The position numbers and the translations under genes were made by a program. From NCBI GenBank assembly GCA_038231435.1, contig JBBRLJ010000015.1:1-64000 (forward strand): a stretch of DNA of 64,000 bases, written 5' to 3'. Source of the DNA: Planctomycetota bacterium. GTDB taxonomy: Bacteria > Planctomycetota > UBA11346. The notes beneath the pieces are model-generated. The model made no database searches and was not told the DNA's origin. It was given only the letters and a program-made list of their open reading frames with translations. Of the stretch, positions 1 to 64,000 are shown piece after piece. Each line of letters opens with the position of its first letter. Within the stretch, counting starts at the first letter, position 1.

Positions 1-61
1 CCCATCGCTGAGCGATGGGGCCCCCAAGCACGTAGGTCGGGCCGGGGGCTTGAGCCCCCGT

Positions 62-203
62 CTAAACCGCGGCGTGAGCCGCCGGCCGCCGAGTCCTGGT
101 TTGCGTGAATAATGGGCGCAGCCCATCACGCAAACTTTCTGGCCGCCCGGCGGACAGAAAGAAGGACGACAAAGGCCGTGGGGGCTCGGGGGCGGAGCCC
201 CCG
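62..203 (-). repeat. Structured intergenic repeat, subfamily A, copy A1 (three-way-junction core 83-178)
   Basis: Contains GGTTTGCGTGAATAATGGGCGCAGCCCATCACGCAAAC, near-identical to copies at 13.7k, 33.2k, 33.3k and 41.2k. Terminal hairpin CGGGGGC-GGA-GCCCCCG at 187-203. Strand given for the T-bulge orientation. Confidence 0.9.
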
Positions 204-206
204 TAC

Positions 207-968
207 TTAAGGCACCAGGACGGCCTGATCGCCTTCCTTGACATCATCGTTCGGATCGACGAGCGAGCCTTTGACGATCTCGCCGTACGAGAGCGCGTCG
301 GAGACGCGGATGATCTTGCAGGTCGCGATCGAGAGGTTGCCGCGGTTGATGGCGAAGCGCTGGTTGACGATGACGCCTTGCTTGGCGCCGGCGCCGATGG
401 CGGCGACGTTGGCCTTGCCCGAGCTGCCGATGTCGACCGCGTAGACCTTGGTCGCGATGCGTTTCGGCTGGGCCGGCTGGTTAGGTAGAGTAGTGGGAGT
501 CGGGGTTGGCCCGGTCGCCACGGCGGGCGCCTCGCTGGGCGCGGACGCCACGGCGGTGGGCCCGGCTGGCGTGGGCGCGGCGGAGCTGTCGCCATCGAGC
601 AGCGAGGTCGCGCGGCGCACGCTCGCCTTGCCTTCCTGCGAGAGCGGCGCCGCCATCGTCGACGCGCTTGGCTTGGGCGCGGCCGCGATCTGCATCACCA
701 GCGACGCGTCATAGAGGGTGACGCGGCTGTCGACCAGGCCCTTGGCGAGTGCGTCGAGCTGGGTCGCCAGCGCCGCCTGTCCGCCGGCCTCGGCGTCGCG
801 CGCGCGCGCGCGGATGATCTCGACGGCGATGCGCGTGGCCTCGTCGCCCGGGATACCCGGGGCGTTGGCCGTGGGCGCAACGGTGGCCGGGGGGATCGGG
901 GTGGTCGGGTTGGTGTCCTGGGCGCAACACGCGGAGGCGGCGAGAATGATCAGGAGGAGCGATCTCAT
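207..968 (-). CDS. Secreted hypothetical protein with Pro/Ala/Thr linkers and a C-terminal FlgT-C-like beta-barrel
   Basis: Signal peptide MRSLLLIILAASACCAQ. ATG overlaps the TGA of the upstream epimerase (ATGA at 965-968). C-terminal pattern IGAGAKQGV...FAINRG...IIRVSDALSYGEI...VKEGDQAV. Confidence 0.7.
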   Translation of the reverse strand: MRSLLLIILAASACCAQDTNPTTPIPPATVAPTANAPGIPGDEATRIAVEIIRARARDAEAGGQAALATQLDALAKGLVDSRVTLYDASLVMQIAAAPKPSASTMAAPLSQEGKASVRRATSLLDGDSSAAPTPAGPTAVASAPSEAPAVATGPTPTPTTLPNQPAQPKRIATKVYAVDIGSSGKANVAAIGAGAKQGVIVNQRFAINRGNLSIATCKIIRVSDALSYGEIVKGSLVDPNDDVKEGDQAVLVP

Positions 969-2032
969 CGGCGATCCTTGCGTGCTTTTGCGGGGGCGGT
1001 GCTTGCTGACGGGTCGGGATCGGCGGTATGCGTGGACAGTACCGCCGGCAGGCGCGAGCTCGCGGGGCGGCGACGATGCCACTCGAGGCTCTCGCGGACG
1101 ATCGCGTCGAGATCCAGGCGCTGTTTCCAGCCGGTGAGGCCGACCAGCTTGGAGACGTCGGGGAGCCGGCGACGCATGTCCTCGAAGCCGCCGTCGGGGA
1201 AGGCGCGGTCGTAGGGGATGAGATCGATGCGCGAGCGGCTGCCCGAGGCGGCGAGCACCTTGCGCGCGAGCTCCGCGATCGAGACCTCCTCGGTGGCGCC
1301 GACGTTCACCACCTGTCCAACCGCGGCCGGACAGTCGAGCAGCGCCAGCACCGCGGAGACCGCGTCCGCGACGTGCAGGAAGCAGCGCGACTGGCCGCCG
1401 TCGCCGTGCACCTCGAGCGCGCGGCCCGCGAGCGCGGCCTCGCAGAAGCGCGGCAGCACCATGCCGTAGTGCGCGCTCTGGCGCGGACCGGTGATGTTGA
1501 AGAAGCGCGCGATCGTCACCGGCAAGCCGCGCTCGCGGACATAGGCGAGGGCGAGGAACTCGTCCATCAGCTTCGAGCAGGCGTAGCTCCAGCGGTGCAG
1601 CGAGCTCGAGCCGAGCACGCTGTCGTCGTCCTCGCGGAACGGCGCGTGCGCCTGCTTGCCGTAGACCTCGCTGGTCGAGGCGTACAGCACCGGCTGCTTG
1701 CCGTGGGCGTGCGCGGCACGCAGCACCGTGGCCGTGCCGTGCAGGTTGGTGACGATGCTGTTGACCTGGCGCTCGAGGATGCGGCGTACGCCCACCGCGG
1801 CGGCCAGATGCACGATGCGCTCGACCTGCTGGCAGGCCTCGTCGACCACCAGTTCGTCGCACACCGAACCATGGATCATCGCCAGGCGGGCGTGACCCTT
1901 GAGGTGCGAGAGGTTGGCTTCCGTGCCAGTCGAATGGTCGTCGAGCACCAACACGTCGTCGCCGCGTCCGATCAGAGCCTCGACGAGGTGGCTGCCGATG
2001 AAGCCGCAGCCGCCGGTGACCAGGTAACGCAT
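965..2032 (-). CDS. NAD-dependent nucleotide-sugar epimerase/dehydratase (extended SDR)
   Basis: LVTGGCGFIGSHL Rossmann motif, HLAAAVGV, ASTSEVYG, YACSK catalytic motif, RFFNITGPRQ. Confidence 0.92.
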   Translation of the reverse strand: MRYLVTGGCGFIGSHLVEALIGRGDDVLVLDDHSTGTEANLSHLKGHARLAMIHGSVCDELVVDEACQQVERIVHLAAAVGVRRILERQVNSIVTNLHGTATVLRAAHAHGKQPVLYASTSEVYGKQAHAPFREDDDSVLGSSSLHRWSYACSKLMDEFLALAYVRERGLPVTIARFFNITGPRQSAHYGMVLPRFCEAALAGRALEVHGDGGQSRCFLHVADAVSAVLALLDCPAAVGQVVNVGATEEVSIAELARKVLAASGSRSRIDLIPYDRAFPDGGFEDMRRRLPDVSKLVGLTGWKQRLDLDAIVRESLEWHRRRPASSRLPAVLSTHTADPDPSASTAPAKARKDRR

Positions 2033-2070
2033 GGGCACAGCATTGGCGCGGCTGGGGTCGTTCAACTTTT

Positions 2071-2110
2071 TGATGGGGGGCTGCGGCCCCCCATCATCGC
2101 GCTCCGCGCT
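2071..2110. repeat. Solo GC-rich hairpins related to the flanking hairpins of the repeat family
   Basis: TGATGGGGGGC-TGCG-GCCCCCCATCA (11-bp stem), then GCGC-TCC-GCGC (GGA triloop on the minus strand). Confidence 0.55.
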
Positions 2111-2168
2111 GCCCCCTGGGAAGGAATGGGAAGGGAGGGTTGGGAGCGGGCGTGCTTGCGCACTGCGC

Positions 2169-4658
2169 TCACTTCGCGGGGTCCTTGGGTGCGTCCTTCG
2201 GCGGCTCGGTTGCCGGGGTGGCGTCCTTCGGGGGGTCGGGCTTTTCGGCTTGGGGGATCTCGCCGGTGGCGGAGCAGCGGACGGTGTGGGATTTGCCGCC
2301 GGAGCGGAACTCGGCTTTGAAGAAGGTGTCCTTGGCTTCGGGCGCGGTGCGGAAGTAGGCGAAATCCTTGACGTCATCCTTGCCGGCGAGGCGGTCGCGC
2401 TCGGCCATCAGGGTCTTCTTCGCCTCGGGCGGTACCTCGGAGCCGTCGATCTCGCGCCACTCGCCGGGCCAGGCCTGGTCGATCAGGCGGCTCCACCACC
2501 AGTGGCGATGATGCAGGCGGTCGTAAGCCGACCACGCGGCCAGCGCCGCGAGCAGCATCAGGATGGTGAACGACTTCCACGGGCGCTTCTTCTCTGCGTA
2601 GGGATCGGCCAGCGAGCGGATCGCATGCGCGGGCAGATGCGGGAGCTCGGTGAGCGAGCCGCCGAACGGGATGTTGATCTTCACCCGCCCGTTCACGGCC
2701 CAGCCGTTGGCGTCGAGGATGGGGCCCAGGTTGCGCTGCCGCAGCTTGAGCGCGGCGATCACCATCGACGGCAGCGAGATGCCGAGCAGCAGTGCCGCGA
2801 AGCCCGCCGGCATCCACGGCCCGAGCCCGAAGATCGCGGCGAGGAAGCCGCTGACCGCGGTGGCGATGCCGCCGATCGCGACGCCGATACCGGTGATCAG
2901 CGTGAGGTCGAGCTTGGGCTTGGGCGGCGCCGTCTTGCCGGCCTCGGCCGCAGCGGCGGTGGTAGAGATGCCAGCTGAAAGCTTCTGGTCGGCGGCCTGG
3001 TCGGCACTGGCGGCGCGCTTGGCGACCAGCTCCTCGACGAAGCGGATCGCGCGCTTGTACGGCGCCCAGAACGCCTGGCGGATGCTGATCGGGTTCTCGA
3101 TCACCTTGACGATGGTGGCGTCCCAGTCGCGGCCCTTGCGGTCGTAGAACAGCCCATTGCGGCCGACCAGCAGGTTATCCGAATCGCCAGCGGTGAAGGC
3201 CGCGGCGATGGTCATCTTCTCGCCTGTCGCCACGCGCGTGCAGTCGCAGTAGGCCAGGTAGATCTTGGCCAGGCCGGCGAGCGCGCCGTGCTTGTCGGGG
3301 TCGTGCACGCGCACGCACAGGTCGCACGAGCGGCCGTCGAGATAGAGCGTGCCCGACTGGAACACCGCCAGGCGTCCGCGCGAGTAGAAGTCGGAAAAAT
3401 TGACGAAGTTATGCAGCAGGCGGTAGAGATCGCGGTGCAGGCGCACCAGCTTCTCGACCGGCGTGATCGAGTCGTACTCGGTGGCGAACGACAGGTCCTT
3501 CGCCAGCAGCTCCTCGATGTGCTTGCGCACGTCCGATCCGAGCAGCGCACGCACGCGCGCGAGGCCGAGCTTCTCGACCGAGGCTCCGGCTTTGGTCGCC
3601 ACCCACGCCCGTGTCGCCGCGAAACGTGCCTGCAGTGCGAGCCAGGCGTCTTCCGAGAGCGAGGTGGTGCCCTCGCCGAGCAGGGGGGCGATCACCCGCG
3701 CGTGCAGCGCGTCGAGCGCCGGAGCCCACGCTGGATTGATCGCGCCATCGAGCTCGAGCTCGGACGCGCCCTGCACGTGCGCGAGCGGAAACGAGCGGAT
3801 CTCGTCGGAAGTGATCGCCAGATCGCGGCTGGCGATTGCCAGGTAATCCTTCTCGGTGCGGTTGAGCGCCTGCTGCGCGCGCGCGTCGTACGCGGCGAGG
3901 CGCACGCGCGCGAACCAGTCGTCGACCTTGGCCTTCACGGCATCGAGGTCGGCCAGCGCCGCGAGCGTCGCCGGGCCCAACGGCAGCGCCTCGGCGTGAT
4001 TCTCGGCGACGGAGTACCAGGCGTCGTAGGCGGAGGCATCCTTGAAGAACGCCTCGACGATCTTCTTGTCGATGCCCGGCTGGCCGTCGCGGTCGATGAG
4101 CGAGCCATGCGTCGCCATGATGTCGATGATTGCCTGCGTCGTTCCGGCGTCATCCCCGGCGGCTGCCGCGGTGATTACGCCGTCGCCGTTGAACGGCGTC
4201 TTGGCGAAGGCCTCGAGCGCCTTCTCGAGATCCGGCAGGGCGATGTGGGTGTCGTCGGCGCGCCCCTGGGTGCGCAGGATGTGGCGCGCGCACGACAGCA
4301 GCGCCTTGCCGGTGGGCAGCGAGTCATCGATCTCGGCGAGCGGCACGCGATCGGTGCCGGGGATGATCGCAGCGATGTCCTTGAGATGGTCGTCGGCGAA
4401 GGCGATGGCGGCGAGGATCTCGGGCGCGCGTACGCGACCGTCCTTGTCGATGTCGATCAGCGCCAGCGTACGCTCGTCGAATTCGAGACCTTTGACTGGG
4501 CAGGCCAGCGCGGCCCACAGCTTCTGGTCGAGCTCGTCGATGTGCGCGATGTCGGCACCGCTGGTGATCGAGACCTGGTCGAAGCCGCCAATGCGGAAAA
4601 ATGTCCAGCGGTGGCGCGGGCCGTGCGGCGGGTGGGCGAGATGGGACAACTGGGACAT
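2169..4658 (-). CDS. Large hypothetical membrane protein with an EF-hand-like loop
   Basis: About 830-aa ORF with strong coding bias. EF-hand-like DIDKDGRVRAPE near the N-terminus; two to three C-terminal hydrophobic helices. Alternative start at 4688. Confidence 0.85.
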   Translation of the reverse strand: MSQLSHLAHPPHGPRHRWTFFRIGGFDQVSITSGADIAHIDELDQKLWAALACPVKGLEFDERTLALIDIDKDGRVRAPEILAAIAFADDHLKDIAAIIPGTDRVPLAEIDDSLPTGKALLSCARHILRTQGRADDTHIALPDLEKALEAFAKTPFNGDGVITAAAAGDDAGTTQAIIDIMATHGSLIDRDGQPGIDKKIVEAFFKDASAYDAWYSVAENHAEALPLGPATLAALADLDAVKAKVDDWFARVRLAAYDARAQQALNRTEKDYLAIASRDLAITSDEIRSFPLAHVQGASELELDGAINPAWAPALDALHARVIAPLLGEGTTSLSEDAWLALQARFAATRAWVATKAGASVEKLGLARVRALLGSDVRKHIEELLAKDLSFATEYDSITPVEKLVRLHRDLYRLLHNFVNFSDFYSRGRLAVFQSGTLYLDGRSCDLCVRVHDPDKHGALAGLAKIYLAYCDCTRVATGEKMTIAAAFTAGDSDNLLVGRNGLFYDRKGRDWDATIVKVIENPISIRQAFWAPYKRAIRFVEELVAKRAASADQAADQKLSAGISTTAAAAEAGKTAPPKPKLDLTLITGIGVAIGGIATAVSGFLAAIFGLGPWMPAGFAALLLGISLPSMVIAALKLRQRNLGPILDANGWAVNGRVKINIPFGGSLTELPHLPAHAIRSLADPYAEKKRPWKSFTILMLLAALAAWSAYDRLHHRHWWWSRLIDQAWPGEWREIDGSEVPPEAKKTLMAERDRLAGKDDVKDFAYFRTAPEAKDTFFKAEFRSGGKSHTVRCSATGEIPQAEKPDPPKDATPATEPPKDAPKDPAK

Positions 4659-4731
4659 GGCTTGGCTCTCGGGACGACACGGTGACATCGTCGACCTGAG
4701 GTCAAGGGAGATGCGGACTTTCAGTTATCAC

Positions 4732-4894
4732 AGGGGCTTCGCCCCTACGGCCCGGTCGGGCCTACCCCACGGGCTTTGTCGGGGCTCGATGTCTTCGCTT
4801 CGCTACGACATCGTCGGCGGATGGCTTCGCCATGATATCCGCCGACCGCGCCTGGGCGCCCGGTTGCTGCGCAACGGATGGAGGACGCGGCGTC
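4732..4894 (+). repeat. Structured intergenic repeat, subfamily B, copy B1 (core 4770-4862)
   Basis: Colinear similarity to 28989-29151 (CCCCTACGGCCC...GGGCCTACCCCACGGGCTTTGTCG...GACATCGTCGGCGGATGG...TATCCGCCGACC...GGCGCCCGGTTGC). Same fold as subfamily A. Confidence 0.88.
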
Positions 4895-4952
4895 GTAGAT
4901 CGAGGCCTGCGCTGCTGTCGCGCGCGCGCGCGAGGGGACGTGGCTGGATGAT

Positions 4953-5405
4953 TCAGCGCGCGGGTACGGCGGCGTCGCGCAGGGCCGCGAGGACCTCGTC
5001 GGCGCTCTGGCGGGAGAACGGCAGCACCGTTTTGCGCCAGCGCTCGATGCCCTGCCGATCCACGACCACGATCATGCGCCGCGTGCCGTACCAGGCCTTG
5101 GCCAGGTAGGCGGCGCAGCACGCTCCGCCCGGGTCCGACAGCAGCGGGTAGGGGAATCCGTTGGCGGCCGTGAACGCGGCGTGGCGGTCGTAGTTGGCGG
5201 GATTGATGCCGACGACGTTCGCGCCGGCGCGCGCGAAATCCGCCCAGCGGTTACGGTAATCACAGAGTTGGGCAGTGCACACGCGGGTGAAGTCGCCGGG
5301 ATAGAACACCAGTGCGGCCGGCCCCGCGGCCCAGGCCTTGGACAGGCGGTAGGGCTTTCCTGCCGGATCGATCAGCTCGGCATCGTGCGCCTGCTCGCCG
5401 ATCAT
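4953..5405 (-). CDS. bcp: Peroxiredoxin, BCP/PrxQ family
   Basis: FYPGDFTRVCTAQLC (PxxxTxxC with a resolving Cys), YPLLSDP. Confidence 0.88.
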   Translation of the reverse strand: MIGEQAHDAELIDPAGKPYRLSKAWAAGPAALVFYPGDFTRVCTAQLCDYRNRWADFARAGANVVGINPANYDRHAAFTAANGFPYPLLSDPGGACCAAYLAKAWYGTRRMIVVVDRQGIERWRKTVLPFSRQSADEVLAALRDAAVPAR

Positions 5406-5442
5406 GAGTAAACCATCCAGCGAGCGATATGTCCAATGTGGT

Positions 5443-5478
5443 CGAGGCGTCCGAGGTATCCGAAGCGTCCGAGGCCAC
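5443..5478 (+). repeat. Degenerate 9-bp tandem repeat, 4 units
   Basis: CGAGGCGTC CGAGGTATC CGAAGCGTC CGAGGCCAC. Confidence 0.7.
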
Positions 5479-5535
5479 CGCGGAGTCGCCCGTGAGAACT
5501 CGCGCTCGCTCGCATCGCTGGCGCCAGCACGAGAA

Positions 5536-5820
5536 TCAGCGTTTCGAGCAGGTGAAGATGTTCTTGTCGGTGAACGTGATCTCGGCGCCGGTGGCGAGTT
5601 CGGCGTAGGGATTCTTCTTGGTGTTCGCGCCCATGACCTTGCCGGTGAAACGGCCCTCGCCGAGGTCGCGGATCACCGTGACGAAGACCTCGAAGCCGTC
5701 GACGAAGAGCTTGACGTTGTCGCCGCTCTCGACCTTGTTTGACGGCGGCGCCGCCGACGGCTTGATGGTCGCCACGTAGACGATCGATTTCGCGGGACGA
5801 TCCTTGAAGGGGACGGGCAT
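5536..5820 (-). CDS. Small hypothetical protein, predicted beta-rich (possibly DUF2314-like)
   Basis: 94-aa ORF with typical codon usage and GGAG upstream; pattern GDNVKL..FVTV..RFTGKV..GAEITF...I. Confidence 0.7.
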   Translation of the reverse strand: MPVPFKDRPAKSIVYVATIKPSAAPPSNKVESGDNVKLFVDGFEVFVTVIRDLGEGRFTGKVMGANTKKNPYAELATGAEITFTDKNIFTCSKR

Positions 5821-5850
5821 GGGTCGGTACTCCCGGTGAGGTCGGTCAGG

Positions 5851-6852
5851 TCAGGCCAGGCCGACGGCGCGGCGAGCGCGATCGGTGGTGGCGCGGGCGT
5901 GGGCGCGGGCCGCCGCGGCGCCCTTGGCGAGCACCTCGTCGACGTACGCGGGCTTGGCGAGGATCGCGGCACGGCGCGCGCGCGCGGGCCCGAAGTGATC
6001 GAGCAGCAGCTCGAAGAGCGCCTGCTTGGCGTGGCCGTAGCCCATGCCGCCGGCGCGGTAGCGCGCACTGAGATCGACGGTGCGGGGATCCGCCTTGCCG
6101 GCGATGGCGCGGAAGATGCGGTAGACCGAGCAGGTCTCGGGATCCTTGACGCCCTCGACCGGCGTGGAGTCGGTCTTGATCGACATCACGCGCTTGCGCA
6201 GCGGCTTCTCGTCCTCGAAGGGGTCGATGGTGTTGCCGTAGCTCTTGGACATCTTCTCGCCGTCGACGCCGGGCAGCACGTCGGCGTCGGGCGCCAGACG
6301 GAAGGCCGGCAGCTTGAAGGTCTCGGTGACTGTTCCGTCGGCGGAGGAGCCGCGGAACTCCTCGTTGAACCGCGCCGCCATGTCGCGGGTGAGCTCGAGG
6401 TGCTGGACCTGGTCCTTGCCCACCGGCACCAGGTCGGCGTCGACCGCGAGGATGTCGGCGGCCTGCAGGATCGGATAGTTGAATAGGCCGACGTTGGCGG
6501 CGATGCCCTTGGCGACCTTGTCCTTGTAGCTGACCGCTTTCTCCATCCACGACATCGGGCAAACGCAGGCCAGCAGCCAGGCGAGCTCGGTGACCTCGGG
6601 CACGTCGTGCTGCACGTAGATGCTGGTGCGCTCGGGATCCAGGCCGTAGGCGAGATAGTCGACCACCACCTGGCGCACGTTCTCGCGCAGCGTCGTGGCG
6701 TCACGCATGCTGGTCAGTGCGTGGTACGAGGCGACGAACACGAAGACCTCGTTGCCCGAGGCCTGCAGATCGAGGAACTGGCGGATGGCCCCGGCGTAGT
6801 TGCCGAGGTGGAGCTTGCCCGTGGGCTGGATGCCGGAGAGGACGCGGGGCAT
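5851..6852 (-). CDS. trpS: Tryptophan--tRNA ligase
   Basis: SGIQPTGKLHLGNY (HIGH-like), YPILQAADIL, VPVGKDQVQHLE, KMSKS. Confidence 0.97.
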   Translation of the reverse strand: MPRVLSGIQPTGKLHLGNYAGAIRQFLDLQASGNEVFVFVASYHALTSMRDATTLRENVRQVVVDYLAYGLDPERTSIYVQHDVPEVTELAWLLACVCPMSWMEKAVSYKDKVAKGIAANVGLFNYPILQAADILAVDADLVPVGKDQVQHLELTRDMAARFNEEFRGSSADGTVTETFKLPAFRLAPDADVLPGVDGEKMSKSYGNTIDPFEDEKPLRKRVMSIKTDSTPVEGVKDPETCSVYRIFRAIAGKADPRTVDLSARYRAGGMGYGHAKQALFELLLDHFGPARARRAAILAKPAYVDEVLAKGAAAARAHARATTDRARRAVGLA

Positions 6853-6854
6853 GG

Positions 6855-7571
6855 TCAGCGCAGGTAGATGTAGGCGTTATAGAGCAGGAAGCAGAACATC
6901 ACGGCGAGGTAGACGGGAAATTCGTGGATCTGGTTCATCTCCCAGGCCAGCACCGCGGCGGCTCCGACGAACGCCAGGGTCAGGCAGACGCCGCGCACCA
7001 GGGCGTGCTTGCGCGTGCAGACGAGCATGGCGTTGTAGACCAACTGGCCGCCATCGAGAGGAAAGATGGGCAAGCAATTGAAGATGCCCAGGATGAGATT
7101 GATCTGCATGGTCAGGAAGGTGAACATGCCGAGCAGGCTCATGTCGTAGATGTTGCGGTGGACGAACGGCTGCTTCCACAGCATGTCGGGGTGATTCTGC
7201 ACCAAGAATTCGTAACCGGCCCAACCGATGCCAGCCAGGGCGAAGCTGACGGCCGGTCCGGCGGCGACGATCAGCAGCTCGCGGCGCGGCAGGCTGTCGC
7301 GGGTGGATTTGCATAGGCCTCCGAATGCGCCGAGGGTGATGGTGATGCCCATCGCGCCCAATGCTTTCGCGGTCAGGCCATGACCGAGCTCGTGCAGGAT
7401 GATGCCCATCAGGGTGACCGTCAGCGCCACCAGGGCGAGTTCGGGATGCTGGAGGCCGCCGTAGCGACTGATCATCAGATAGAGGAAGATCAGGAACGTC
7501 CAGTGCAGGAACAACGGGATGGGCCCGAGGTTCCCCACATGCACCGAATCCCGCTGTTCCATCATCATCAT
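6855..7571 (-). CDS. Site-2 protease, peptidase M50 family
   Basis: HELGH zinc motif, AGPAVS, FNCLPIFPLDGG, several TM helices. Start uncertain among four tandem ATGs (7562-7571). Confidence 0.93.
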   Translation of the reverse strand: MMMMEQRDSVHVGNLGPIPLFLHWTFLIFLYLMISRYGGLQHPELALVALTVTLMGIILHELGHGLTAKALGAMGITITLGAFGGLCKSTRDSLPRRELLIVAAGPAVSFALAGIGWAGYEFLVQNHPDMLWKQPFVHRNIYDMSLLGMFTFLTMQINLILGIFNCLPIFPLDGGQLVYNAMLVCTRKHALVRGVCLTLAFVGAAAVLAWEMNQIHEFPVYLAVMFCFLLYNAYIYLR

Positions 7572-7626
7572 CGTCCACACCCTACGGCTCCGGAGCGCCG
7601 CGCAAACCGCACGCCCGTCGCGCTGG

Positions 7627-10029
7627 TCAACCCCAGGCCAGCCACAGCACCACCGCGTTGTAGCCGGCGTGGACGATGACCGCGCTCAGCAGCAGGCCGC
7701 TGAGCTGGTACGCCGCCGCGGCGGTGAGGCCGAGGACGAAGACCGGCAGGACGCTCGCCGGGGGATGGACCAGGGCGAAGATCGCGGCGCTGGCGAACAT
7801 CGCCCACGCCACCGGCAGGGTGCGGCGCAGCCCGCCGAACACCAGGCCGCGGAAGATGAATTCCTCGCAGAGCGGCGCGGCCACCACCGCGAGCAGCGCC
7901 AGCCAGATCTTGGCTCCGGGCAACGAGCTCAACGTATCCGCTTCGTCGGGACGCAAGCCGGGGAAGTGGTCGAGCGCGCGCAGATAGGCCCATGCCGCGC
8001 CGCTGGCGCATGCCGCGCCAGTCACGCCGATCGCCAGCGCGCGTGGGTAGGCGTGGCGGGCGCCGACGGCCGCGCGCAGGCCGAGGGTACGCAGCAGGTC
8101 GGGCACGCGCGCGCGCCAGAAGATGTACAGGCAGCCGAGGGTGACGGTGATCCCGGCGGTGGCGAAGGCGATCGTCACCGCTTGCGCTGGAGGGACGTTC
8201 GCCTGCAGGAGCAGCAGCGAGACCAGGGCCTGCATGACGAAGAAGGCGAGCGCGGCGATCAGGCCGTCGCTCAGGCTCAGGCTCGGCGGTGGGGCGGCAG
8301 TCGGATCGAGCAGGTAGGGGATGCGGTCGCGCACCTTCTGCCACAGCGCGTAGGCGAGCAGCGACGAGAGCGCGAGCTGCGCGAGCTTGCCGAAGGCCGA
8401 GGGATTGTAGATCGCGTACGCGTAGAGCCCCGAGAGCAGCATGAACAGGTAGATCGATCCGGGCTTCACCCGGCGCTGGGGGATGTTCTCGAGCGGGTCG
8501 CTGGTCAGGGCGCCGATGCCTCCGGCGATGAAGGCGTAGACGACGATGCCGCTGAGCGCCATCAGCGCGTCGGAAACTGCCGTCGCCTCGAGGTGCGGAT
8601 TGACGCACGCCGCGGCGACCAGCACCACTGCGCAGTAGACGCAGCCGATGCCGGCCCAGAGCATGGTCTTGCGCACCAGCACGCGCTCGATCGGCTGCGG
8701 CGCCGCGTACAGCAGCCACAGCGATCCGCCCTCGAGATTGAGGATGCCGATCGCGGTGTTCATCAGCAGGTAGGCGCCAAACACGTAGGCGAACGCCGCG
8801 GCGTGGCGGAAGTCGGTGAGGATCGACGACAGCATGCCGTGGTTGACCACCAGCTGCAGGCCGACGATGAACGCCGGCACCGCCAGCGCCTGGACCAGGA
8901 AGTTGCGGTCGCGCCCGAGCAGCAGCAGATCCTTGCCGAGCACGCCGAGGACGGCGCCGCCCCGGGCGCGGCCTGCCGGCGCCGCGGCGCCGTGCGCCGG
9001 GCGTTGGCCCTGGAACGCGCCGCCCTGCACCACGAAACCCTCGCGCACCAGGCGCGAGCAGCCGACCACCGCGGCCTGCGCGGCGAGCGCCGCGCAGGCC
9101 GCGAGCCCGAGGGCGATGATCGGCCAGGCGACCTGGTGGCTGCCGAGCAGGGCCGGCGCGCTCACCGGGAACCACACCGCCGAAAAGCGCGGCGCCCAGC
9201 CGAGGAACCACGACGACATCTCGGGCGAGAACGCGCAGCCGTAGAGCATGACCATCATGGCCAGGCCGGCGAAGGTGCATCCGGCCTGGACGTTCTTCAG
9301 GCGCGTCAGGTCCAGGTGCATGCGCAGCCAGGTCTCGATCACCACGCGCGAGGATGCCACCAGGAAGCCGAGCGAGAGGGTGGCCAACAGCGCGAGCGGC
9401 ACCGCCCGCCAGCCATGGCCGGCGCAGACCAGGTACACCAGCGAGAACGGCAGGGCCATCGCCCACAGGAACGGCGCGATGAACACGTACTCGACGACCT
9501 TCGACCAGAACAGCGTGCGCGTCGGCACCGGCAGGGCGGCGAGCCAGAGCATGCGCCATTCCACCTGGCCGAGGTCCTGGTTGCCGCTGCCCAGAGACAC
9601 CAGCAGCAGGAAGCCGGCCAGCAGCAGATAGAACATGCCGCAGCTGCTCACCATGCGCGCCTCGCCATCGCCGCTCGGCCAGTACTCCGGTCCTGGGAGG
9701 ATGCCGAGCGGATCGACACCGCGGAACGCCGCGGTTCCGCTCGCGCGCCAGGTCTCGGTCAGCGCGCGTACCCGCGCGTCCTGCTGGTCCTCGGGCAGCT
9801 TGGCCACCAGCCGGTCGGCGCGCAGGACGCGGCGCGCGCCATCGACGGCGGCCTCGCGCTTGGCTGCGTCCGACTCGTCATCGGGATGCTCGGGAACATC
9901 GAGCTCGAGCATCTCCAGCTTGCGCAGCGTGGATTCCGCGACGCGAGGTCCGGTGTCGAGCTGATCACCCATGCGGCAGATCAGGGTGCTGCACACCACG
10001 GTGCCTTGCCAGGCGAAGAGCGGCAGCAT
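7627..10029 (-). CDS. ABC-type permease-like polytopic protein fused to a C-terminal CPBP (CAAX/Abi) intramembrane metalloprotease
   Basis: APLCEEFIFRG, FALVH and HAGYN motifs at the C-terminus; many TM helices; directly downstream of an ABC ATPase. The frame stays open about 60 codons upstream of 10029, so the true start is uncertain. Confidence 0.85.
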   Translation of the reverse strand: MLPLFAWQGTVVCSTLICRMGDQLDTGPRVAESTLRKLEMLELDVPEHPDDESDAAKREAAVDGARRVLRADRLVAKLPEDQQDARVRALTETWRASGTAAFRGVDPLGILPGPEYWPSGDGEARMVSSCGMFYLLLAGFLLLVSLGSGNQDLGQVEWRMLWLAALPVPTRTLFWSKVVEYVFIAPFLWAMALPFSLVYLVCAGHGWRAVPLALLATLSLGFLVASSRVVIETWLRMHLDLTRLKNVQAGCTFAGLAMMVMLYGCAFSPEMSSWFLGWAPRFSAVWFPVSAPALLGSHQVAWPIIALGLAACAALAAQAAVVGCSRLVREGFVVQGGAFQGQRPAHGAAAPAGRARGGAVLGVLGKDLLLLGRDRNFLVQALAVPAFIVGLQLVVNHGMLSSILTDFRHAAAFAYVFGAYLLMNTAIGILNLEGGSLWLLYAAPQPIERVLVRKTMLWAGIGCVYCAVVLVAAACVNPHLEATAVSDALMALSGIVVYAFIAGGIGALTSDPLENIPQRRVKPGSIYLFMLLSGLYAYAIYNPSAFGKLAQLALSSLLAYALWQKVRDRIPYLLDPTAAPPPSLSLSDGLIAALAFFVMQALVSLLLLQANVPPAQAVTIAFATAGITVTLGCLYIFWRARVPDLLRTLGLRAAVGARHAYPRALAIGVTGAACASGAAWAYLRALDHFPGLRPDEADTLSSLPGAKIWLALLAVVAAPLCEEFIFRGLVFGGLRRTLPVAWAMFASAAIFALVHPPASVLPVFVLGLTAAAAYQLSGLLLSAVIVHAGYNAVVLWLAWG

Positions 10030-10177
10030 CAGGGCGACCAGGATACCGACGCGCGCGCGCTTGCGCGCGGTCGGCCCTCGCGCCTTCCCGTCAGTCGGCT
10101 TGCCGTCCTGCGCGGCTCCGGCGCTGGCGCGGCGCTTCGCATCGGCGGCCGCGCGGTACCTGGAGGCCGCGGCGCCG

Positions 10178-10975
<798 letters not shown>

Positions 10976-11045
10976 GGGCGCATCACAGCGAGGGGCTGGG
11001 CGGCGCAAGCTTGAGCAGACGCAGCGGTTCGATCCGGATGCGCCA

Positions 11046-11975
11046 TCAACCGCCGTACATGCCGCTGTCCCGGAACACGCCAGGGGACACGCCGATCGAC
11101 CTGCGGAACACCTTGCAGAAGTACGCGGGATCGGCGTAGCCGCATGCGGCGGCGACGTCCTTCACCGACCGGTCGCCGTCGCGCAGCAGCTGGGCGGCGG
11201 CGCTGACGCGCAGCTCGACCAGGAAATCGTTGGGCGTCGCGCGGTAGGCGGCCTTGAACAGGCGCGTGAAATGGTAGCGGCTGTAGCCGGCGGCCTTCGC
11301 CATATCGTTGACGCCGATGTCCTCTGCCAGGTGCTCGCGGCAGTACTCCACCGCCCGCGCCAGCTGCGGATCAGCCTCGATCGGCGGCGCGTCGGGCTTG
11401 GCGTGCTCGAGCAGCGCCATGGCGATGCCGTAGGCACGCGCGCTCTGCTCGTGCACCGACGACAGCTTGCCGCCGAGGATGTCGGAGCAGGTGTTGGCCG
11501 CGCGCACCACCGCCCGCGAATCCGGAGCCAGGTCTATGAGGGGGCCGACGACGCGCACCGTCTCGCGCACGGCCGAGACGACCTCGGCACCACTCAGGCA
11601 CAGGAAGAAGAATTCCCAGTCGCCCTGCGGCGGCAGCCAGTAGCGGTTGTCGTGGGGGAAGAACAGCACCAGTGCCTGTCCAGGTCTGACGGGCCGCGTC
11701 GCGCCCTCGTACGTGAGCATCCCCTCGCCGGCCAGGGTATACTGGAACAGGACGAACTCCGCCGACCCGCGCTTCAGGCCATGCCAGTCGTAGTGCGTCG
11801 GAGCGATGCGACGCTCGACGCCCCAGGCGGTTACGATCGCCGGGAGGGGAGACTTCCAGGAGCGGACCCAGGGCAGCCGCGGAAGCGTGCGGAAATGGCG
11901 CATGCGCACGGCCAGGGCATCGAGCCGGGAAAGCACGGAATTACCATGACTCGCACGTCTTTCCTGTTTGGCCAT
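11046..11975 (-). CDS. AraC family transcriptional regulator, divergent from melA
   Basis: C-terminal AGYSRYHFTRLFK...SVKDVAAACGYADPAYFCKVFRRSIGVSPGVFR; N-terminal cupin-like region. Confidence 0.93.
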   Translation of the reverse strand: MAKQERRASHGNSVLSRLDALAVRMRHFRTLPRLPWVRSWKSPLPAIVTAWGVERRIAPTHYDWHGLKRGSAEFVLFQYTLAGEGMLTYEGATRPVRPGQALVLFFPHDNRYWLPPQGDWEFFFLCLSGAEVVSAVRETVRVVGPLIDLAPDSRAVVRAANTCSDILGGKLSSVHEQSARAYGIAMALLEHAKPDAPPIEADPQLARAVEYCREHLAEDIGVNDMAKAAGYSRYHFTRLFKAAYRATPNDFLVELRVSAAAQLLRDGDRSVKDVAAACGYADPAYFCKVFRRSIGVSPGVFRDSGMYGG

Positions 11976-12102
11976 GCTCCCGCATCCTATAATCGAGCCC
12001 AGAAATACCATAAACCCATGGTTTCCGCGCTTTCCGCTTCCGAACCCGCCTCCGACCCCATCTCCACCAACTCTGCAAACCTCTGCCCAGGAGCCTGACC
12101 CC

Positions 12103-13620
12103 ATGTCCTTCAAGATCGCCTTCATCGGCGCCGGTTCGATCGGATTCACGCGAGGTCTGCTGCGCGACCTGCTCGCGGTGCCCGAGTTCAAGGACATCGA
12201 GGTCGCCTTCCACGACATCAGCAAGCAGAACCTCGACATGGTCACCCAGCTGGCCAGGCGCGACATCGCCGCCAACGGCTTGAAGGTCAAGATCACCCCG
12301 TCGCTCGACCGGCGCGCCTCCCTGAAGGACGCCAAGTACGTCTTCTGCGTCGCCCGCATCGGCGGCATCGAGGCCTTCCAGTCCGACATCGACGTGCCGC
12401 TCAAGTACGGCGTCGACCAGTGCGTGGGCGACACCCTCTGCGCCGGCGGCATCATGTACGGCCAGCGCGGCATCGCGGCGATGCTCGACTTCTGCAAGGA
12501 CATCCGCGAGGTTTCGGCGCCCGATGCGCTGCTCCTAAACTACGCCAACCCGATGGCGATGCTGACCTGGGCGGCGAACGTCCACGGCGGCGTGAAGTGC
12601 GTCGGCCTCTGCCATGGCGTGCAGGGCGGACACCACCAGATCGCCTCGGCGTTCGGCCTCAAGAAGCACGAGGTCGACATCGTCGCCGCCGGCATCAACC
12701 ACCAGACCTGGTACATCAAGGCCTCGCACAAGGGCAAGGATCTGCTCCCCGGCCTGCTCGAAGCCTTCGAGAAGAACCCGCACTTCAACAAGACCGAGAA
12801 GGTGCGCATCGACATGATGCGCCGCTTCGGCTTCTACAGCACCGAATCGAACGGCCACCTCAGCGAGTACGTGCCCTGGTACCGCAAGCGCCCGAGCGAG
12901 ATCTCGAAGTGGATCGACACCGGATGCTGGATCAACGGCGAGACCGGCGGCTACCTGCGCGTCTGCACCGAGGGCCGCAGCTGGTTCGAGACCGACTTCC
13001 CGAACTGGATGAAGGCCGAGCCGATGAAGTTCAAGCCCGAGAACCGGGGCGAGGAGCACGGCTCGTACATCATCGAGGGTCTCGAGACCGGGCGCATCTA
13101 CCGCGGCCATTTCAACGTCATCAACCGCGGCTGCATCACCAACCTGGCCCCCGACGCCATCGTCGAGGTGCCCGGCTACGTCGATCGCAGCGGCATGAAC
13201 ATCCCCATCATCGGCGACCTGCCGCTCGGCTGCGCCGCAGTGTGCACCGCCTCGATCAACGTTCAGCGCATGTCGGTGAAGGCCGCGGTCACTGGCGACG
13301 TCGAGCTGCTCAAGCAGGCGATGCTCATGGATCCGCTCATCGGCGCGGTGTGCAATCCGCCCGAGGTCTGGCAGATGGCCGACGAGATGCTGGTCGCCCA
13401 GGCCAAGTGGCTGCCGCAGTACAAGACCGGCATCGCCGAGGCGAAGAAGCGCCTCGCCGAAGCCAAGCGCAAGGGCACCCTGATCGCGACCCGCGAGGGC
13501 TATGCGGGCGCGGTGCGCATCCACACCAAGACGGTGGCCGAGATGAAGGCCGATCGCGCGGCGGCGAACGAGAACGCCGGCGAATCCGACAAGGCCAAGG
13601 TGCGCAAGGCCGCGGGTTGA
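12103..13620 (+). CDS. melA: GH4 NAD+/Mn2+-dependent alpha-galactosidase/alpha-glucosidase
   Basis: KIAFIGAGS, VGDT..GG, NYANP, GLCHGV, GINH, TESNGHLSEY; AGGAG RBS. Confidence 0.92.
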   Translation: MSFKIAFIGAGSIGFTRGLLRDLLAVPEFKDIEVAFHDISKQNLDMVTQLARRDIAANGLKVKITPSLDRRASLKDAKYVFCVARIGGIEAFQSDIDVPLKYGVDQCVGDTLCAGGIMYGQRGIAAMLDFCKDIREVSAPDALLLNYANPMAMLTWAANVHGGVKCVGLCHGVQGGHHQIASAFGLKKHEVDIVAAGINHQTWYIKASHKGKDLLPGLLEAFEKNPHFNKTEKVRIDMMRRFGFYSTESNGHLSEYVPWYRKRPSEISKWIDTGCWINGETGGYLRVCTEGRSWFETDFPNWMKAEPMKFKPENRGEEHGSYIIEGLETGRIYRGHFNVINRGCITNLAPDAIVEVPGYVDRSGMNIPIIGDLPLGCAAVCTASINVQRMSVKAAVTGDVELLKQAMLMDPLIGAVCNPPEVWQMADEMLVAQAKWLPQYKTGIAEAKKRLAEAKRKGTLIATREGYAGAVRIHTKTVAEMKADRAAANENAGESDKAKVRKAAG

Positions 13621-13624
13621 TAAT

Positions 13625-13770
13625 CGGGGGGCTGGCGCCCCCCAAACCCCCCAACGACCTTTGTCGTCCTTCACCCTGGCCGCTATGCGGCCAGGGTGTT
13701 TGCGTGATGGGCTGCGCCCATTGTTCACGCAAACCAGGACTCGGCGGTCGGGGCGGCGGAGCCGCCCTAA
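13625..13770 (+). repeat. Structured intergenic repeat, copy A2 (core 13655-13750)
   Basis: CGACC-TTT-GTCG-TCCT-TC-[ACCCTGGCCGC-TAT-GCGGCCAGGGT]-[GTTTGCGTGA-TGGGCTGCGCCCA-TTGT-TCACGCAAAC]-C-AGGA-CT-CGGC-GGTCG. Confidence 0.92.
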
Positions 13771-13852
13771 TGGGCGTGTGCTTGTACGAGAAGCTTCTGG
13801 GTGACTGGCCTGTCATCGTGGCTAGGGGCTCCATACTTCGAAGGAGGTCATC

Positions 13853-14650
13853 ATGACGATCGCTTTCCCGAGTATGCGTGCGGTGTTGTCGGTTCTGGCG
13901 CTGGTGATGTTGGCGATGGGTTCCATCCCATCGCTGATGGCGGCAGAGGATGTGGGCGAGCGCGTCAAGCAGGGGGCGGTGGCGGAGCAGGGGGGCGGAG
14001 GGGATGTGCCGCTGATCGCGGATGCGCAGCGGCGGCACGATCTGACGCGGTTGCGGGGGGTTTCTCCGCTGGTGGGGGCGCTGCTGCTGATCGTGGCGGT
14101 GGTGCCGTTGTTCTTCGGGTACCGGTTCCTGCGCCTCGCGATCGGATTCCTGTCGGGGGCGTACGCCGCGATGCTGATGTGGCAGTACGGGATGGGGCCG
14201 CTGCATGGCATAGCGCCATCGGCCGACGGCGAGACGCTGCGGGTGGCGCTGGTGGTATGCTCGTTGATCGCGCTGCTGATCGGATTCGCGCTCGGCTGGT
14301 TCCTCTACAAGCTCCAACTCGGCCTCGCCGGCGCGCTGCTTGGGTTGATGGTGATGTCCTTGCCCGGACTCTATCTCGATTGGCCGTGGCTGACGCTCGC
14401 GCTGATGATCATCGGTGCGGTCATCGGCTTCATCGCCGGCTGGATCGCCGCCCCCTTCTGGGCGGCCCTGCAGACCGCGGTGCTCGGCGGCTTCCTGGTC
14501 GTGCAGGGCACCGCCATCATCACCCAGCAGGGGGCCGACGACCACCATGTCCGCCTCATCGCCTTCAGCGCCGGCATCCTGGCCGCGATCATCGGCTTCG
14601 CTTTTCAAGTCGCCGGCATCCGTCGGCAGAAGCAATCTCCTCCAGCATGA
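13853..14650 (+). CDS. Membrane protein, DUF4203 (TM7S3/TMEM198-like)
   Basis: LFFGYRFLRLAIGFLSG and TAVLGGFLVVQG patterns; about 7 TM helices; AGGAGG RBS. Confidence 0.8.
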   Translation: MTIAFPSMRAVLSVLALVMLAMGSIPSLMAAEDVGERVKQGAVAEQGGGGDVPLIADAQRRHDLTRLRGVSPLVGALLLIVAVVPLFFGYRFLRLAIGFLSGAYAAMLMWQYGMGPLHGIAPSADGETLRVALVVCSLIALLIGFALGWFLYKLQLGLAGALLGLMVMSLPGLYLDWPWLTLALMIIGAVIGFIAGWIAAPFWAALQTAVLGGFLVVQGTAIITQQGADDHHVRLIAFSAGILAAIIGFAFQVAGIRRQKQSPPA

Positions 14651-14658
14651 CTTGTGTG

Positions 14659-14829
14659 CGGGGCGCTGCCCCCGTTTTCCCACGGCCATTGTCGTCCTTC
14701 CTTCTGTCCGTCGGGAGGACTGAAATTTTTCATGATCTGCTTCGCAGATTGTTCAGGAAATCAGGACTTGGCGGCCGCAGGGGTGGAAAAGCACCTCACT
14801 CCTGGAGCCCCATCGCTCCGCAATGGGGC
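14659..14829 (+). repeat. Structured intergenic repeat, diverged copy A3 (core 14683-14777)
   Basis: CGGCC-ATT-GTCG-TCCT-TC...ATCTGC-TTC-GCAGAT-TGT...C-AGGA-CT-TGGC-GGCCG. The apical stem differs from ATGGGC/GCCCAT but still pairs. Confidence 0.8.
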
Positions 14830-14904
14830 GGGCGCCGAGTGACGATCGGCGGATACCATCGGCGATGATGATTCACCGAAGATGTCGCCGGCCCCCGGCC
14901 GATA

Positions 14905-14941
14905 TTGACTTTCAAACAGATGTTTTAATGTCCTGTTTGAA
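14905..14941 (+). promoter_or_regulatory. Putative TetR autoregulatory operator next to a TTGACT -35 box
   Basis: AT-rich island with inverted repeat TTCAAACAG (14911-14919)/CTGTTTGAA (14933-14941) and inner imperfect palindrome TTCAAACAGATGTTTTAA, 25 nt upstream of the TetR start. Confidence 0.65.
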
Positions 14942-14965
14942 CCGCAGCCTCAAGGTAGCTCAGCC

Positions 14966-15814
14966 ATGAAACGCCCTGCCCCGCCTCCGCTGCCGTCCTT
15001 GCCGATCACTGAGGATTCCGGATCGGTCTCCACGCCCGACCGCCTGGTCGAGGCCGCCGGCGAGATCTTCGCCGAGCACGGCTTCCAGAACGCCACGGTG
15101 CGCGAGATCTGCCAGCGCGCCGAGGCGAACATCGCCGCGGTGAACTACCATTTCGGCGATAAACGTGGGCTTTATCACGCGGTCTTCCTGTATGCGCACA
15201 GCTGCGCCGGCAGCGATGAAGTCGCTGGCCACCTGCAGGCGAGCCAACCACGGGCGAAGGACACGTCCAGCGTCAGCAAGGCCGCGCCGGCCGCGCGCCT
15301 GCGCCTGTACATCCATGCCCTGCTCGGACGGATCCTCGACGAAGGACGGCCGGCCTGGCACGCCAAGCTGATGGCGCGCGAGATGGTCGAGCCGACCGGC
15401 GTGCTCGACGACCTGATCGAGCGCAGCATCCGTCCGCATTTCGACGCCTTGCAGCGCCTGATCCGCGAGCTGATCGGCCCGCGCGCGCCCGACGAGACGA
15501 TCAGGCTCTGCGCCATCAGCATCGTTGGCCAATGCGTGTTCTACCGCCATTCGCGGCCGATCATCGCGCGCCTCTATCCCGACCTGCGCTTCACCGCCGA
15601 GCAGGTACGTAAGACCGCCGAGCACATCGCCGACTTCTCGCTCGAGGGCCTGTCGCACTACGTCGGCACGCGCTCCGCTACCCGGGCCAGAGCGCCATCC
15701 GCCGCCATGTCGTCTGCAAGATCAGGCTCTGCCGCGTCTGGTGCCGCCGCATCAGGTGTCCACGTTAGGGGGGTGCCGCGAGTCCAGATGAAGCGCGCCC
15801 GCAAAGCGGGTTGA
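14966..15814 (+). CDS. TetR family regulator with a DUF1956/CecR-type C-terminal domain
   Basis: AAGEIFAEHGFQNATVREICQRAEANIAAVNYHFGDKRGLY HTH; SIVGQCVFY and HIADFSLEGL C-terminal pattern. Confidence 0.9.
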   Translation: MKRPAPPPLPSLPITEDSGSVSTPDRLVEAAGEIFAEHGFQNATVREICQRAEANIAAVNYHFGDKRGLYHAVFLYAHSCAGSDEVAGHLQASQPRAKDTSSVSKAAPAARLRLYIHALLGRILDEGRPAWHAKLMAREMVEPTGVLDDLIERSIRPHFDALQRLIRELIGPRAPDETIRLCAISIVGQCVFYRHSRPIIARLYPDLRFTAEQVRKTAEHIADFSLEGLSHYVGTRSATRARAPSAAMSSARSGSAASGAAASGVHVRGVPRVQMKRARKAG

Positions 15815-15816
15815 CT

Positions 15817-17526
15817 TCAGTCTTCCAACCCCGCCATCCTCAGGGTCTGGAGCGAGCGCTCGTGCCACGCCGTGGCCTCCTCGTCCGCGCGCGCCGCGTT
15901 CCAACCCAGTTCGGGTCCGATCAGCGTCGCCACCCGCGCGACTTCCTTGCGGCCGAGGCGGCAGAGGATCCCGGCTGGCACGCGCCGGCGCAGCACGTCA
16001 TCGAGCGAGCGGGCCATCTCGGCGGTAACCGCGTATGACGCCTCGGCGAGGCAGAAAGGTGCGTGCTCGCTGATGCGCGCGGCCAGACCGGGGCGCTCTT
16101 CGAGCAGGCGGTGCAGCCCGCCCACGCGCGAGCCATGGCGCCGGGCGCTCGCGGCGGCGCAGCCGGGATCGAGCCCGAGCGCGATGCCGACGCGCTCGGT
16201 CGCGGCCAGCCACTCCGGGAAATCACCGCGCGGCTTCCAGGGAAAGTCGCGTTCGGAGGTGATGGATGTCGCGGCCGGCCGACCGAGCACCCCCGCCACG
16301 CGATCGACGGTGAGCGCCGCCTCGACCCGCGCGGAGGTGAACTTGCCGCCAATCGGCGCGAGCAGGCGCTCGCGCGGCTCGGCGAGCGTCCATTCGCGCG
16401 TCGCCGCCGATGCCGATGTCCCGGATGGTGAGGCCGGGTGGCCGGGTGGCGGTCCCTGAAGCGTCCTGACGCCCACGAAGCAGCCGCGCACGTCGCGGCG
16501 CGACCAGCGCAGGCCGGGACAGCGGAGAGCTGTCTCGCGCAGCAGGTAGGCGACGTCCGCGGGCTCCACCGCGGCGTCGCGCGCGTCGCCGCGCCAGTCG
16601 GTATCGGTGGTGCCGAGCAGGGTCGCTCCGTACCACGGGATCAGGAAGAACACGCGCTTGTCAGTGCGCGCGGTGAGCAGCAGGGCGCGATCGTCGCCGA
16701 GTTCCTTGCCGAGATCGCTGACGCTGTCGTTGCCGACCGTGCCACGGCCACCACGCAGTGCGGCGGGCAGCGGTGGCATGACCAGATGCACGCCCTTGGT
16801 CATGCGCACCGAGGGGACGGGAGCGCCCACCGGCTCCAGCAGGGGGCCGAGCCAGGGCCCGACCGCCGCCACCGTCACCTCGGCGCGTACCTCGCAGGCA
16901 CGGCCATCGAGCCGGTCGCGCACGGTGGCGCCATCGACGCGCGCTCCGTCGGCCAGCAAGCCGGTCGCTTCGGCGTGATTCACCACCACCGCGCCAGCGG
17001 CGGCCGCCCCCGCGACGATCTCGAGAGTGAAGCGCGCGTCGTCCTCGCTGGCGTCGGCGTAGGCGAACCCGGCGCGCAGGCCGTCGCGGCGCAGGAACGG
17101 ACAGATCTCGAGCAGGCCATCGCGCGAGTATGCGCGGTGCGCCGGAGCGCCAGAACGCGTGCCCGCGAGCAGATCGTACAGCGAGAGCCCCAGCTCGAGC
17201 ATGATGCGGCCGGCGCGCGAATCGTGGTATACCGGCAGATGGAAACGCAGCGGTCGCACGCGATGCGGCGCGAGGCGCAACAGCCTGCTGCGCTCGGCCA
17301 GCGCCTTGCGCACCAGGGCGAGCTGACCGTATTCGAGATAGCGCAACCCGCCGTGGATGAGCTTCGAGGAGGCGCTCGAGGTGCCGGCGGCCCAATCATC
17401 ACGCTCGACCAGCGCGGTGCGCAGCCCGCGCAGCGCCGCATCGTAGGCGATCCACGCGCCATAGATGCCGCCGCCGACCACCAGCAGGTCGAAGCGATCG
17501 TTCAGTAGTGAGAATTCGCGCGCCAT
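15817..17526 (-). CDS. glpD: FAD-dependent glycerol-3-phosphate dehydrogenase
   Basis: VVGGGIYG, GTSSASSKLIHGGLRYLE, KGVHLV, FFLIPW..LLGTTD, GGKFT, EMARSLDDVLRRR. Confidence 0.92.
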   Translation of the reverse strand: MAREFSLLNDRFDLLVVGGGIYGAWIAYDAALRGLRTALVERDDWAAGTSSASSKLIHGGLRYLEYGQLALVRKALAERSRLLRLAPHRVRPLRFHLPVYHDSRAGRIMLELGLSLYDLLAGTRSGAPAHRAYSRDGLLEICPFLRRDGLRAGFAYADASEDDARFTLEIVAGAAAAGAVVVNHAEATGLLADGARVDGATVRDRLDGRACEVRAEVTVAAVGPWLGPLLEPVGAPVPSVRMTKGVHLVMPPLPAALRGGRGTVGNDSVSDLGKELGDDRALLLTARTDKRVFFLIPWYGATLLGTTDTDWRGDARDAAVEPADVAYLLRETALRCPGLRWSRRDVRGCFVGVRTLQGPPPGHPASPSGTSASAATREWTLAEPRERLLAPIGGKFTSARVEAALTVDRVAGVLGRPAATSITSERDFPWKPRGDFPEWLAATERVGIALGLDPGCAAASARRHGSRVGGLHRLLEERPGLAARISEHAPFCLAEASYAVTAEMARSLDDVLRRRVPAGILCRLGRKEVARVATLIGPELGWNAARADEEATAWHERSLQTLRMAGLED

Positions 17527-17606
17527 GGCGTGCATGCCGGATTAGACTCGGGAATGACGCTCTGGCCAGGGTCCGGCCGGGGCCGCGCGCCGCACCTCGT
17601 CAGTCG

Positions 17607-18386
17607 TCACCGTCCGCGGAGACGGAGATGCGAGACCAGCCAGGCCGGCCGGTCGGAGAGGATCCCGTCCACGCCGCTGGCGAGCGCGCGGTCGGCGGCG
17701 CTCGCGTCGTTGCAGCTCCAGGTGAAGACCCGCAGGCCGGAGCGATGGCAGGATTCAACGAACGGGCGGGTCAGGCGCTTGCGGTCGATGTCGATCGCGT
17801 GCAGCGGCGGCTGGCGGGCGAGCCAAGAGTCGAATCGCGCCGGCTGGCGCATGCGGTTGAGCACCAGGCGCAGGCGCGGGTCCAGGCGCGCGACCTCGGC
17901 GAGGAGCGAGGCGTTGAAGCAGAGTACCATCACCCGCTGGTGCGCCTCCGCCTTCGCCACCGCCTCGACCGTCGCCAGGCATAGCTTGCGGTTGACTCGT
18001 TCTCCGAACGGACCGGTCGACCCCTTGAGCTCGAGCAGCAGGGTGGCGCGCGGAGCGTAGCGCCGCAGCAGCTCGTCGAGGGTCACCAGACGTTCGGAGG
18101 AGAATCTGGGCGAGAACCACGTACCCATGTCGACGTCGCGCAGGTCGTCGAGCATGCGGCGTGAGAGCGGCCGCCGGCCGCCTCCGAAGCGGGCGAGGTT
18201 GGCGTCATGGCAGACCACCACCGTACCGTCGGCGGTGAGGCGCAGATCGAGCTCGATGGCATCGGCTCCGCCGGCGAGTGCCGCATCGAACGCCACGGCA
18301 GTGTTCTCGGGATGACCGGCGCTGTCTCCGCGGTGGCCGACGATCATCACCGCACCGACGCCTGGCCGCGAGCGCCTGGGGCTCAC
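17607..18386 (-). CDS. Glycerophosphodiester phosphodiesterase (GDPD)
   Basis: IVGHRG, PENT, IELDLRLTADG..VVCHD, ELK, GVDGILSDRP. Confidence 0.93.
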   Translation of the reverse strand: MSPRRSRPGVGAVMIVGHRGDSAGHPENTAVAFDAALAGGADAIELDLRLTADGTVVVCHDANLARFGGGRRPLSRRMLDDLRDVDMGTWFSPRFSSERLVTLDELLRRYAPRATLLLELKGSTGPFGERVNRKLCLATVEAVAKAEAHQRVMVLCFNASLLAEVARLDPRLRLVLNRMRQPARFDSWLARQPPLHAIDIDRKRLTRPFVESCHRSGLRVFTWSCNDASAADRALASGVDGILSDRPAWLVSHLRLRGR

Positions 18387-18787
18387 GCCTGGTTCCCCTC
18401 GAGCGCCTCACGCAGCTCCTTGGGGATGGGGATCTTGGCCGCGGTGTGGGGATCGATCGTGACCATGACCACGGTGCTCGAGCCGACCTCGACGCTGCGC
18501 TGGTTGCGGATGGCGATGGTGTTGGTGAACGAGGTGGTGCCGACCCGCGTGGTGATCAGGCGCATCTCGAGCTGGTCGCCGAGTTCTATCGGCGCCTTGA
18601 AATCCGACTCGGCGTGGACCACCACCGCCACGAAGCGCGCGAGCTGGCGGTTCTTCGCCATGGCCAGGCCCTCGGATGCCAGCCATGCCTGGAAGACGTC
18701 GTGGCAGAACATGAATTGGTTGGCGAAGAAGAGGATGCCGTAGGCGTCGGTGTGGTGCAGTTGGACGGTCATCGAGAAGGTGAACAT
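18383..18787 (-). CDS. Hotdog-fold acyl-CoA thioesterase (4HBT/YbgC-like)
   Basis: HTDAYGILFFAN motif, VVHAESDFKAP, VGTTSF. Confidence 0.88.
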   Translation of the reverse strand: MFTFSMTVQLHHTDAYGILFFANQFMFCHDVFQAWLASEGLAMAKNRQLARFVAVVVHAESDFKAPIELGDQLEMRLITTRVGTTSFTNTIAIRNQRSVEVGSSTVVMVTIDPHTAAKIPIPKELREALEGNQA

Positions 18788-19038
18788 GGATCAGCCTCGA
18801 TAGCCCGGAGCTGCGGTGGACGCAAGGACAAACGACCGTCACGGACGCCGCCTGGGGCGGTTTTATGAACCGTGATCGAGGCTGGATCCGGGGGAGAAGA
18901 CCTCGCATGGTGCTTACCCTCGGGTTGTACCATTTCCCGCTTTCGGGGATGGTTCGACAATCGGCCACACCGTGCAAAGCAGATGCTATTTCTTGTGGGA
19001 ACAGGGTTTTGGATGTATCCTCCGGTGGGAGTCCAGCT

Positions 19039-20904
19039 ATGGACTGGCAGCAGCGCAACGCGCCGCGCATCTCATTTTCGACACTTCCCGAGCTGCTGCA
19101 GTCGGTGCTCGCCAGCTTCGCGGGAAGCTACGCCTTCAACTACCGCGAGGCCGGCTACTGGCGCAGCGTGTCGACCGAGCAGTTCTGCGAGCAGGTGCGC
19201 CGCACCAGCCTGGGCCTGTGGCGCCTCGGCCTGCGCCATGGCGAGTCGGTCGGCATCCTCGCCGCGCCCTCGCCCACCTGGCTGATCGCCGATCTCGCGA
19301 TCATGTGCGCGGGCGGGGTCTCGGTGCCGCTCTTCCCGAACCTCTCAGACGACAACCTGGCATTCGAGTCGCGCAATTCGGGCATGCGCTTCTTGATCGT
19401 GGTCGGCGACGAGCAGTGGCAGGTGGCCTCGCGGCACGCAGGCATCTTCGACAAGATCATCGTCAAGGGCGTGGTCTCGCCGCACGGCCGCAACGTGATC
19501 GATCACAAGGCGCTGCTCGAGCTCGGCGACAAGGCGTCTGAACAGGATGCTGGGCTCTACAGCAGGATCAGGCAGCAGGTCCAGCCGACCGACGTCGCGA
19601 CCATCATCCACACCAGCGGCTCGACGGGCGTGCCCAAGGGCGTGGTGCTGACGCACCGCAACCTGATATCTCAGGTGCATGGCGCGATGGAGCGCTTCCC
19701 GGTCGACCCCGCCCACGATCGCGCCTTCAGCTGTCTGCCGCTCGCGCACGTCTTCGAGCGCATGGTGATGTACAACTACGTCGCCCAGGGCGTGCCGGTG
19801 TATTTTGCCGACGACATCAAGAAGATCGGCGAACTGATGCGCGAGGTCAAGCCGACGGTGATGACCATGGTGCCGCGCCTGATCGAGAAGCTGCACGCGC
19901 GCATCGAGAAGCAGGTCGCGGACGCACACGGCTTCAAGAAACGCCTCGGCCGCTGGGCTCTGGACATGGCCGGCGAGGAGGCCCCCGCTGCGCACCACGG
20001 CTGGTCGGTCGGCGTCGCCGACGCGCTGGTCTACAAGAAGCTGCGCGCCGCGCTCGGCGGCAACCTGCGCTACCTGGTGGTGGGCGGAGCCGCGCTCGCG
20101 CCCAGCCTCGAGCGCTTCCTGCGCAACGTCGGCCTGCCGGTGTTCGTCGGCTACGGGCTCACCGAGGCTTCGCCCTGCCTGGCGGTGAACTGCCCCGAGC
20201 ACTGCAAGCCAGGCAGCGTCGGCAAGATCTACCCCGGCGTCGAGGTGCGCATCGGCGAAAAGGGCGAGATCCTCGCCCGCGGCCCCAACATCATGCGTGG
20301 GTACCACAACGACGAAGTGGCCACGCGCAAGGCGATCGACCCCGAGGGCTGGCTGCATACTGGCGACATCGGCGAGCTCGACGCCGACGGTTTCCTCTCG
20401 ATCACCGGTCGCATCAAGGAGCAGTTCAAGACCTCGAACGGCAAGTACGTCTGTCCGGTGCCGATCGAGCAGGCCCTCGCCGATCACGAGCTCGTCGACC
20501 TGGCGATGGTCGTCGCCGAGAGCCGCCGCTTCGTCTCGTGCCTGCTATTCCCGGATCTTGAGGCCGTCCACCGCCGCAAGGCGGCACTCGGCAAGGGCCT
20601 GGTCAGCGACGAGACGTTCCTGGCCTCGCCCGAGATCTCCGCCGAGATCGACGCGCACATCGCCACGGTGAACGCCAAGCTCGATCACTGGGAGCAGATC
20701 CGGCGCTGGCGCATGGTGCTTGACGCCCCGACCGTCGAAGGCGACGAGCTGACCCCAACCATGAAGCTGCGCCGCCACATCGTTGCCGAGCGCAACAAGG
20801 ACCTCATCGAATCCATGTACGCCGGACCGGAGGAGGGCAGCGACGCCCCCGCCGCGAAGGCATCGCCGGCACGCCCCGCTCTCGCGGGAAAGGACAAGCC
20901 ATGA
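19039..20904 (+). CDS. fadD: Long-chain fatty acid--CoA ligase
   Basis: HTSGSTGVPKG, LPLAHVFER, GYGLTE, GWLHTGDIG, LTPTMKLRR. Confidence 0.93.
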   Translation: MDWQQRNAPRISFSTLPELLQSVLASFAGSYAFNYREAGYWRSVSTEQFCEQVRRTSLGLWRLGLRHGESVGILAAPSPTWLIADLAIMCAGGVSVPLFPNLSDDNLAFESRNSGMRFLIVVGDEQWQVASRHAGIFDKIIVKGVVSPHGRNVIDHKALLELGDKASEQDAGLYSRIRQQVQPTDVATIIHTSGSTGVPKGVVLTHRNLISQVHGAMERFPVDPAHDRAFSCLPLAHVFERMVMYNYVAQGVPVYFADDIKKIGELMREVKPTVMTMVPRLIEKLHARIEKQVADAHGFKKRLGRWALDMAGEEAPAAHHGWSVGVADALVYKKLRAALGGNLRYLVVGGAALAPSLERFLRNVGLPVFVGYGLTEASPCLAVNCPEHCKPGSVGKIYPGVEVRIGEKGEILARGPNIMRGYHNDEVATRKAIDPEGWLHTGDIGELDADGFLSITGRIKEQFKTSNGKYVCPVPIEQALADHELVDLAMVVAESRRFVSCLLFPDLEAVHRRKAALGKGLVSDETFLASPEISAEIDAHIATVNAKLDHWEQIRRWRMVLDAPTVEGDELTPTMKLRRHIVAERNKDLIESMYAGPEEGSDAPAAKASPARPALAGKDKP

Positions 20905-22190
20905 GAGAACGCCTGGCGATCATCGACGGACTGCGCACGCCCTTCTGCAAGGCGGGCGGCCCGCTCGCGGGTTCATCGGCGGATGATCTCGCGGCGCGCG
21001 CCCTGCGTGAGCTGCTGGTGCGCACCGACTTCCCGGTCAACCGCATCGACGAGGTGATCGTCGGCAACGTCGCCCAGCCCATCGAGGCCGCCAACGTCGC
21101 GCGCGTGATCGCGCTGAAGGCGGGATTGCCGATCACCACCATCGCCTCGACCGTGCATCGCAATTGCGCGTCGGGCATGGAAGCGATCACCACCGCCGCG
21201 AACCGCATCTTCTCCGGCGAGGGCGAGATCTACCTCGCGGTCGGCACCGAATCGATGTCCAACATCCCGCTGATCTACGGCCGCAAGATGACCCAGCTGT
21301 TCGGGAATCTGATGAAGGCGAAGACCTTCGGCCAGAAGCTGCAGACCTGGATGGGCTTCCGGCCGCAGTACCTGACGCCGATCATCGGCGTGCAGGTTGG
21401 ATTGACCGACCCGGTGTGCGGACTGAACATGGGTCAGACCGCCGAGATCCTGGCGCGCGAATTCCACGCCTCCCGCCAAGACCAGGACGAGTACGCGCTG
21501 ATGAGCCACCAGCGCGCGCTCAAGGCCCAGGCCGAGGGCCGGCTGGGCGAGGAGATCATCCCGATCCCGGTGCCACCCAAATACGATGCGATGCAGTCGG
21601 CGGACGATGGCCCGCGCGCCAACCAGGACCTGGCCGCGCTGGCGAAGCTGAAGCCGTACTTCGACAAGGTCGCGGGCACGGTCACGGTCGGCAACGCCTG
21701 CCCGCTGACCGACGGCGCCGCCGCGGTGCTGGTGATGAGCGAGTCGAAGGCCAAGGAGCTCGGACTGAAGCCGCTGGGCTACCTGCGCGAGTACGCCTAC
21801 GCCGCGGTCGAAGGCCGGCGCATGGGCATCGGGCCAGTGCACGCCACCGCCAAGCTGCTCGACAAGACCGGCTTGGCGATGCGCGACTTCGACCTCATCG
21901 AGCTCAATGAGGCGTTCGCGGCCCAGGTCATCGCCTGCGAGCGCGCCTTCGCGTCCGACGACTACGCGCGCAAGCATTTCGGCCGCGACAAGGCGCTGGG
22001 CGCGATCGATCGCGATCGGCTCAACGTCAACGGCGGAGCGATCGCGCTCGGCCATCCGGTGGGCGCGACCGGTGCCCGGCTGGTGATCACGCTGCTGCGG
22101 GAGCTGCGCCGCCGTGGCATGCAGCGCGGCCTGGCCACGTTGTGCATCGGTGGCGGCCAGGGCGCGGCCCTGGCGATCGAGGCCGCCTAG
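20901..22190 (+). CDS. fadI: Acetyl-CoA C-acyltransferase (3-ketoacyl-CoA thiolase)
   Basis: [28 protein letters not shown] overlap with fadD. Confidence 0.92.
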
Positions 22191-22271
22191 TCGAGTCGAG
22201 CAGTGTCTGGTCTCAGTCGGAAGGTGGGTGGGTTGTCGTCGTGGACTATCTGGGGCATGGAAGGATCGCAC

Positions 22272-24542
22272 ATGGCTGAACACATGGCTGGCAACGCAAT
22301 CAGGACCGCCGAGGCCGACTCCGTCGAGGGTCGCCATGACGTCGGCACCGGTGTCGTGCGCAGGAACGACAAGCCTGCCTTCACGCTGAGCGTGGACGGC
22401 GAAGGCGTCGGCAAGGTGGTCTTCGATCTGCCCGGCGAGAAGGTGAACAAGTTCTCGGCGTCGGTCATCCTCGAGCTCGGTGATCTGCTCGACGCGTTGG
22501 CGAAACGCGCCGACATCAAGGTCCTGGCGTTCGTCAGCGGCAAGCCAGACGTGTTCATCGCCGGCGCGGATATCCGCGAGCTGCAGAACATCACCATCGC
22601 CGCCGACGCGGTGGCCAAGGCGCGTGCCGGGCAGCTGCTCTTCCAGCGCGTCCACGACCTGCCCTTCCCCACCATCGCGGTCATCGACGGAGCCTGCCTG
22701 GGCGGCGGCTGCGAGTTCGCGCTCGCGTGCAGCTTCCGTCTGGCCACCGACGCCGAGAAGACCTCTATCGGACTGCCCGAGGTGACCCTCGGCATCCTGC
22801 CCGGATGGGGCGGCACGCAGCGCCTGCCGCGCCTGGTCGGGCCGAAGCAGGCGCTCGACATGATCCTCGCAGGCAAGCCGCTCAATGGGCCGAAGGCGTT
22901 CAAGGCGGGTCTCGCCGACGCCTGCGTCGCGCGCGCCTTCCTCGACATCGAACTGCCGCGCTTCATCGCGCGCTGCTTGACCTCGGAAGGGCGCGACGCC
23001 CTGCGCGCGAACCGCAAGCCGCACGGCACTTCGAAGATGCTCGAAGGCAATCCCTTCGGGCGGATGTTGCTGTACCGCGGCGCGAGGAAGCTGCTGCGCA
23101 AGAAGTCGCGCGGCATGCCCGCGCCGTTCAAGGCGCTCGAAGTGGTGCGTCAGACCTACGGTGGCGGCATCGAGGCTGGGCTGCAGCGCGAGGCCGAGGC
23201 GTTCTCCGAGCTCGCGCCGACCAGCGAATGCAAATGCCTGATCGACTGCTTCTTCGCCAGCGAGGCGCTGAAGAAGATCGAGGCGCCGAAATCCGGCAGC
23301 GATCCAGCCAAGGCCATGACCAGCGCAGCGGTGCTCGGCGCGGGCGTGATGGGCGGCGGCATCGCCTGGCTGTTCGCCGACCGTGACCTGGCGGTGCGGG
23401 TGAAGGACATCTCGTGGGATGCGGTCGCCAAGGCCTTCCACACCGCGAACGAGTACAACCGCGCCCTGGTCAAGATCCGCAAGCTCAAGGAGGGAGACGC
23501 CTCGGTGCGCATGCAGCGCATCTCAGGCACGGTCGACTTCAACGGCTTCCGCCACGCCGACGTGATCGTCGAGGCGGTGGTCGAGGACATGGGCGTGAAG
23601 AAGAAGGTGCTTGCCGAGCTCGAGAACCACGTGCGCGACGAGGCCTTCATCGCCAGCAACACCTCATCGCTGTCGATCGGCGAGATGGGCCGCGCGCTGA
23701 GGCATCCCGAGCGTTTCGTCGGCATGCATTTCTTCAATCCGGTCAACCGCATGCCGCTGGTCGAGGTCATCCCCGGCGCCGCTTCGAGCCCCGAGGCGGT
23801 GGCCGCCATCGTCGCGCTCTCGCGCCGGCTCGGCAAGACCGCGGTGGTGGTGAAGGACTGCCCTGGATTCCTGGTCAACCGCATCCTGTTGCCATACATG
23901 AACGAGGCCGCTTGGATGCTCCAGGAAGGCGGCGATCTCGAGCTCATCGACAAGGTCATGTACCGCTTCGGCATGCCGATGGGTCCGTTCACCCTGACCG
24001 ACGAGGTCGGCATCGACGTCGGCGCCAAGGTCGCGAAGATCCTGGCCATGGGCTACGGCGAGCGCATGAACGTGGCTCCCGTCCTCGAGCACATCTCGCA
24101 CGATCTGAAGCTGCTGGGGGCGAAGGCGAAGCGCGGCTTCTATCTGCACCAGGACAAGGGCAGGCGCGTGCCTAACCCTGAGATCTCGCCTGCCGTGAAG
24201 TCGGTGCGTGACAAGCTGGGCGTCACTCCCCGGGCCTTGACCCCCGAGGAGATCCTCGACCGCTGCATGCTGACCATGGTGAACGAGTCCGCACGCTGCC
24301 TCGAGGAGAAGGTCATCGCCAAGCCAGCCTTCCTCGACCTCGCCATGGTCATGGGTACCGGTTTCCCGCCGCAGCGCGGTGGACCGTTGCACTACGCCGA
24401 CCAGCTTGGCGTGAAGACCGTGGTCGATCGCCTGCGCCGCCTACAGGATCGCCACGGCATGCGCTTCAAGCCATCAGAGCTGTTGGTGGGCATGGCCGCC
24501 CGCGGTGACCGCTTCTTCAGCCCTGCCTCCGTTGACGGCTGA
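22272..24542 (+). CDS. fadJ: Multifunctional enoyl-CoA hydratase/3-hydroxyacyl-CoA dehydrogenase (trifunctional alpha subunit)
   Basis: FIAGADI, GGGCEFALAC, GLPEV..GILPGWGGTQRLPRL, GAGVMGGGIA, ASNTSSL, GMHFFNP. Confidence 0.93.
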   Translation: MAEHMAGNAIRTAEADSVEGRHDVGTGVVRRNDKPAFTLSVDGEGVGKVVFDLPGEKVNKFSASVILELGDLLDALAKRADIKVLAFVSGKPDVFIAGADIRELQNITIAADAVAKARAGQLLFQRVHDLPFPTIAVIDGACLGGGCEFALACSFRLATDAEKTSIGLPEVTLGILPGWGGTQRLPRLVGPKQALDMILAGKPLNGPKAFKAGLADACVARAFLDIELPRFIARCLTSEGRDALRANRKPHGTSKMLEGNPFGRMLLYRGARKLLRKKSRGMPAPFKALEVVRQTYGGGIEAGLQREAEAFSELAPTSECKCLIDCFFASEALKKIEAPKSGSDPAKAMTSAAVLGAGVMGGGIAWLFADRDLAVRVKDISWDAVAKAFHTANEYNRALVKIRKLKEGDASVRMQRISGTVDFNGFRHADVIVEAVVEDMGVKKKVLAELENHVRDEAFIASNTSSLSIGEMGRALRHPERFVGMHFFNPVNRMPLVEVIPGAASSPEAVAAIVALSRRLGKTAVVVKDCPGFLVNRILLPYMNEAAWMLQEGGDLELIDKVMYRFGMPMGPFTLTDEVGIDVGAKVAKILAMGYGERMNVAPVLEHISHDLKLLGAKAKRGFYLHQDKGRRVPNPEISPAVKSVRDKLGVTPRALTPEEILDRCMLTMVNESARCLEEKVIAKPAFLDLAMVMGTGFPPQRGGPLHYADQLGVKTVVDRLRRLQDRHGMRFKPSELLVGMAARGDRFFSPASVDG

Positions 24543-24610
24543 TCGTCCTGTTCCGTCCATCTCTTTCCAAGTTTTCGAAGCTTGCGACCCGCTGAACCAG
24601 GGAGAAACCC

Positions 24611-26578
24611 ATGCCTGCCGACCTCGACCAGAAGAAGAACGACGAGAAGAAGGCCGAACAGTCCGGCGCCGCCCGCGACCACGCCAAGCGCCACCAGGAC
24701 GGCGACCAGGAGATGGTCATCGACACCTCGAAGATGAGCGAGGACAAGCGCCAGGCGATGGAGGTCGCGGAATCGGCACGCGAGTCGCAGTGGACCAAGG
24801 CCAGCTTCGCCCAGCAGCTGTTCATGGGCACCTTCGACACCTCGTCATTCAAGAAGTTCCCGCGTCAGACGCCCGAGGACAAGAAGATCGGCGATGAGTT
24901 CGTGGCCAAGGTCGAGGCCTTCCTCCTGGCCAACCTCGACGCCGAGGAAGTCGACGCCAGCCGCACCATCCCCGACCACGTCATCAAGGGCCTGTTCGAG
25001 ATGGGCGTGTTCGCGATGAAGGTGCCGAAGGAGTACGACGGCCTCGGCTTCTCGCAGGTCAACTACAACCGCACCATGATGATGATCGCCAGCCACTGCG
25101 GTTCGACCGCGGTGCTGGTCTCGGCTCACCAGTCGATCGGCGTGCCGCAGCCGCTGAAGCTCTTCGGCACCGAGGCGCAGAAGAAGCAGTGGTTCCCGCG
25201 CTTCCGCAAGAACGCCATCTCGGCCTTCGCGCTCACCGAGCCCTCGGTCGGCTCGGACCCCTCGAAGATGATCACCACCGCGACCAAGACGCCGGACGGG
25301 AAGCACTTCCTGATCAATGGCGAGAAGCTGTGGTGCACCAACGGCCCGATCGCCGACCTCATCGTCGTGATGTGCAAGACCGACCCGAAGATCGTCAACG
25401 GCAAGGAGCGCCAGCAGATCACCGCCATGGTGGTCGAGAAATCGATGCCTGGCATCGTGGTCACCCACCGCTGCGATTTCATGGGCATCCGCGCCATCCA
25501 GAACGGCCTGATCAAGTTCAACGACGTGAAGGTACCGGTCGAGAACGTGCTCTGGGGCGAGGGCAAGGGCCTCAAGCTCGCGCTGACCACGCTCAACACC
25601 GGCCGCCTGACCCTGCCCGCCGCGTGCACCGGCATGGCCAAGCAGTGCCTATCGATCTGCCGCCGCTGGGGCAACGAGCGCGTGCAGTGGGGCCTGCCAA
25701 TCGGCCAGCACGAGGCGGGCCGGGAAAAACTCGCCTTCATCTCATCGACCACCCTGGCCATGGAGGCGGTCAGCTGGCTGACCTCGCATTGGGCCGATCA
25801 GCACGACGTGGACATCCGCATCGAGGCGGCGATGGCCAAGCTCTTCTGCTCGGAGATGGCCTGGAAGATCGTCGACATGACCATGCAGATGCGCGGCGGA
25901 CGGGGCTATGAGAAGGCCTCGTCGCTCAAGGGGCGCGGCGAAGCGCCGTATCCGGTCGAGCGCATGATGCGCGACTGCCGCATCAACATGATCATCGAGG
26001 GCACCTCCGAGATCATGAAGCTGTTCCTTGCGCGCGAGGCGATGGATCCGCACCTCAAGCTAGCGACCGACATCCTGAAGAACAATCCGGTCGGCGTGAA
26101 GATGAAGGCCGGCGCGAAGCTCGCGTCGTTCTACAGCGGTTGGTACCTCAATCAGTGGGTGAACTCGAGCCTGTGGTCGCAGCACGACGAGATGGGCGCG
26201 CTCGCCAGCCATTACCAGTACGCGCACTCGACCGCCCACCGTTTGGCGCGAACGATCTTCCACTACATGGGCCTCTACCGCGACAAACTCGAGCGCAAGC
26301 AGGTCATCCTCGGCCATCTGATGGACATCGGCACCGAGCTGTTCGCCATGGCCGCGACCTGCAGCTACGCCAAGGCGCTCTCCGACGAAGGCCAGGGCCA
26401 GACGCCGATCGCGCTCGCGGATCTCTTCTGTCGCGACGCCGCGCGCCGCGTCGAGCACCACTTCAAGTCGCTGGGCAACAACGACGACAAGCTGATGAAC
26501 TCGGTGGCCAAGCAGGTGCTGGCAGGCGATATGAAGTGGCTCGAGCAGGGCATCGCCTGGGTCGGCCCGAAGGACTGA
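24611..26578 (+). CDS. fadE: Long-form acyl-CoA dehydrogenase (VLCAD/ACAD9-like)
   Basis: AFALTEPSVGSD, NGEKLWCTNG, LNTGR, GGRGYE, RINMIIEGTSEI. Confidence 0.92.
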   Translation: MPADLDQKKNDEKKAEQSGAARDHAKRHQDGDQEMVIDTSKMSEDKRQAMEVAESARESQWTKASFAQQLFMGTFDTSSFKKFPRQTPEDKKIGDEFVAKVEAFLLANLDAEEVDASRTIPDHVIKGLFEMGVFAMKVPKEYDGLGFSQVNYNRTMMMIASHCGSTAVLVSAHQSIGVPQPLKLFGTEAQKKQWFPRFRKNAISAFALTEPSVGSDPSKMITTATKTPDGKHFLINGEKLWCTNGPIADLIVVMCKTDPKIVNGKERQQITAMVVEKSMPGIVVTHRCDFMGIRAIQNGLIKFNDVKVPVENVLWGEGKGLKLALTTLNTGRLTLPAACTGMAKQCLSICRRWGNERVQWGLPIGQHEAGREKLAFISSTTLAMEAVSWLTSHWADQHDVDIRIEAAMAKLFCSEMAWKIVDMTMQMRGGRGYEKASSLKGRGEAPYPVERMMRDCRINMIIEGTSEIMKLFLAREAMDPHLKLATDILKNNPVGVKMKAGAKLASFYSGWYLNQWVNSSLWSQHDEMGALASHYQYAHSTAHRLARTIFHYMGLYRDKLERKQVILGHLMDIGTELFAMAATCSYAKALSDEGQGQTPIALADLFCRDAARRVEHHFKSLGNNDDKLMNSVAKQVLAGDMKWLEQGIAWVGPKD

Positions 26579-26632
26579 CGGCGATGCAGGCCATCGAGTC
26601 GCTCCGCGCAGAGTCACATCCATGGTGACGCG

Positions 26633-28984
26633 ATGACCACCGGCCCTCTCGAGCCGGGCCGCAGCGGCGAATTCGCCGTCACCCCCGGCAGCCCGTCGGG
26701 GGCGACGCCGCCGAAGACCGCTGCAGGCAAGTCCGATCGCGTCGGGCCGGGGCCATGGCAGGAGTCGGGCACGTACACTCGGCGCGCCACCGGCGTGGCG
26801 ATCCGTGTACTCGAATCGCTGCTGTCCTCGCACTTCCGCGTGGAGGGAACGCAAAACCTCGGCCGTGGTCCGATCCTGTTCGTCGCCAACCATTTTACCC
26901 GTTTCGAGACCTTCGTCCTGCCGTACATCATCGACCGCTACGCACGTCGGAATGTGCATTCGCTCGCGCACCACTCGCTGTTCCGCGGCCGCTTCGGCGC
27001 CTACCTGCGCTCGATGGGCGCGATGTCGACGCGAGACCCCGACGTGAAGCACGCGATCGTGCAGGACCTCATCCGCGGCGTGAACGACTGGGTCATCTAT
27101 CCCGAAGGGTCGATGATCAAGGACAAGAAGACTTGGGAGAAGGGCAAGTTCTCGATCAACAGTCCCGACCGCGTCGGACCGCCGCACACCGGCGCCGCGG
27201 TGCTGGCGTTGCAGGCTGAGATCTACAAGCAGCTGTACATCGACGCCTGCCAGCGGGGCGACACCGCGAAGATCCAGGATTACGAAAAGCGCTTCCATCT
27301 GTCGGGGATCGATTCGTTGCCGACCGAGCAGATGTCGGTGGTGCCGATCAACATCACGTATTATCCGATCCGGCCGAGCAAGAACCTGCTCTACCGGATC
27401 GCGCGTTTCATGCTCAAGGAGTTGCCGGCCCGGCTCGAGGACGAGTTGATGATCGAGGGCGGTCTGCTGCTCGACAAGACCGACATCAGCATCTATTTCG
27501 GCAAGCCGATCCAGCTCGAGCGCTACCGCGACCTGCTGTGGCCGGCGATCAAGGCCCTCGGCGACATGGACGAGGAGACCAAGGTCCGCACCATCATCGA
27601 TGCGCTGCGGCAGCGTCTGACCAACCGCTTCATGTCGGAGATCTACACCCGCCTGACCGTGAACTTCGACCACCTGTTCTGCTGCGGCCTGCGTGAGCTC
27701 GCTCGCGACAAGGTCGACCAGGAGGACTTCCATCTCGCGCTGTTCCTGGCCGCGCGCCAACTGCAGGCGTCGGGAAGCCGCCACCGCCACAAGAGTCTTG
27801 CCGGCAGGCTGCAATCGATCATTGCCGACGAGCCCAACCCGGTGCTCGAGAGCATCCGCGCGCTCGCGGTGGTCGAGGGCGTGGTCAAGGTCCGCGATCG
27901 TCACTACATCGTCGACCACGAGGCGCTCGACAAGGTTCACACCTTCCATGACATCCGCCTGAAGAACACGCTCGCGGTGATTGCCAACGAGCTCGAACCG
28001 CTGCGCGAGGTGGTGAAGAGCGTGCGTCAGCTGGTGAACCTGCCGCATGCGCAGCTGCGCGCCCGTGCCGCCGATATCCTGCGCGACGAGGACGAGCTGC
28101 TCTACGCCAAGGAGTACGCCGCCTGCGCGGCGACGCCGCATCGCAAGGATCCCGGCACCGGCATGCCGTTCTTCCTTCCTGGCAAGGAATCGCGGCTCGG
28201 CATCGTGCTTTCGCACGGGTACCTGGCCTCGCCAGGCGAGGTGCGCAAGCTCGCGGAACACCTGCAGAGCCTGGGCTACCCGGTCTACGTCGTGCGTCTC
28301 AAGGGCCACGGCACCTCGCCCGAGCACCTGCACACGGTGTCATGGAGCGACTGGCTCGAATCCTTCGACCGTGGCTACGCCTATATCCGCAATACCTGCC
28401 AGCACGTGGTGTGCGGCGGGTTCTCGACCGGCGGCCTGCTCGCACTGCTCGCCGCGGCGCGCAAGGGCGCGGCCGTCGCCGGCACCTTCGCCATCAATCC
28501 GCCGATGAAGCTGGTCGATCGCGCCAGCCATCTCGCGCCGATGGTGGATGGCTGGAACAAGCTGCTCGATCTCCTGCACATCCATCGCGGGCACATGGAT
28601 TACATCGAGAACCATCCTGAATGGCCGCTCACCAACTACGACCGCAACTATGTGCACGGGCTGCACGAGCTCGAGCGCCTGATGAGCGCGACGCGCGCAG
28701 AGCTCCCGCAGGTGGTGTCGCCGACGCTGGTGATCCAGGGCGACCACGATCCGGTCGTCGACGCCTCGAGCGGCGAGACCGTGCTCGGCCTGCTCGGCGC
28801 CGAGCACAAGGAGCTCGCGCGCATGTCCTTCGCGCGGCACTGCATCGTCCAGGGCGAGGGATCCGAGCAGGTCTACGCGCGGGTCGCCGAGTTCCTCGAG
28901 CAGGTCGATGGAGGTCTCGGCCGCAAACGCCCGCCGCGCAACGTCGCGGCCCGCCGCTCCGAACGGATACGCAGGATCTCTTGA
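26633..28984 (+). CDS. Fusion of a PlsC-like glycerolipid acyltransferase and an alpha/beta carboxylesterase
   Basis: N-terminal FVANHFTRFE and IYPEG blocks; C-terminal HGYL, GHGT, GFSTGG nucleophile elbow, QGDHDPVV and a terminal His. Confidence 0.88.
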   Translation: MTTGPLEPGRSGEFAVTPGSPSGATPPKTAAGKSDRVGPGPWQESGTYTRRATGVAIRVLESLLSSHFRVEGTQNLGRGPILFVANHFTRFETFVLPYIIDRYARRNVHSLAHHSLFRGRFGAYLRSMGAMSTRDPDVKHAIVQDLIRGVNDWVIYPEGSMIKDKKTWEKGKFSINSPDRVGPPHTGAAVLALQAEIYKQLYIDACQRGDTAKIQDYEKRFHLSGIDSLPTEQMSVVPINITYYPIRPSKNLLYRIARFMLKELPARLEDELMIEGGLLLDKTDISIYFGKPIQLERYRDLLWPAIKALGDMDEETKVRTIIDALRQRLTNRFMSEIYTRLTVNFDHLFCCGLRELARDKVDQEDFHLALFLAARQLQASGSRHRHKSLAGRLQSIIADEPNPVLESIRALAVVEGVVKVRDRHYIVDHEALDKVHTFHDIRLKNTLAVIANELEPLREVVKSVRQLVNLPHAQLRARAADILRDEDELLYAKEYAACAATPHRKDPGTGMPFFLPGKESRLGIVLSHGYLASPGEVRKLAEHLQSLGYPVYVVRLKGHGTSPEHLHTVSWSDWLESFDRGYAYIRNTCQHVVCGGFSTGGLLALLAAARKGAAVAGTFAINPPMKLVDRASHLAPMVDGWNKLLDLLHIHRGHMDYIENHPEWPLTNYDRNYVHGLHELERLMSATRAELPQVVSPTLVIQGDHDPVVDASSGETVLGLLGAEHKELARMSFARHCIVQGEGSEQVYARVAEFLEQVDGGLGRKRPPRNVAARRSERIRRIS

Positions 28985-28988
28985 TCAA

Positions 28989-29151
28989 GTAGAGGCGCTG
29001 CCCCTACGGCCCTATGGGCCTACCCCACGGGCTTTGTCGTGGTTCGATGTCGCGTGACGGCGACATCGTCGGCGGATGGGCTTCGCCCATTGTATCCGCC
29101 GACCACCCCTCGGCGCCCGGTTGCTTCGCAACGGATCGAGGGCGCAGCGTC
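28989..29151 (+). repeat. Structured intergenic repeat, subfamily B, copy B2 (core 29028-29119)
   Basis: GTAG...CTAC hairpins, then CGGGC-TTT-GTCG-TGGT-TC-[GATGTCGC..GCGACATC]-[GTCGGCGGA-TGGGCTTCGCCCA-TTGTA-TCCGCCGAC]-C-ACCC-CT-CGGC-GCCCG. Confidence 0.9.
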
Positions 29152-29174
29152 ATGTGGGGAACGGGGTCGATGTA

Positions 29175-30062
29175 TCACAGCCTGCGACGGCGGCGATACG
29201 CCAACGGAGACACGCCGATGCGGCGCTTGAAGAGTTTCGAGAAATAGAAGAGGTCGGGGATGCCTACCAGTTCGCCGATGCGGGCGATCGGTTCGTTGCC
29301 CGAGGCGAGCAGTCTCCGCGCACGGGCCAGGCGTAGTTCGATGAGGTAGTCGATCGGCGATCTGCCGGTCACCGCGCGGAAGGCGGCGGCGAGCGACGAT
29401 TCGCTGATGCCGGCGCGGGCGGCGATCTCGGCGCGGGTGATCGGGCGGGCGAGGCTGAGTTCGAGCCACGACGCCATGCCGCGCACCAGGCCGGCCCGAG
29501 CATGCCGAGCATGCTCGGCATGCCCGGCGCGCTGGGCGCGCAATTCGACCAGCAGCTCGAGGGCCAGCGCGCGCAGGCGTGGCTCGCGGTCGGGGTCGTC
29601 CTGGCGCTCGAAGGCGTGGGCCAGCTCGGCCGCGGCGTCGAAGAAGCGTGAATCGGGGGCGGGCACCACCACGAAGGGTTCGCGCCATGGTTGCGGCGTG
29701 GGTGGCACCTGCATCGAGGCGCGGGTGAAGTCCGCGTCGCCGGCGGTGTGCAGCGGCTGCTCGGCCGCGGGCGCCGACCAGGGCGCGTAAATCAGGTGCA
29801 CGCCGATGACCACGAAGGGATCCTCGCGATCGGCGGAGTAACGTAGGGGCGCTGCCCAGGGCACGTGCAGCAGGTCGCCAGCGGTCAGCTCGAAGGTGCG
29901 CGGCCCGACCTCGACGCGGCCGCGGCCGTGGGTCACCGGCAGCAGCAGGTTGCTCTCGCTCCAATGCGGACCGGCGGTCTCGCCCGGTCTGAAGGGATAG
30001 AAATTGGCCAGCACGGCGCGTGGGGGATGGCGCAGGGGGTCGTAGTCGGTCTGGGCGCCCAT
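29175..30062 (-). CDS. AraC family transcriptional regulator
   Basis: EIAARAGISESSLAAAFRAVTGRSP...VGIPDLFYFSKLFKRRIGVSP. Alternative start at 30119. Confidence 0.92.
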   Translation of the reverse strand: MGAQTDYDPLRHPPRAVLANFYPFRPGETAGPHWSESNLLLPVTHGRGRVEVGPRTFELTAGDLLHVPWAAPLRYSADREDPFVVIGVHLIYAPWSAPAAEQPLHTAGDADFTRASMQVPPTPQPWREPFVVVPAPDSRFFDAAAELAHAFERQDDPDREPRLRALALELLVELRAQRAGHAEHARHARAGLVRGMASWLELSLARPITRAEIAARAGISESSLAAAFRAVTGRSPIDYLIELRLARARRLLASGNEPIARIGELVGIPDLFYFSKLFKRRIGVSPLAYRRRRRL

Positions 30063-30197
30063 CTCTGACGAATAGTACAAATACTCGGCGACGCGTCCAT
30101 GGTTAGTTCGAGAAAACATCGATAAGTTCAGGCATACAATCCACAGGCCGGTCCTCCTCGACCGGATCAGCCAAATCCATCCCAGACCGGAGTTCCC

Positions 30198-30986
30198 ATG
30201 GTCCCAGCCGCCCGCCTGCTCGACGAGATCCGCCTCGATGGACTGTACACCGAGTCACGGCTCGACGAATCCGACGCCGCCCTGCGCGCCCGTCTGCGCG
30301 AGGACGGCTACCTGTTCTTCAGGGGCCTGGTCGACGCGACGCGGCTGATGCGGGTGCGACGCGACATCCTGCAGCTGTGCCGGGATGCCGGTTGGCTCGC
30401 CGAGGCGACGTCGCTGATGGAGGGCATCTTTCGCGGCGGCGCGTTTCCCGACTACTCGACCGAGTACATGACGCTGTACCGCGAGCTCATCAACCTCCCA
30501 TCGTTCAACGACTGCTCGCGCGCTCCGGAGCTGGTCGCCTTGTTCACCCGCCTGCTCGACGGCGAGGTGCTGGTGCACCCGCGCAACATCGCGCGCATCA
30601 GCTTCCCTCGGCATTTCGAATTCACCACCCAGCCGCACCAGGATTTCTTCTACATCCACGGCACACCCGACACCTACACCACCTGGATACCGGTCGGCGA
30701 CTGCCCGCGTGAACTGGGCGGGCTGGCTCTCCAGGAGGGCTCGCACCATTCCGGTCCGCTGACCCACGTGGCGACGATCGGCGCCGGCGGCAACGGTGCG
30801 CTCGCCGAAGGCCGTTGGCTGGGGGCCGACTACCGCGCGGGAGATATCGTGCTGTTCCACAGCTACACCGTGCATGGCGCGCTCGACAACCACACGCCAG
30901 ACCTCTTGCGCATGTCGCTGGACTACCGCTACCAGCGGGCCGACCAGCCGGTGGATCCGAGTTCGCTGCGTCCCCACGGCGGGTGA
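30198..30986 (+). CDS. Phytanoyl-CoA dioxygenase family Fe(II)/2OG oxygenase
   Basis: EDGYLFFRG, HQD, WIPVGD..GGL..GSH, distal H (TVHG), RMSLDYRY. Confidence 0.9.
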   Translation: MVPAARLLDEIRLDGLYTESRLDESDAALRARLREDGYLFFRGLVDATRLMRVRRDILQLCRDAGWLAEATSLMEGIFRGGAFPDYSTEYMTLYRELINLPSFNDCSRAPELVALFTRLLDGEVLVHPRNIARISFPRHFEFTTQPHQDFFYIHGTPDTYTTWIPVGDCPRELGGLALQEGSHHSGPLTHVATIGAGGNGALAEGRWLGADYRAGDIVLFHSYTVHGALDNHTPDLLRMSLDYRYQRADQPVDPSSLRPHGG

Positions 30987-30989
30987 CCC

Positions 30990-31027
30990 GAGGCCTCCTC
31001 AGGCCACCAGAGGCCACCGAGGCCACC
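30990..31027 (+). repeat. Degenerate 9-10-bp tandem repeat (AGGCCACC core), 4 units
   Basis: AGGCCTCC/AGGCCACC units at 30991, 31001, 31011 and 31020; shares GAGGCCACC with the array at 5443. Confidence 0.7.
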
Positions 31028-31110
31028 GGCCGTGGCTCGTCGCGCGCTGACCCCTGGAACCGGGCTCGGGTTGTCGTATCACCCACGGCTCCACCCCACG
31101 AGCCACTCCC

Positions 31111-31869
31111 ATGATAGATCTCGCATCCCAGCACGTGTTCATCTGCGGCGGCAGCCGCGGCATCGGCGCGGCCTCAGCGCGCATGGCGGCCAAGGCCGGT
31201 GCCAACGTGACGATCAATTTCCATTCACGCCAAGACGCCGCCGACCAGGTGGTGGCCGACATCGTCAAGCTCGGCCGCAAGGGCTGGGCGGTGAAGGCCG
31301 ACGCTGCGGCCGACGGCGCGCTCGACCGCGCCATGGACGAGGCGGTGCGCAAGCTCGGGCCGCTCACCGGGCTGGTGGTCTCGGCGGGCATCTTCGAGCC
31401 GATGAAGCTCGAGGCGATGAGCGTCGAGTTCTGGGAGCGCACCATGTCGATGAACCTGCGCTCGACCTTCCTGGCGGTGCGCGCGGCGGCCAGGCACATG
31501 CGCGCCGCCAAGCAGGGGGGATCGATGGTGATCTACACCTCGACCGCCGGCCAGCGCGGTTCCGCCGAGTTCTCGGCCTACGCCACCTCGAAGGGTGCGC
31601 AGATCCTCTTCATGCGATCGATGGCGCTCGAGTTGGCGCCCGATCGCATCCGCGTGAACTGCATAGCGCCATCGTGGACCGAGACCGAGATGTCCGGTCA
31701 CGTGATGGATGGCATCGGCCGCGACAAGGTCTTGAAGGGCTGCCCGCTCGGCCGCGTCGGCCTGCCGAACGACGTCGCGGGAGCGACCTGCTTCCTGCTC
31801 AGCTCAGTATCCTCGTTCATGACCGGGACGACCATGACGGTGGATGGCGGGATCGATATGCGCGGATGA
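31111..31869 (+). CDS. Classical SDR oxidoreductase
   Basis: GGSRGIG, SAGI, YATSK, RVNCIAP, VDGG. Confidence 0.92.
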   Translation: MIDLASQHVFICGGSRGIGAASARMAAKAGANVTINFHSRQDAADQVVADIVKLGRKGWAVKADAAADGALDRAMDEAVRKLGPLTGLVVSAGIFEPMKLEAMSVEFWERTMSMNLRSTFLAVRAAARHMRAAKQGGSMVIYTSTAGQRGSAEFSAYATSKGAQILFMRSMALELAPDRIRVNCIAPSWTETEMSGHVMDGIGRDKVLKGCPLGRVGLPNDVAGATCFLLSSVSSFMTGTTMTVDGGIDMRG

Positions 31870-31872
31870 GGT

Positions 31873-31997
31873 GAGAAGGGGAAGACGGAAGACCGAAGCA
31901 GGAAGCTAGGCACGCGTATCGCTCTCGTCGTCGTTCTTCCGTCTCCCCACTTCAGACTTCTCTCTTCCAACGGTCCAACACCCTAGTCGTCCAAGCC
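31873..31997. repeat. Two inverted heptamer arrays followed by octamer repeats
   Basis: GAGAAGG GGAAGAC GGAAGAC CGAAGCA GGAAGCT (31873-31907) versus TCTTCCG TCTCCCC ACTTCAG ACTTCTC TCTTCCA (31935-31969); then TCCAACGG TCCAACAC CCTAGTCG TCCAAGCC. Confidence 0.6.
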
Positions 31998-32092
31998 ATT
32001 CCTCCACCTCCAGTGGAAATTTCGCTCTCCCTTCCGAACCGCGGCTTTTGCGCGCGATGCGGATCCGCCACCATGGCGCGCAGGAGAACGCC

Positions 32093-33100
32093 ATGGTGAA
32101 GGTCGGAATCATCGGACTCGGCATGATGGGGCGGACGCATTACGAGGCGTACGCAAAGGTGCCGGGCGCGCAGGTGGTCGCGGTCGCGGACATGGACCCG
32201 AAGCGCGCCAAGGGCGACCTCTCTGGAACCGCCGGCAACGTGGTGGCGGGCGAAGTCTCGCAGCTGCCGATGGACCGCATCAAGGGGTTCTCTGACTATC
32301 GCCAGCTGATCGCGATGCCCGAGGTGGACGTGGTCGACATCTGCCTGCCCACCACCTCGCATCGCGAGGTCGCGCTCGCAGCGCTCACCGCCGGCAAGCA
32401 CGTGCTGTGCGAGAAGCCGCTCGGCCGCGACCTCGCCGATGCCACGGCCATCGCCGCCGCAGCTGCCGCCGCCAAGGGCTTCTTCATGCCGGCGATGTGC
32501 ATGCGCTTCTGGCCGGGCTGGACCTGGCTCAAGGCGGCGGTCGCCGAGCGGCGCTACGGCACGGTGGTGTCCGCCACCTTCCGCCGCGTCGCCTCGATGC
32601 CGGCCGGCTGGTATCGCGACGGCAAGCTCTCGGGCGGCGCGGCGCTCGATCTGCACATCCACGATACCGACTTCGTCTACCACCTCTTCGGCAAGCCGGC
32701 GTCGGTGTTCAGCCGCGGCTACGCCAAGACTTCGGGCGCCATCGATCATCTCGTCACCCACTACCTGTACGAGCGCGGCCCGCTGGTGGTCGCCGAAGGC
32801 GGCTGGGCGATGGCCGACGGTTTCGGATTCTCGATGCGTTACACGGTGAATTTCGAGCGCGCCACTGCCGACTTCGATCTCGCGCGGGCGCAGCCGTTGA
32901 TGCTCGCGCAGGGGGGGAAGTCCGAGACCGTCCCTTGCGGTTCGGAGACCGGCTACGAAGGCGAGCTGGCGTACTTCATCGATTGCGTGGCGAAGAAGCG
33001 TCGCCCCGAGACCGTCACCGCTCAGCATGCGGTTGACGGCCTCGCCATCATCGAGGCGGAGGTGAAGAGCATCGCCGAGGGCCGTCCGGTGGCTTTATAG
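32093..33100 (+). CDS. Gfo/Idh/MocA family oxidoreductase
   Basis: GIIGLGMMG, DVVDICLPT..H, HVLCEKP, DLHIHD; AGGAG RBS. Confidence 0.93.
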   Translation: MVKVGIIGLGMMGRTHYEAYAKVPGAQVVAVADMDPKRAKGDLSGTAGNVVAGEVSQLPMDRIKGFSDYRQLIAMPEVDVVDICLPTTSHREVALAALTAGKHVLCEKPLGRDLADATAIAAAAAAAKGFFMPAMCMRFWPGWTWLKAAVAERRYGTVVSATFRRVASMPAGWYRDGKLSGGAALDLHIHDTDFVYHLFGKPASVFSRGYAKTSGAIDHLVTHYLYERGPLVVAEGGWAMADGFGFSMRYTVNFERATADFDLARAQPLMLAQGGKSETVPCGSETGYEGELAYFIDCVAKKRRPETVTAQHAVDGLAIIEAEVKSIAEGRPVAL

Positions 33101-33220
33101 CCGGGGGCTCTGCCCCCGGGCCCCCGCGCGCCTTTGTCGCCCTTCATTTTGGCCGCGGGCCAAAATGTTTGGGTGATGGGCTGCGCCCATTGTTCACCCA
33201 AACCAGAGCTCGGCGGCCGG
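33101..33220 (+). repeat. Structured intergenic repeat, copy A4 (first of a tandem pair)
   Basis: GGGGGCTCTGCCCCC...CCTTTGTCGCCCTTC-ATTTTGGCC-GCG-GGCCAAAAT-GTTTGGGTGA...TCACCCAAAC-CAGAGCTCGGCGGCCG; starts immediately after the TAG of the Gfo gene. Confidence 0.92.
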
Positions 33221-33232
33221 GTGCTATTTAGT

Positions 33233-33388
33233 CGGGGGCTCTGCCCCCGGGCCCCCGCGCGCCTTTGTCGTTCTTCTTTTTGTCCGTGCCGGCCAAAAAG
33301 TTTGCGTGATGGGCTGCGCCCATTGTTCACGCAAACCAGAACTCGGCGGCCGGCGGCTTTGGCCGCGGTTTAAAGGGGCTCTGCCCCT
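33233..33388 (+). repeat. Structured intergenic repeat, copy A5 (second of the tandem pair) plus a trailing AGGGGCTCTGCCCCT hairpin
   Basis: First about 38 nt identical to A4; GTTTGCGTGA/TCACGCAAAC stem; TTCT/AGAA replaces TCCT/AGGA. Confidence 0.92.
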
Positions 33389-33558
33389 GCTTCACGCACG
33401 CTGCGGCAGAGGTCGGGCACGGCGGCTCCGCAGGCCGGTTGGCGGATTTCCATGAGACCAACGGCGATGCCATGCGCGGGTTCAGGCGAACCACGGAGCT
33501 GGGTCTCCGTCTGAATAGTACCTAAGGAACGGCCGCGTCGGCCGTAGTCGTGGTACGC

Positions 33559-34092
33559 ATGACGGCAATCGTCTGGATCGATGAAGCGGTGGCGCGTTAC
33601 GAACGCCCGTTGGTCGCCTATGCCTGGCGGCTGGCGGGCGATCTCGAGGCGGCGCGCGACGCGGTGCAGGACACCTTCATGCGCTTGTGCGATCAGCCAG
33701 AGGACGCGGTGCGTTCGCACCTGGCCGAGTGGCTGTTCACCGTCTGTAGGAACCGCTGCCTCGACCACCTGCGCAGATGCCGAACGGAGAGACCCATGGA
33801 CGCCACCGCCGACGAACCCGCTTCCGAGACCCATCCCGCCGCGCCCATCGAGGCGAGCGAATCCTCGGCCGGTCTGCTGGTGGCGCTCGCCTCCCTGCCG
33901 AGCCGGCACCAGGAGGTGGTGCGGCTGAAGTTCCAGGGTGGCTGCTCGTACCGCGAGATCAGCCGCATCACCAAGCTCACCGAAGGCAACATCGGCTTCA
34001 TCATCCACACCGCGATCCAGTCGCTGCGCGCCAAGCTGGCGGCCGATCCGGTATTCGCAGATCGCGCTGCACGTACCCCCACCAACGCCTGA
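33559..34092 (+). CDS. ECF sigma-70 factor
   Basis: AARDAVQDTFMRL, WLFTVCRNRCLDHLR (region 2); LPSRHQEVVRLKF..SYREIS (region 4). Alternative GTG at 33550. Confidence 0.9.
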   Translation: MTAIVWIDEAVARYERPLVAYAWRLAGDLEAARDAVQDTFMRLCDQPEDAVRSHLAEWLFTVCRNRCLDHLRRCRTERPMDATADEPASETHPAAPIEASESSAGLLVALASLPSRHQEVVRLKFQGGCSYREISRITKLTEGNIGFIIHTAIQSLRAKLAADPVFADRAARTPTNA

Positions 34093-34099
34093 GGATCCC

Positions 34100-36262
34100 A
34101 TGCACGCTGACACCGACCACGATCAGGATCTCACCGCCTACGCCCTCGGCGAACTGCCGCCCGCCGCGGCGGCGGCCATGGAGCGCCGGCTCGTCACTGA
34201 TGCCGCAGGCCGCGTGGAAGTGGAGCGGATCCGTGTCGAAGCCACCGCGCTGCGGGTCGCCTTCGCTGCCGAGGTCGGCGCTGGGCTCGGATCGGCGCGA
34301 CTCGCCGCCCTCGCCGCATCCGCATCCACGGCTTCCGTCGTCACCTCGCCCGACGCGTCCACGGGACGGACGCCACGCGCAGCGTCGATGCTCCGGATGC
34401 GACCGACGCGTTCGATGCTCATGCTCGCTGGCGGAGCCTCGCTCGCAGCTGCGGCGTTGACTTGCGCGTTGATCATACCGGATGGCATCCGCCATTCCCA
34501 TGGGACCGGGAATGGCGGAGAAGTCCCCGTCACCATGGTGCATCACCAGTTGCCCCCGATCGGCAGCCGTTTGCCTCTCGCCAAGAAGGAGGAGATGCCC
34601 GTCTCCGTCACCGTGGACCTCGACGAGACCGTAGAGCCGATTGCAATCCTCGACCTGCCGCTCCAGGAGCGTGGCATCGAATCCCAGGCCGGACTCGAAT
34701 GCGACGTGAAGGGGCCGCAGGTCGCATTCATGGCCGTGGGCAGTGGATCACCGCTTTCTGGTAAGATGGCGAAGTCTCGACTCCAGGTCGGACGGGTCGG
34801 CGTCAACGCCTCCGAGGAGATGGATGACTCCGCGACGGTCGAGAGCTATGACGGCGTGGGCGACAATCCCTTCCATGCTTCCGTCCACGATCCGCTCAGC
34901 ACGTTCTCGATCGACGTCGACACCGCCAGCTACGCCAATGTCCGCCGCTATCTCGCCGGCGGGCATCTGCCCCCGAAGGGCGCGGTGCGCATCGAGGAGC
35001 TGGTGAACTATTTTCCCTACCACGACGCTCCGCCGCGCGACGACAAGCCGTTCGCGGTCGACTACGAGGTCGGGCCGTGCCCATGGGAGCCGTCGCACCA
35101 GCTCGCGCGCGTGTCGCTGCGCGGCAAGGACATCGACCTCTCGCATCGTCCGGCGGCGAATCTGGTCTTCCTGCTCGACGTCTCGGGCTCGATGAACGAA
35201 CCCAACCGCCTGCCCTGGGTGCAGGCCTCGCTGCACATGCTCGTCGACCAGCTGCGCGCCGACGACCACGTGGCGATCGTGGTCTACGGAGGCGAGTCCG
35301 GCCTGGTGCTGCCGAGCACGCCTGCGTCGAACCGCGCCAGGATCCTGGCTGCGATCGACTCGCTGCATCCGGGCGGATCGACCAATGGCGCGTCGGGCAT
35401 CCAGCTCGCCTATGACACCGCCCACGCGGCCTTCGTGAAGGACGGCATCAACCGCATCGTGCTCTGCACCGACGGGGATTTCAATGTCGGCGTCAGCGAC
35501 CGCGATGGCCTGACCAGGCTGCTCGTCGACGAGGCCAAGGGCGGGGTGTTCCTGTCGGTGCTCGGCTTCGGCAAGGGCAACCTCAAGGACGAGACCATGG
35601 AAGCGATGGCCGATCACGGCAACGGCAACTACGCCTACATCGACACCCTGGGCGAGGCGCGCAAGGTGCTGGTCGAGCAGATGTCGGGCACGCTGATCAC
35701 CATCGCCAAGGACGTGAAGATCCAGGTCGAGTTCAATCCGGCGCGTGTCGGCGCCTATCGCCTGATCGGCTACGAGAACCGCCTGCTCGCAGCACGCGAC
35801 TTCAACGACGATCGCAAGGACGCCGGCGAGATCGGCGCCGGGCACACCGTCACCGCGCTCTACGAGCTGGTCCCCGCCGGAGCGCCGCTGCCCGAGGCCG
35901 GCGTCGATCCGCTCAAGTACCAGACGACCGCCACGCCCAGCTCGGTCGGCGCCGCGGGCTACGAGCTGATGACGGTGAAGCTGCGCTCCAAGCGCCCCGA
36001 TGCCGATGCCAGCACGCTGATGGAGGTGCCGGTGCAAGGCGCGGTGGCCGACGTCGATGCCACCAGCGAGGACTTCCGCTTCGCCGCCGCGGTGGCAGCG
36101 TTCGGAATGCTGTTGCGCGATTCCCCGCACCGCGGCCACGCCAGCTACGCCCAGGTCGAAGCGCTGGCACAATCGGGCATCGGCCGCGACGAGCACGGCT
36201 ACCGCTGCGAATTCGTGGGTCTGGTGCGCCAGGCGGCGGCGCTCGCGGCGGCGGGACGCTGA
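34100..36262 (+). CDS. YfbK-like vWA protein: N-terminal anti-sigma-like segment, TM, vWF_A, VWA, DUF3520
   Basis: LTAYALGEL anti-sigma-like N-terminus; STFSIDVDTASYANVRR; DVSGSM MIDAS; TDGDFNVG; IAKDVKIQVEFNP; YRLIGYENR; GAGG RBS. Confidence 0.9.
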   Translation: MHADTDHDQDLTAYALGELPPAAAAAMERRLVTDAAGRVEVERIRVEATALRVAFAAEVGAGLGSARLAALAASASTASVVTSPDASTGRTPRAASMLRMRPTRSMLMLAGGASLAAAALTCALIIPDGIRHSHGTGNGGEVPVTMVHHQLPPIGSRLPLAKKEEMPVSVTVDLDETVEPIAILDLPLQERGIESQAGLECDVKGPQVAFMAVGSGSPLSGKMAKSRLQVGRVGVNASEEMDDSATVESYDGVGDNPFHASVHDPLSTFSIDVDTASYANVRRYLAGGHLPPKGAVRIEELVNYFPYHDAPPRDDKPFAVDYEVGPCPWEPSHQLARVSLRGKDIDLSHRPAANLVFLLDVSGSMNEPNRLPWVQASLHMLVDQLRADDHVAIVVYGGESGLVLPSTPASNRARILAAIDSLHPGGSTNGASGIQLAYDTAHAAFVKDGINRIVLCTDGDFNVGVSDRDGLTRLLVDEAKGGVFLSVLGFGKGNLKDETMEAMADHGNGNYAYIDTLGEARKVLVEQMSGTLITIAKDVKIQVEFNPARVGAYRLIGYENRLLAARDFNDDRKDAGEIGAGHTVTALYELVPAGAPLPEAGVDPLKYQTTATPSSVGAAGYELMTVKLRSKRPDADASTLMEVPVQGAVADVDATSEDFRFAAAVAAFGMLLRDSPHRGHASYAQVEALAQSGIGRDEHGYRCEFVGLVRQAAALAAAGR

Positions 36263-36305
36263 CGCCAACGCCAATGCCGACAGGGCAGCTCGCCGAGCGG
36301 ACGCT

Positions 36306-37148
36306 TCACATCGCCAGGATCTTCGCCATAGCCTTCCTGGTCTTGCCCAGCAGATCCGGCCGAGCTGGCATCATCTCGGCGACCAATGTCCCATCGTAGC
36401 CGATGGCGCGCAGCGCCGGGATGATCTCGGCAAACGGCACGTCGCCTTCAAGCAGGTCGCAGAACCCGGCGAGGCCTCCGACCTGCTTCTTGAAGTCCTT
36501 GATGTGCACGCGGCGGATGCGCTTGCCGAGGATCGCGATCCAGTGCGGCGGATGCTGGTGGTAACCGAGCACGTTGCCGACGTCGAAGTAGACCCCGACG
36601 CGCTTGGAGCCGATGCCGTCGATCAGCGCGGCGAACTCGATGGGCGAATAGAACAGCCCGTTCCAGACGTTCTCCACGCACAGGTCGACGTCCACCTTCT
36701 CGGCGACCTCGGCGAGGCGGACGATGCCTTCCGAGGCCCAGGCCGCGGCGCGGTCGTATGGCACCGGGCCGTAGCCCGGCTCCCAGGGGATGGTGACCGC
36801 GCCAGGCACGTAGAGCATAGCCTTCGCGCCGACCCAGGCCGCCCGCTGCAGCGCGGCGGCGTGGAGCGTGATCGCGCGCTCGCGCACTGCGCGATCCGGA
36901 TGGGTGGGCGAGCACCCCCAGCTCATGCCGCTGGCCACGGTCTCGAGCGCCAGACCCTTGGCGGCGGCGAGCTGGCGGTAGCCCGCGCAGGTCTTCTCGT
37001 CGCTGGTGGGCGTGAGCACCCCGGTTTCGCCGACGCCGAGCTCGATGCCATCGAATCCAGCGGCCTTGGCCTCGTCCAGGGCTTCGGCAACGGGACGCGT
37101 GTTCTCGAGCCCGCCTGCGATGGACCAATAGCTGATGATGGCGCGCAT
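36306..37148 (-). CDS. Sugar phosphate isomerase/epimerase (xylose isomerase-like TIM barrel, hexulose-phosphate epimerase-like)
   Basis: GFDGIEL, VENVWN, FDVGN, VHIKDF, GDV, GYDG..VAE; GGAGG RBS. Confidence 0.9.
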   Translation of the reverse strand: MRAIISYWSIAGGLENTRPVAEALDEAKAAGFDGIELGVGETGVLTPTSDEKTCAGYRQLAAAKGLALETVASGMSWGCSPTHPDRAVRERAITLHAAALQRAAWVGAKAMLYVPGAVTIPWEPGYGPVPYDRAAAWASEGIVRLAEVAEKVDVDLCVENVWNGLFYSPIEFAALIDGIGSKRVGVYFDVGNVLGYHQHPPHWIAILGKRIRRVHIKDFKKQVGGLAGFCDLLEGDVPFAEIIPALRAIGYDGTLVAEMMPARPDLLGKTRKAMAKILAM

Positions 37149-37385
37149 GCGACCTCCGTCTGGGTATGCACGGACCATAGGGGGGCTGGCCCGGGCGGTG
37201 GGAATGGGCTTGGACCCGCGAAGGATGAAGTTCCAATCGCACTGGAGGATTTGCGCCCACGCCTCCGGGCGCGGGTCTTGCGCCGCGTCCACGCCGGGTA
37301 ACACGATCGCGCCCGGCATTCCCGACATCGTCCACTCATCAGCGACATCGTCCTATCTCCGACCTACTTACGACCGACACCAGAC

Positions 37386-38393
37386 ATGACCACCAAGCCG
37401 AACCTGCTGATCAATCTGCCCAAGGGCTTCTTCAAGACCCCGGCCATGGCGCCGGTCTTCAAGCGGCTCGGCGCCATCGCCGAGGTGCGCAGGCGCTCGC
37501 ACAATACCCACGATGAGATCGCCAAGGATCTGGCCTGGGCCGATGCGGTGATCATGTGGTCGTGGCCGGCCTACACCCCGGAGCTGCTCGCCCGCGCGCC
37601 CAAGCTGGCGTTCTCGGGACACCTCGACATCAACCAGGCCGGCGCCCGCGTCGCGCTCGCGCACGGCCTGCCGGTGTCGCTGAGCAAGAAGGCATGGGGC
37701 CCATCGGTCGCGGAGATGGCGCTGACTCTGATCCTGACCACCCTGCGCAAGACCAGCTCCTACCACGCCGCGATGCGCGTCGGCAAGGAGGCCTGGGTCG
37801 CTGATTTCCCCATCGACATCGACACCGACGAACGCCAGCTCACCGGGCGTCCGGTCGGCATCGTGGGCTTCGGTGCGGTTGGCCAGCGCGTCGCAGAACT
37901 GCTTGCGCCATTCCGCTGCCAGGTGCGGGTCTACGACCCGTTCCTGCCGGCCGAGATCGCCGAGCGCGCTGGAGCGTCGCGCGTCGAGCTCATGGACCTG
38001 ATCCGGAATTCGGATGTGGTGGTGCTGTGCGCCGCCTCGAACCCGGGCACCGCATCGCTGCTCGGCAAGCGCGAGCTCGCTGCGTTCCGCAAAGGAGCGG
38101 TGCTGGTGAACGTGGCGCGCGCCGCCCTGGTCGACACCGCCGCCCTGGTGGCACGCCTGAAGAAGAACGACTTCTACGCCGCCATCGACGTCTTCGATCT
38201 CGAGCCGCTCGCGCGCAATTCGCCCCTGCGCAAACTGCCGAACGCGTTCCTGACCCCGCATCGCGCCGGCGGCGTGATGGAGTCGGTGGTGCGCATCGTC
38301 TCGTGGCTCGCCGACGACTTCGAGGCGCACCTCGCGGGCAAGCCGCGCGCGCACGCCTTGAGCGAGAAGCAGCTGCCTGCTCTCGACGCCTGA
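37386..38393 (+). CDS. D-isomer specific 2-hydroxyacid dehydrogenase
   Basis: SVAEM, GIVGFGAVG, LVNVARA, IDVFDLEP, LTPHRAG. Confidence 0.9.
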   Translation: MTTKPNLLINLPKGFFKTPAMAPVFKRLGAIAEVRRRSHNTHDEIAKDLAWADAVIMWSWPAYTPELLARAPKLAFSGHLDINQAGARVALAHGLPVSLSKKAWGPSVAEMALTLILTTLRKTSSYHAAMRVGKEAWVADFPIDIDTDERQLTGRPVGIVGFGAVGQRVAELLAPFRCQVRVYDPFLPAEIAERAGASRVELMDLIRNSDVVVLCAASNPGTASLLGKRELAAFRKGAVLVNVARAALVDTAALVARLKKNDFYAAIDVFDLEPLARNSPLRKLPNAFLTPHRAGGVMESVVRIVSWLADDFEAHLAGKPRAHALSEKQLPALDA

Positions 38394-38395
38394 TT

Positions 38396-38445
38396 CCATC
38401 TCCAAGACATCCATCCTCCAGACATCCATCCATCCCGCCCGCCCA
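38396..38445 (+). repeat. Low-complexity TCCA/ATCC short tandem repeats
   Basis: TCCATCTCCAAGACATCCATCCTCCAGACATCCATCCATCCCGCCCGCCC. Confidence 0.5.
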
Positions 38446-38457
38446 CCTAGGACCCAT

Positions 38458-39279
38458 ATGGCCGACCCGATCAAGTTCAGCGCTCCCGACTGGTGCTTCT
38501 TCCGCGAGAATCCCGACCCGGCGGCCTACTACCGCAAGCTCAAGCAGCTCGGCTTCACCGGCGTCGAGATGGTCGATCCATCGCGCTGGCCCGCGGCCCG
38601 CTCCGCCGGACTCTCGATTCTCAACATTCCCGGACCGGGCATGGAGAAGGGCCTCAACCGCGTCGAGAACCATGCCGAATTGGTGCCGAAGATCCGCGCG
38701 CTGATCGATCAGGCGGCATTCGAGAAGATCCCCCATGTCATCGTCTTCAGCGGCAACCGCGGCGGGCTCGACGATCGCACTGGCCTGTCGAATTGCGCGA
38801 CCGCCCTCGGCCCATTGGCGCGCGAAGCCGACAAGGCGCGGGTGACGCTGATCTTCGAGATGTTCTGCCAGCAGAACCATCCGGATTACATGGCCGACAA
38901 CTCGCGCTTCGGCTTCGACCTCGTGCAGAAGGTCGGCTCGCGCTCGCTGAAGGTGCTCTACGACATCTACCACATGGCGCAGATGGGCGAGGACGTCATC
39001 AAGGACATCACCGGCAATCTCAAGTCGGTCGCGCACATCCATGTCGCCGAGAAGCCCAAGCGCACCGCCCCGCTCCCGGCCGGCGAGATCCCGTACGGCA
39101 AGATCGTGCGCGCGGTGCACGAGGCCGGCTACAGCGGCTATTGGGGCCTCGAATACCACGCCGCTCCGGACCATTTCTCCGAAATGGGCGAGGCTCTCAT
39201 GGCCCTCAAGTCGGGGGCATCCGGTCCCACGGCTTCGGCCTCCGGCCTGCCCCCCAAGAAGCAGGATCAGGGGGGATAG
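38458..39279 (+). CDS. Hydroxypyruvate isomerase family TIM-barrel protein
   Basis: GFTGVEM, IVFSGNR, HPDYMAD, LYDIYHM, HIHVAE..RTAP..GEI, GYWGLEY. Confidence 0.85.
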   Translation: MADPIKFSAPDWCFFRENPDPAAYYRKLKQLGFTGVEMVDPSRWPAARSAGLSILNIPGPGMEKGLNRVENHAELVPKIRALIDQAAFEKIPHVIVFSGNRGGLDDRTGLSNCATALGPLAREADKARVTLIFEMFCQQNHPDYMADNSRFGFDLVQKVGSRSLKVLYDIYHMAQMGEDVIKDITGNLKSVAHIHVAEKPKRTAPLPAGEIPYGKIVRAVHEAGYSGYWGLEYHAAPDHFSEMGEALMALKSGASGPTASASGLPPKKQDQGG

Positions 39280-39287
39280 GAACGTCG

Positions 39288-40670
39288 GTGAACAAGCTCG
39301 ATCAGTCGTCCTTGCGCATCATGCGCAAGTTCGCGGGCTTCGTTGCATGCGCGGTGTGCGCCCTCAACGGGTTCGGCGCCGCTTCCATGGTCGCTGCTGC
39401 CGAGACTGCCAAGGCCGAGGAACCGGCGTTCGAGAGCCGTGAGAGCGGGGAGTGGCCACAGTACGGATACGACGCGGGGTGCCGGTTCGCGACACCTGGA
39501 TCGCTGGCCTCGGTGCTCAAACCCAAATGGGTGTTCAAGCGGGCGCCGCCGGCGGCGCGAATCGCATCCATCATCATCCATGGCGATCGCGTGCTGGTCG
39601 AGTGCACTGGCGATCAGAATGGCGACGCCAAGATCGGCGATCCCGCGAACAATCCGTACCTCTACGGCCTCGACGCCGCGACTGGGGCCAAGGCTTGGGA
39701 GTGGTCGCACAAGCACGACATGGGCATCGGCTGCACGCTCGCGGTGTCGGGGACCAAGCTGTTCTACAACGACGACGGCTTCGGCTGGGTCGATGTCGAG
39801 AAGGGTGGAGGCAACGATTTCGGCAGCTCGGCCGATAGCTGGGGTTACATCAATGTCGATGCCAAGGCCGGGCTGGTGGTGAAGTCCAACACCTGGCGCG
39901 TCGACAATCCCGAGACCTCGATCGAGGGCTTCGGCCTGGACGGCAGCCACAGGTGGACGGCCCTCAACGACAATGGCCAGAAGACCCAGGATCGCATGGC
40001 CTTCGCCTCGCTCTGCCAAGGCGCGGGCCTGGTGTTCGTGTCGGTCGAATGGTCCGGACCTTCGCCGAAGAAGCACAAACAGGGGTTGTACGCCCTGAAG
40101 CAAGCCGACGGCAGCGAGGCATGGGGCGTCGAGGGCGATTGGGGCGGCGTATCGTGCGACGGAAACTTCGTGTACTGCGTGCTCAAGGACGCCAAGGGCT
40201 GCAAGCTCTGCTGCCTGACGCCAGGCGATGGCAAACCGCAATGGTCGGCCAACGTCGGTCAGCACGTCCATCATCCGCCGGCCCTGGGCCGCGGCATGTG
40301 CGTGCTGGTCACCGATGGCGGCACCTTGCTGGCGGTGCCGAGCGAAGGTGCCAAGGCGGGCAAGGCTCTGGCATGGCAAGGCCAGACCGAGCCACCGCTC
40401 AAGGGCGACGGCGTATCGGTGCGCAATTCGGTGCTCGCCATCGCCGAAGGCGCCGGCAAGAACGGCGTGTTGGTGGTGGCGAATGGCAAATCGGTGCGCT
40501 GCCTCGATCTGAAGCGCGGGTCGCCGTTGGGCGAACTTCCCTGGGATCCAGCGCTCGGCGCCGCCGAGAATCCGGCCATCGCCGACGGGTGCCTGGTGGT
40601 GAACGGCTCCGAGGGCGTGATGTGCTACGGCCCGCCTCCCGACAAGAAGGACAAGGCGAAAGCGAAATGA
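39288..40670 (+). CDS. Exported PQQ/BamB-like beta-propeller repeat protein
   Basis: Signal peptide; WPQYGYDAG; repeated LYGLDAATGAKAW, LYALKQADGSEAW, LTPGDGKPQW. Start is GTG 39288 or ATG 39321. Confidence 0.85.
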   Translation: MNKLDQSSLRIMRKFAGFVACAVCALNGFGAASMVAAAETAKAEEPAFESRESGEWPQYGYDAGCRFATPGSLASVLKPKWVFKRAPPAARIASIIIHGDRVLVECTGDQNGDAKIGDPANNPYLYGLDAATGAKAWEWSHKHDMGIGCTLAVSGTKLFYNDDGFGWVDVEKGGGNDFGSSADSWGYINVDAKAGLVVKSNTWRVDNPETSIEGFGLDGSHRWTALNDNGQKTQDRMAFASLCQGAGLVFVSVEWSGPSPKKHKQGLYALKQADGSEAWGVEGDWGGVSCDGNFVYCVLKDAKGCKLCCLTPGDGKPQWSANVGQHVHHPPALGRGMCVLVTDGGTLLAVPSEGAKAGKALAWQGQTEPPLKGDGVSVRNSVLAIAEGAGKNGVLVVANGKSVRCLDLKRGSPLGELPWDPALGAAENPAIADGCLVVNGSEGVMCYGPPPDKKDKAKAK

Positions 40671-41131
40671 GCTCTCACGCGCGAGATGTACCTGGGGTGG
40701 TTGCGATGATCGGTCGCATCCTGCTCGGCGTGACCACGGCGATGGTCGTGCCCGCATCGCTCGTGCTGGTTTCCTGCGGAGAGACTCCAGCACCCGCGCC
40801 CGCGCCAGCTGCCATTCAAGTGGACCCCGCGGATCCCACGATGGCGTCCCCGGTTGCCCCCGCGTCTATGCCCGTGCCAGAGCCCGTGTCGAAGCAAGGG
40901 ACGCTGCCGGCAGAAACGGTGACTCCCGCGCTCGCGGCCGATGCACCGCAACTCGAACAGCCCGCCGTCGAGGCGAAGCCGACGACGGCGCACTACGTAT
41001 GTCCCAGACACCCGCAGGTGATCAGCGACATTCCGGGCAAGTGTCCAGAGTGCGGCCTGAAACTCATGAAGCGCGCCGCCGACGCGCCTCCACCCACGCC
41101 GTCCACGGAAGTTCCGCCCCCGCGACCTTGA
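40667..41131 (+). CDS. Pro-rich lipoprotein with a heavy-metal-binding domain (HMBD)
   Basis: Lipobox LVSC; YVCPRHPQVISDIPGKCPECGLKL; ATGA overlap with the upstream gene. Confidence 0.8.
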   Translation: MSSHARDVPGVVAMIGRILLGVTTAMVVPASLVLVSCGETPAPAPAPAAIQVDPADPTMASPVAPASMPVPEPVSKQGTLPAETVTPALAADAPQLEQPAVEAKPTTAHYVCPRHPQVISDIPGKCPECGLKLMKRAADAPPPTPSTEVPPPRP

Positions 41132-41163
41132 CCGTCGCCGCGCTACGAACGCCCGGAGACACC

Positions 41164-41290
41164 TAAAAAACCCGAGCGGCGCAGCCGCGAGCGCCCGCCG
41201 AGCTCCGGTTTGCGTGAACAATGGGCGAAGTCCATCACGCAAACGTTTTCGCGCGTAGCGCGAAAACGAGGAGCGGCAAAGGGCGGGGGC
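41164..41290 (-). repeat. Structured intergenic repeat, copy A6 (core 41192-41285)
   Basis: Minus strand: CGCCC-TTT-GCCG-CTCC-TC-[GTTTTCGCGC-TAC-GCGCGAAAAC]-[GTTTGCGTGA..TCACGCAAAC]-C-GGAG-CT-CGGC-GGGCG. Confidence 0.9.
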
Positions 41291-41306
41291 CCCGCACAAA
41301 ACGCCA

Positions 41307-41361
41307 GCGGCCAAAATGAAGCGCGACAAAGGCGCGCGGGGGCCCGGGGGCAGAGCCCCCG
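41307..41361 (-). repeat. Truncated 5' half of the repeat (A7), near-identical to the start of A4
   Basis: Reverse complement CGGGGGCTCTGCCCCCGGGCCCCCGCGCGCCTTTGTCGCGCTTCATTTTGGCCGC matches 33102-33156 with one mismatch. Confidence 0.85.
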
Positions 41362-41366
41362 AAACC

Positions 41367-42230
41367 TCAGTGCGGATAGGGAGTGATGCTGAAATTCACC
41401 GAAGTCTCGTACTTCGCTCCAGGCCCGAACCAGCTGTCGCAGATCACCTGCCAGCGGCCGTTCTCCCACAGTTCCTGGATGGCGCTGTCGAGCGCATCGC
41501 GCCAGCGCGATTGGTTCTCGGGTACCGCGATGCCGTACGGTTCGGTGGTGAAGCGGTCGCCAGCCAGACGGTAGGCGTCTGGCTCCCTGGCGTTCTTCAT
41601 CAGCCCGATGAGGATGAGGGTGTCGGTGGTGATCGCATCGACCTCGTCCTTGTCGAATCCGGCCATCAGCTCATCGAAATTGGCATAGACCTTGGTGGCG
41701 CAGTCGGGAGCAACCTGCTTCATGTAGTACGAGCTGGTCGAGCCCTTCACGCAGCCGACGGTCTTGCCGGCGAGGTCGAGGTAGCTCGCGATCGGCGACT
41801 CCTTCTTCACCAGCAGTCCCTCGCCGTCCTGGAAGTAGGGTAGGGTGAAATCGACCTTCTTCTCGCGGTAGCGGGTGATGGTCATCGACGCGACCACCAT
41901 GTCGACATCGCCATGCAGCAGGCGCTTGATGCGGTCGGCGCTGGTGACCGGCACGAACTCGACCTGCTCGATGCCGAGCTGCTTGGCGACCGCCATCGCG
42001 ATGTCGATGTCGAAGCCGACGTAGGTGTCGCCTGAGGCGACGCCGAACGGTGGCGTATCGGCCTTCACGCCGATGCGCACGCGCTTATCGGCCATCACGC
42101 GAGCGAATATGTCCTCGCGCGGCGCAGCGGCTGCCGCGGCAGCCGCTGCAGGAGCAGGACGATCGCCGTCGCACGCGGCGAGCAGCATGCCGAAGATAGC
42201 GAGCAGGAAGAGGCCGCAGCGGGTGCTCAT
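41367..42230 (-). CDS. Polar amino acid ABC transporter substrate-binding lipoprotein (family 3)
   Basis: Lipobox LAAC; IGVKADTPPFG, GFDIDIA, VTSADRI, MTITRYR, EPYGIA. Confidence 0.92.
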   Translation of the reverse strand: MSTRCGLFLLAIFGMLLAACDGDRPAPAAAAAAAAAPREDIFARVMADKRVRIGVKADTPPFGVASGDTYVGFDIDIAMAVAKQLGIEQVEFVPVTSADRIKRLLHGDVDMVVASMTITRYREKKVDFTLPYFQDGEGLLVKKESPIASYLDLAGKTVGCVKGSTSSYYMKQVAPDCATKVYANFDELMAGFDKDEVDAITTDTLILIGLMKNAREPDAYRLAGDRFTTEPYGIAVPENQSRWRDALDSAIQELWENGRWQVICDSWFGPGAKYETSVNFSITPYPH

Positions 42231-42283
42231 CGGGGATTCCTGGGACGGGTGATGGCGGGATGGGCGGTGCAGGGTGCGCATGA

Positions 42284-43267
42284 TCATTCGAACCGACGCT
42301 GCTTGACCGAGCCGTAGCGCAGTTGCATGCATTCGCGCAGCTTCTCACCCAGCTTCTCGTCGTTCGGCTTCTTCTCGCACAGCGCGCTGTACTGCTGCAT
42401 CGCCTTCGACAGCACCACGAACGCCTTCTCGTACATCTGGTCGCGCTCGGGAGTGTTGCCCTTCGAGATCGCCTGGGCGTAGATGTCCTTGCCCTTGGCG
42501 AACACCGCGTCGGCGCCGGACTCGCTGCCATCGCTGGCGGGGACATCCTCGTCGGCGCTAGGGCTGGGCATCTTGTTCGCGCGCTTGGCCGACGCTTCGT
42601 CCGGGTAGTAGATCAGGCGCTGGGGATTCACGTTTGCGACGGCGCGGTGATCGGACGGGTAGTAGTATTTGCTGTCGAGCTCGGAGCAGAACGGTCCCTT
42701 CTTCTTGGCGGGCTCGCCCGGCGCCGGTGCCGGCGACGGAGCGGCGCTGGCGATCGGCGCGGATGCGGGCGCGTTCGCCGGAGCGTCTGGGGCATCGGTG
42801 GCTTCGACCTCGGCCCATGCGCCGGATCCCGACCACACGCCGGACTTGCCGGACTTGGCCCGCTCCTGGGCTTTGCGGATCGGCTCGTCGAATTGGGGCT
42901 CTGGGCGCGTCCCGGGCTTGTAGCGCGCGAAGCCGCCAGCCACGAGCACATCGTTGACGTTGGTCTTGTCGGGTAAAAGGAGTTGCACGCGCGCAATACC
43001 CTGGGCATCGACTCCGAAGCCGGATTTGTAGACCACCTCGACCTTCTTGCCCTTCACCAGCGAGGTCAACCGATCCTGGCAGGCTGCCTGCGCCGCGGGC
43101 TGCAGGGGCACGTCGAGATGCGCCAGCGACAGGCCCACCGGCAGTCCCTGGTACTGCACCACCACCCGGTCGGGCGCGGGCACCGAGAGGACGGGGAAGC
43201 TGTCGGCGGCGGGCACGGTCGAGGCCAGTGCCAGCAGTGCGAAAATGGCTAGGCGGGATGGCTTCAT
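42284..43267 (-). CDS. Secreted thermonuclease (SNase)-like protein with an Ada-like small domain and a helical C-terminus
   Basis: Signal peptide; LVKGKKVEV, NVNDVLVAGGFARY, AQERAKSGKSGVW; SKYYY...LIYYPDEASAKRA. Confidence 0.75.
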   Translation of the reverse strand: MKPSRLAIFALLALASTVPAADSFPVLSVPAPDRVVVQYQGLPVGLSLAHLDVPLQPAAQAACQDRLTSLVKGKKVEVVYKSGFGVDAQGIARVQLLLPDKTNVNDVLVAGGFARYKPGTRPEPQFDEPIRKAQERAKSGKSGVWSGSGAWAEVEATDAPDAPANAPASAPIASAAPSPAPAPGEPAKKKGPFCSELDSKYYYPSDHRAVANVNPQRLIYYPDEASAKRANKMPSPSADEDVPASDGSESGADAVFAKGKDIYAQAISKGNTPERDQMYEKAFVVLSKAMQQYSALCEKKPNDEKLGEKLRECMQLRYGSVKQRRFE

Positions 43268-43400
43268 GCGGGCTCCTGCGAAAGATGCTGTGGGAGAGGG
43301 GATGGGAGAGTCAAGGGCCACCACCCCATCGAGCCGCCCGCCGTCGAGACTTCAGTGCCCCAGTTGTTCACGGCGCGGAACCAGTGTCCACCACCCTCGC

Positions 43401-46400
43401 TCAGCCGTCAGGGTCGTCCCATTCCATCATGAAGGGCAGGCGCTGGTGGGGATTGTCGCGAGCGAACCACATGCCGCCGTTGCCCGCGTCCAGGCGCACC
43501 GGACCGGACTTCTTCAGCTGATCGATGCTGGGATATTTCTGGAAGGTTGCCGCTTCGCCGTCCTCCCACCGCGCCTCGCCCCGGCTGTGCCGCAGACCGA
43601 TCCAGGCGGCGGCGCGCGGAGCGACCAGCGCGATCACCGCTTCCTGCTCGGCAAGCGAGGTGATGCTGGCGAGATGGCCACCGAGCGCCTGGCAGCGCGC
43701 GCTCGCCTCCTCCCAGGTCACGCACAGCGGCACGAAGATGTAGGCGTGGCCGGAGAGCCGCGCAGCGTGGGTCAGCAGCGAGGTCACGTCGCCCCGGCGC
43801 GCCTCGAGCACGGTGCGGGCCTGCTCGGCGAGCCCGGCATGGCTGCCGTCGGTCAGCCAGCGCTCGCGCGCGCGTTCGATCTCGGCGGCGGGGAACCTGC
43901 CGTCGTCGTACAGGAAGGTCTCCGGAGGATGCGCGAGCAGCGGAGCGAGGGAGGTGATGGGATTGCCCGCGCATAGCAGCGTATCGAGACTGCAATCAGC
44001 CAATGGCGAGAGGTCGACGATGCGGTTGTCGCAGCAGTCGAGGTGCTTGAGCCTGGATCCTGCGAGCGGCGAGAGGTCGGCGATCTCGTTGCCGCTCACG
44101 CCGAGTTCGATCAGGGACAGTCCGGCGAGCGGCGAGAGGTCGACGATGCGATTCTCCTCCAGGATGACTTCGCGCAGGGTGGACATGCCGGCGAGCGGCG
44201 CCAGGTCCACCACCTGGTTCATCTCGCACGCGAGGTGCTCGAGCGGCGCGCCCGTCAGGGGACCGATGTCGGAGATGCCGCAATCTCCGCACTCGATGAA
44301 GGTCAGCGGCGCACCGGCGAGGCCGGCCAGAGAACCGATACGATCGCCCGTGCACATCAGGCTGGTCAACGGGATGCCCTCGAGCGGCGCCAGCGAGGTG
44401 AGCGGGTTGGCGGTGACGAACAGGGATCTCAGCCGCTGGTTTCCGCGCAGCGGCGCCAGGTCCGACACCAGGTTGTCGTCGCACGACAGCGACTTCAGCG
44501 GCATGCCGGAGACAGGGCCCAGATCCTGGATGCGGTTGCCCGAGCAGGTGAGGTCCTCGAGCGCCATGCCGCGCAGCGGCTCGAGGCTCTCGAGGTGGTT
44601 GTCGCTGCAGCGGACGTTCACCGGATGCAGGTGTTGGATGCCGGCGAGGTTCCGCAGCGACATCCCCGACACATCCAAGCTATGGACCCCGGAGGTCCTC
44701 CCCACCCACTCGAGCAGCGCGGTCGCCGCGTCCTCGGGCAGGCCAGGCTGCTTCGAGCTCAGCAGGCGCAGCGCCATGCGCGTGTCGGGGTCGTACGAGA
44801 ACGCCGTCTTCAGCAAGCCGATCGCCTGTGCATGGTCCTGCGCCAGCCAGGCGTTCATGGCGTCGAGCTCGATCAGACGCCCGCGGTACCGGCAGTCCGG
44901 AAAATCCCGATCGAGGATGGCGCGCACCGCGGTCGCGATCGACGGGTCGCCGGCGCTCGATCTGCGCGCGGCGAAATACGCCTTGGTCAGCGCGGACTCA
45001 GCGAGCTGGGTGCGTGGATGGTCGCTGGCGATGATGCGGTAGCGGGCCACCGCATCGTCGAACTGCCCGCATTCGACCAGCGAGTCGCCGGCGATCAGCG
45101 GGCTCGCCTTCTCGGGCAGGGCCAGGCGCTCCACGGTCAGCGACAGCAGGCGCAGCGTGCTCGAGAAGGTGCGCAGGCCGATCGAGTCGAGCCCTCGGCC
45201 GGAAAGCGGCAGTGGGTCCTCGTCGCGCTGCACCAGTTGGCCGTCGACGCGCATCTCGAGCGTTTCACCGCGCCGTTGCAGCACCACCGTCTGGATGGCC
45301 GCCGGCCGCCATCGGCTCGGCACCGCGGCATTGATGCCCGCGATCTGGGCTTCCGGATTGCGCGAGATGAAATCGGACGCGCCGCGGTAGCCGCCGAATT
45401 GGCAAGAATATCCCGGTGGCACCCAGTACCAGAATGGCAGGGGCGCCTTGCGGCTGCCGATGCAGATCTCGACTCCATCGGGCTCGGGCATCGACAGCGT
45501 CGCGGTCACGCGCACGTCGCCGGTGAGTCGCACATCCTTCAGCCACAGCCATTCGAAGCGGGTGACCTCCAGGCCGTGCTGGTCGACACGCCACGGCGTG
45601 ATCGGAGTATCCATGCGCTGGTTCCAGAATTCCACTCCGCCCAAGTTGGAAGCATCGGTGAAGCGTTGAGCGTAGGCGACGGTCCAGTCGGCCCGCGACA
45701 GCTTGCGTTCGACCAGGGCATAGGCGGCGAAGGCGAGCGCCACCACCGCGATGGTGCACCCCAGAGCGACCGGCAGGCGGTGCTTGCGCACCCGCTTGAC
45801 CATGCGACCGAGCATGCCGATGCGCCGCGCCCGGACTGGTTCGCCATTGAGAAAGCGCGTGATGTCCGCGGCGAGGTCGGAGGCCGAGGCGTAGCGCCGC
45901 TCGGGCCGCTTCTCGAGGCACTGCAGCACGATGGCCTCGAGCTCGGCGGGGATCGAACGATCGAGCCGGCGGGGCAGCGGCGGCTCCTCGGCGACCACTG
46001 CGGTCATCACCACGTAGGCGGATTCGCCCACGAACGGCGGCCTACCGGTGAGCGCGTCGTAGAACATCGCGCCGAGTCCCCAGACATCGCTGCGCGGACC
46101 CACCTGCAGGCCCTGTGCCTGCTCGGGCGACATGTACGCGGGTGTGCCCACGGTGCGGCCGGGGAGCGTCACGGCGGATTCATGGGCAACCGAGCGGGCC
46201 AGGCCGAAGTCCGTGATGTGTGGTTCGTGCTGCGGATCGATGAGCACGTTCGCCGGCTTGAGATCGCGGTGCACGATACCGTGATCGTGCGCGTGCTGGA
46301 TGGCGCGCGCCACCTTGGCGATGGTCTCGGCGCGTTCGCGATAGGTGCGGCTCTCGGCGCGCAGCCAGACGTCGAAGGTGGAGCCCTCGATCAGCTCCAT

Positions 46401-46808
46401 GGTATAGAAGTCGATACCATCCTTGCGGTCGACGTCGTAGACCGGCACGATGTTGGGATGGCGCAGCCGCGCGGCTGCAGCCGACTCGATATGGAAGCGT
46501 TCGAGGTCCTCGCTGGTGATGCCCTGGTCGGTGCGCAGCAACTTGAGCGCCACCTTGCGATCGAGGTGCCGGTCGAGCGCCTCGTACACGACGCCCATGC
46601 TGCCGGCGGCGATATGGCGCAGGAGGAGGTAGTGGCCGAGCGAAGTCCCTGGCGCGGGCGGCGCCGGGCCGCGCGGCAGGCTGCTGGGCGACGCGGCGTG
46701 ATCGCCGCCGAGAGCAGACAGCGCCTCGGTGCAACGGGTCGCGATCGCCGCCTGATCCGTGCCAGGGGGTGTCATGGTCGCAGGCGCGTCGTGCGGATTC
46801 TCTGGCAT
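43401..46808 (-). CDS. Membrane Ser/Thr (Hanks-type) kinase with extracytoplasmic beta-sandwich, TPR-like, LRR and C-type lectin domains
   Basis: GSMGVVY, VALK, HRDLKPAN, DFG, GTPAYMSPEQ, DVWGLG; TM after RVRKHR; about 12 LxPL.G..L..L.C..N.I repeats; TWEEASARCQALGGHLASI...WIGL...W.DG. Confidence 0.93.
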   Translation of the reverse strand: MPENPHDAPATMTPPGTDQAAIATRCTEALSALGGDHAASPSSLPRGPAPPAPGTSLGHYLLLRHIAAGSMGVVYEALDRHLDRKVALKLLRTDQGITSEDLERFHIESAAAARLRHPNIVPVYDVDRKDGIDFYTMELIEGSTFDVWLRAESRTYRERAETIAKVARAIQHAHDHGIVHRDLKPANVLIDPQHEPHITDFGLARSVAHESAVTLPGRTVGTPAYMSPEQAQGLQVGPRSDVWGLGAMFYDALTGRPPFVGESAYVVMTAVVAEEPPLPRRLDRSIPAELEAIVLQCLEKRPERRYASASDLAADITRFLNGEPVRARRIGMLGRMVKRVRKHRLPVALGCTIAVVALAFAAYALVERKLSRADWTVAYAQRFTDASNLGGVEFWNQRMDTPITPWRVDQHGLEVTRFEWLWLKDVRLTGDVRVTATLSMPEPDGVEICIGSRKAPLPFWYWVPPGYSCQFGGYRGASDFISRNPEAQIAGINAAVPSRWRPAAIQTVVLQRRGETLEMRVDGQLVQRDEDPLPLSGRGLDSIGLRTFSSTLRLLSLTVERLALPEKASPLIAGDSLVECGQFDDAVARYRIIASDHPRTQLAESALTKAYFAARRSSAGDPSIATAVRAILDRDFPDCRYRGRLIELDAMNAWLAQDHAQAIGLLKTAFSYDPDTRMALRLLSSKQPGLPEDAATALLEWVGRTSGVHSLDVSGMSLRNLAGIQHLHPVNVRCSDNHLESLEPLRGMALEDLTCSGNRIQDLGPVSGMPLKSLSCDDNLVSDLAPLRGNQRLRSLFVTANPLTSLAPLEGIPLTSLMCTGDRIGSLAGLAGAPLTFIECGDCGISDIGPLTGAPLEHLACEMNQVVDLAPLAGMSTLREVILEENRIVDLSPLAGLSLIELGVSGNEIADLSPLAGSRLKHLDCCDNRIVDLSPLADCSLDTLLCAGNPITSLAPLLAHPPETFLYDDGRFPAAEIERARERWLTDGSHAGLAEQARTVLEARRGDVTSLLTHAARLSGHAYIFVPLCVTWEEASARCQALGGHLASITSLAEQEAVIALVAPRAAAWIGLRHSRGEARWEDGEAATFQKYPSIDQLKKSGPVRLDAGNGGMWFARDNPHQRLPFMMEWDDPDG

Positions 46809-47284
46809 CGAGTGATCGTGTCCCAGGGCGATCGGGAGAGCTCAGGGAAGTCTACACCATCGTCCGTGTTTTCCGCCGTCGGTAATGCCTGCGAGCAGCA
46901 TGCTGTGGGTTGCTCGATCCACGGCCAGGAAGACATAAGTAATGTTATAAATTATGGTTACGTCAGCAGCCTGATGGCGTGTGGTGCGCAAGCGCATCCG
47001 CGATGCACGTCGCGATCAGACGAACATCCGGACTTCCTCCGCTCGTGACCTCGTCGCACGGTCGGGCAGTGGAGCGACCAGGCCGTCGAGGTCGTGGAAC
47101 CGGGCAGCGACCACTTACCCTAAGAGCAATGGTAGTAGCATGTTGCAATATTTCACCGGTTTAGTGTGTGATTCAGCTAGGACAGGCCGGAGCTCCCGGA
47201 GCGTTTCACCGGCCCGCCCCGTCGGAGTTGACTGGCGAGGGCATGCGGTTGCCCCCGTCACCTGTCCAAATGGAGTCCCGGACC

Positions 47285-47689
47285 ATGCGCATCCCCCACG
47301 CCACGAACGTCTTCTGGCTCATCCTGCTGTTCATGACCGTGATGCCACGCCTGGACGCCGCCAGCGCTCCATCGCTCGAAGGCCAGGCCTTCACGATCAC
47401 CATCTTCTCTGAGCCGAAGAAGGTGATGGATAAGCTCACCTTCACCGCGAAGGAACTCGGCTGCGCGGCCATCGGCAATGCCAAGATCGCCTACACCGTG
47501 ACCCCCGACCCGAAGCATCCGAAGGACCTGAACTTCAGCGCCGAAACCAAGGACGCGCAAGGAACGCTGATCAAGATCACCGGCACCGCCTCGGGGAAGA
47601 TCGTCTCCGGCACCATCGACTTTACGCTGAAGAGCGGTGTGAAGAAGTCGCTGATGTTCTCGGGCGCCAAGGCCGGCGGAGGCAAGTAG
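47285..47689 (+). CDS. Small secreted beta-rich hypothetical protein
   Basis: Signal peptide, GGAG RBS, typical codon usage, first gene of the ECF operon. Confidence 0.75.
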   Translation: MRIPHATNVFWLILLFMTVMPRLDAASAPSLEGQAFTITIFSEPKKVMDKLTFTAKELGCAAIGNAKIAYTVTPDPKHPKDLNFSAETKDAQGTLIKITGTASGKIVSGTIDFTLKSGVKKSLMFSGAKAGGGK

Positions 47690-47694
47690 CGACG

Positions 47695-48234
47695 GTGGAC
47701 CTGTCGCCGACATCGGACCCGGATCGCGAGTCGATCGAGGCGCTCGTGCGCAACCACGAGCCCTACGTGCGCGGGCTTGCCGCACGTCTCGCCCCGACCA
47801 TCGCCGAGGGCGACGACATCGCCCAGGAATCCTTCCTGGTGCTGATCTGCAAGCGCAAGGATTTCGACCTCACCATCGACGTGAAGCCGCTGCTTGCCGC
47901 GATCGTGCGCAACCTCTCGCGCCAGGCGTGGGACCGTGCGATCCGCGACAACAAGCTCAGGCGCGACGAGCTCGCCGCCTACCTCGAAGAGATGGCCGCC
48001 GATGACGCGCCCTTGTACGAGAACTCGTGCAAGGATGCGCTGCGCAAATGCCTCGAGAAGACCACCGAGAAGGAGCGGGCGCTCTTGAACCTGCGCTATA
48101 CGGTCGGCTGCGATTCCCAGGACATCGCCGATCGCTTGTCGACCTCGGCCGAGGCGGTACGCATGGCGCTGGTGCGATTGCGCCAGCGCCTCAAGGGGTG
48201 CATCGAGAACACGCTCAAGGAGATGCCGGCATGA
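47695..48234 (+). CDS. ECF sigma-70 factor (resembles the PVC-type family)
   Basis: GDDIAQESFL region 2; ALRKCLEK..ERALLNLRY..SQDIA..AVRMALVRLRQRLKGCIE region 4. Confidence 0.88.
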   Translation: MDLSPTSDPDRESIEALVRNHEPYVRGLAARLAPTIAEGDDIAQESFLVLICKRKDFDLTIDVKPLLAAIVRNLSRQAWDRAIRDNKLRRDELAAYLEEMAADDAPLYENSCKDALRKCLEKTTEKERALLNLRYTVGCDSQDIADRLSTSAEAVRMALVRLRQRLKGCIENTLKEMPA

Positions 48235-49817
48235 GCTCCGCCGATCTCCACCTCGCCAGCCTGATCGAACGCCACCTCGAGGGCAACCTCGACGCGGACG
48301 GGCGCGCCGAGCTGTGCGGCCTGATCCGGGAGTCGCCCCAGGCGATGCAGCTGGTGCGCGAGCAAGCCGATCTCTCGACCATCCTCGCCGAGCATTTTTC
48401 CGGGGAAGAATTCACCGCCAGCACCGTGGACCGCATCCTCGCCGCGCGCGCCGGGCGCGACGCCCGCCCGATCGATCCGGCACGCGTCGTCTCCGCTCGT
48501 CACCGGCGGCCTCCGTCCGCGACGCGCAGCCGTGCCAGATCCGCCCCGGCCGATCCGGTCCGCCGGGAAACCCAGTTCCAGCGCATTGGTCTCGTTGCCG
48601 CGGGGTTGTGCGCACTGGTCGGTGGGATCCTGGTCGTGCACGAGCTCGGCCAGCCGACGCCGGTCGCGTCGATCCTCACCGATGCCGAAGGCACGGTGAC
48701 GCGCGGCGACCGTGAGATCGCCATCGCCGACGGTTCGCCGGTGATGGCGGGGGACGTCATCCACGTCGCCGACAGCGGACACGTGGACCTAGCCTATGCG
48801 GACGGCACTCGCCTGCGACTGTCCTCGAGGACGGTAGCCACGCTCGAACCCTCCAGTGACTCGGCTTCGGCCGGGAAGCGCGTCCATGTCCAGCATGGCG
48901 AGGTGGCGGCGCAGGTCGCCAAGCAGCCAGCCGGCTCGCCGATGGTGTTCACCTCCGACGATGCAGCGGCATCGGTGAACGGCGACAACCTGACCTTCGC
49001 CACCGCGACGGATGGCTCGCGGCTCGACGTCACCGCCGGGAAGGTGCGCCTGACGCGCGTCTCCGACGGCGCCAGCATCGACGTCGGCAACGGCGAGTTC
49101 GGCGTGGTCGCGTCTGGCAGCGAGCTGGTGGCCAAATCCAGCAAGCCCACGCCGAAGCCCGAGCCCGCGCTCGCGGGGGCGCAACAGAAGCAGGCCAACG
49201 CCAAGAAGCGGGTGTTGTTGCTGAGGCAGCATCCGACCGACGACCCGATGGTCGCCGCCCGCCTCGAGCATCTCGGTTACGATCTCCAGATCGTGTCCGA
49301 CAGTGCCGCGCAGGCCGCGGACGCGAATGGCATGTCACTGGTCGTGATTCCGGAGTCGGTGCTGGCGAGCAACGTGGGCACCAGATTCCGCGAGGTGAAG
49401 GTGCCGGTCCTGTGCTGGGAATCCGGACTGTGGGGCGACCTGGGAGAGAGTCGCGCTGGAGCGATCATCGAGAAGGATGCCAGCGTCGTCATCGCGGACG
49501 CCAAGAATCCGCTCGCACTGCGCTTCGCCGGAACGGGCAAGGTCTCGAACGCACCAGTCCACGCCGCCTTGGCGATGAAGAACGGCAAACCCCAGAAGGG
49601 CAAGATCGTCGTCCCGCCGGAACAGGATCCTCGCGCCATCGGCCTGTTCGCGTTCGACGCTGGCCAGGAGATGGACCAGGGGTTCAAGGCTCCCGCCCGG
49701 CGCGCGGGGTTTTCTCTGCACGGCACCGCCGAGGGTGCGCTCTCAGCCGAAGGCTGGGCCCTGTTCGACGCGGCGGTGCGCTGGTGCGCCGGCGATCCGC
49801 AGCCGCCCCGCAAGTGA
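48231..49817 (+). CDS. FecR-domain anti-sigma/sensor with a C-terminal flavodoxin/GATase-like domain
   Basis: LIERHLEGNL N-terminus; TM; GDVI..LAYADGTRLRL, GEVAAQVAKQP, SRLDVTAGKVRL (FecR); ATGA overlap with the sigma gene. Confidence 0.85.
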   Translation: MSSADLHLASLIERHLEGNLDADGRAELCGLIRESPQAMQLVREQADLSTILAEHFSGEEFTASTVDRILAARAGRDARPIDPARVVSARHRRPPSATRSRARSAPADPVRRETQFQRIGLVAAGLCALVGGILVVHELGQPTPVASILTDAEGTVTRGDREIAIADGSPVMAGDVIHVADSGHVDLAYADGTRLRLSSRTVATLEPSSDSASAGKRVHVQHGEVAAQVAKQPAGSPMVFTSDDAAASVNGDNLTFATATDGSRLDVTAGKVRLTRVSDGASIDVGNGEFGVVASGSELVAKSSKPTPKPEPALAGAQQKQANAKKRVLLLRQHPTDDPMVAARLEHLGYDLQIVSDSAAQAADANGMSLVVIPESVLASNVGTRFREVKVPVLCWESGLWGDLGESRAGAIIEKDASVVIADAKNPLALRFAGTGKVSNAPVHAALAMKNGKPQKGKIVVPPEQDPRAIGLFAFDAGQEMDQGFKAPARRAGFSLHGTAEGALSAEGWALFDAAVRWCAGDPQPPRK

Positions 49818-49852
49818 ACCTCGACGGGGACCGCATCGGGAGCTCGACGGCG

Positions 49853-50635
49853 ATGACCTCGACGCTGGCGCGACTCAAGATCCTCGGCGAAGCCGAGGCT
49901 CAGAGCTTCATCGAGGACGGTTGGGTGGTGGTGAAGGAGGCCTTCCCGCGCGAGCTGGCCGAGCGCATCGCGCCGCTGTTCTGGCGCTACCTGCGCGAGA
50001 AGCCCGACGATCCCTCGACCTGGACCCAGGAGGGGGTGCTGATCAAGACCAACATTGCCGACGAGCCCGCGCCGCAGGTGGTGACCCAGCGTTATCGCGA
50101 CGTCGTCGACGACCTCTGCGGAGGGGGCCGTGCCTGGCTCGATCCTAGACTGGGTTACGCGCCGATCCGCTTTCCCGGCTTCTCGTCTCCGCCATGGGCC
50201 GCCACCGGCTGGCACGTCGATGGCAACTTCTTCCACCACCATGTCCACTCGCGGGAGCAGGGCCTGGTCGGTGTCGACCTGTTTACCGAGATAGACGAAG
50301 GTGGCGGCGGCACCGCCGTGCGCGTGGGCTCGCACCGCATCGTCTCGCGCATCCTCGCCGCCCACGAGCCGGGCGGCCTGTCTCCGGCGCAGCTCGGGCA
50401 GCTCGCGAACGTCGAAACCGCGCGCTGCCGGGTCGTCGAGATCCGCGGCGGTCCCGGCGACGCGGTGCTCATGCATCCGCATCTGGTGCATGGCAGCAGC
50501 ACGAATCTCAGCCGTAGGGTCCGGCTCGCCGCGAACCGCTGCGTGTCGCTCTCCGAGCCGATGCGGCTCGAGCGCGACGATGGATCGGCGTATTCGCTCG
50601 TCGAACTGGCGATCCGCGCAGCCCTGGTCGAGTGA
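49853..50635 (+). CDS. Phytanoyl-CoA dioxygenase family Fe(II)/2OG oxygenase
   Basis: FIEDGWVVVKEAF, GWHVDG, GGGT..GSH, GDAVLMHPHLVHG. Alternative GTG at 49814 overlaps the upstream stop. Confidence 0.88.
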   Translation: MTSTLARLKILGEAEAQSFIEDGWVVVKEAFPRELAERIAPLFWRYLREKPDDPSTWTQEGVLIKTNIADEPAPQVVTQRYRDVVDDLCGGGRAWLDPRLGYAPIRFPGFSSPPWAATGWHVDGNFFHHHVHSREQGLVGVDLFTEIDEGGGGTAVRVGSHRIVSRILAAHEPGGLSPAQLGQLANVETARCRVVEIRGGPGDAVLMHPHLVHGSSTNLSRRVRLAANRCVSLSEPMRLERDDGSAYSLVELAIRAALVE

Positions 50636-50809
50636 AACGAGCCGCCCTCGACCTGGGGCACGTCGTTGGATGGCTCCTGGCTCCTTGGCTCCTGGTTGAT
50701 GAAGGCCGGATTCGATGACCAGGATGGGTCTCACAGCCCTAACAGAGGCTCGGTAGGGCCCGTCGGGGGGTGCACACGCGCAGCGTCGAGACCGCGGGTT
50801 CGATTCAAC

Positions 50810-50836
50810 GTAACCATCGACCGGCGTATCATCTGA
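50810..50836 (+). promoter_or_regulatory. Candidate ECF-type promoter for the MoxR/vWA operon
   Basis: GTAACC-N16-TCTGA, resembling the sigmaE-type GAACTT-N16-TCTGA, ending 4 nt before ATG 50841; no clear SD sequence. Confidence 0.3.
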
Positions 50837-50840
50837 AGCG

Positions 50841-52859
50841 ATGTTCGGCCGCCTCAACCCTGGCCGCCTGCCCTTCCTGGGCTTGGCGCTGGCCCCATGC
50901 GTCCTCGGCGGTGCCGAGGATGCCTCGGTGGCGACGTGTTCACGCGACAAGGAATCGCCTGCCGCCGCGGTCGGGGTGGCCCGGATCTGCTTCCCCGACG
51001 GCGCGCTCGCGCATGGCGTCGCCGCGATCAGCCAGCCATCCGGCCAGGCGGTCGGCGCGCGCGTGCTGTGGAGCGCGCCCGGCGAGCCCGCCACCATCCT
51101 CTTTGACGCCTCGGGCAACGCCGCCAGCTACGCCTTCCGCGGCGCCGCCAGCGAGGCCGCGTGGGAAGCGCGCGCCGGGGTGACGATCGAGGCCCGCCGT
51201 CGCGTCGACGGCCCGGCCGATACCTGGGAGCAGGCCTTGGCGCTGTGGAACCACTGCACCGAGGTCGAAGGTCGCGCGTTGGTGGCGAACGTCTTCCACG
51301 GCATCAACCCGTGCGGTGAGACCCGCGACTACGGCGCCGAATACCATGGCTGGTTCCAGGTGGCCAAGGCTGGCGACTACCGCTTCTCGACGCTGTCCGA
51401 CGACGCGTCGTTCATCGCCATCGACGGCAAGGTGCTGGTGCAGTGGGGCAGCCCGCACGGCCTCGATGGCGGCCAGCACGGCCAGCACGGCGCCAACATC
51501 ACCCTGCAGGCCGGCCCGCACCAGGTGCAGTACCTCTACTTCCAGTTCGGCGACAATCCGATCGTCGAGCTGGCCTGGCAGCCGCCGGGCGAGAAGCAGC
51601 CCTCGGTGATGCCGGCGAGCGCCTTCATCCCGATCGCCCAGTACCATGTCGATGCCATGACCTGGCCGGGCGAGCGGCCGTGGTTCTCGTGGGAGATGGC
51701 CGGCAACGCCATCGCTGGCGGCCAATCCCTGATCGAGGTCGCGCTGACGGCGCACCTGCCGAAGGGCGCCACCAAGGCGGTGTGGAGCTTCGACGATGGC
51801 GGCACCGCCGAGGGCCTCACCCCGCACCACTGCTTCGCCCGCGGCGGAACGCGCGAGGTGCGGCTCGAGACCTTCGCCGGCGCGGCCAAGCTCGAACCCT
51901 GCGCGCGGACCATCTCGGTGCATCCCCTGTGGACGCAACTCGAGGAATGGAGCGATGGCGCGCACAACCGCATGCGCGGCGATCTCGGCAAGCGCGACGT
52001 GCAGCGCATGCCGGCCGCGGATGTCCTGGCCCTGGTGCGCTACGCCGCCTTCATCGGCGACGGCGGCTGGATCACCGATATCGGCAAGGGTGTGCTCGCC
52101 GACGCCAAGCATTGGGGCGCGGGCGGCGCCGAGCTGCTCGGCGAGCTCGGGTTCCAATTGCAGGATCCGGACGTGCGCCAGTACGCGCCAGCCGCCGATG
52201 CGTGGCGCGCCTTCCTGTCGCTGGTGCCCGACCACACCCCGGCTCGTGAGCACGCGGCGCTGCACTGCGGCGGCCTGCTCATCCATTGCCTCGACCTGCC
52301 CGACGAGGCGCTGGCCATCCTCGGGTCGATCGATCCCAAGAAGCTCGAGCGCGAGGAGCCGCGCCTGCTCGCGCTCTATCTTGGCGACGGCGCGCTCGCC
52401 AAGGGAAACATCGACGGCGCGCGCGCCAAGTACGCAGAAGCCGGCGACGTGGTGAAGCCGGGCGATCTCGGCTACGCGGTGCGCCGGCGCACCCGCCTCG
52501 AGGCCGCCAAGGACTATTGCGCCCGTGGCGAGCACGAGCAGGCGCTGCAGGTGCTGCGCGAGATCGAGTGGGAGACGCCCGCAGAGCGCCTCGGCACCGA
52601 GACCGGGCTGCTGAAGGTGCGGGCGCATCTCGGACGCAAGGAGCTGCAGTTCGCGCTCGCCTGCTGCAAGCACATGCTGGTGGCCGTCGGACCCGACGAG
52701 CACCGCGCCGACGTGCTGTTCGCGCTGGTGCAGACCGAGCTGGCGTGCAAGGATCGCGCCGCTGCGATCGAAGCCGCTCGGGTCCTGGTGAAGGACCATC
52801 CCTACAGCGAGGCCGCGGCCAAGGCCAAGGACGCCGTGCCTGAGGCGGCGCACAGATGA
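50841..52859 (+). CDS. Exported PA14 + PKD + TPR protein
   Basis: PA14 (GWFQVAKAGDYRFSTLSDDASFIAIDG); PKD (WSFDDGGTAEG...H.FARGG); helical TPR-like C-terminus ending LVKDHPYSEAA. Confidence 0.85.
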   Translation: MFGRLNPGRLPFLGLALAPCVLGGAEDASVATCSRDKESPAAAVGVARICFPDGALAHGVAAISQPSGQAVGARVLWSAPGEPATILFDASGNAASYAFRGAASEAAWEARAGVTIEARRRVDGPADTWEQALALWNHCTEVEGRALVANVFHGINPCGETRDYGAEYHGWFQVAKAGDYRFSTLSDDASFIAIDGKVLVQWGSPHGLDGGQHGQHGANITLQAGPHQVQYLYFQFGDNPIVELAWQPPGEKQPSVMPASAFIPIAQYHVDAMTWPGERPWFSWEMAGNAIAGGQSLIEVALTAHLPKGATKAVWSFDDGGTAEGLTPHHCFARGGTREVRLETFAGAAKLEPCARTISVHPLWTQLEEWSDGAHNRMRGDLGKRDVQRMPAADVLALVRYAAFIGDGGWITDIGKGVLADAKHWGAGGAELLGELGFQLQDPDVRQYAPAADAWRAFLSLVPDHTPAREHAALHCGGLLIHCLDLPDEALAILGSIDPKKLEREEPRLLALYLGDGALAKGNIDGARAKYAEAGDVVKPGDLGYAVRRRTRLEAAKDYCARGEHEQALQVLREIEWETPAERLGTETGLLKVRAHLGRKELQFALACCKHMLVAVGPDEHRADVLFALVQTELACKDRAAAIEAARVLVKDHPYSEAAAKAKDAVPEAAHR

Positions 52860-52932
52860 GCCTCGCGCGCCGGTCACGCATCACGCTCTTCCGACATTCG
52901 ACTCCGCACGGATTCCTCAAAGGAACATCCCG

Positions 52933-54456
52933 ATGAAGACCTCCAACCGTCTTGTCCTCGCCGTCCTCGCATCCTGGGTGTTCGGTACCGCCGCCGAGGC
53001 GGCGAGCGAGAACGACTGGTTCGTCCCGCTCGGCCCGCCGCCCAAGGCGGCGCCGCGGCGCATCAACGGCGGCGAGAGCTTCCCGCCGCTGCCGCTTCCG
53101 GCCACGCCGTTGCGCCGCAGCGAGCGCAAGAAGCAGCCGAGCGCGCCGCCCTTGATCGGCAAGGTGGTGTGGGGCGAGGCCGCGTCGTTCACCTACGACA
53201 CCGGCGACAAGCTGGACATCAGCGATTGGAACCTCTGCCCCGGCGACCTGCAGCAGGTGCTCGAGAAATCCAAGCGCGTGCTCGGCGTCGCCTACGGATC
53301 CGAACAGGTTTCGCTGTCGTCATTCCACTACGATCCCGAGAAGCTGCCGGTGCTGTTCGTCAGCGGCGTGCGCTCGGTGGCATTCAGCGATGACCAGGTC
53401 GCGCAGCTGCGCGGCTACATGCTCAAGGGCGGCATGGTGATCTTCGATTCGGTCGCCGGTTCGCCGTACTTCACCGAGGCGGCGCGCTCGTTCGCGCGGC
53501 GCGCCTTCCCTGAGTCGCCTTTGCGCACCGTGCCCGCCGATCATCCTCTCTACCACATGACCTATGACATCGACAAGGTCGGCTTCCCGAAGAACGCGCC
53601 AGGTGATCGTCCAGCATACGAGGCCACCTACCTCGGCTGCCGCTGCGCGATCCTGATCTCGCCCTTCGGCCTGGGCACCGGCTGGGACGATCACGAGGTG
53701 CCGCTCCTGAAGCAGGCGATCTACTACGACGTCGAATCCTCGTCCAAGCTCGGCGTCGACCTCATCGCCTACGCCATCGGCTATGCCCACGTCGGCCAGG
53801 AGGAGGCCAAGCCCGAGCTGTTCGGCGCGCTCGACGAGAAGCGCCCGGCGAATGAGTTCGTGTTCGCGCAGATCCGCCACGAAGGCCATTGGGACGTGCA
53901 CCCTGGCGCCGCCGCTGCGCTTCTCGGACGTGTGTGCCAGGACACCGCCGTGGCGGCGAGCCGCAAGCGCGTGGCCGTGACGCCGGGCAAGGACGACCTG
54001 AGCCCGTTCCCGGTGCTGTTCCTCACCGGCATGGACGACTTCCATTTCTCGCCCGAGGCCCAGGCGGCGCTGAAGAACTTCCTCGCCGCGAACGGGACCC
54101 TGGTGATCGACAACGGCCTCGGCCTGGCGACCTTCGACGCCGCGGTGCGCCGCGAACTCGCGGGCATCATCCCCGGCGCGCAGCTCGCGCCGATCCCTGC
54201 CGACCACGCACTGTACTCGACCGCACTGCCGGTGCGCGAGGTGCAGTACACGCCGCTGGTGGCGCGCGAGAAGCCGGACCTCAAGTCGCCGTACCTCGAG
54301 GGCATCTCGATCGGCGGCGATCTGCGCGTGATCTACAGCCCGTACGATCTCGAGGCCGGCTGGGGCGGCTGCGAGCATCCGATGATGCGCGGCTTCCAGC
54401 CTTCGTCGGCGACGGCGATCGGCCTGGATGTGATCGTGTATTCGGTCACGCACTGA
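52933..54456 (+). CDS. Exported tandem DUF4159 protein
   Basis: Two internal repeats: PVLFVSG...LRGYMLKGG...VPADHPLY...SPFGLGTGW and PVLFLTG...LKNFLAANG...IPADHALY...SPYDLEAGW; signal peptide. Confidence 0.85.
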   Translation: MKTSNRLVLAVLASWVFGTAAEAASENDWFVPLGPPPKAAPRRINGGESFPPLPLPATPLRRSERKKQPSAPPLIGKVVWGEAASFTYDTGDKLDISDWNLCPGDLQQVLEKSKRVLGVAYGSEQVSLSSFHYDPEKLPVLFVSGVRSVAFSDDQVAQLRGYMLKGGMVIFDSVAGSPYFTEAARSFARRAFPESPLRTVPADHPLYHMTYDIDKVGFPKNAPGDRPAYEATYLGCRCAILISPFGLGTGWDDHEVPLLKQAIYYDVESSSKLGVDLIAYAIGYAHVGQEEAKPELFGALDEKRPANEFVFAQIRHEGHWDVHPGAAAALLGRVCQDTAVAASRKRVAVTPGKDDLSPFPVLFLTGMDDFHFSPEAQAALKNFLAANGTLVIDNGLGLATFDAAVRRELAGIIPGAQLAPIPADHALYSTALPVREVQYTPLVAREKPDLKSPYLEGISIGGDLRVIYSPYDLEAGWGGCEHPMMRGFQPSSATAIGLDVIVYSVTH

Positions 54457-54472
54457 TCCTCGAAACGGCTCC

Positions 54473-56815
54473 ATGATGGCCTCGACCAGCGCAGCAGCCG
54501 AATGCTCGGTCGCATCATCGGCGCCCATCGGGCGCCGATCGCGGCTGTCGGGCTTCGCCGCCGCCGCCGCCGCCGCCGCCGTTGCCTGGCTCGGGCCGGG
54601 CGCGGTGGCGCAAGCGGTCGAGGTACGGTTGTGCGCGCCTCTCGCGACCGTGGTCGCCGCGCCGGCCGCGCCCGCCGGCGACAAGCTGCTCACCGCCGAT
54701 GTCGCGGTGCCGCGCGACGCGCCCGCCGATCTCGGCGTCGGCGCCTACGTCTGCGACCGCGACGGGCACTGGTTCCAGCGCATCCTGCCCGGCGCGCTCG
54801 CGCCGGGTCGGCACCGCGTCGAATTCCCGCTCGGTGCGGACGAACTGCTGACCAGCGAGCCGAACCGCGCGCTGTGGCTGCCGGACGAGTCGCAGGTGTC
54901 GCTGCGCGCCGGACTGTTCTTCTACTCGGCGAGCTCGAGCCGAGCGACGCTCGCGGTCGATGACCTGCGCGTGGTGGCCGACCAGCCACGCGGCGGAGCT
55001 GCGCCCAACGTGGCGATCGCGCACCGCCTGCTCGAGACCGCGCTCGACGGTATGTCCGGCGATGGCGCCGCGCACATCGCCAGTGGCGAGCGCTGGTGCC
55101 TGCGCGCGCAGCCCCAGCCTTTTCCGGCAAATCCCTACGATGCCAGCGAGTTCAGCCTGGATCTGGTGGTGACCGGCCCCGATGGCGCCCAGCGGCGCAT
55201 CGCGGGATTCTTCCAGCAGCCGATGGCTGAGCGGGATCGCGGCGACCGCGAGGTGCTCGCGCCCTCGGGAGCCGGCTCCTTCATGGTACGCTTCCGTCCC
55301 GCGCGCGCGGGGCACTACGCGCTGCGGCTCGAGGCGCGCTGGCGCGATGGTGCGGTCGTCGCCCAGGCGCTTCCCGACCTGGTCGCTGACGGCGTCTCGC
55401 GCCAGGCCTACGCCGCGGTGGATGCGGCGGATCCCAGGTTCTTCAGCCTGCGCTCGAGCGGCGCGGCGGACGGGGCATTCTGGTGGCCGGTGGGCCTGAA
55501 CCTGCATTCGCCTTACGACCTGCGCAGTCGCGACGCGCTCGGCACCCGGCTCACGCCCGACCGCGGCAGCCTGGTCTACGACGCGATGTTCGACCGGCTC
55601 GCGGCCGCAGGCGGCGACGCCTGCGAGATCTGGATGTCGAGCTGGAACGTCGGCCTCGAATGGCGTTCGGACTGGCCGGGATTCCAAGGCATGGGCCGCT
55701 ACAACCAGGGCAACGCCTGGAAGCTCGACGCCATCCTCGACCACGCGCTCGCGCGCGGCATCCGCGTCAACCTGGTGATCAACAACCACGGCCAGGCCTC
55801 CGCCAACGCCGACCGCGAATGGAAGGACAATCCCTGGAATTCCGCCCTCGGCGGTCCCATCGACCATCCCATCGACATGTTCGCCGATCCCGCCGCGCTC
55901 GCCGGCCAGGAGCGCCTGCGCCGTTACATCATCGCCCGATACGCCGACCATCCCGCCATTCTCGGCTGGAAGTTGTGGTCCGAGGTCGACCTCACCGCTG
56001 CGCGCGGCGAGGTGGCGTGGCGTTGGCACGAGCAGGCTGCGGCGCGCTGGCACGCGCTCGACGGCTACCGCCATCCGGTAACCACCCATTGGGCCGGCGA
56101 TTTCCGGCGCGTGAATCCCGCGGTCGCGGTGCTGCCTGGCATCGACTACCTGTGCATCGACGCCTATCGCCACGCCAACGCCAACGGCGCGTGGCGGCTG
56201 CTCGCCGACATCCTCTCCGACAGCACCGTCTATCCGGGCCGCGGCTTGGCCATGTACGGCAAGCCGATCCTGACCACCGAGTTCGGCGCCGGATCCGGCG
56301 CATCGCCCGAGCCGTGCCGGCTGGTCGATCACCTCACCGGCGCGTGGGCGGCGCTGGTGTCTGGCCACGCCGGCGCGCCGATGCTGTGGTGGTTCGAGTG
56401 GGTCGACCAGGGCGAGCGCTGGCAGCCCTTCATCGCCATACGCTCCTTCATCGGCGGCGAGGATCTGCGCGGCGGGCGCTCGGCCGCGCTCGATGCCACG
56501 CCCGACGATCTCTGGGCGCGCTGCTGGGTGCGCCAGGGCCGGCTGCTCGGCTACCTGCTCGATCGCCGCTGGGGCGCGGATGGCAGCGCACATGGAGAGA
56601 TCGCCGGCGCGACGGTGACGATCGGCGGCCAGGTCGGCGCCGGCAGCCTGCGTCTGGAATGGTGGAACGCCGACAGCGGCGAGCTGATGTCGACGAGAGA
56701 GTTCTACCATCCTGGTGGCGCGCTGGCCCTGTCCGCGCCGACCTTCGCCCGCCACATCGCCTTCAAGCTCGGCCGCGCCGAGTCGAACGACGGCGCGGCC
56801 GGTGGCACACCATGA
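54473..56815 (+). CDS. DUF5060 + clan GH-A (GH5-like) glycoside hydrolase domain protein
   Basis: NPYD..SLDLVVTGPDG..IAGFF, VRFRP..G.Y (DUF5060); RYIIARYA..ILGWKLWSE (acid/base) and KPILTTEFG (nucleophile). Confidence 0.8.
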   Translation: MMASTSAAAECSVASSAPIGRRSRLSGFAAAAAAAAVAWLGPGAVAQAVEVRLCAPLATVVAAPAAPAGDKLLTADVAVPRDAPADLGVGAYVCDRDGHWFQRILPGALAPGRHRVEFPLGADELLTSEPNRALWLPDESQVSLRAGLFFYSASSSRATLAVDDLRVVADQPRGGAAPNVAIAHRLLETALDGMSGDGAAHIASGERWCLRAQPQPFPANPYDASEFSLDLVVTGPDGAQRRIAGFFQQPMAERDRGDREVLAPSGAGSFMVRFRPARAGHYALRLEARWRDGAVVAQALPDLVADGVSRQAYAAVDAADPRFFSLRSSGAADGAFWWPVGLNLHSPYDLRSRDALGTRLTPDRGSLVYDAMFDRLAAAGGDACEIWMSSWNVGLEWRSDWPGFQGMGRYNQGNAWKLDAILDHALARGIRVNLVINNHGQASANADREWKDNPWNSALGGPIDHPIDMFADPAALAGQERLRRYIIARYADHPAILGWKLWSEVDLTAARGEVAWRWHEQAAARWHALDGYRHPVTTHWAGDFRRVNPAVAVLPGIDYLCIDAYRHANANGAWRLLADILSDSTVYPGRGLAMYGKPILTTEFGAGSGASPEPCRLVDHLTGAWAALVSGHAGAPMLWWFEWVDQGERWQPFIAIRSFIGGEDLRGGRSAALDATPDDLWARCWVRQGRLLGYLLDRRWGADGSAHGEIAGATVTIGGQVGAGSLRLEWWNADSGELMSTREFYHPGGALALSAPTFARHIAFKLGRAESNDGAAGGTP

Positions 56816-57768
56816 GCGATGTCGTGATCCGCGCCAAGAGCCGCATCCCGTCAGTGTTCCTCGCATCGTCGCTGCTCATCCTCATGCCGATCGTGGTCGT
56901 GGCCGAGGATGCCGCGCCCGCGGATGTCGCGATCTCGGTCACGGTCCGCGACTTGGCCTTCGGCCAACGCATCGACTACGTCCTGGGCGATGGCCAGCAT
57001 CCGTTCGTGGACGAGGACAACCGGCGGGCGCTGCTCGGCTTCGACGCGCGGGCGAACGGACGTGTCGCCGTCTTGGGATTCTCGGCGCTGGCGTTCACGG
57101 AATGCGTCTCCGACAGCGGCGAGGCGCTCGACCCGACGCTGCCGCTGACCGTGGGCGGCACCGTCGACCATGAGCGCAAGGCCGATCCGGTGATCGCGCT
57201 GTTCACCGTCGGCATGCCGATCGGCAAGCATCCATATGCCGGCATCGCGCGCCTGCGCGGCACCGTTGAGGTTCAGTATGCGAGCGGCGATCCGGAGCGA
57301 TGGGATGTGACATTCGCGGCGCTCAAGGCTGGAGACACATCAGGGGACAAGGCCAGCGACGACTGCGCGATCGGTGGGCACGAGGACCTCACCCTCGCGG
57401 TGGCGGATCCGGCGGATCCCAGTCCCGGTGGTCAGCTCGCGCTGCGCGTCAGCCCCCAGGCGCGGCTCGCGGTAGTGGATCTCGAGTTCCGCGACGGCGC
57501 GGGCAAGCCCATCGCCATCAAGAGCAAGCGGCCCGACCGCCGCGACGCCAAGCCCGGGAAGCGCAAACGCCAGCCGGTGGGCGGCAAGGACGACGTGCTG
57601 ATCTACGCGGTGACGCTGCCCGACGACGCCAGCGTCACCGTGCGCTACTACCCGACGATCGAGCGCCGCACCGTGCCGATCGCGATCGACGCCCTGCCCT
57701 TCGGGCTGACGCTGTCCGGTCACGACGGCGTACGCGGCGAACCGCCACGGGGGGCGGATGATCTCTGA
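56812..57768 (+). CDS. Exported hypothetical protein
   Basis: Signal peptide; ATGA overlap; paralogous to the N-terminal part of the next gene. Confidence 0.75.
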   Translation: MSDVVIRAKSRIPSVFLASSLLILMPIVVVAEDAAPADVAISVTVRDLAFGQRIDYVLGDGQHPFVDEDNRRALLGFDARANGRVAVLGFSALAFTECVSDSGEALDPTLPLTVGGTVDHERKADPVIALFTVGMPIGKHPYAGIARLRGTVEVQYASGDPERWDVTFAALKAGDTSGDKASDDCAIGGHEDLTLAVADPADPSPGGQLALRVSPQARLAVVDLEFRDGAGKPIAIKSKRPDRRDAKPGKRKRQPVGGKDDVLIYAVTLPDDASVTVRYYPTIERRTVPIAIDALPFGLTLSGHDGVRGEPPRGADDL

Positions 57769-59218
57769 GCGCCGCAGTCGCCGTGGATGCCATGCCGGCC
57801 GCGCGATCGCCATCTGTCTGGCGATCGGGATGACGTTTGCGTGCGCCACCCAATGCGGCGCCGAGGACGCAGCGGATCCCGCCGCTCCCGCGTCGAGGTC
57901 CAAGGCGATGCCGGCGGCGCTCGCCGCTCCGCAGCCATGGACTTTCACCGTCGACAGCCTGGCGATGGATCTGCGCGTGTCGCTCGACCGAAGAGCTTCC
58001 GGCACTCCCAGCACTCCCAGCACTCCCGGCACGTCCGGAGAGAAGCTTCCAGTGCTGCTCCAGCCCGACCACCATCTGGTGCTGGCGACCGCGCTGCCGA
58101 TGGACGTCGCGGTGCTGCGCGCCAGCAACATGGTCTTCGCGCCGATCACCACCGATACCGGCGAGCGCCTCGGGCTGCTGCTCAGGCCGGCGAACCGCAC
58201 CCAGAGCTTCGCTGTGGACCACGCCTTCAACCGCGATCGGCAGCTGAAGATCACGCTCGACCTGACGCCGCCTTGGCGTCCGTGCGCGCGTCTGATCGGC
58301 CTCACCGGCGCGGTGACGCTGACGGTGGCCTCGGGCAAGCGCCGCGAGGGGGCCATGCGCGCCACCGTGGGTTCGGTGGTCCGCGCCGAGGGGATTGGCT
58401 CCGCCTCGCTCACCGAGAGCTCCGCCAAGAGCATCACCCTGGTGCTCTCGCGCGATCTCGCTGACCGCCTGTCGGGCATCTCGGCGCGCGACGCGGGCGA
58501 CCAGGAGCTCCCTGGCAAGCCCAGGGAACTCACGCGCGACCTGGCGACGGTGAAGCTGGCCCTGGATGTCGCCACCGAACGCTGCGAGCGCGTCGTCGTC
58601 AGCTGGTTCCCGGATCTCGAGGATCGCCGCATCGCCGTGTCGATCCCCGCGATCGAGATCCCAGGCGGCATGCCCGGGATCGGCGCGCTGGCCGAGGCCG
58701 TCCCGGCGTTTCCGGCGTCGCCGCCAGCGTCGCCGAAGGCCCCGGTGCTGAAGCTGCCGTTGCACCTGGCGATCGTCGCCGGTGACGCCAGCGAGGTGGC
58801 GCGGCTCATCGATCACGGCGCCGACCGCGAGGCCATGGACGCCGATGGCAGACGGCCGCTGCACCGCGCGGTGGCGCTGGGCCAGGCCGAGGTCGTCCGA
58901 GCGCTCATCGAACGCAAGGTCGATGTCGATGCCCGCGCGCGAGACGGCTCGAGCGCCTTGCAGCTGGCCGCGGGCTCTATCGGCATGACCTCGGCGCTGA
59001 TCGCCGCCGGAGCGAAGGTCGGCGGCGTGGCGCCGGGCAACGGCTGGACGGCGCTGCACAGCGCGGTGGCCGCCGGCGACGCGGCCTCGGTCACGGCGCT
59101 GATCGCCGCTGGCGCGGATCCTGCGGCCACCGCCAAGGACGGGCGATCGAGCCTGGACCTGGCGCGCGACCAGGGACGCTGGCGCCTGCTGCGGGCCATG
59201 CTCGGCAACCCCGACTGA
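57758..59218 (+). CDS. Exported protein with C-terminal ankyrin repeats
   Basis: PLHLAIVAG, GRRPLHRAVALG, GSSALQLAA, GWTALHSAVAAG, GRSSLDLA. Confidence 0.85.
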   Translation: MISERRSRRGCHAGRAIAICLAIGMTFACATQCGAEDAADPAAPASRSKAMPAALAAPQPWTFTVDSLAMDLRVSLDRRASGTPSTPSTPGTSGEKLPVLLQPDHHLVLATALPMDVAVLRASNMVFAPITTDTGERLGLLLRPANRTQSFAVDHAFNRDRQLKITLDLTPPWRPCARLIGLTGAVTLTVASGKRREGAMRATVGSVVRAEGIGSASLTESSAKSITLVLSRDLADRLSGISARDAGDQELPGKPRELTRDLATVKLALDVATERCERVVVSWFPDLEDRRIAVSIPAIEIPGGMPGIGALAEAVPAFPASPPASPKAPVLKLPLHLAIVAGDASEVARLIDHGADREAMDADGRRPLHRAVALGQAEVVRALIERKVDVDARARDGSSALQLAAGSIGMTSALIAAGAKVGGVAPGNGWTALHSAVAAGDAASVTALIAAGADPAATAKDGRSSLDLARDQGRWRLLRAMLGNPD

Positions 59219-59297
59219 ATCCACGCCCACACCTATCCTCTCAATCCCACCCACTCGATTCACGTACGTCACACGACCCTCGACGGAGACTGGACCC

Positions 59298-60614
<1,317 letters not shown>

Positions 60615-60648
60615 GCCTCGCACCGCTCAACTACCGCGGAGCCGGTCC

Positions 60649-61527
60649 GTGACGCCAGGCGCCACCTACCGCTACCTGCCGCCGCACCTCGCTGATCGCC
60701 TGCACGGCACGTCGATCAGTGCGAAGCGCGCCATGGGCGGCGGCCTCCAGGGGCTGCATCGCTCCAGCCGCCATGGCGCTTCGGTCGAGTTCGCCGAGTA
60801 CCGTCCGTACGTGCCCGGCGATGCGCCGTCGCTGATCGACTGGTCGGTGTATGCGCGCACCGACAAGCATCTCATCCGCCGCTTCGAGGAGGAGACCAAC
60901 CTCACCGGCTTCGTGCTGCTCGACTGTTCGGCGAGCCTGGGCTGGAAGGGACGCGCGAGCCTCACCAAGCTCGAATACGCCTGCCAGCTGGCGGCGTCGC
61001 TGATGTACGTGCTGGTCAACCAGGGTGACCGCGCCGGCCTGGCCTCGTTCAGCGACCGCATCCTGCAGCGCCATGCGCCGTCCGGTTCCCCCGCCGGCCT
61101 GCGCCCGCTGCTGCTCGCGCTCGAAGGCGTTCAGGCCAGCGGCAAGGGCGACATCGCCGCCGCGCTGCACCAGGCCTGCGGCTTCCTGCCGCGGCGTTCG
61201 CTGGTGGTGGTGGTCTCGGACTTCCTCCAGCCGCCCACGCAGGTGCTCGGTGGCATCCGTCACCTGCACCACGACGGCCACGACGTGCGCGTCATGCACG
61301 TCGTCGACCGCGCCGAGCTCACTCTGCCCGAGGGGGGGCTGGTCGAGGTCACCGATCTCGAGACCGCCGAGCGGCTCGAGGTCGATCTCGACGAGATCCG
61401 CGAGGGCTACCGCGGATCGGTCGAAGCCCATCTCGACGAGGTGCGGCGCGGCTGCCTCGGTTGTCCGGCCGAATACCGCCTGATCGACACCGCCACGCCG
61501 ATCGAAGAAGCGTTGCGGGGGATGTGA
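60649..61527 (+). CDS. DUF58 (vWA-like) protein
   Basis: GLHRS..HGASVEFAEYRPYVPGD..IDWSVYART, DCSAS, VVSDF. Confidence 0.92.
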   Translation: MTPGATYRYLPPHLADRLHGTSISAKRAMGGGLQGLHRSSRHGASVEFAEYRPYVPGDAPSLIDWSVYARTDKHLIRRFEEETNLTGFVLLDCSASLGWKGRASLTKLEYACQLAASLMYVLVNQGDRAGLASFSDRILQRHAPSGSPAGLRPLLLALEGVQASGKGDIAAALHQACGFLPRRSLVVVVSDFLQPPTQVLGGIRHLHHDGHDVRVMHVVDRAELTLPEGGLVEVTDLETAERLEVDLDEIREGYRGSVEAHLDEVRRGCLGCPAEYRLIDTATPIEEALRGM

Positions 61528-63737
61528 TGGGGGGTTTTGCGCTGCTCGGTGCGGGATGGATGTGGCTGCTGCCGTTGGCGGCGCTGCCGGTGATCTTCCA
61601 TTTCGCCTACCGCCAGCGGCGCAAGAAGCTGCCGATGCCGTCCCTGCTCTTCTTCCAACGCCTGGAGCCCCGTCTGCAGTCGCGCAAGCGGCTGCGCGAC
61701 ATCCTGGTGCTGCTGTTGCGCGCGCTGGCGATCCTGCTGGTGCTGCTCGCGCTCGCGCGACCGCTGTGGCAGGGGCTGGGCGGCGGAGGTCCGGCGGCGG
61801 TGGTGCTGGTGGTCGACAATTCGGCGTCGATGCGCGCATCCTCGCGCGGCGCCGTGACATCGGCCACGCGCCTGGCCACCGCACTCGACGCCGCCGGCGC
61901 GCTGGTCGCGAACCTCGGCGCGCGTGATCGCGCCGGCATCGTGCTGAGCGTGCCCGACACCTGGGTGCCGGCGCTGCCCGAGCTGACGAGCGACCGCGCG
62001 CGGCTGCGCGCGGTGCTCGACCAGGTACGCGAGACCGACGCCTCGGGCGAACCCAGCGCGGCGATCACCCGCGCCGCGGCGCTACTCGCCGCCGACTCGT
62101 CGTCGCGCCGCGAGATCCACGTCTTCACCGATCTGCAGGAGCACGAATGGGGCGCGAGCCCGGCCGGTTCGCTCGAGCTGCCGCCCGGAACGGTGGTCAC
62201 CGTGCACCGCATCCTCGCCGGAGAGGCGCCGGTGAACGCGACGCTCGCCGAGCTGCGGCCATCCGATCGCGCCAGCCTCGCCGGTCGCCCGAGCCAGATG
62301 CGCGCTACGATCACCAATCCCGGCGGCAAGGACGCGGCCATCACCGTATCGGTCGCCGACGATTCGGGCCATCACCTCGCGCAGACCTCGACGGTGCCGG
62401 CGAAGGGCCGCATCGATCTCCCGGTCGCGATCCCGGCTGCCGCTCCGGGCATGCACTGGGCGCGGGTGTGGATCGATGGCGACCAGCTCGCCGGCGATAA
62501 CGACGGTTACATCGCCTTCCGCTGCGCCGCGAAGCGTTCGTTCGCGCTGGTGGGCGTGCGCAAGGATTTCGGCACCCTGCCGCTCGCGCTCGCGCCCGCG
62601 GCCGACGGCTCGCTGTCAGGGCTCGCCCCATCCTACATCGATGTCGCTGGGATGCGCGCCGCGCTGGAGGCCAAGCCTGTGCTGCTGGCGATCCCGTGGG
62701 ATGTGCTGCCCGCTCTCGATCCGGCACTGCTCGAGAGCGTCCGCGCGTACGTCGACCACGGTGGCCGCCTGCTGGTGGCTCCGCGTGCCACAGCCAATGC
62801 CAAAGGTAGTCAGCAGAATCCGCAGGCTCCACCGGCATTGCCGAGCTGGATCGGCGTCGCCGGCGCGGCGCCGGTCGGCAACGCCGCCGGCATCCCGCTG
62901 ATGGCGCTGGACGCACGCGCTTCGCTGTGGCGTGATCTGGTGGGCCCCGATGGCGCGGTGCGACTCGGCCGCGCGCGCGCGTTCGTCGCCCTGCCGCTGA
63001 CCTTCGATCAGGGCAACACCGGCGACAAGGGTGCGACCGGCGCGCTCGGCCTGGAGGACGGGCGGCCGATCATCGCTGAACGTACGCTCGGCGCCGGCGT
63101 GATCTATGTCTCGGGCATCGCCTTCGCTCCGAGCTGGAGCACCTTGCCGCTGCAGCCCGGATTCCTGGCCATCGCCCAGGCCATGGCGCTGCCGCCGGCG
63201 GGCTCTGATGCTGGCCTGCGCCTGCTCGCCGGCGAGGCGCCGCGGCTGCCCGCCGGCACCGTTACCGGGCCCGCGCGCGCGCGGTCGGTGGCGGGCGCGG
63301 CCTTCGACTGGCAGGGCGCCTCGGATGCGCCGGGCGGATTGCCGCCGTTCCCGCGCGCCGGCGTGTACGCGCTCTCGATCGGCGATCAGGAATTCGTGGT
63401 GTCGGTGCGCGCCTCTCCCGGCGAGGGCCTGCCCGGCTGCGTCGCTGGCGACACGGCACCGGCGCTCGGCGCGCTGCGCCACCGCGTCGAGGATTTCCAT
63501 GGCGGCGATGACATGGTCGCGGCCTGGCGGCGCGGCCGCACCGGGCTCGAGGCGATGCCGTGGCTCCTGGCGCTGGCGTTTGCGGCGGTGCTCGCCGAGG
63601 GCTGGCTCGCCAACCGCTCGCTGGTGCGGCCGCGCGCGGTCCAGTCATCCAGCGTTGGCATGCCCGCCGGTGCTGCCGGAGGCCTTGGCGGGGGTGCGGA
63701 CGGCAAGCCCGGCAGCGACAAGGGCAGAGCCGCATGA
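61527..63737 (+). CDS. BatA-domain + VWA membrane protein
   Basis: LPVIFH..PSLLF..LLLRALAILLVLLALARP (BatA); DNSASM MIDAS; VFTDLQ; C-terminal PWLLALA..AEGWL. Confidence 0.9.
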   Translation: MGGFALLGAGWMWLLPLAALPVIFHFAYRQRRKKLPMPSLLFFQRLEPRLQSRKRLRDILVLLLRALAILLVLLALARPLWQGLGGGGPAAVVLVVDNSASMRASSRGAVTSATRLATALDAAGALVANLGARDRAGIVLSVPDTWVPALPELTSDRARLRAVLDQVRETDASGEPSAAITRAAALLAADSSSRREIHVFTDLQEHEWGASPAGSLELPPGTVVTVHRILAGEAPVNATLAELRPSDRASLAGRPSQMRATITNPGGKDAAITVSVADDSGHHLAQTSTVPAKGRIDLPVAIPAAAPGMHWARVWIDGDQLAGDNDGYIAFRCAAKRSFALVGVRKDFGTLPLALAPAADGSLSGLAPSYIDVAGMRAALEAKPVLLAIPWDVLPALDPALLESVRAYVDHGGRLLVAPRATANAKGSQQNPQAPPALPSWIGVAGAAPVGNAAGIPLMALDARASLWRDLVGPDGAVRLGRARAFVALPLTFDQGNTGDKGATGALGLEDGRPIIAERTLGAGVIYVSGIAFAPSWSTLPLQPGFLAIAQAMALPPAGSDAGLRLLAGEAPRLPAGTVTGPARARSVAGAAFDWQGASDAPGGLPPFPRAGVYALSIGDQEFVVSVRASPGEGLPGCVAGDTAPALGALRHRVEDFHGGDDMVAAWRRGRTGLEAMPWLLALAFAAVLAEGWLANRSLVRPRAVQSSSVGMPAGAAGGLGGGADGKPGSDKGRAA

Positions 63738-64000
63738 GCATCCCCCTGGTCTGGCAGCCGCACGCGCCGGCATTGGCGATCGCCGCGCTGGCAATAGCGG
63801 CGGTGGTGTGGGTGTTCATGCTCACCCGCGTGCTGCGCCACCGCTGGGACGCGCGCGAGACCTGGTGGCTGCTCGCGCCGAAGTGCGCGGTGCTGGCCCT
63901 GCTGCTGGTCGCCCTCCTGGATCCGGCCTTCGAGCACGAGGACGCGTCGGGCGCGTCGCGCTCGCTGCTGGTGCTCATCGACCAGTCGAGCTCGATGGAC
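63734..64000 (+). CDS. Membrane vWA-type protein, partial (runs off the window)
   Basis: ATGA overlap; translation MSIPLVWQP...LALLLVALLDP...LLVLIDQSSSMD (DxSxS MIDAS); no stop before the edge. Confidence 0.8.
   Translation, partial: MSIPLVWQPHAPALAIAALAIAAVVWVFMLTRVLRHRWDARETWWLLAPKCAVLALLLVALLDPAFEHEDASGASRSLLVLIDQSSSMD

What the first reader, a model, noticed from the sequence alone, without database searches (positions are those of the whole stretch)
62..41361. Dispersed family of about 95-nt elements with a covariation-supported three-way-junction fold (8 full copies and 1 partial)
Seen: cores at 83-178(-), 4770-4862, 13655-13750, 14683-14777, 29028-29119, about 33128-33219, about 33259-33352 and 41192-41285(-) all parse as P1a-TTT-P1b-P1c-TC-[P2]-[P3 with TTGT-type bulge and triloop]-C-P1c'-CT-P1b'-P1a'. 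Paired positions change together. P1a: CGGCC/GGCCG, CGACC/GGTCG, CGCCC/GGGCG, CGGGC/GCCCG. P1c: TCCT/AGGA, TTCT/AGAA, CTCC/GGAG. P3: GTTTGCGTGA/TCACGCAAAC, GTTTGGGTGA/TCACCCAAAC, GTCGGCGGA/TCCGCCGAC. Apical stem: ATGGGC/GCCCAT, ATCTGC/GCAGAT. P2 varies widely in sequence but is always a 21-25-nt hairpin. The unpaired TTT, TC, C and CT residues are nearly invariant. A few copies carry single mismatches (A4 and B P1c; A4/A5 P1a). Inference: selection acts on a branched shape with specific bulges, which is more elaborate than a simple REP palindrome. I do not recognise it as a known RNA or DNA motif. At about 1 copy per 8 kb it could number in the hundreds genome-wide. It could be a protein-recognised ssDNA substrate of a non-autonomous mobile element or an undescribed structured RNA.
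Basis: partly seen in the sequence, partly recalled or inferred. Interest (0 to 1): 0.9.

Follow-up and report, generated by a model that had tools for sequence, protein, structure and literature searches.

The report
Branched DNA repeat abutting gene ends
This bacterium carries about 300 copies of a small branched DNA repeat that sits mostly right against the ends of genes; it behaves like a known kind of mobile palindromic repeat, but the enzyme that spreads it was not found.

Summary
All 8 cores and the partial copy are present. The genome holds 299 hits (255 near-full). The family occurs in 35 of 47 other genomes of one Planctomycetota family and in 0 of 135 genomes from other families. 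Nine of 32 pairs covary after a tree-aware null; Rfam has no match. Three corrections: (1) the core is one module of a leader-head-core-tail unit; (2) the folding strand is probably the opposite one, as single-stranded DNA (TNC loops 184/197 read as GNA mini-hairpins; C·T mismatches 170/226 read as G·A); (3) P1b is invariant, not covarying. New here: the head end abuts gene 3' ends (stop codons 116/162 against 6% expected; tRNA ends; terminator U-tracts), often supplies the stop codon, and cuts into older copies. Orthologous sites are mostly empty (21/24), so it is mobile. No cognate RAYT, IS91, Ssn, DUF559, IS110 or reverse transcriptase was found. An IS110 in two relatives has a bridge-RNA guide matching the head. 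Verdict: new variant of REP/BIME-like non-autonomous repeats; mobiliser and gene-end targeting unexplained.

The parts
1..25 (+). type-T tail hairpin of a copy cut off by the contig start
   Evidence: same module as the type-T tails
44..82 (-). tail hairpin and degenerate second head of copy 1
179..212 (-). type-B head (179-202) and T-rich leader holding the stop codon of the upstream gene (207-209)
2066..2122 (+). sister repeat: similar leader and head, no three-way core (44 copies in the genome)
4722..4769 (+). leader and type-A head (GTAG-tagged hairpins on the opposite strand); faces a gene start 74 nt away
4770..4876 (+). core copy 2 (4770-4862) and tail hairpin
13616..13654 (+). leader with stop codon (gene ends 13620) and type-B head
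13655..13767 (+). core copy 3 (13655-13750) and tail hairpin
14648..14777 (+). stop codon (gene ends 14650), leader, head and decayed core copy 4 (14683-14777)
14804..14904 (-). partial core (14829-14904) with type-T tail (14804-14828), convergent with copy 4
28982..29133 (+). leader at the stop codon (gene ends 28984), type-A head, core copy 5 (29028-29119), tail hairpin; orthologous site empty in G001 and G002
33092..33219 (+). leader with stop codon (gene ends 33100), head, core copy 6 (33127-33219)
33220..33388 (+). second tandem unit (131-nt period): leader, head, core copy 7 (33258-33352), tail hairpin, degenerate head
41170..41300 (-). core copy 8 (41192-41285) with shortened head and tail hairpin
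41301..41372 (-). truncated older copy (head 41346-41360 plus the first part of a core) with its leader at the stop codon (gene ends 41367)

Best explanation
A non-autonomous mobile repeat of the REP/BIME type. One unit is: a T-rich leader of about 10 nt starting with (G)CT, a head hairpin, the three-way-junction core, and a variable tail hairpin. SHOWN: it is dispersed, lies outside called genes, is gained and lost between relatives, forms head-to-tail and convergent arrays, and its head end abuts gene 3' ends and truncates older copies. An enzyme acting in trans, most likely a nick-and-join HUH type and either unassembled, lost or of an unrecognised family, binds this fold, cuts at the leader and joins the leader to a nearby or distant site ending in purine-C. 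Joining with loss of the intervening DNA moves the head up to the edge of indispensable sequence (last codons, tRNA end, terminator), and excised circles seed new sites and arrays. The head is the mobility module; the core is one of at least two bodies that carry it.
For: Mobility: 21 of 24 orthologous sites (over 55% identity; 2 rows from near-identical locus L102 dropped) lack the core in G000; 29 of 36 over all best hits. The site at window 28990 is empty in G001 and G002. Match counts run from 0 to over 85 within one genus. 0 of 186 clusters lie inside called genes. Strand: apical loop TNC in 184 of 197 with all four N, P2 mismatches C·T in 170 of 226, and the DNA fold favours the opposite strand in 184 of 225. 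GNA mini-hairpins are very stable in DNA, and the one RNA counterpart quoted is far weaker (PMC13037366, passages). 38 copies from the G006-area loci stack G-C, C·T, T·C, i.e. tandem G·A on the other strand; the DNA fold of window 13615-13775(-) uses that register. Head end: CT at the leader start in 176 of 233, preceded by a purine in 86%. About 19 of 26 listed junctions cut into older copies of either orientation; in the cases read by eye the rest of the old copy is missing. Type-A heads (143 of 249) carry GTAG next to the stem on the GNA strand. TnpA-REP cuts at C|T, does strand transfer and is proposed to excise circles and build tandem arrays (PMC3333891, PMC8266576, passages). An IS110 targets the head as IS621 targets REPs.
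Against: No cognate enzyme gene. Of 70 Y1 loci checked (of 122 matches), 4 have a full or degenerate copy on one side and none on both. No enzyme family recurs among 1146 adjacent ORFs. The C|T junction is on the strand opposite to GTAG and the GNA loops, unlike RAYT substrates; type-B heads lack an adjacent tag. The deletion ratchet predicts heads abutting promoters; this was not significant (11 of 21 against 8.9 expected). Sense orientation is favoured 33:12 in co-directional spacers, and 14 of 44 sister copies start exactly one base after a stop codon, sharper than a ratchet easily gives. The shuffle control for CT (mean 120) does not keep the T gradient, and in foreign loci CT was barely above it (60 of 97 against 52).
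Confidence: 0.55

Rival explanations
1. RNA-end capture. The repeat is transcribed; a reverse transcriptase copies it and jumps onto the 3' end of a cellular RNA (tRNA, terminated transcript, mRNA cut at a stop codon). The cDNA, which is the GNA strand, recombines into the chromosome through the captured arm.
For: Junctions fall at the tRNA discriminator base, +C or +CCA; 14 of 21 tRNA-to-head distances are 8-13 nt. Several heads sit in terminator U-tracts. 14 of 44 sister copies begin right after a stop. Only 226 of about 4,100 leader-like sites outside gene bodies or at gene ends are near a same-strand stop, and empty stops are not T-rich, so a DNA target motif does not explain the position. 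Sense bias 33:12.
Against: No RVT_1 match in 5 of 12 element-rich genomes including G000, and a match in 9 of 12 element-free ones (genomes incomplete). About 27 of the 46 outer heads not near a stop face a gene start. The leader has a consensus shared across genomes and is copied in tandem units. Older copies are cut in both orientations.
Confidence: 0.15
2. A host-selected 3'-UTR RNA structure on the reader's strand (exonuclease barrier, terminator aid or protein-binding site), spread by some other route and kept for its effect on transcripts.
For: 116 of 162 outer heads lie within 20 nt of a same-strand stop. The three-way junction is in the RNA minimum-energy fold in 210 of 225. T·G and G·T pairs are wobble-compatible on this strand.
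Against: Sites are not conserved. 12 of 47 relatives have no match. Neighbours are unrelated genes. TNC triloops and C·T mismatches give RNA no known stability (own knowledge). Arrays and truncated copies fit a selfish element.
Confidence: 0.15
3. No dedicated enzyme. Host polymerase stalling and template switching at the stable hairpins makes duplications and deletions; gene conversion spreads variants; palindrome correction creates covariation without selection on shape.
For: No enzyme found. Many stem pairs change on both sides on one branch, e.g. 14 double against 4 single changes at one apical pair. Long perfect arrays in G006, about 17 units at one locus.
Against: Needs a route to 186 unlinked clusters. 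Does not explain a fixed leader end, conserved mismatches and bulges that palindrome correction would erase, or the long-range P1a/P1c covariation across the junction.
Confidence: 0.15

Closest known systems
REP/BIME/REPIN repeats with TnpA-REP (RAYT) (PMC3333891, PMC8266576, PMC6006769, PMC3733652; passages read)
   Same: Hundreds of extragenic palindromic copies; tandem and inverted clusters; GTAG next to a GC stem in type-A heads; conserved mismatches; CT at junctions; termini that supply stop codons (also noted for GTAG REPs in PMC3733652).
   Different: Unit of about 130-175 nt with a three-way junction rather than a 20-40 nt hairpin; tags point outwards; the junction CT is on the non-GTAG strand; no flanked RAYT gene found; exact abutting of tRNA 3' ends.
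Ssn (GIY-YIG) nucleases with NTS/SRM repeats (PMC11893778; passages read)
   Same: Strand-specific ssDNA hairpin repeat in hundreds of copies, lineage-restricted, cut a few bases from the hairpin.
   Different: No CGTC tag; the GIY-YIG genes found are not flanked by the element.
IS621-type IS110 elements targeting REPs (PMC11208160; passages read)
   Same: An IS110 in G044 and G049 sits at the CT of the leader-head boundary at two different loci; its predicted right target guide is the exact complement of the 7 bases from that CT.
   Different: The repeat is the target, not the bridge RNA; this IS110 group is found in 7 of 47 relatives and not in G000.
attC sites, ssi/sso origins and phage N4 promoters (folded ssDNA substrates; ssi and N4 from PMC13037366 passages, attC end motif from a PMC8632094 passage, the rest recalled)
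   Same: Function as folded ssDNA with extrahelical bases or GNA loops; attC also follows stop codons (recalled).
   Different: No conserved RYYYAAC/GTTRRRY ends; neighbours are ordinary chromosomal genes; no core found in viral contigs or plasmids.
MITEs/TIMEs (recalled)
   Same: Short, non-coding, high-copy, patchy.
   Different: No consistent target-site duplication in 49 head-to-tail-T units; only a 6-7 bp G/C inverted end, and only in some copies.

Membership tests
REP/BIME (RAYT-associated) | High-copy extragenic palindromes | tested here: met
   299 hits; 0 of 186 clusters inside called genes
REP/BIME (RAYT-associated) | Clusters of tandem or inverted units | tested here: met
   86 of 186 clusters have 2-5 cores; 27 simple convergent pairs
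REP/BIME (RAYT-associated) | GT[AG]G 0-2 nt 5' of a hairpin | tested here: inconclusive
   Met in type-A heads (143 of 249), not in type B
REP/BIME (RAYT-associated) | Cognate tnpA-REP gene flanked by the repeat | tested here: not met
   70 of 122 Y1 matches checked; none flanked on both sides. Assemblies break at the repeat (134 of 299 hits within 400 nt of a contig end), so absence is not proven.
REP/BIME (RAYT-associated) | Cleavage at CT on the tagged strand | not testable with these tools
   The junction CT lies on the opposite strand; needs an enzyme assay
Ssn/SRM | CGTC-tagged hairpins flanking an ssnA gene | tested here: not met
   10 GIY-YIG loci in 5 genomes; no small GIY-YIG gene flanked
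MITE | Terminal inverted repeats and target-site duplication | tested here: not met
   Longest shared flank word 2-5 nt in 41 of 49 units
IS91/ISCR ends | Y2 transposase next to the element | tested here: not met
   None in G000; present in 2 of 12 element-rich genomes; 0 of 11 loci hold a core
Retron/group II-type retroelement | Linked reverse transcriptase | tested here: not met
   No RVT_1 in G000; no correlation with copy number; 0 of 3 RT loci hold a core; the other RT loci were not inspected
attC | RYYYAAC...GTTRRRY ends | tested here: not met
   Column counts show no such conserved ends
attC | Integron integrase nearby | not tested
   No search for IntI was run
Rfam families | Score above the gathering threshold | tested here: not met

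The most novel reading that the evidence does not exclude
A family of non-autonomous elements whose insertion point is set by the ends of cellular RNAs or by terminating ribosomes (stop codon, tRNA discriminator/CCA, terminator U-tract), mobilised by an enzyme class not yet linked to repeats, with a branched G·A-rich ssDNA fold as its recognition signal.
Probability: 0.2. Interest if true: 0.88.

Novelty: new variant of a known kind. Interest (0 to 1): 0.62.

Why it matters
How REP-like repeats spread is still open. This family adds a much larger branched substrate, thousands of natural variants that can map its structure, and base-precise junctions at gene ends that make the insertion rule testable. 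It rewrites the last codons of host proteins and the CCA ends of tRNA genes, and it breaks metagenome assemblies in a whole uncultured family. The programmed IS110 is a natural example of a bridge recombinase aimed at a repeat. If the enzyme is new or RNA-end-guided, it would be a new route of mobility and a possible tool for inserting DNA at gene ends.

Tried and rejected
Y1/RAYT as linked enzyme: the one Pfam hit in G000 (C28) lies 5 kb from the nearest copy and has other repeats. A degenerate Y1-like gene (C25) is found in 15 of 24 relatives without relation to copy number. IS91, GIY-YIG, DUF559, IS110 as mobiliser and reverse transcriptase: not linked. Pfam scans of 59, 73 and 27 element-adjacent ORFs lacking a G000 homolog (of 74, 77 and 29 candidates) found no transposase or recombinase; many have no Pfam family and were not followed up. 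The G000 neighbours were not all scanned against Pfam. Viral contigs: 0 hits for the core and for the type-A head; 11 stretches for the type-B head, none with a core among the 10 searched. Plasmids: 2 chance hits. Sequencing runs: no RNA holder listed. Laying contigs at 85% likeness gave no usable empty-site joint. Leading/lagging strand bias: none seen (92:82 against 593:518 for genes; rough skew method). Promoter abutting: not significant (weights recalled). A genome-wide strand count of one tandem-mismatch motif went against the asymmetry (85 against 113), but it includes coding DNA. Literature: seven searches showed no description of this family; subscription papers are not covered and supplements (e.g. 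the REP tables of PMC3733652 and PMC6006769) were not read. Earlier findings: none returned.
Full report
1. The observation. A refined covariance model returns these eight and the partial copy, nothing else, in the window. The anchor pattern occurs 8 times, against 0.015 on average in 200 shuffles. Rfam gives no match at gathering level and only weak partial hits in a permissive scan of 13550-15000. An iterated nhmmer search of the whole genome (5.2 Mb, 108 contigs) gives 299 hits, 255 near full length, in 186 clusters; 134 hits lie within 400 nt of a contig end, so the true number is probably higher.

2. Covariation. On a 122-row alignment from many genomes, 30 of 38 pairs show changes on both sides, and the score is 0.484 against 0.140 in shuffles (fitted to the model, so it leans towards it). 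My own test placed columns mainly by sequence anchors and kept the tree. It used 355 distinct copies of 546 collected; the rest failed the strict parse or were duplicates. Nine of 32 pairs reached E<0.013, including pairs of P1a and P1c that close the junction; two non-model hits were adjacent columns. P1b is invariant and gives no support. Many changes are double on a single branch, which selection or palindrome-correcting mutation could both give.

3. The unit is larger than the core. Tandem periods are mostly 127-192 nt, and simple pairs in opposite orientation are all convergent. A sister family of 44 near-identical copies has a similar leader and head but no three-way core. The type-B head alone also occurs in viral contigs without the core. 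I infer that the head end is the mobile part.

4. Which strand folds. The apical loop is TNC in 184 of 197 copies, with all four middle bases, and 170 of 226 mismatches in P2 are C·T. On the opposite strand these are C-GNA-G triloops and G·A pairs. GCGNAGC mini-hairpins are extraordinarily stable in DNA, only GNA loops form them, and the RNA counterpart quoted is much weaker (PMC13037366, passages). DNA energies favour the opposite strand in 184 of 225 copies; RNA energies tie. I put about 75% on the opposite strand as ssDNA (judgement).

5. Range and mobility. Model R2 matches 35 of 47 other genomes of the class, which is a single family, with 0 to over 85 matches within one genus, and 0 of 135 genomes from other families (only 29 candidates scored per genome). 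Of 24 foreign sites whose upstream gene has a G000 homolog above 55% identity (2 rows from the near-identical locus L102 dropped), 21 lack the core in G000, two of these holding the sister repeat; one of the three shared sites carries a different subtype. The site at window 28990 is empty in both same-genus genomes.

6. Where it sits. No cluster lies inside a called gene (my own gene caller). Of 162 outermost heads, 116 start within 20 nt of a same-strand stop codon, against 6% for random intergenic positions. Stop usage there is TGA 48, TAG 42, TAA 20, against 2887, 809 and 248 genome-wide, and 56 of 88 stops lie inside the leader. Several foreign copies have different last codons from the G000 homolog (L101, L119, L124, L132, L158). 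Four of 57 tRNA calls in G000 are followed directly by a full element and one by the sister repeat. 19 of 68 tRNA calls in foreign loci are listed as followed by a head, of which I discount two as doubtful calls (these loci were chosen for holding elements). Fourteen of 21 tRNA-to-head distances are 8-13 nt, with junctions at the discriminator base, +C or +CCA. About five heads sit in terminator U-tracts. Empty stops are not T-rich, and only 226 of about 4,100 leader-like sites outside gene bodies or at gene ends are near a same-strand stop, so a DNA target motif does not explain the position. About 27 heads face gene starts instead; in co-directional spacers sense orientation wins 33 to 12.

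7. The junction. A CT begins the leader in 176 of 233 copies, preceded by a purine in 86% (the shuffle control is weak). About 19 of 26 listed junctions cut into an older copy, in either orientation, often just after a C. In the cases I read, the rest of the old copy is not found downstream, which points to joining with deletion. In the sister family, 14 of 44 leaders begin one base after a stop codon and about ten follow a truncated head. No consistent target-site duplication was found in 49 units.

8. The enzyme was not found. I checked 70 of 122 Y1 matches in the family. Four have a copy on one side, about what element density would give by my estimate, and none is flanked; several of those RAYTs have repeats of their own. 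IS91, GIY-YIG, DUF559, IS110 and reverse transcriptase genes are not linked and do not track copy number. No enzyme family recurs among 1146 adjacent ORFs. All genomes are incomplete bins that break at this repeat, so a flanked gene may be missing.

9. An IS110 targets the repeat. In G044 and G049 an IS110-family element (Pfam DEDD and Transposase_20) sits at two different loci; in both, its right end joins the CT just before the head. In four related copies the predicted right target guide matches each copy's own flank at 7 of 7 bases, across three different flank sequences (guides read by eye, following PMC11208160 passages). The G044 and G049 guide spells the leader-head boundary; the corresponding 9-mer lies at a head in 35 of 42 occurrences in foreign loci but only 1 of 36 in G000. 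This parallels IS621 and REPs. It does not explain the spread: this IS110 group is in 7 of 47 relatives and not in G000.

10. How it most likely works. Best reading (0.55): a non-autonomous REP/BIME-like element. Its GNA strand folds when single-stranded; an enzyme in trans cuts at the leader and joins it to other sites; deletions and selection bring the head to the edge of indispensable DNA; excised circles seed new loci and arrays, as proposed for TnpA-REP (PMC3333891, PMC8266576; passages). Distribution, junctions and asymmetry are shown; enzyme, chemistry and ratchet are inferred. Rivals at 0.15 each: capture of RNA 3' ends through reverse transcription, a selected 3'-UTR RNA, and enzyme-free replication errors. 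The base-precise abutting of stop codons and tRNA ends is the part that no reading explains well.

11. Comparison and verdict. It works like a REP/BIME repeat but is not filed as a RAYT-associated REP: the flanked transposase was looked for and not found, the tag is present in one subtype only, and the junction CT is on the other strand. It is not a MITE, attC, SRM or Rfam RNA by the tests listed. Seven literature searches showed no description of it. I read passages only, from PMC3733652, PMC6006769, PMC8266576, PMC3333891, PMC11893778, PMC13037366, PMC8632094 and PMC11208160, and no supplements, whose REP tables could hold a related head motif. Novelty: new variant of a known kind. Interest 0.62.

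Noticed in passing
window 2066-2122 (+) and 43 other G000 sites: A young sister repeat with a similar leader and head but another body; 23 of 44 lie within 20 nt of a same-strand stop, 14 starting exactly one base after it.
   Followed up: partly
L422 (G044:C9), L423 (G049:C81), L426, L431: IS110-family elements whose predicted bridge-RNA target guides change with their flanks; two are aimed at this repeat, and two in G181 (L429, L432) sit in another palindromic repeat.
   Followed up: partly
G000:C25:40509-41333 (L173:1010-1834): Single-copy Y1-transposase-like gene with the first HUH histidine and the catalytic tyrosine apparently replaced, no Pfam hit, found in 15 of 24 relatives; possibly a domesticated DNA-binding protein.
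   Followed up: partly
L024-L029, L049, L052, L398, L402: Relatives carry at least four other RAYT-linked repeat families, one with a long 147-nt tandem array (L052).
   Followed up: no
L366 (G006:C7:176304-178744): Array of about 17 tandem units starting at the 3' end of a tRNA-Leu gene; G006 copies carry extra inserted hairpin modules.
   Followed up: partly
L325, L329, L330, L334 (one 202-kb viral contig) and L333: The type-B head occurs several times within other compound hairpin repeats, without the core.
   Followed up: no
L001 (G000:C28:21759-24935): A 348-aa long-type Y1 transposase next to a tyrosine integrase and two tRNA-like genes, with its own short direct repeats.
   Followed up: no
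G000:C30 near 50 and other gene ends: Short 6-7 nt tandem repeats follow some stop codons, a separate repeat class.
   Followed up: no
window 43401-46808 (-): 1135-aa Ser/Thr kinase with leucine-rich repeats and a C-type lectin-like domain.
   Followed up: no

Follow-up and report, generated by a model that had tools for sequence, protein, structure and literature searches.

A family-specific multi-hairpin repeat of Planctomycetota with a DNA-like loop grammar on its purine-rich strand

Introduction

REP sequences have been described as protein-binding sites (PMC4690160), and RAYT is reported to bind and cleave REP DNA in single-stranded form (PMC3733652, PMC4690160). Di Nocera et al. have argued that many REPs act at the RNA level (PMC3733652). 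Transposition of IS200/IS605 elements proceeds via ssDNA (PMC6006769). Certain DNA hairpins are exceptionally stable: d(GCGNAGC) is reported to melt at 76.5 °C, compared with 39 °C for r(GCGAAAGC), the common RNA loops being GNRA and UNCG, and hairpins of the GCGNAGC type are described as poorly bound by SSB and as functional at the origins of ssDNA phages and within N4 promoters (PMC13037366). DNA mini-hairpins are reported to depend on the closing pair (PMC3201870).

Here we describe a repeat found in a 64,000-nucleotide stretch (the window) of a 5.2-Mb Planctomycetota MAG. A first-pass annotation had suggested, from GNA triloops on one strand, that the repeat folds as single-stranded or cruciform DNA.

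Results

All hairpins listed in the first-pass annotation were present in the window by direct reading (Table 1). An nhmmer search of the MAG placed the "A" and "B" repeats in a single superfamily of about 320 merged copies at 216 loci, a count of copies that overstates independent events because copies share descent. Matches were confined to one bacterial family, that of the source MAG. The elements are gene-less, dispersed and multi-hairpin, with a repeat unit of 130–185 nt and 5–7 helices. They lie mostly at gene 3' ends, often in head-to-tail arrays (71 head-to-tail versus 33 inverted). Copy B2 is missing from the orthologous gap, between the same convergent genes, in two congeners; at least this copy is an insertion relative to them. 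An IS insertion was specific to the repeat element.

Table 1. Repeat copies and selected hairpins in the window (P, purine-rich strand)
Feature	Position	Strand	Description
Copy A1	41..215	+	P on +; core 80-180; P1b loop GCA
A1 upstream hairpin	44-60	+	GGGGGC-TTGA-GCCCCC
A1 hp0	69-84	+	CGCGGC-GTGA-GCCGC
A1 P1b hairpin	113-125	+	TGGGC-GCA-GCCCA
A1 P4	190-204	+	GGGGGC-GGA-GCCCCC
Complement of TGGGC-GCA-GCCCA	~13709, ~33178, ~33311		read directly
Copy B1	4731..4900	-	P on -; inner hairpin variant ATGGC-GAA-GCCAT
TTGC-GCA/GAA-GCAA	~4863, ~29121		read directly
Copy A2	13615..13775	-	P on -; core 13653-13753; P1b loop GCA
Copy A3	14660..14779	-	degenerate; nhmmer 49.8 bits
A3 hairpin	14737-14747	-	CTGC-GAA-GCAG, found once
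Partial B-like copy	14827..14908	+	head-to-head with A3
Copy B2	28985..29170	-	P on -; occupies gap separating two convergent stop codons
Copy A4	33083..33222	-	unit 1 of head-to-tail pair with A5; P1b loop GCA; terminal loop AGA on P
Copy A5	33214..33358	-	unit 2 of head-to-tail pair with A4
Copy A6	41176..41361	+	P on +; core 41189-41287
A6 hairpin	41223-41235		TGGGC-GAA-GTCCA; G-T pair on P
A6 P2	~41250		GCGC-GTA-GCGC

The tail of copy A1 overlaps the stop codon of a minus-strand gene at position 207. In copy B1, P2 is GC-GAA-GC with purine mismatches on its flanks and hp0 is TTGC-GCA-GCAA, while the terminal hairpin of A2, GGGGGGC-GCCA-GCCCCCC, has a G..A tetraloop. The core of A6 is followed by an extra partial unit with the terminal hairpin GGGGGC-AGA-GCCCCC. 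The partial B-like copy has an hp0 of the type CCCCATCGC-TCC-GCAATGGGG, which violates the GNA rule described below.

Around a three-way junction, the 100-nt core builds five helices that covary: P-1, P0, P1, the P1b nested inside it, and P2. In a comparison across MAGs, 23 of its 31 pairs vary on both sides. Paired cells made up 91.8% of the core alignment, versus 75.8% in shuffles (0/500 reached 91.8%), and 34–44% when partners were slid. RNAalifold, unaided, found four of the core helices. P-1 and P0 are long-range, covarying over 80 nt with two other hairpins inside. The internal loop GCCGA/GACAAA is near-invariant (GCCGA 51/56, GACAAA 53/56), the bulge TACAA is kept in 49/56, and the junction consists of unpaired G and GA, the junction G being present in 56/56. 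Folding was strong for either strand, whether as DNA or as RNA (z-scores −4 to −6.4). P is the stabler strand in 221/260 copies with DNA parameters and in 167/260 with RNA parameters, and nearest-neighbour folding separated neither the two strands nor DNA from RNA chemistry.

Loop sequences were tabulated on P. Among 816 triloops on stems of at least 4 bp, 489 were c-GNA-g and 52 c-TNC-g, and the loop-closing pair was oriented 5'C-G3' (489, versus 9 g-GNA-c). As had been proposed from the window, G and A are kept and the middle base varies, taking all four values (A 144, C 144, G 110, T 91). Triloops account for 816/1154 element loops (71%); the tetraloops on P included 56 c-GNYA-g versus 10 c-GNRA-g, and 3/172 were of UNCG type. 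The enrichment is genome-wide: scored on perfect 5-bp triloop hairpins, the class c[G..A / T..C]g comprised 571/880 (65%) of element hairpins, versus 516/10973 (4.7%) in coding DNA and 165/1233 in other intergenic DNA.

Per-hairpin counts of c-GNA-g versus c-TNC-g, from the 259 of 320 copies parsed by two anchors, were 192 versus 0 for P1b, 94 versus 2 for P2, 60 versus 0 for P3 (with 55 further c-GNNA-g) and 128 versus 3 for P4. The rule is thus common to four different hairpins with unrelated stems. P2 is frequently GA-GC-GNA-GC-GA, which includes the GCGNAGC mini-hairpin, and about half of P2 loops are non-GNA (CCG, CCC, CTG). The first-pass annotation's restriction of GNA loops to one strand holds for these four hairpins and breaks down at the 5' hairpin hp0, which is mixed (39 versus 41); its common form, CCCCATCGC-TCC-GCGATGGGG, places a GGA loop on the opposite strand in 38 copies, which counts against folding of P as DNA.

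Single mismatches on P were purine-purine in 342 and pyrimidine-pyrimidine in 31 of 410 cases; bulges on P are purines, and tandem G-A mismatches are also present. G-T wobbles preferred neither strand in three counts (13 versus 24, 7 versus 4, 33 versus 19) and were scarce on both (1.9% and 1.1% of cells), unlike in structured RNAs. By direct reading, the T-G wobble on the strand opposite P, as proposed earlier, is a feature of the A subfamily only (GTGA opposite TTGT).

A further 68 copies, taken from other MAGs, replicated the pattern; P1b was omitted there because the search pattern had forced it. These contained 73 GNA versus 4 TNC among 161 triloops, 27 GNYA versus 5 GNRA tetraloops, and 64 purine-purine versus 7 pyrimidine-pyrimidine mismatches. 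The loop G and A are kept with a variable middle base both inside subfamilies and across them, a pattern shared by at least 10 other MAGs. Because this strand-specific signature is replicated and fits the mini-hairpin rules, the data support P as the strand under structural selection, with a DNA-like loop grammar. Since its loops follow the rules of DNA mini-hairpins, folding of P as DNA is the best, if tentative, reading, an argument that rests on published thermodynamics of other sequences.

The element could also act as duplex DNA or a symmetric cruciform, either binding a nucleoid or topology protein or being simply a selfish palindrome-rich repeat, the loop bias being inherited, unselected, from a few master copies. 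E. coli BIMEs are bound by IHF and gyrase, short DNA palindromes need three-base centres for extrusion, and the copies here are related by descent. REPs are described as protein-binding sites (PMC4690160). We consider a duplex or cruciform role improbable, given the variable middle base between a kept G and A across subfamilies and MAGs, the same loop rule on unrelated stems, and the P-1/P0 covariation, which a duplex site would not need.

Gene context was examined with positions from a crude in-house gene caller. At 166/207 loci a gene 3' end lies on the tail side of P, so that read-through mRNA would carry the non-P strand. A stop codon lies −1 to 17 nt from the terminal hairpin at 133/143 measurable loci, and element-containing regions are enriched in convergent (46/114, versus 618/3916 in the background) and depleted in divergent (8/114) intergenic regions. 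This arrangement, together with good folding of the pyrimidine-rich strand as RNA (z-scores −3.95, −4.8), would fit a 3' UTR element of the upstream mRNA, a stabiliser or a terminator lacking a U-tract, comparable to enterobacterial REPs. Many REPs have been argued to act as RNA (Di Nocera et al., PMC3733652). On this 3' UTR reading the purine features of P would be by-products. Several observations make this unlikely. The 10-to-1 asymmetries all favour P, G-U pairs are not enriched on the pyrimidine-rich strand (pooled 53 versus 47), and a third of co-directional copies are oppositely oriented. No U-tract follows the element hairpins, and terminator-like sites numbered 8 versus 5.6 expected. 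We know of no structural reason to conserve U..C loop ends, C-U/C-C mismatches or a UUGUA bulge.

A gene 3' end lies on the 5' side of P at 79/135 loci, and there convergent read-through could yield P as RNA. P might function as RNA, either a small structured species or an element at RNA 3' ends, in an antisense or convergent read-through transcript, with its GNA loops and tandem G-A pairs serving as RNA motifs. In RNA, too, sheared tandem G-A pairs are stable; the five covarying helices, three-way junction and conserved A-rich unpaired segments rival those of many structured RNAs, and RNA parameters favour P in most copies (see above). Such a role is nevertheless doubtful, as it sits poorly with the excess of GNYA over GNRA, the near absence of UNCG, the prevalence of triloops, and G-U pairs that fill only some 2% of cells, with no bias towards P. 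Further, a 14-kb stretch with four copies yielded no sigma-70-like promoter, the hairpin at the 3' end of P is followed by an A-rich rather than U-rich tail, no Rfam family matched the element, and 60/88 copies (about two-thirds) within co-directional gaps carry P antisense to the adjacent gene.

By a replication-strand proxy, P lay on the G-rich strand in 139 versus 116 copies, which was not significant. The orientation data match no simple ssDNA-transposition model, including a lagging-strand, IS608-type model in which P moves.

The source MAG (87.6% complete) contained no REP_Tyr_transpos protein above the cut-off (best 22.9 bits versus 80) and no match to the TnpB zinc-ribbon. Its sole Y1_Tnp protein (348 aa, 33.9 bits) was rejected as the cognate enzyme, since it adjoins an integrase and its flanks are unrelated to the element. 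RAYTs occur in 4/5 relatives, where their own, different REPs flank them and the element HMM is blank. The RAYT, IS200-type and TnpB searches found no ssDNA-specific enzyme linked to the element.

Discussion

Loop and mismatch rules that apply to one strand only suggest that the element is folded and handled as ssDNA. Our leading, still tentative, reading is of a family-specific multi-hairpin repeat whose P strand folds as single-stranded or extruded DNA, which a putative structure-specific DNA enzyme would recognise and copy. The GNA caps and sheared G-A pairs would reflect a need for P to fold fast and stably as DNA; such mini-hairpins would withstand denaturation and evade SSB. The invariant unpaired bases may be recognition or cleavage determinants for a protein, as in REP/RAYT and IS200/IS605 ends. 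Of the original proposal of ssDNA or a cruciform, the one-strand DNA-like signature stands, replicated and joined by GNYA loops, tandem G-A pairs and purine bulges; indecisive folding energies, the lack of a linked enzyme and the orientation misfit weigh against DNA as the folding molecule.

Among known repeats, ERIC, BOX and Correia sequences are also modular, intergenic and strongly folded, 100–200 nt long, and gained or lost among relatives. They differ in being terminal-inverted-repeat or RNA-level elements, and we know of none in which a GNA/GNNA grammar is limited to one strand or a three-way junction is conserved. Integron attC sites share with the element a fixed orientation directly after stop codons, and they too act as a folded single DNA strand, in which extrahelical bases decide strand choice. 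Whereas attC sites belong to one cassette array, the element is multi-branched and scattered over its loci beside ordinary genes.

The proteobacterial REP/BIME/REPIN system with RAYT likewise has GC-rich extragenic hairpins in high copy number, sited at gene 3' ends and grouped in arrays. IS insertion into REPs occurs, as does specific targeting of the element here. B-type copies end in a REP-like pair of GTAG-tagged hairpins (GTAGGCCC...GGGCC-GTAGGGGC-GRA-GCCCC), and REPs are bound and cut by RAYT as single strands (PMC3733652, PMC4690160). In contrast, a REP is a 20–40-nt palindrome rather than a far longer unit with a covarying three-way junction, the element's arrays are mainly head-to-tail, and no RAYT is flanked by the element, those of related genomes being accompanied by other REPs.

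IS200/IS605 ends and the gene-less PATEs are similar in their imperfect one-strand DNA hairpins with extrahelical bases and in the short conserved motifs that adjoin the hairpin foot. They differ in that here no TnpB was found, the only Y1 family has unrelated flanks, and the proxy showed no replication-strand bias.

The loop rule of the element is identical to that of the d(GCGNAGC)/d(GCGNNAGC) mini-hairpins: G, any base or bases, A, and a 5'C-G3' closing pair. The promoters of the phage N4 virion RNA polymerase, described with 5-bp stems and GGA/GAA loops, resemble P4 of the element (PMC13037366). In phages these mini-hairpins are single functional sites, whereas in the element the motif caps several arms in hundreds of chromosomal copies.

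Copy number, arrangement and host range

Repeat finding in the window recovered the A and B copies of the element, as its multi-hairpin, gene-less repeats had been named, and each copy was then read individually. The Planctomycetota assembly (G000; 5.2 Mb in 108 contigs, ~68% G+C, 87.6% complete), whose contig C15 begins with the 64-kb window, was searched with iterated nhmmer seeded by one A and one B copy, giving 288 and 317 matches. The two sets of matches largely coincide, with 285 overlapping pairs, so that A and B form one superfamily. Merging left 320 copies, 149 on the plus and 171 on the minus strand, none of them within a called gene (4023 genes from our own codon-usage caller, 88.5% coding). 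The copies occupy 216 loci (130 single, 71 double, 12 triple and 3 quadruple), and the 104 pairs of neighboring copies comprise 71 head-to-tail, 27 head-to-head and 6 tail-to-tail arrangements. In a relative, G006, at least 12 units follow one another head-to-tail in one long array, at a spacing of ~149–155 nt that is interrupted by a few wider intervals. Inside a long minus-strand gene, the window also holds direct repeats (families D2, D4 and D8) whose periods are 63/66 nt and 126 nt; they look like a protein repeat of ~21 residues.

A pattern scan of public genomes showed the repeat to be almost confined to Planctomycetota MAGs. BLAST detected the element in 15 of 24 host-family genomes and in none of 16 from other families. 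With a covariance model built from 56 aligned cores, 4 of 6 genomes of the host family gave matches; elsewhere in the phylum, none of 144 genomes, representing 77 families, was matched. Searches of the literature on Planctomycetota REP/REPIN sequences, MITEs and intergenic repeats turned up no description of the element. Di Nocera et al. (PMC3733652) report, in broad terms, that Planctomycetes carry GTAG-tagged REPs, and that paper may list a related short hairpin.

Parts of the element in 5' to 3' order on the purine-rich strand with the purine bulge (P), with counts on P of triloops closed by a 5'C-G3' pair
Part	Place	Description	c-GNA-g	c-TNC-g	Remarks
hp0	5'-most	variable hairpin	39	41	exception to the rule
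P-1	after hp0	5-bp helix
GCCGA	after P-1	5' strand of internal loop
P0	after GCCGA	5-bp helix, then a single G
P1	after the junction G	9–10-bp helix with (T)ACAA bulge
P1b	inside P1	5-bp hairpin, TGGGC-GNA-GCCCA or TCGGC-GNA-GCCGA	192	0
P2	after P1	variable hairpin, then GA	94	2
Return strands	after P2 and GA	P0 return, GACAAA, P-1 return
3' hairpins	after P-1 return	one or two; B-type, GTAGGCCC-loop-GGGCC and GTAGGGGC-GRA-GCCCC
P3			60	0	also 55 c-GNNA-g
P4		terminal hairpin	128	3	also AAA 18, AGA 16
Tail	3' end	A-rich, ~10 nt

Coordinates of individual features
Feature	Location	Strand	Description
Stop codons of adjacent genes	window 205–209; 28982–28992		in or against the A-rich tail
Copy between convergent stop codons	window 28985–29170
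Skip in assembled contigs	window 33156 to 33290		133 nt
Direct repeats D2, D4, D8	window 43995–44609		inside gene 43401–46808 (minus strand)
Element array	G006:C7:176301–178225
IS end	G000:C20:97683–97727; ends of C7, C8, C11 and C64		found 5 times, always at a contig end
L084	G000:C28:22443–23489	-	sole Y1_Tnp (HUH) protein of G000, 348 aa, beside a tyrosine integrase
RAYT loci L091, L092, L093, L095, L096	G020, G006, G012, G009		flanking REP, e.g. GGGAGC-GCAGGC-TTCA-GCCTGC, unrelated to the element

A branched fold under selection

The 100-nt core was aligned for 7 window copies and 49 copies from other MAGs (n = 56). It is a three-way junction, since P0 and P-1 enclose both P1 and P2. In this alignment 23 of 31 pairs are altered on both sides; 248 cells are altered in this way, with the majority of changes fully compensated. 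Paired cells amount to 91.8%, compared with 75.8% in column shuffles (0 of 500 reached the observed value) and 34–44% with slid partners. Unguided, RNAalifold recovered P-1, P0, P1 and P1b. The most conserved letters lie in unpaired segments: GACAAA (53/56), GCCGA (51/56), TACAA (49/56) and the junction G (56/56). The fold is under selection. With hundreds of copies, a covarying branched fold and a handful of invariant unpaired bases, the family is a rich and testable case.

Loop and mismatch asymmetry between the two strands

The first-pass annotation had claimed that GNA triloops are concentrated on one strand of the element. Loops were assigned to individual hairpins in 259 of the 320 copies, parsed via two anchor motifs, and a census was taken of stems with at least 4 Watson–Crick pairs. 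Three-base loops made up 816 of 1154, among them 489 c-GNA-g, 52 c-TNC-g (a c-GNA-g on M, the pyrimidine-rich strand) and 9 g-GNA-c. The middle base of c-GNA-g varies (A 144, C 144, G 110, T 91). The exception is hp0, whose common form, CCCCATCGC-TCC-GCGATGGGG, would place GGA on M. Of 66 c-GNNA-g loops, 56 have a pyrimidine in third position (GNYA) and 10 are GNRA; UNCG-type loops account for 3 of 172 tetraloops. These loops conform to the d(GCGNAGC)/d(GCGNNAGC) motif, namely G-N-A or G-N-N-A with any N and 5'C-G3' closure. The sequence GA-GC-GNA-GC-GA, in which a GCGNAGC mini-hairpin sits on tandem G-A mismatches, recurs in many P2 hairpins.

The same asymmetry was seen in mismatches, counted on a Watson–Crick-only fold that treats both strands equally. 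Single mismatches (n = 410) are purine–purine on P in 342 cases and pyrimidine–pyrimidine in 31. The G-T (13) and A-C (24) types, which the first-pass annotation had proposed to compare per strand, are rare and favor neither strand.

Among perfect 5-bp triloop hairpins, loops of the form c[G..A / T..C]g account for 571 of 880 in elements, compared with 165 of 1233 in other intergenic sequence and 516 of 10973 in coding sequence. The strand bias was replicated in 68 distinct copies from other MAGs, with P1b omitted because the search pattern had fixed it: c-GNA-g outnumbered c-TNC-g by 73 to 4 among 161 triloops, GNYA outnumbered GNRA by 27 to 5, and purine–purine mismatches outnumbered pyrimidine–pyrimidine by 64 to 7. 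The claimed strand bias therefore holds genome-wide and in other MAGs, and is stronger than first stated. Selection on P as the folded strand is well supported.

DNA or RNA as the folded form

The first-pass annotation had further proposed that the element folds as single-stranded DNA. The loop grammar of P is the same as that of d(GCGNAGC) and d(GCGNNAGC), which points to DNA. According to PMC13037366, these hairpins form with any N, with a Tm of 76.5 °C compared with 39 °C for r(GCGAAAGC), and bind SSB poorly, while loops of functional RNAs are mostly GNRA and UNCG. The near-constant 5'C-G3' closing pair of the element matches the closing-pair dependence of the loop described in PMC3201870. 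In its strand-specific loop grammar, the element agrees with the physical chemistry of DNA hairpins and not with that of RNA hairpins.

Wobbles bear on the question in two ways. They make up just 1.9% of cells on P and 1.1% on M, and this rarity, like the predominance of compensated changes, was counted as a point for DNA. Their asymmetry between P and M is inconsistent across data sets and favors neither strand; a folded P of either chemistry would be expected to tolerate G-T above A-C.

A search of the whole window against Rfam gave no match at the gathering score, two element regions reaching only chance level (E 7 to 9.5, limit 10). A scan of window positions 28000–42000 showed no promoter-like sites (1.2 expected) and 8 terminator-like sites (5.6 expected). 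No U-tract follows the terminal hairpin, which is followed instead by the A-rich tail. The lack of promoter-like sites and of a U-tract was counted toward DNA. We also considered whether the terminal GGGGC-NNN-GCCCC hairpin is a native terminator that receives insertions; this was rejected, since elements contain 285 of the 327 hairpins of this form. Nearest-neighbor calculations were dropped as a discriminator of strand or chemistry: both strands fold well with DNA or RNA parameters, and P gains only ~2 kcal/mol in 45–90.

From the loop grammar and indirect arguments, folding of P as DNA is the best available reading, to which we give slightly less than an even chance. Real counter-signals come from the wobbles and the orientation of copies, and the search for an enzyme was negative.

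Orientation and gene context

Among the 88 copies between co-directional genes, P runs antisense to its neighboring gene in 60 (by region, 36 versus 13, with 11 mixed), a point in favor of DNA. The tail side of P faces the 3' end of a gene in 166 of 207 loci, so that the common transcript would carry M. Insertion in the manner of IS608, with P entering the lagging-strand template or the non-template strand, would predict the opposite orientation. By a GC3-skew proxy for the replication strand, which is weak on draft contigs with no visible origin, P shows no bias, lying on the G-rich strand in 139 versus 116 copies overall, and in 42 versus 37 copies where the signal is strong. The third-codon-position GC skew of G000 is -0.13 on the sense strand, i.e. 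its genes are C-rich, and this swamps any skew due to replication in simple profiles.

Of 143 cases that could be measured, 133 have a stop codon -1 to 17 nt from the terminal hairpin, and many genes have element sequence next to their stop codons. These codons often lie in or against the A-rich tail, and some genes may end in element-derived sequence.

Mobility and the search for a mobilizing enzyme

One window copy fills the space that separates a pair of convergent stop codons. Two congeneric genomes lack it, their corresponding stop codons being ~5–10 nt apart; at 70–85% identity between the genomes, the exact ends and any duplication are unreadable. No called gene was present on one side within the contig for 144 of 320 copies, consistent with assemblies breaking at the element, and in practice element copies break assembly. 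Assembled contigs of four DNA runs end at repeats, and none spans an empty site. The 133-nt skip, shown by single X3 and X4 contigs, might represent a one-unit variant of a tandem pair. In a search for an autonomous parent, 22 copy pairs 300–4000 nt apart were found to enclose 46 called genes.

An IS end with a terminal inverted repeat of at least 39 nt recurs at the same insertion spot in A-type copies, at the P1/P2 junction after ...TTTGG. It looks like an IS targeting the element.

In G000 (87.6% complete), no protein exceeded the NCBIfam cut-off for REP_Tyr_transpos (22.9 bits versus 80), and the TnpB zinc ribbon (PF07282) gave no match. The sole Y1_Tnp protein of G000 reached 33.9 bits with the Pfam model and 39.3 bits with REP_Tyr_transpos, where the cut-off is 80, and has no flanking elements. 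Its family (L084 and its relatives L085–L089) occurs in 22 of 24 genomes of the host family, often in multiple copies, and is present in 15 of 15 BLAST-positive but also in 7 of 9 BLAST-negative genomes. The flanks of six Y1 loci examined are unlike the element, with a single nhmmer match ~1 kb from the gene at one of them (L087), and short GTCTGTCCTGGGATTTTC-type direct repeats are found downstream of the G000 gene. The Y1 locus is probably a separate mobile element.

True RAYTs above the NCBIfam cut-off were present in 4 of 5 relatives searched, each with its own inverted REPs, several of them tagged GGGAGC/GCTCCC, and element HMMs gave no match in 10 RAYT loci of relatives. A role of RAYT, Y1 or TnpB as mobilizer of the element is not supported.

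Only for a few families of proteobacteria, to our knowledge, has it been settled by what route REP-like repeats spread and in which form, DNA or RNA, they act. Should the DNA reading be right, the sequence of a repeat is enough to reveal the strand and the chemistry that it uses, and the element would point to an as yet unrecognized structure-specific DNA enzyme in Planctomycetota. A bolder and rather unlikely proposal is that the element represents an undescribed class of chromosomal element, in which a compact branched ssDNA fold with SSB-resistant mini-hairpin caps would present invariant unpaired bases to an enzyme outside both the RAYTs and the IS200/IS605 transposases.

Comparison with known repeat systems

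The element behaves as a REP/BIME-type repeat, yet the tests for membership in the REP/RAYT systems and in the IS200/IS605 derivatives went against it. REPs exceed 100 extragenic copies per genome, and the element likewise, with 320. A REP unit is a 20–40-nt imperfect palindrome with a 5' GTAG or CGTC tag; the element has GTAG-tagged 3' hairpins in its B-type copies, but a 100-nt five-helix core with flanking hairpins. REPINs are inverted doublets and BIMEs alternate, whereas the element is mostly head-to-tail (71/104). A RAYT gene is flanked by the repeats that it mobilizes, whereas G000 has no RAYT over the cut-off at 87.6% completeness, and the element models gave no match at the 10 RAYT loci of the relatives.

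IS200/IS605 derivatives accompany a TnpA(Y1) and/or TnpB whose ends match the repeat, which was not found here. Their orientation follows the direction of replication, for which the weak GC3-skew proxy gave 139 versus 116 copies. MITEs of DDE transposons have terminal inverted repeats and a target-site duplication; the one empty site is too diverged for its exact ends or a duplication to be read, and the ends of the element, a variable hp0 and a hairpin with an A-rich tail, form no obvious inverted pair. Integron attC sites lie in one cassette array, in contrast to the 216 separate loci spread over contigs. The element is a new and more elaborate form of the REP/BIME kind.
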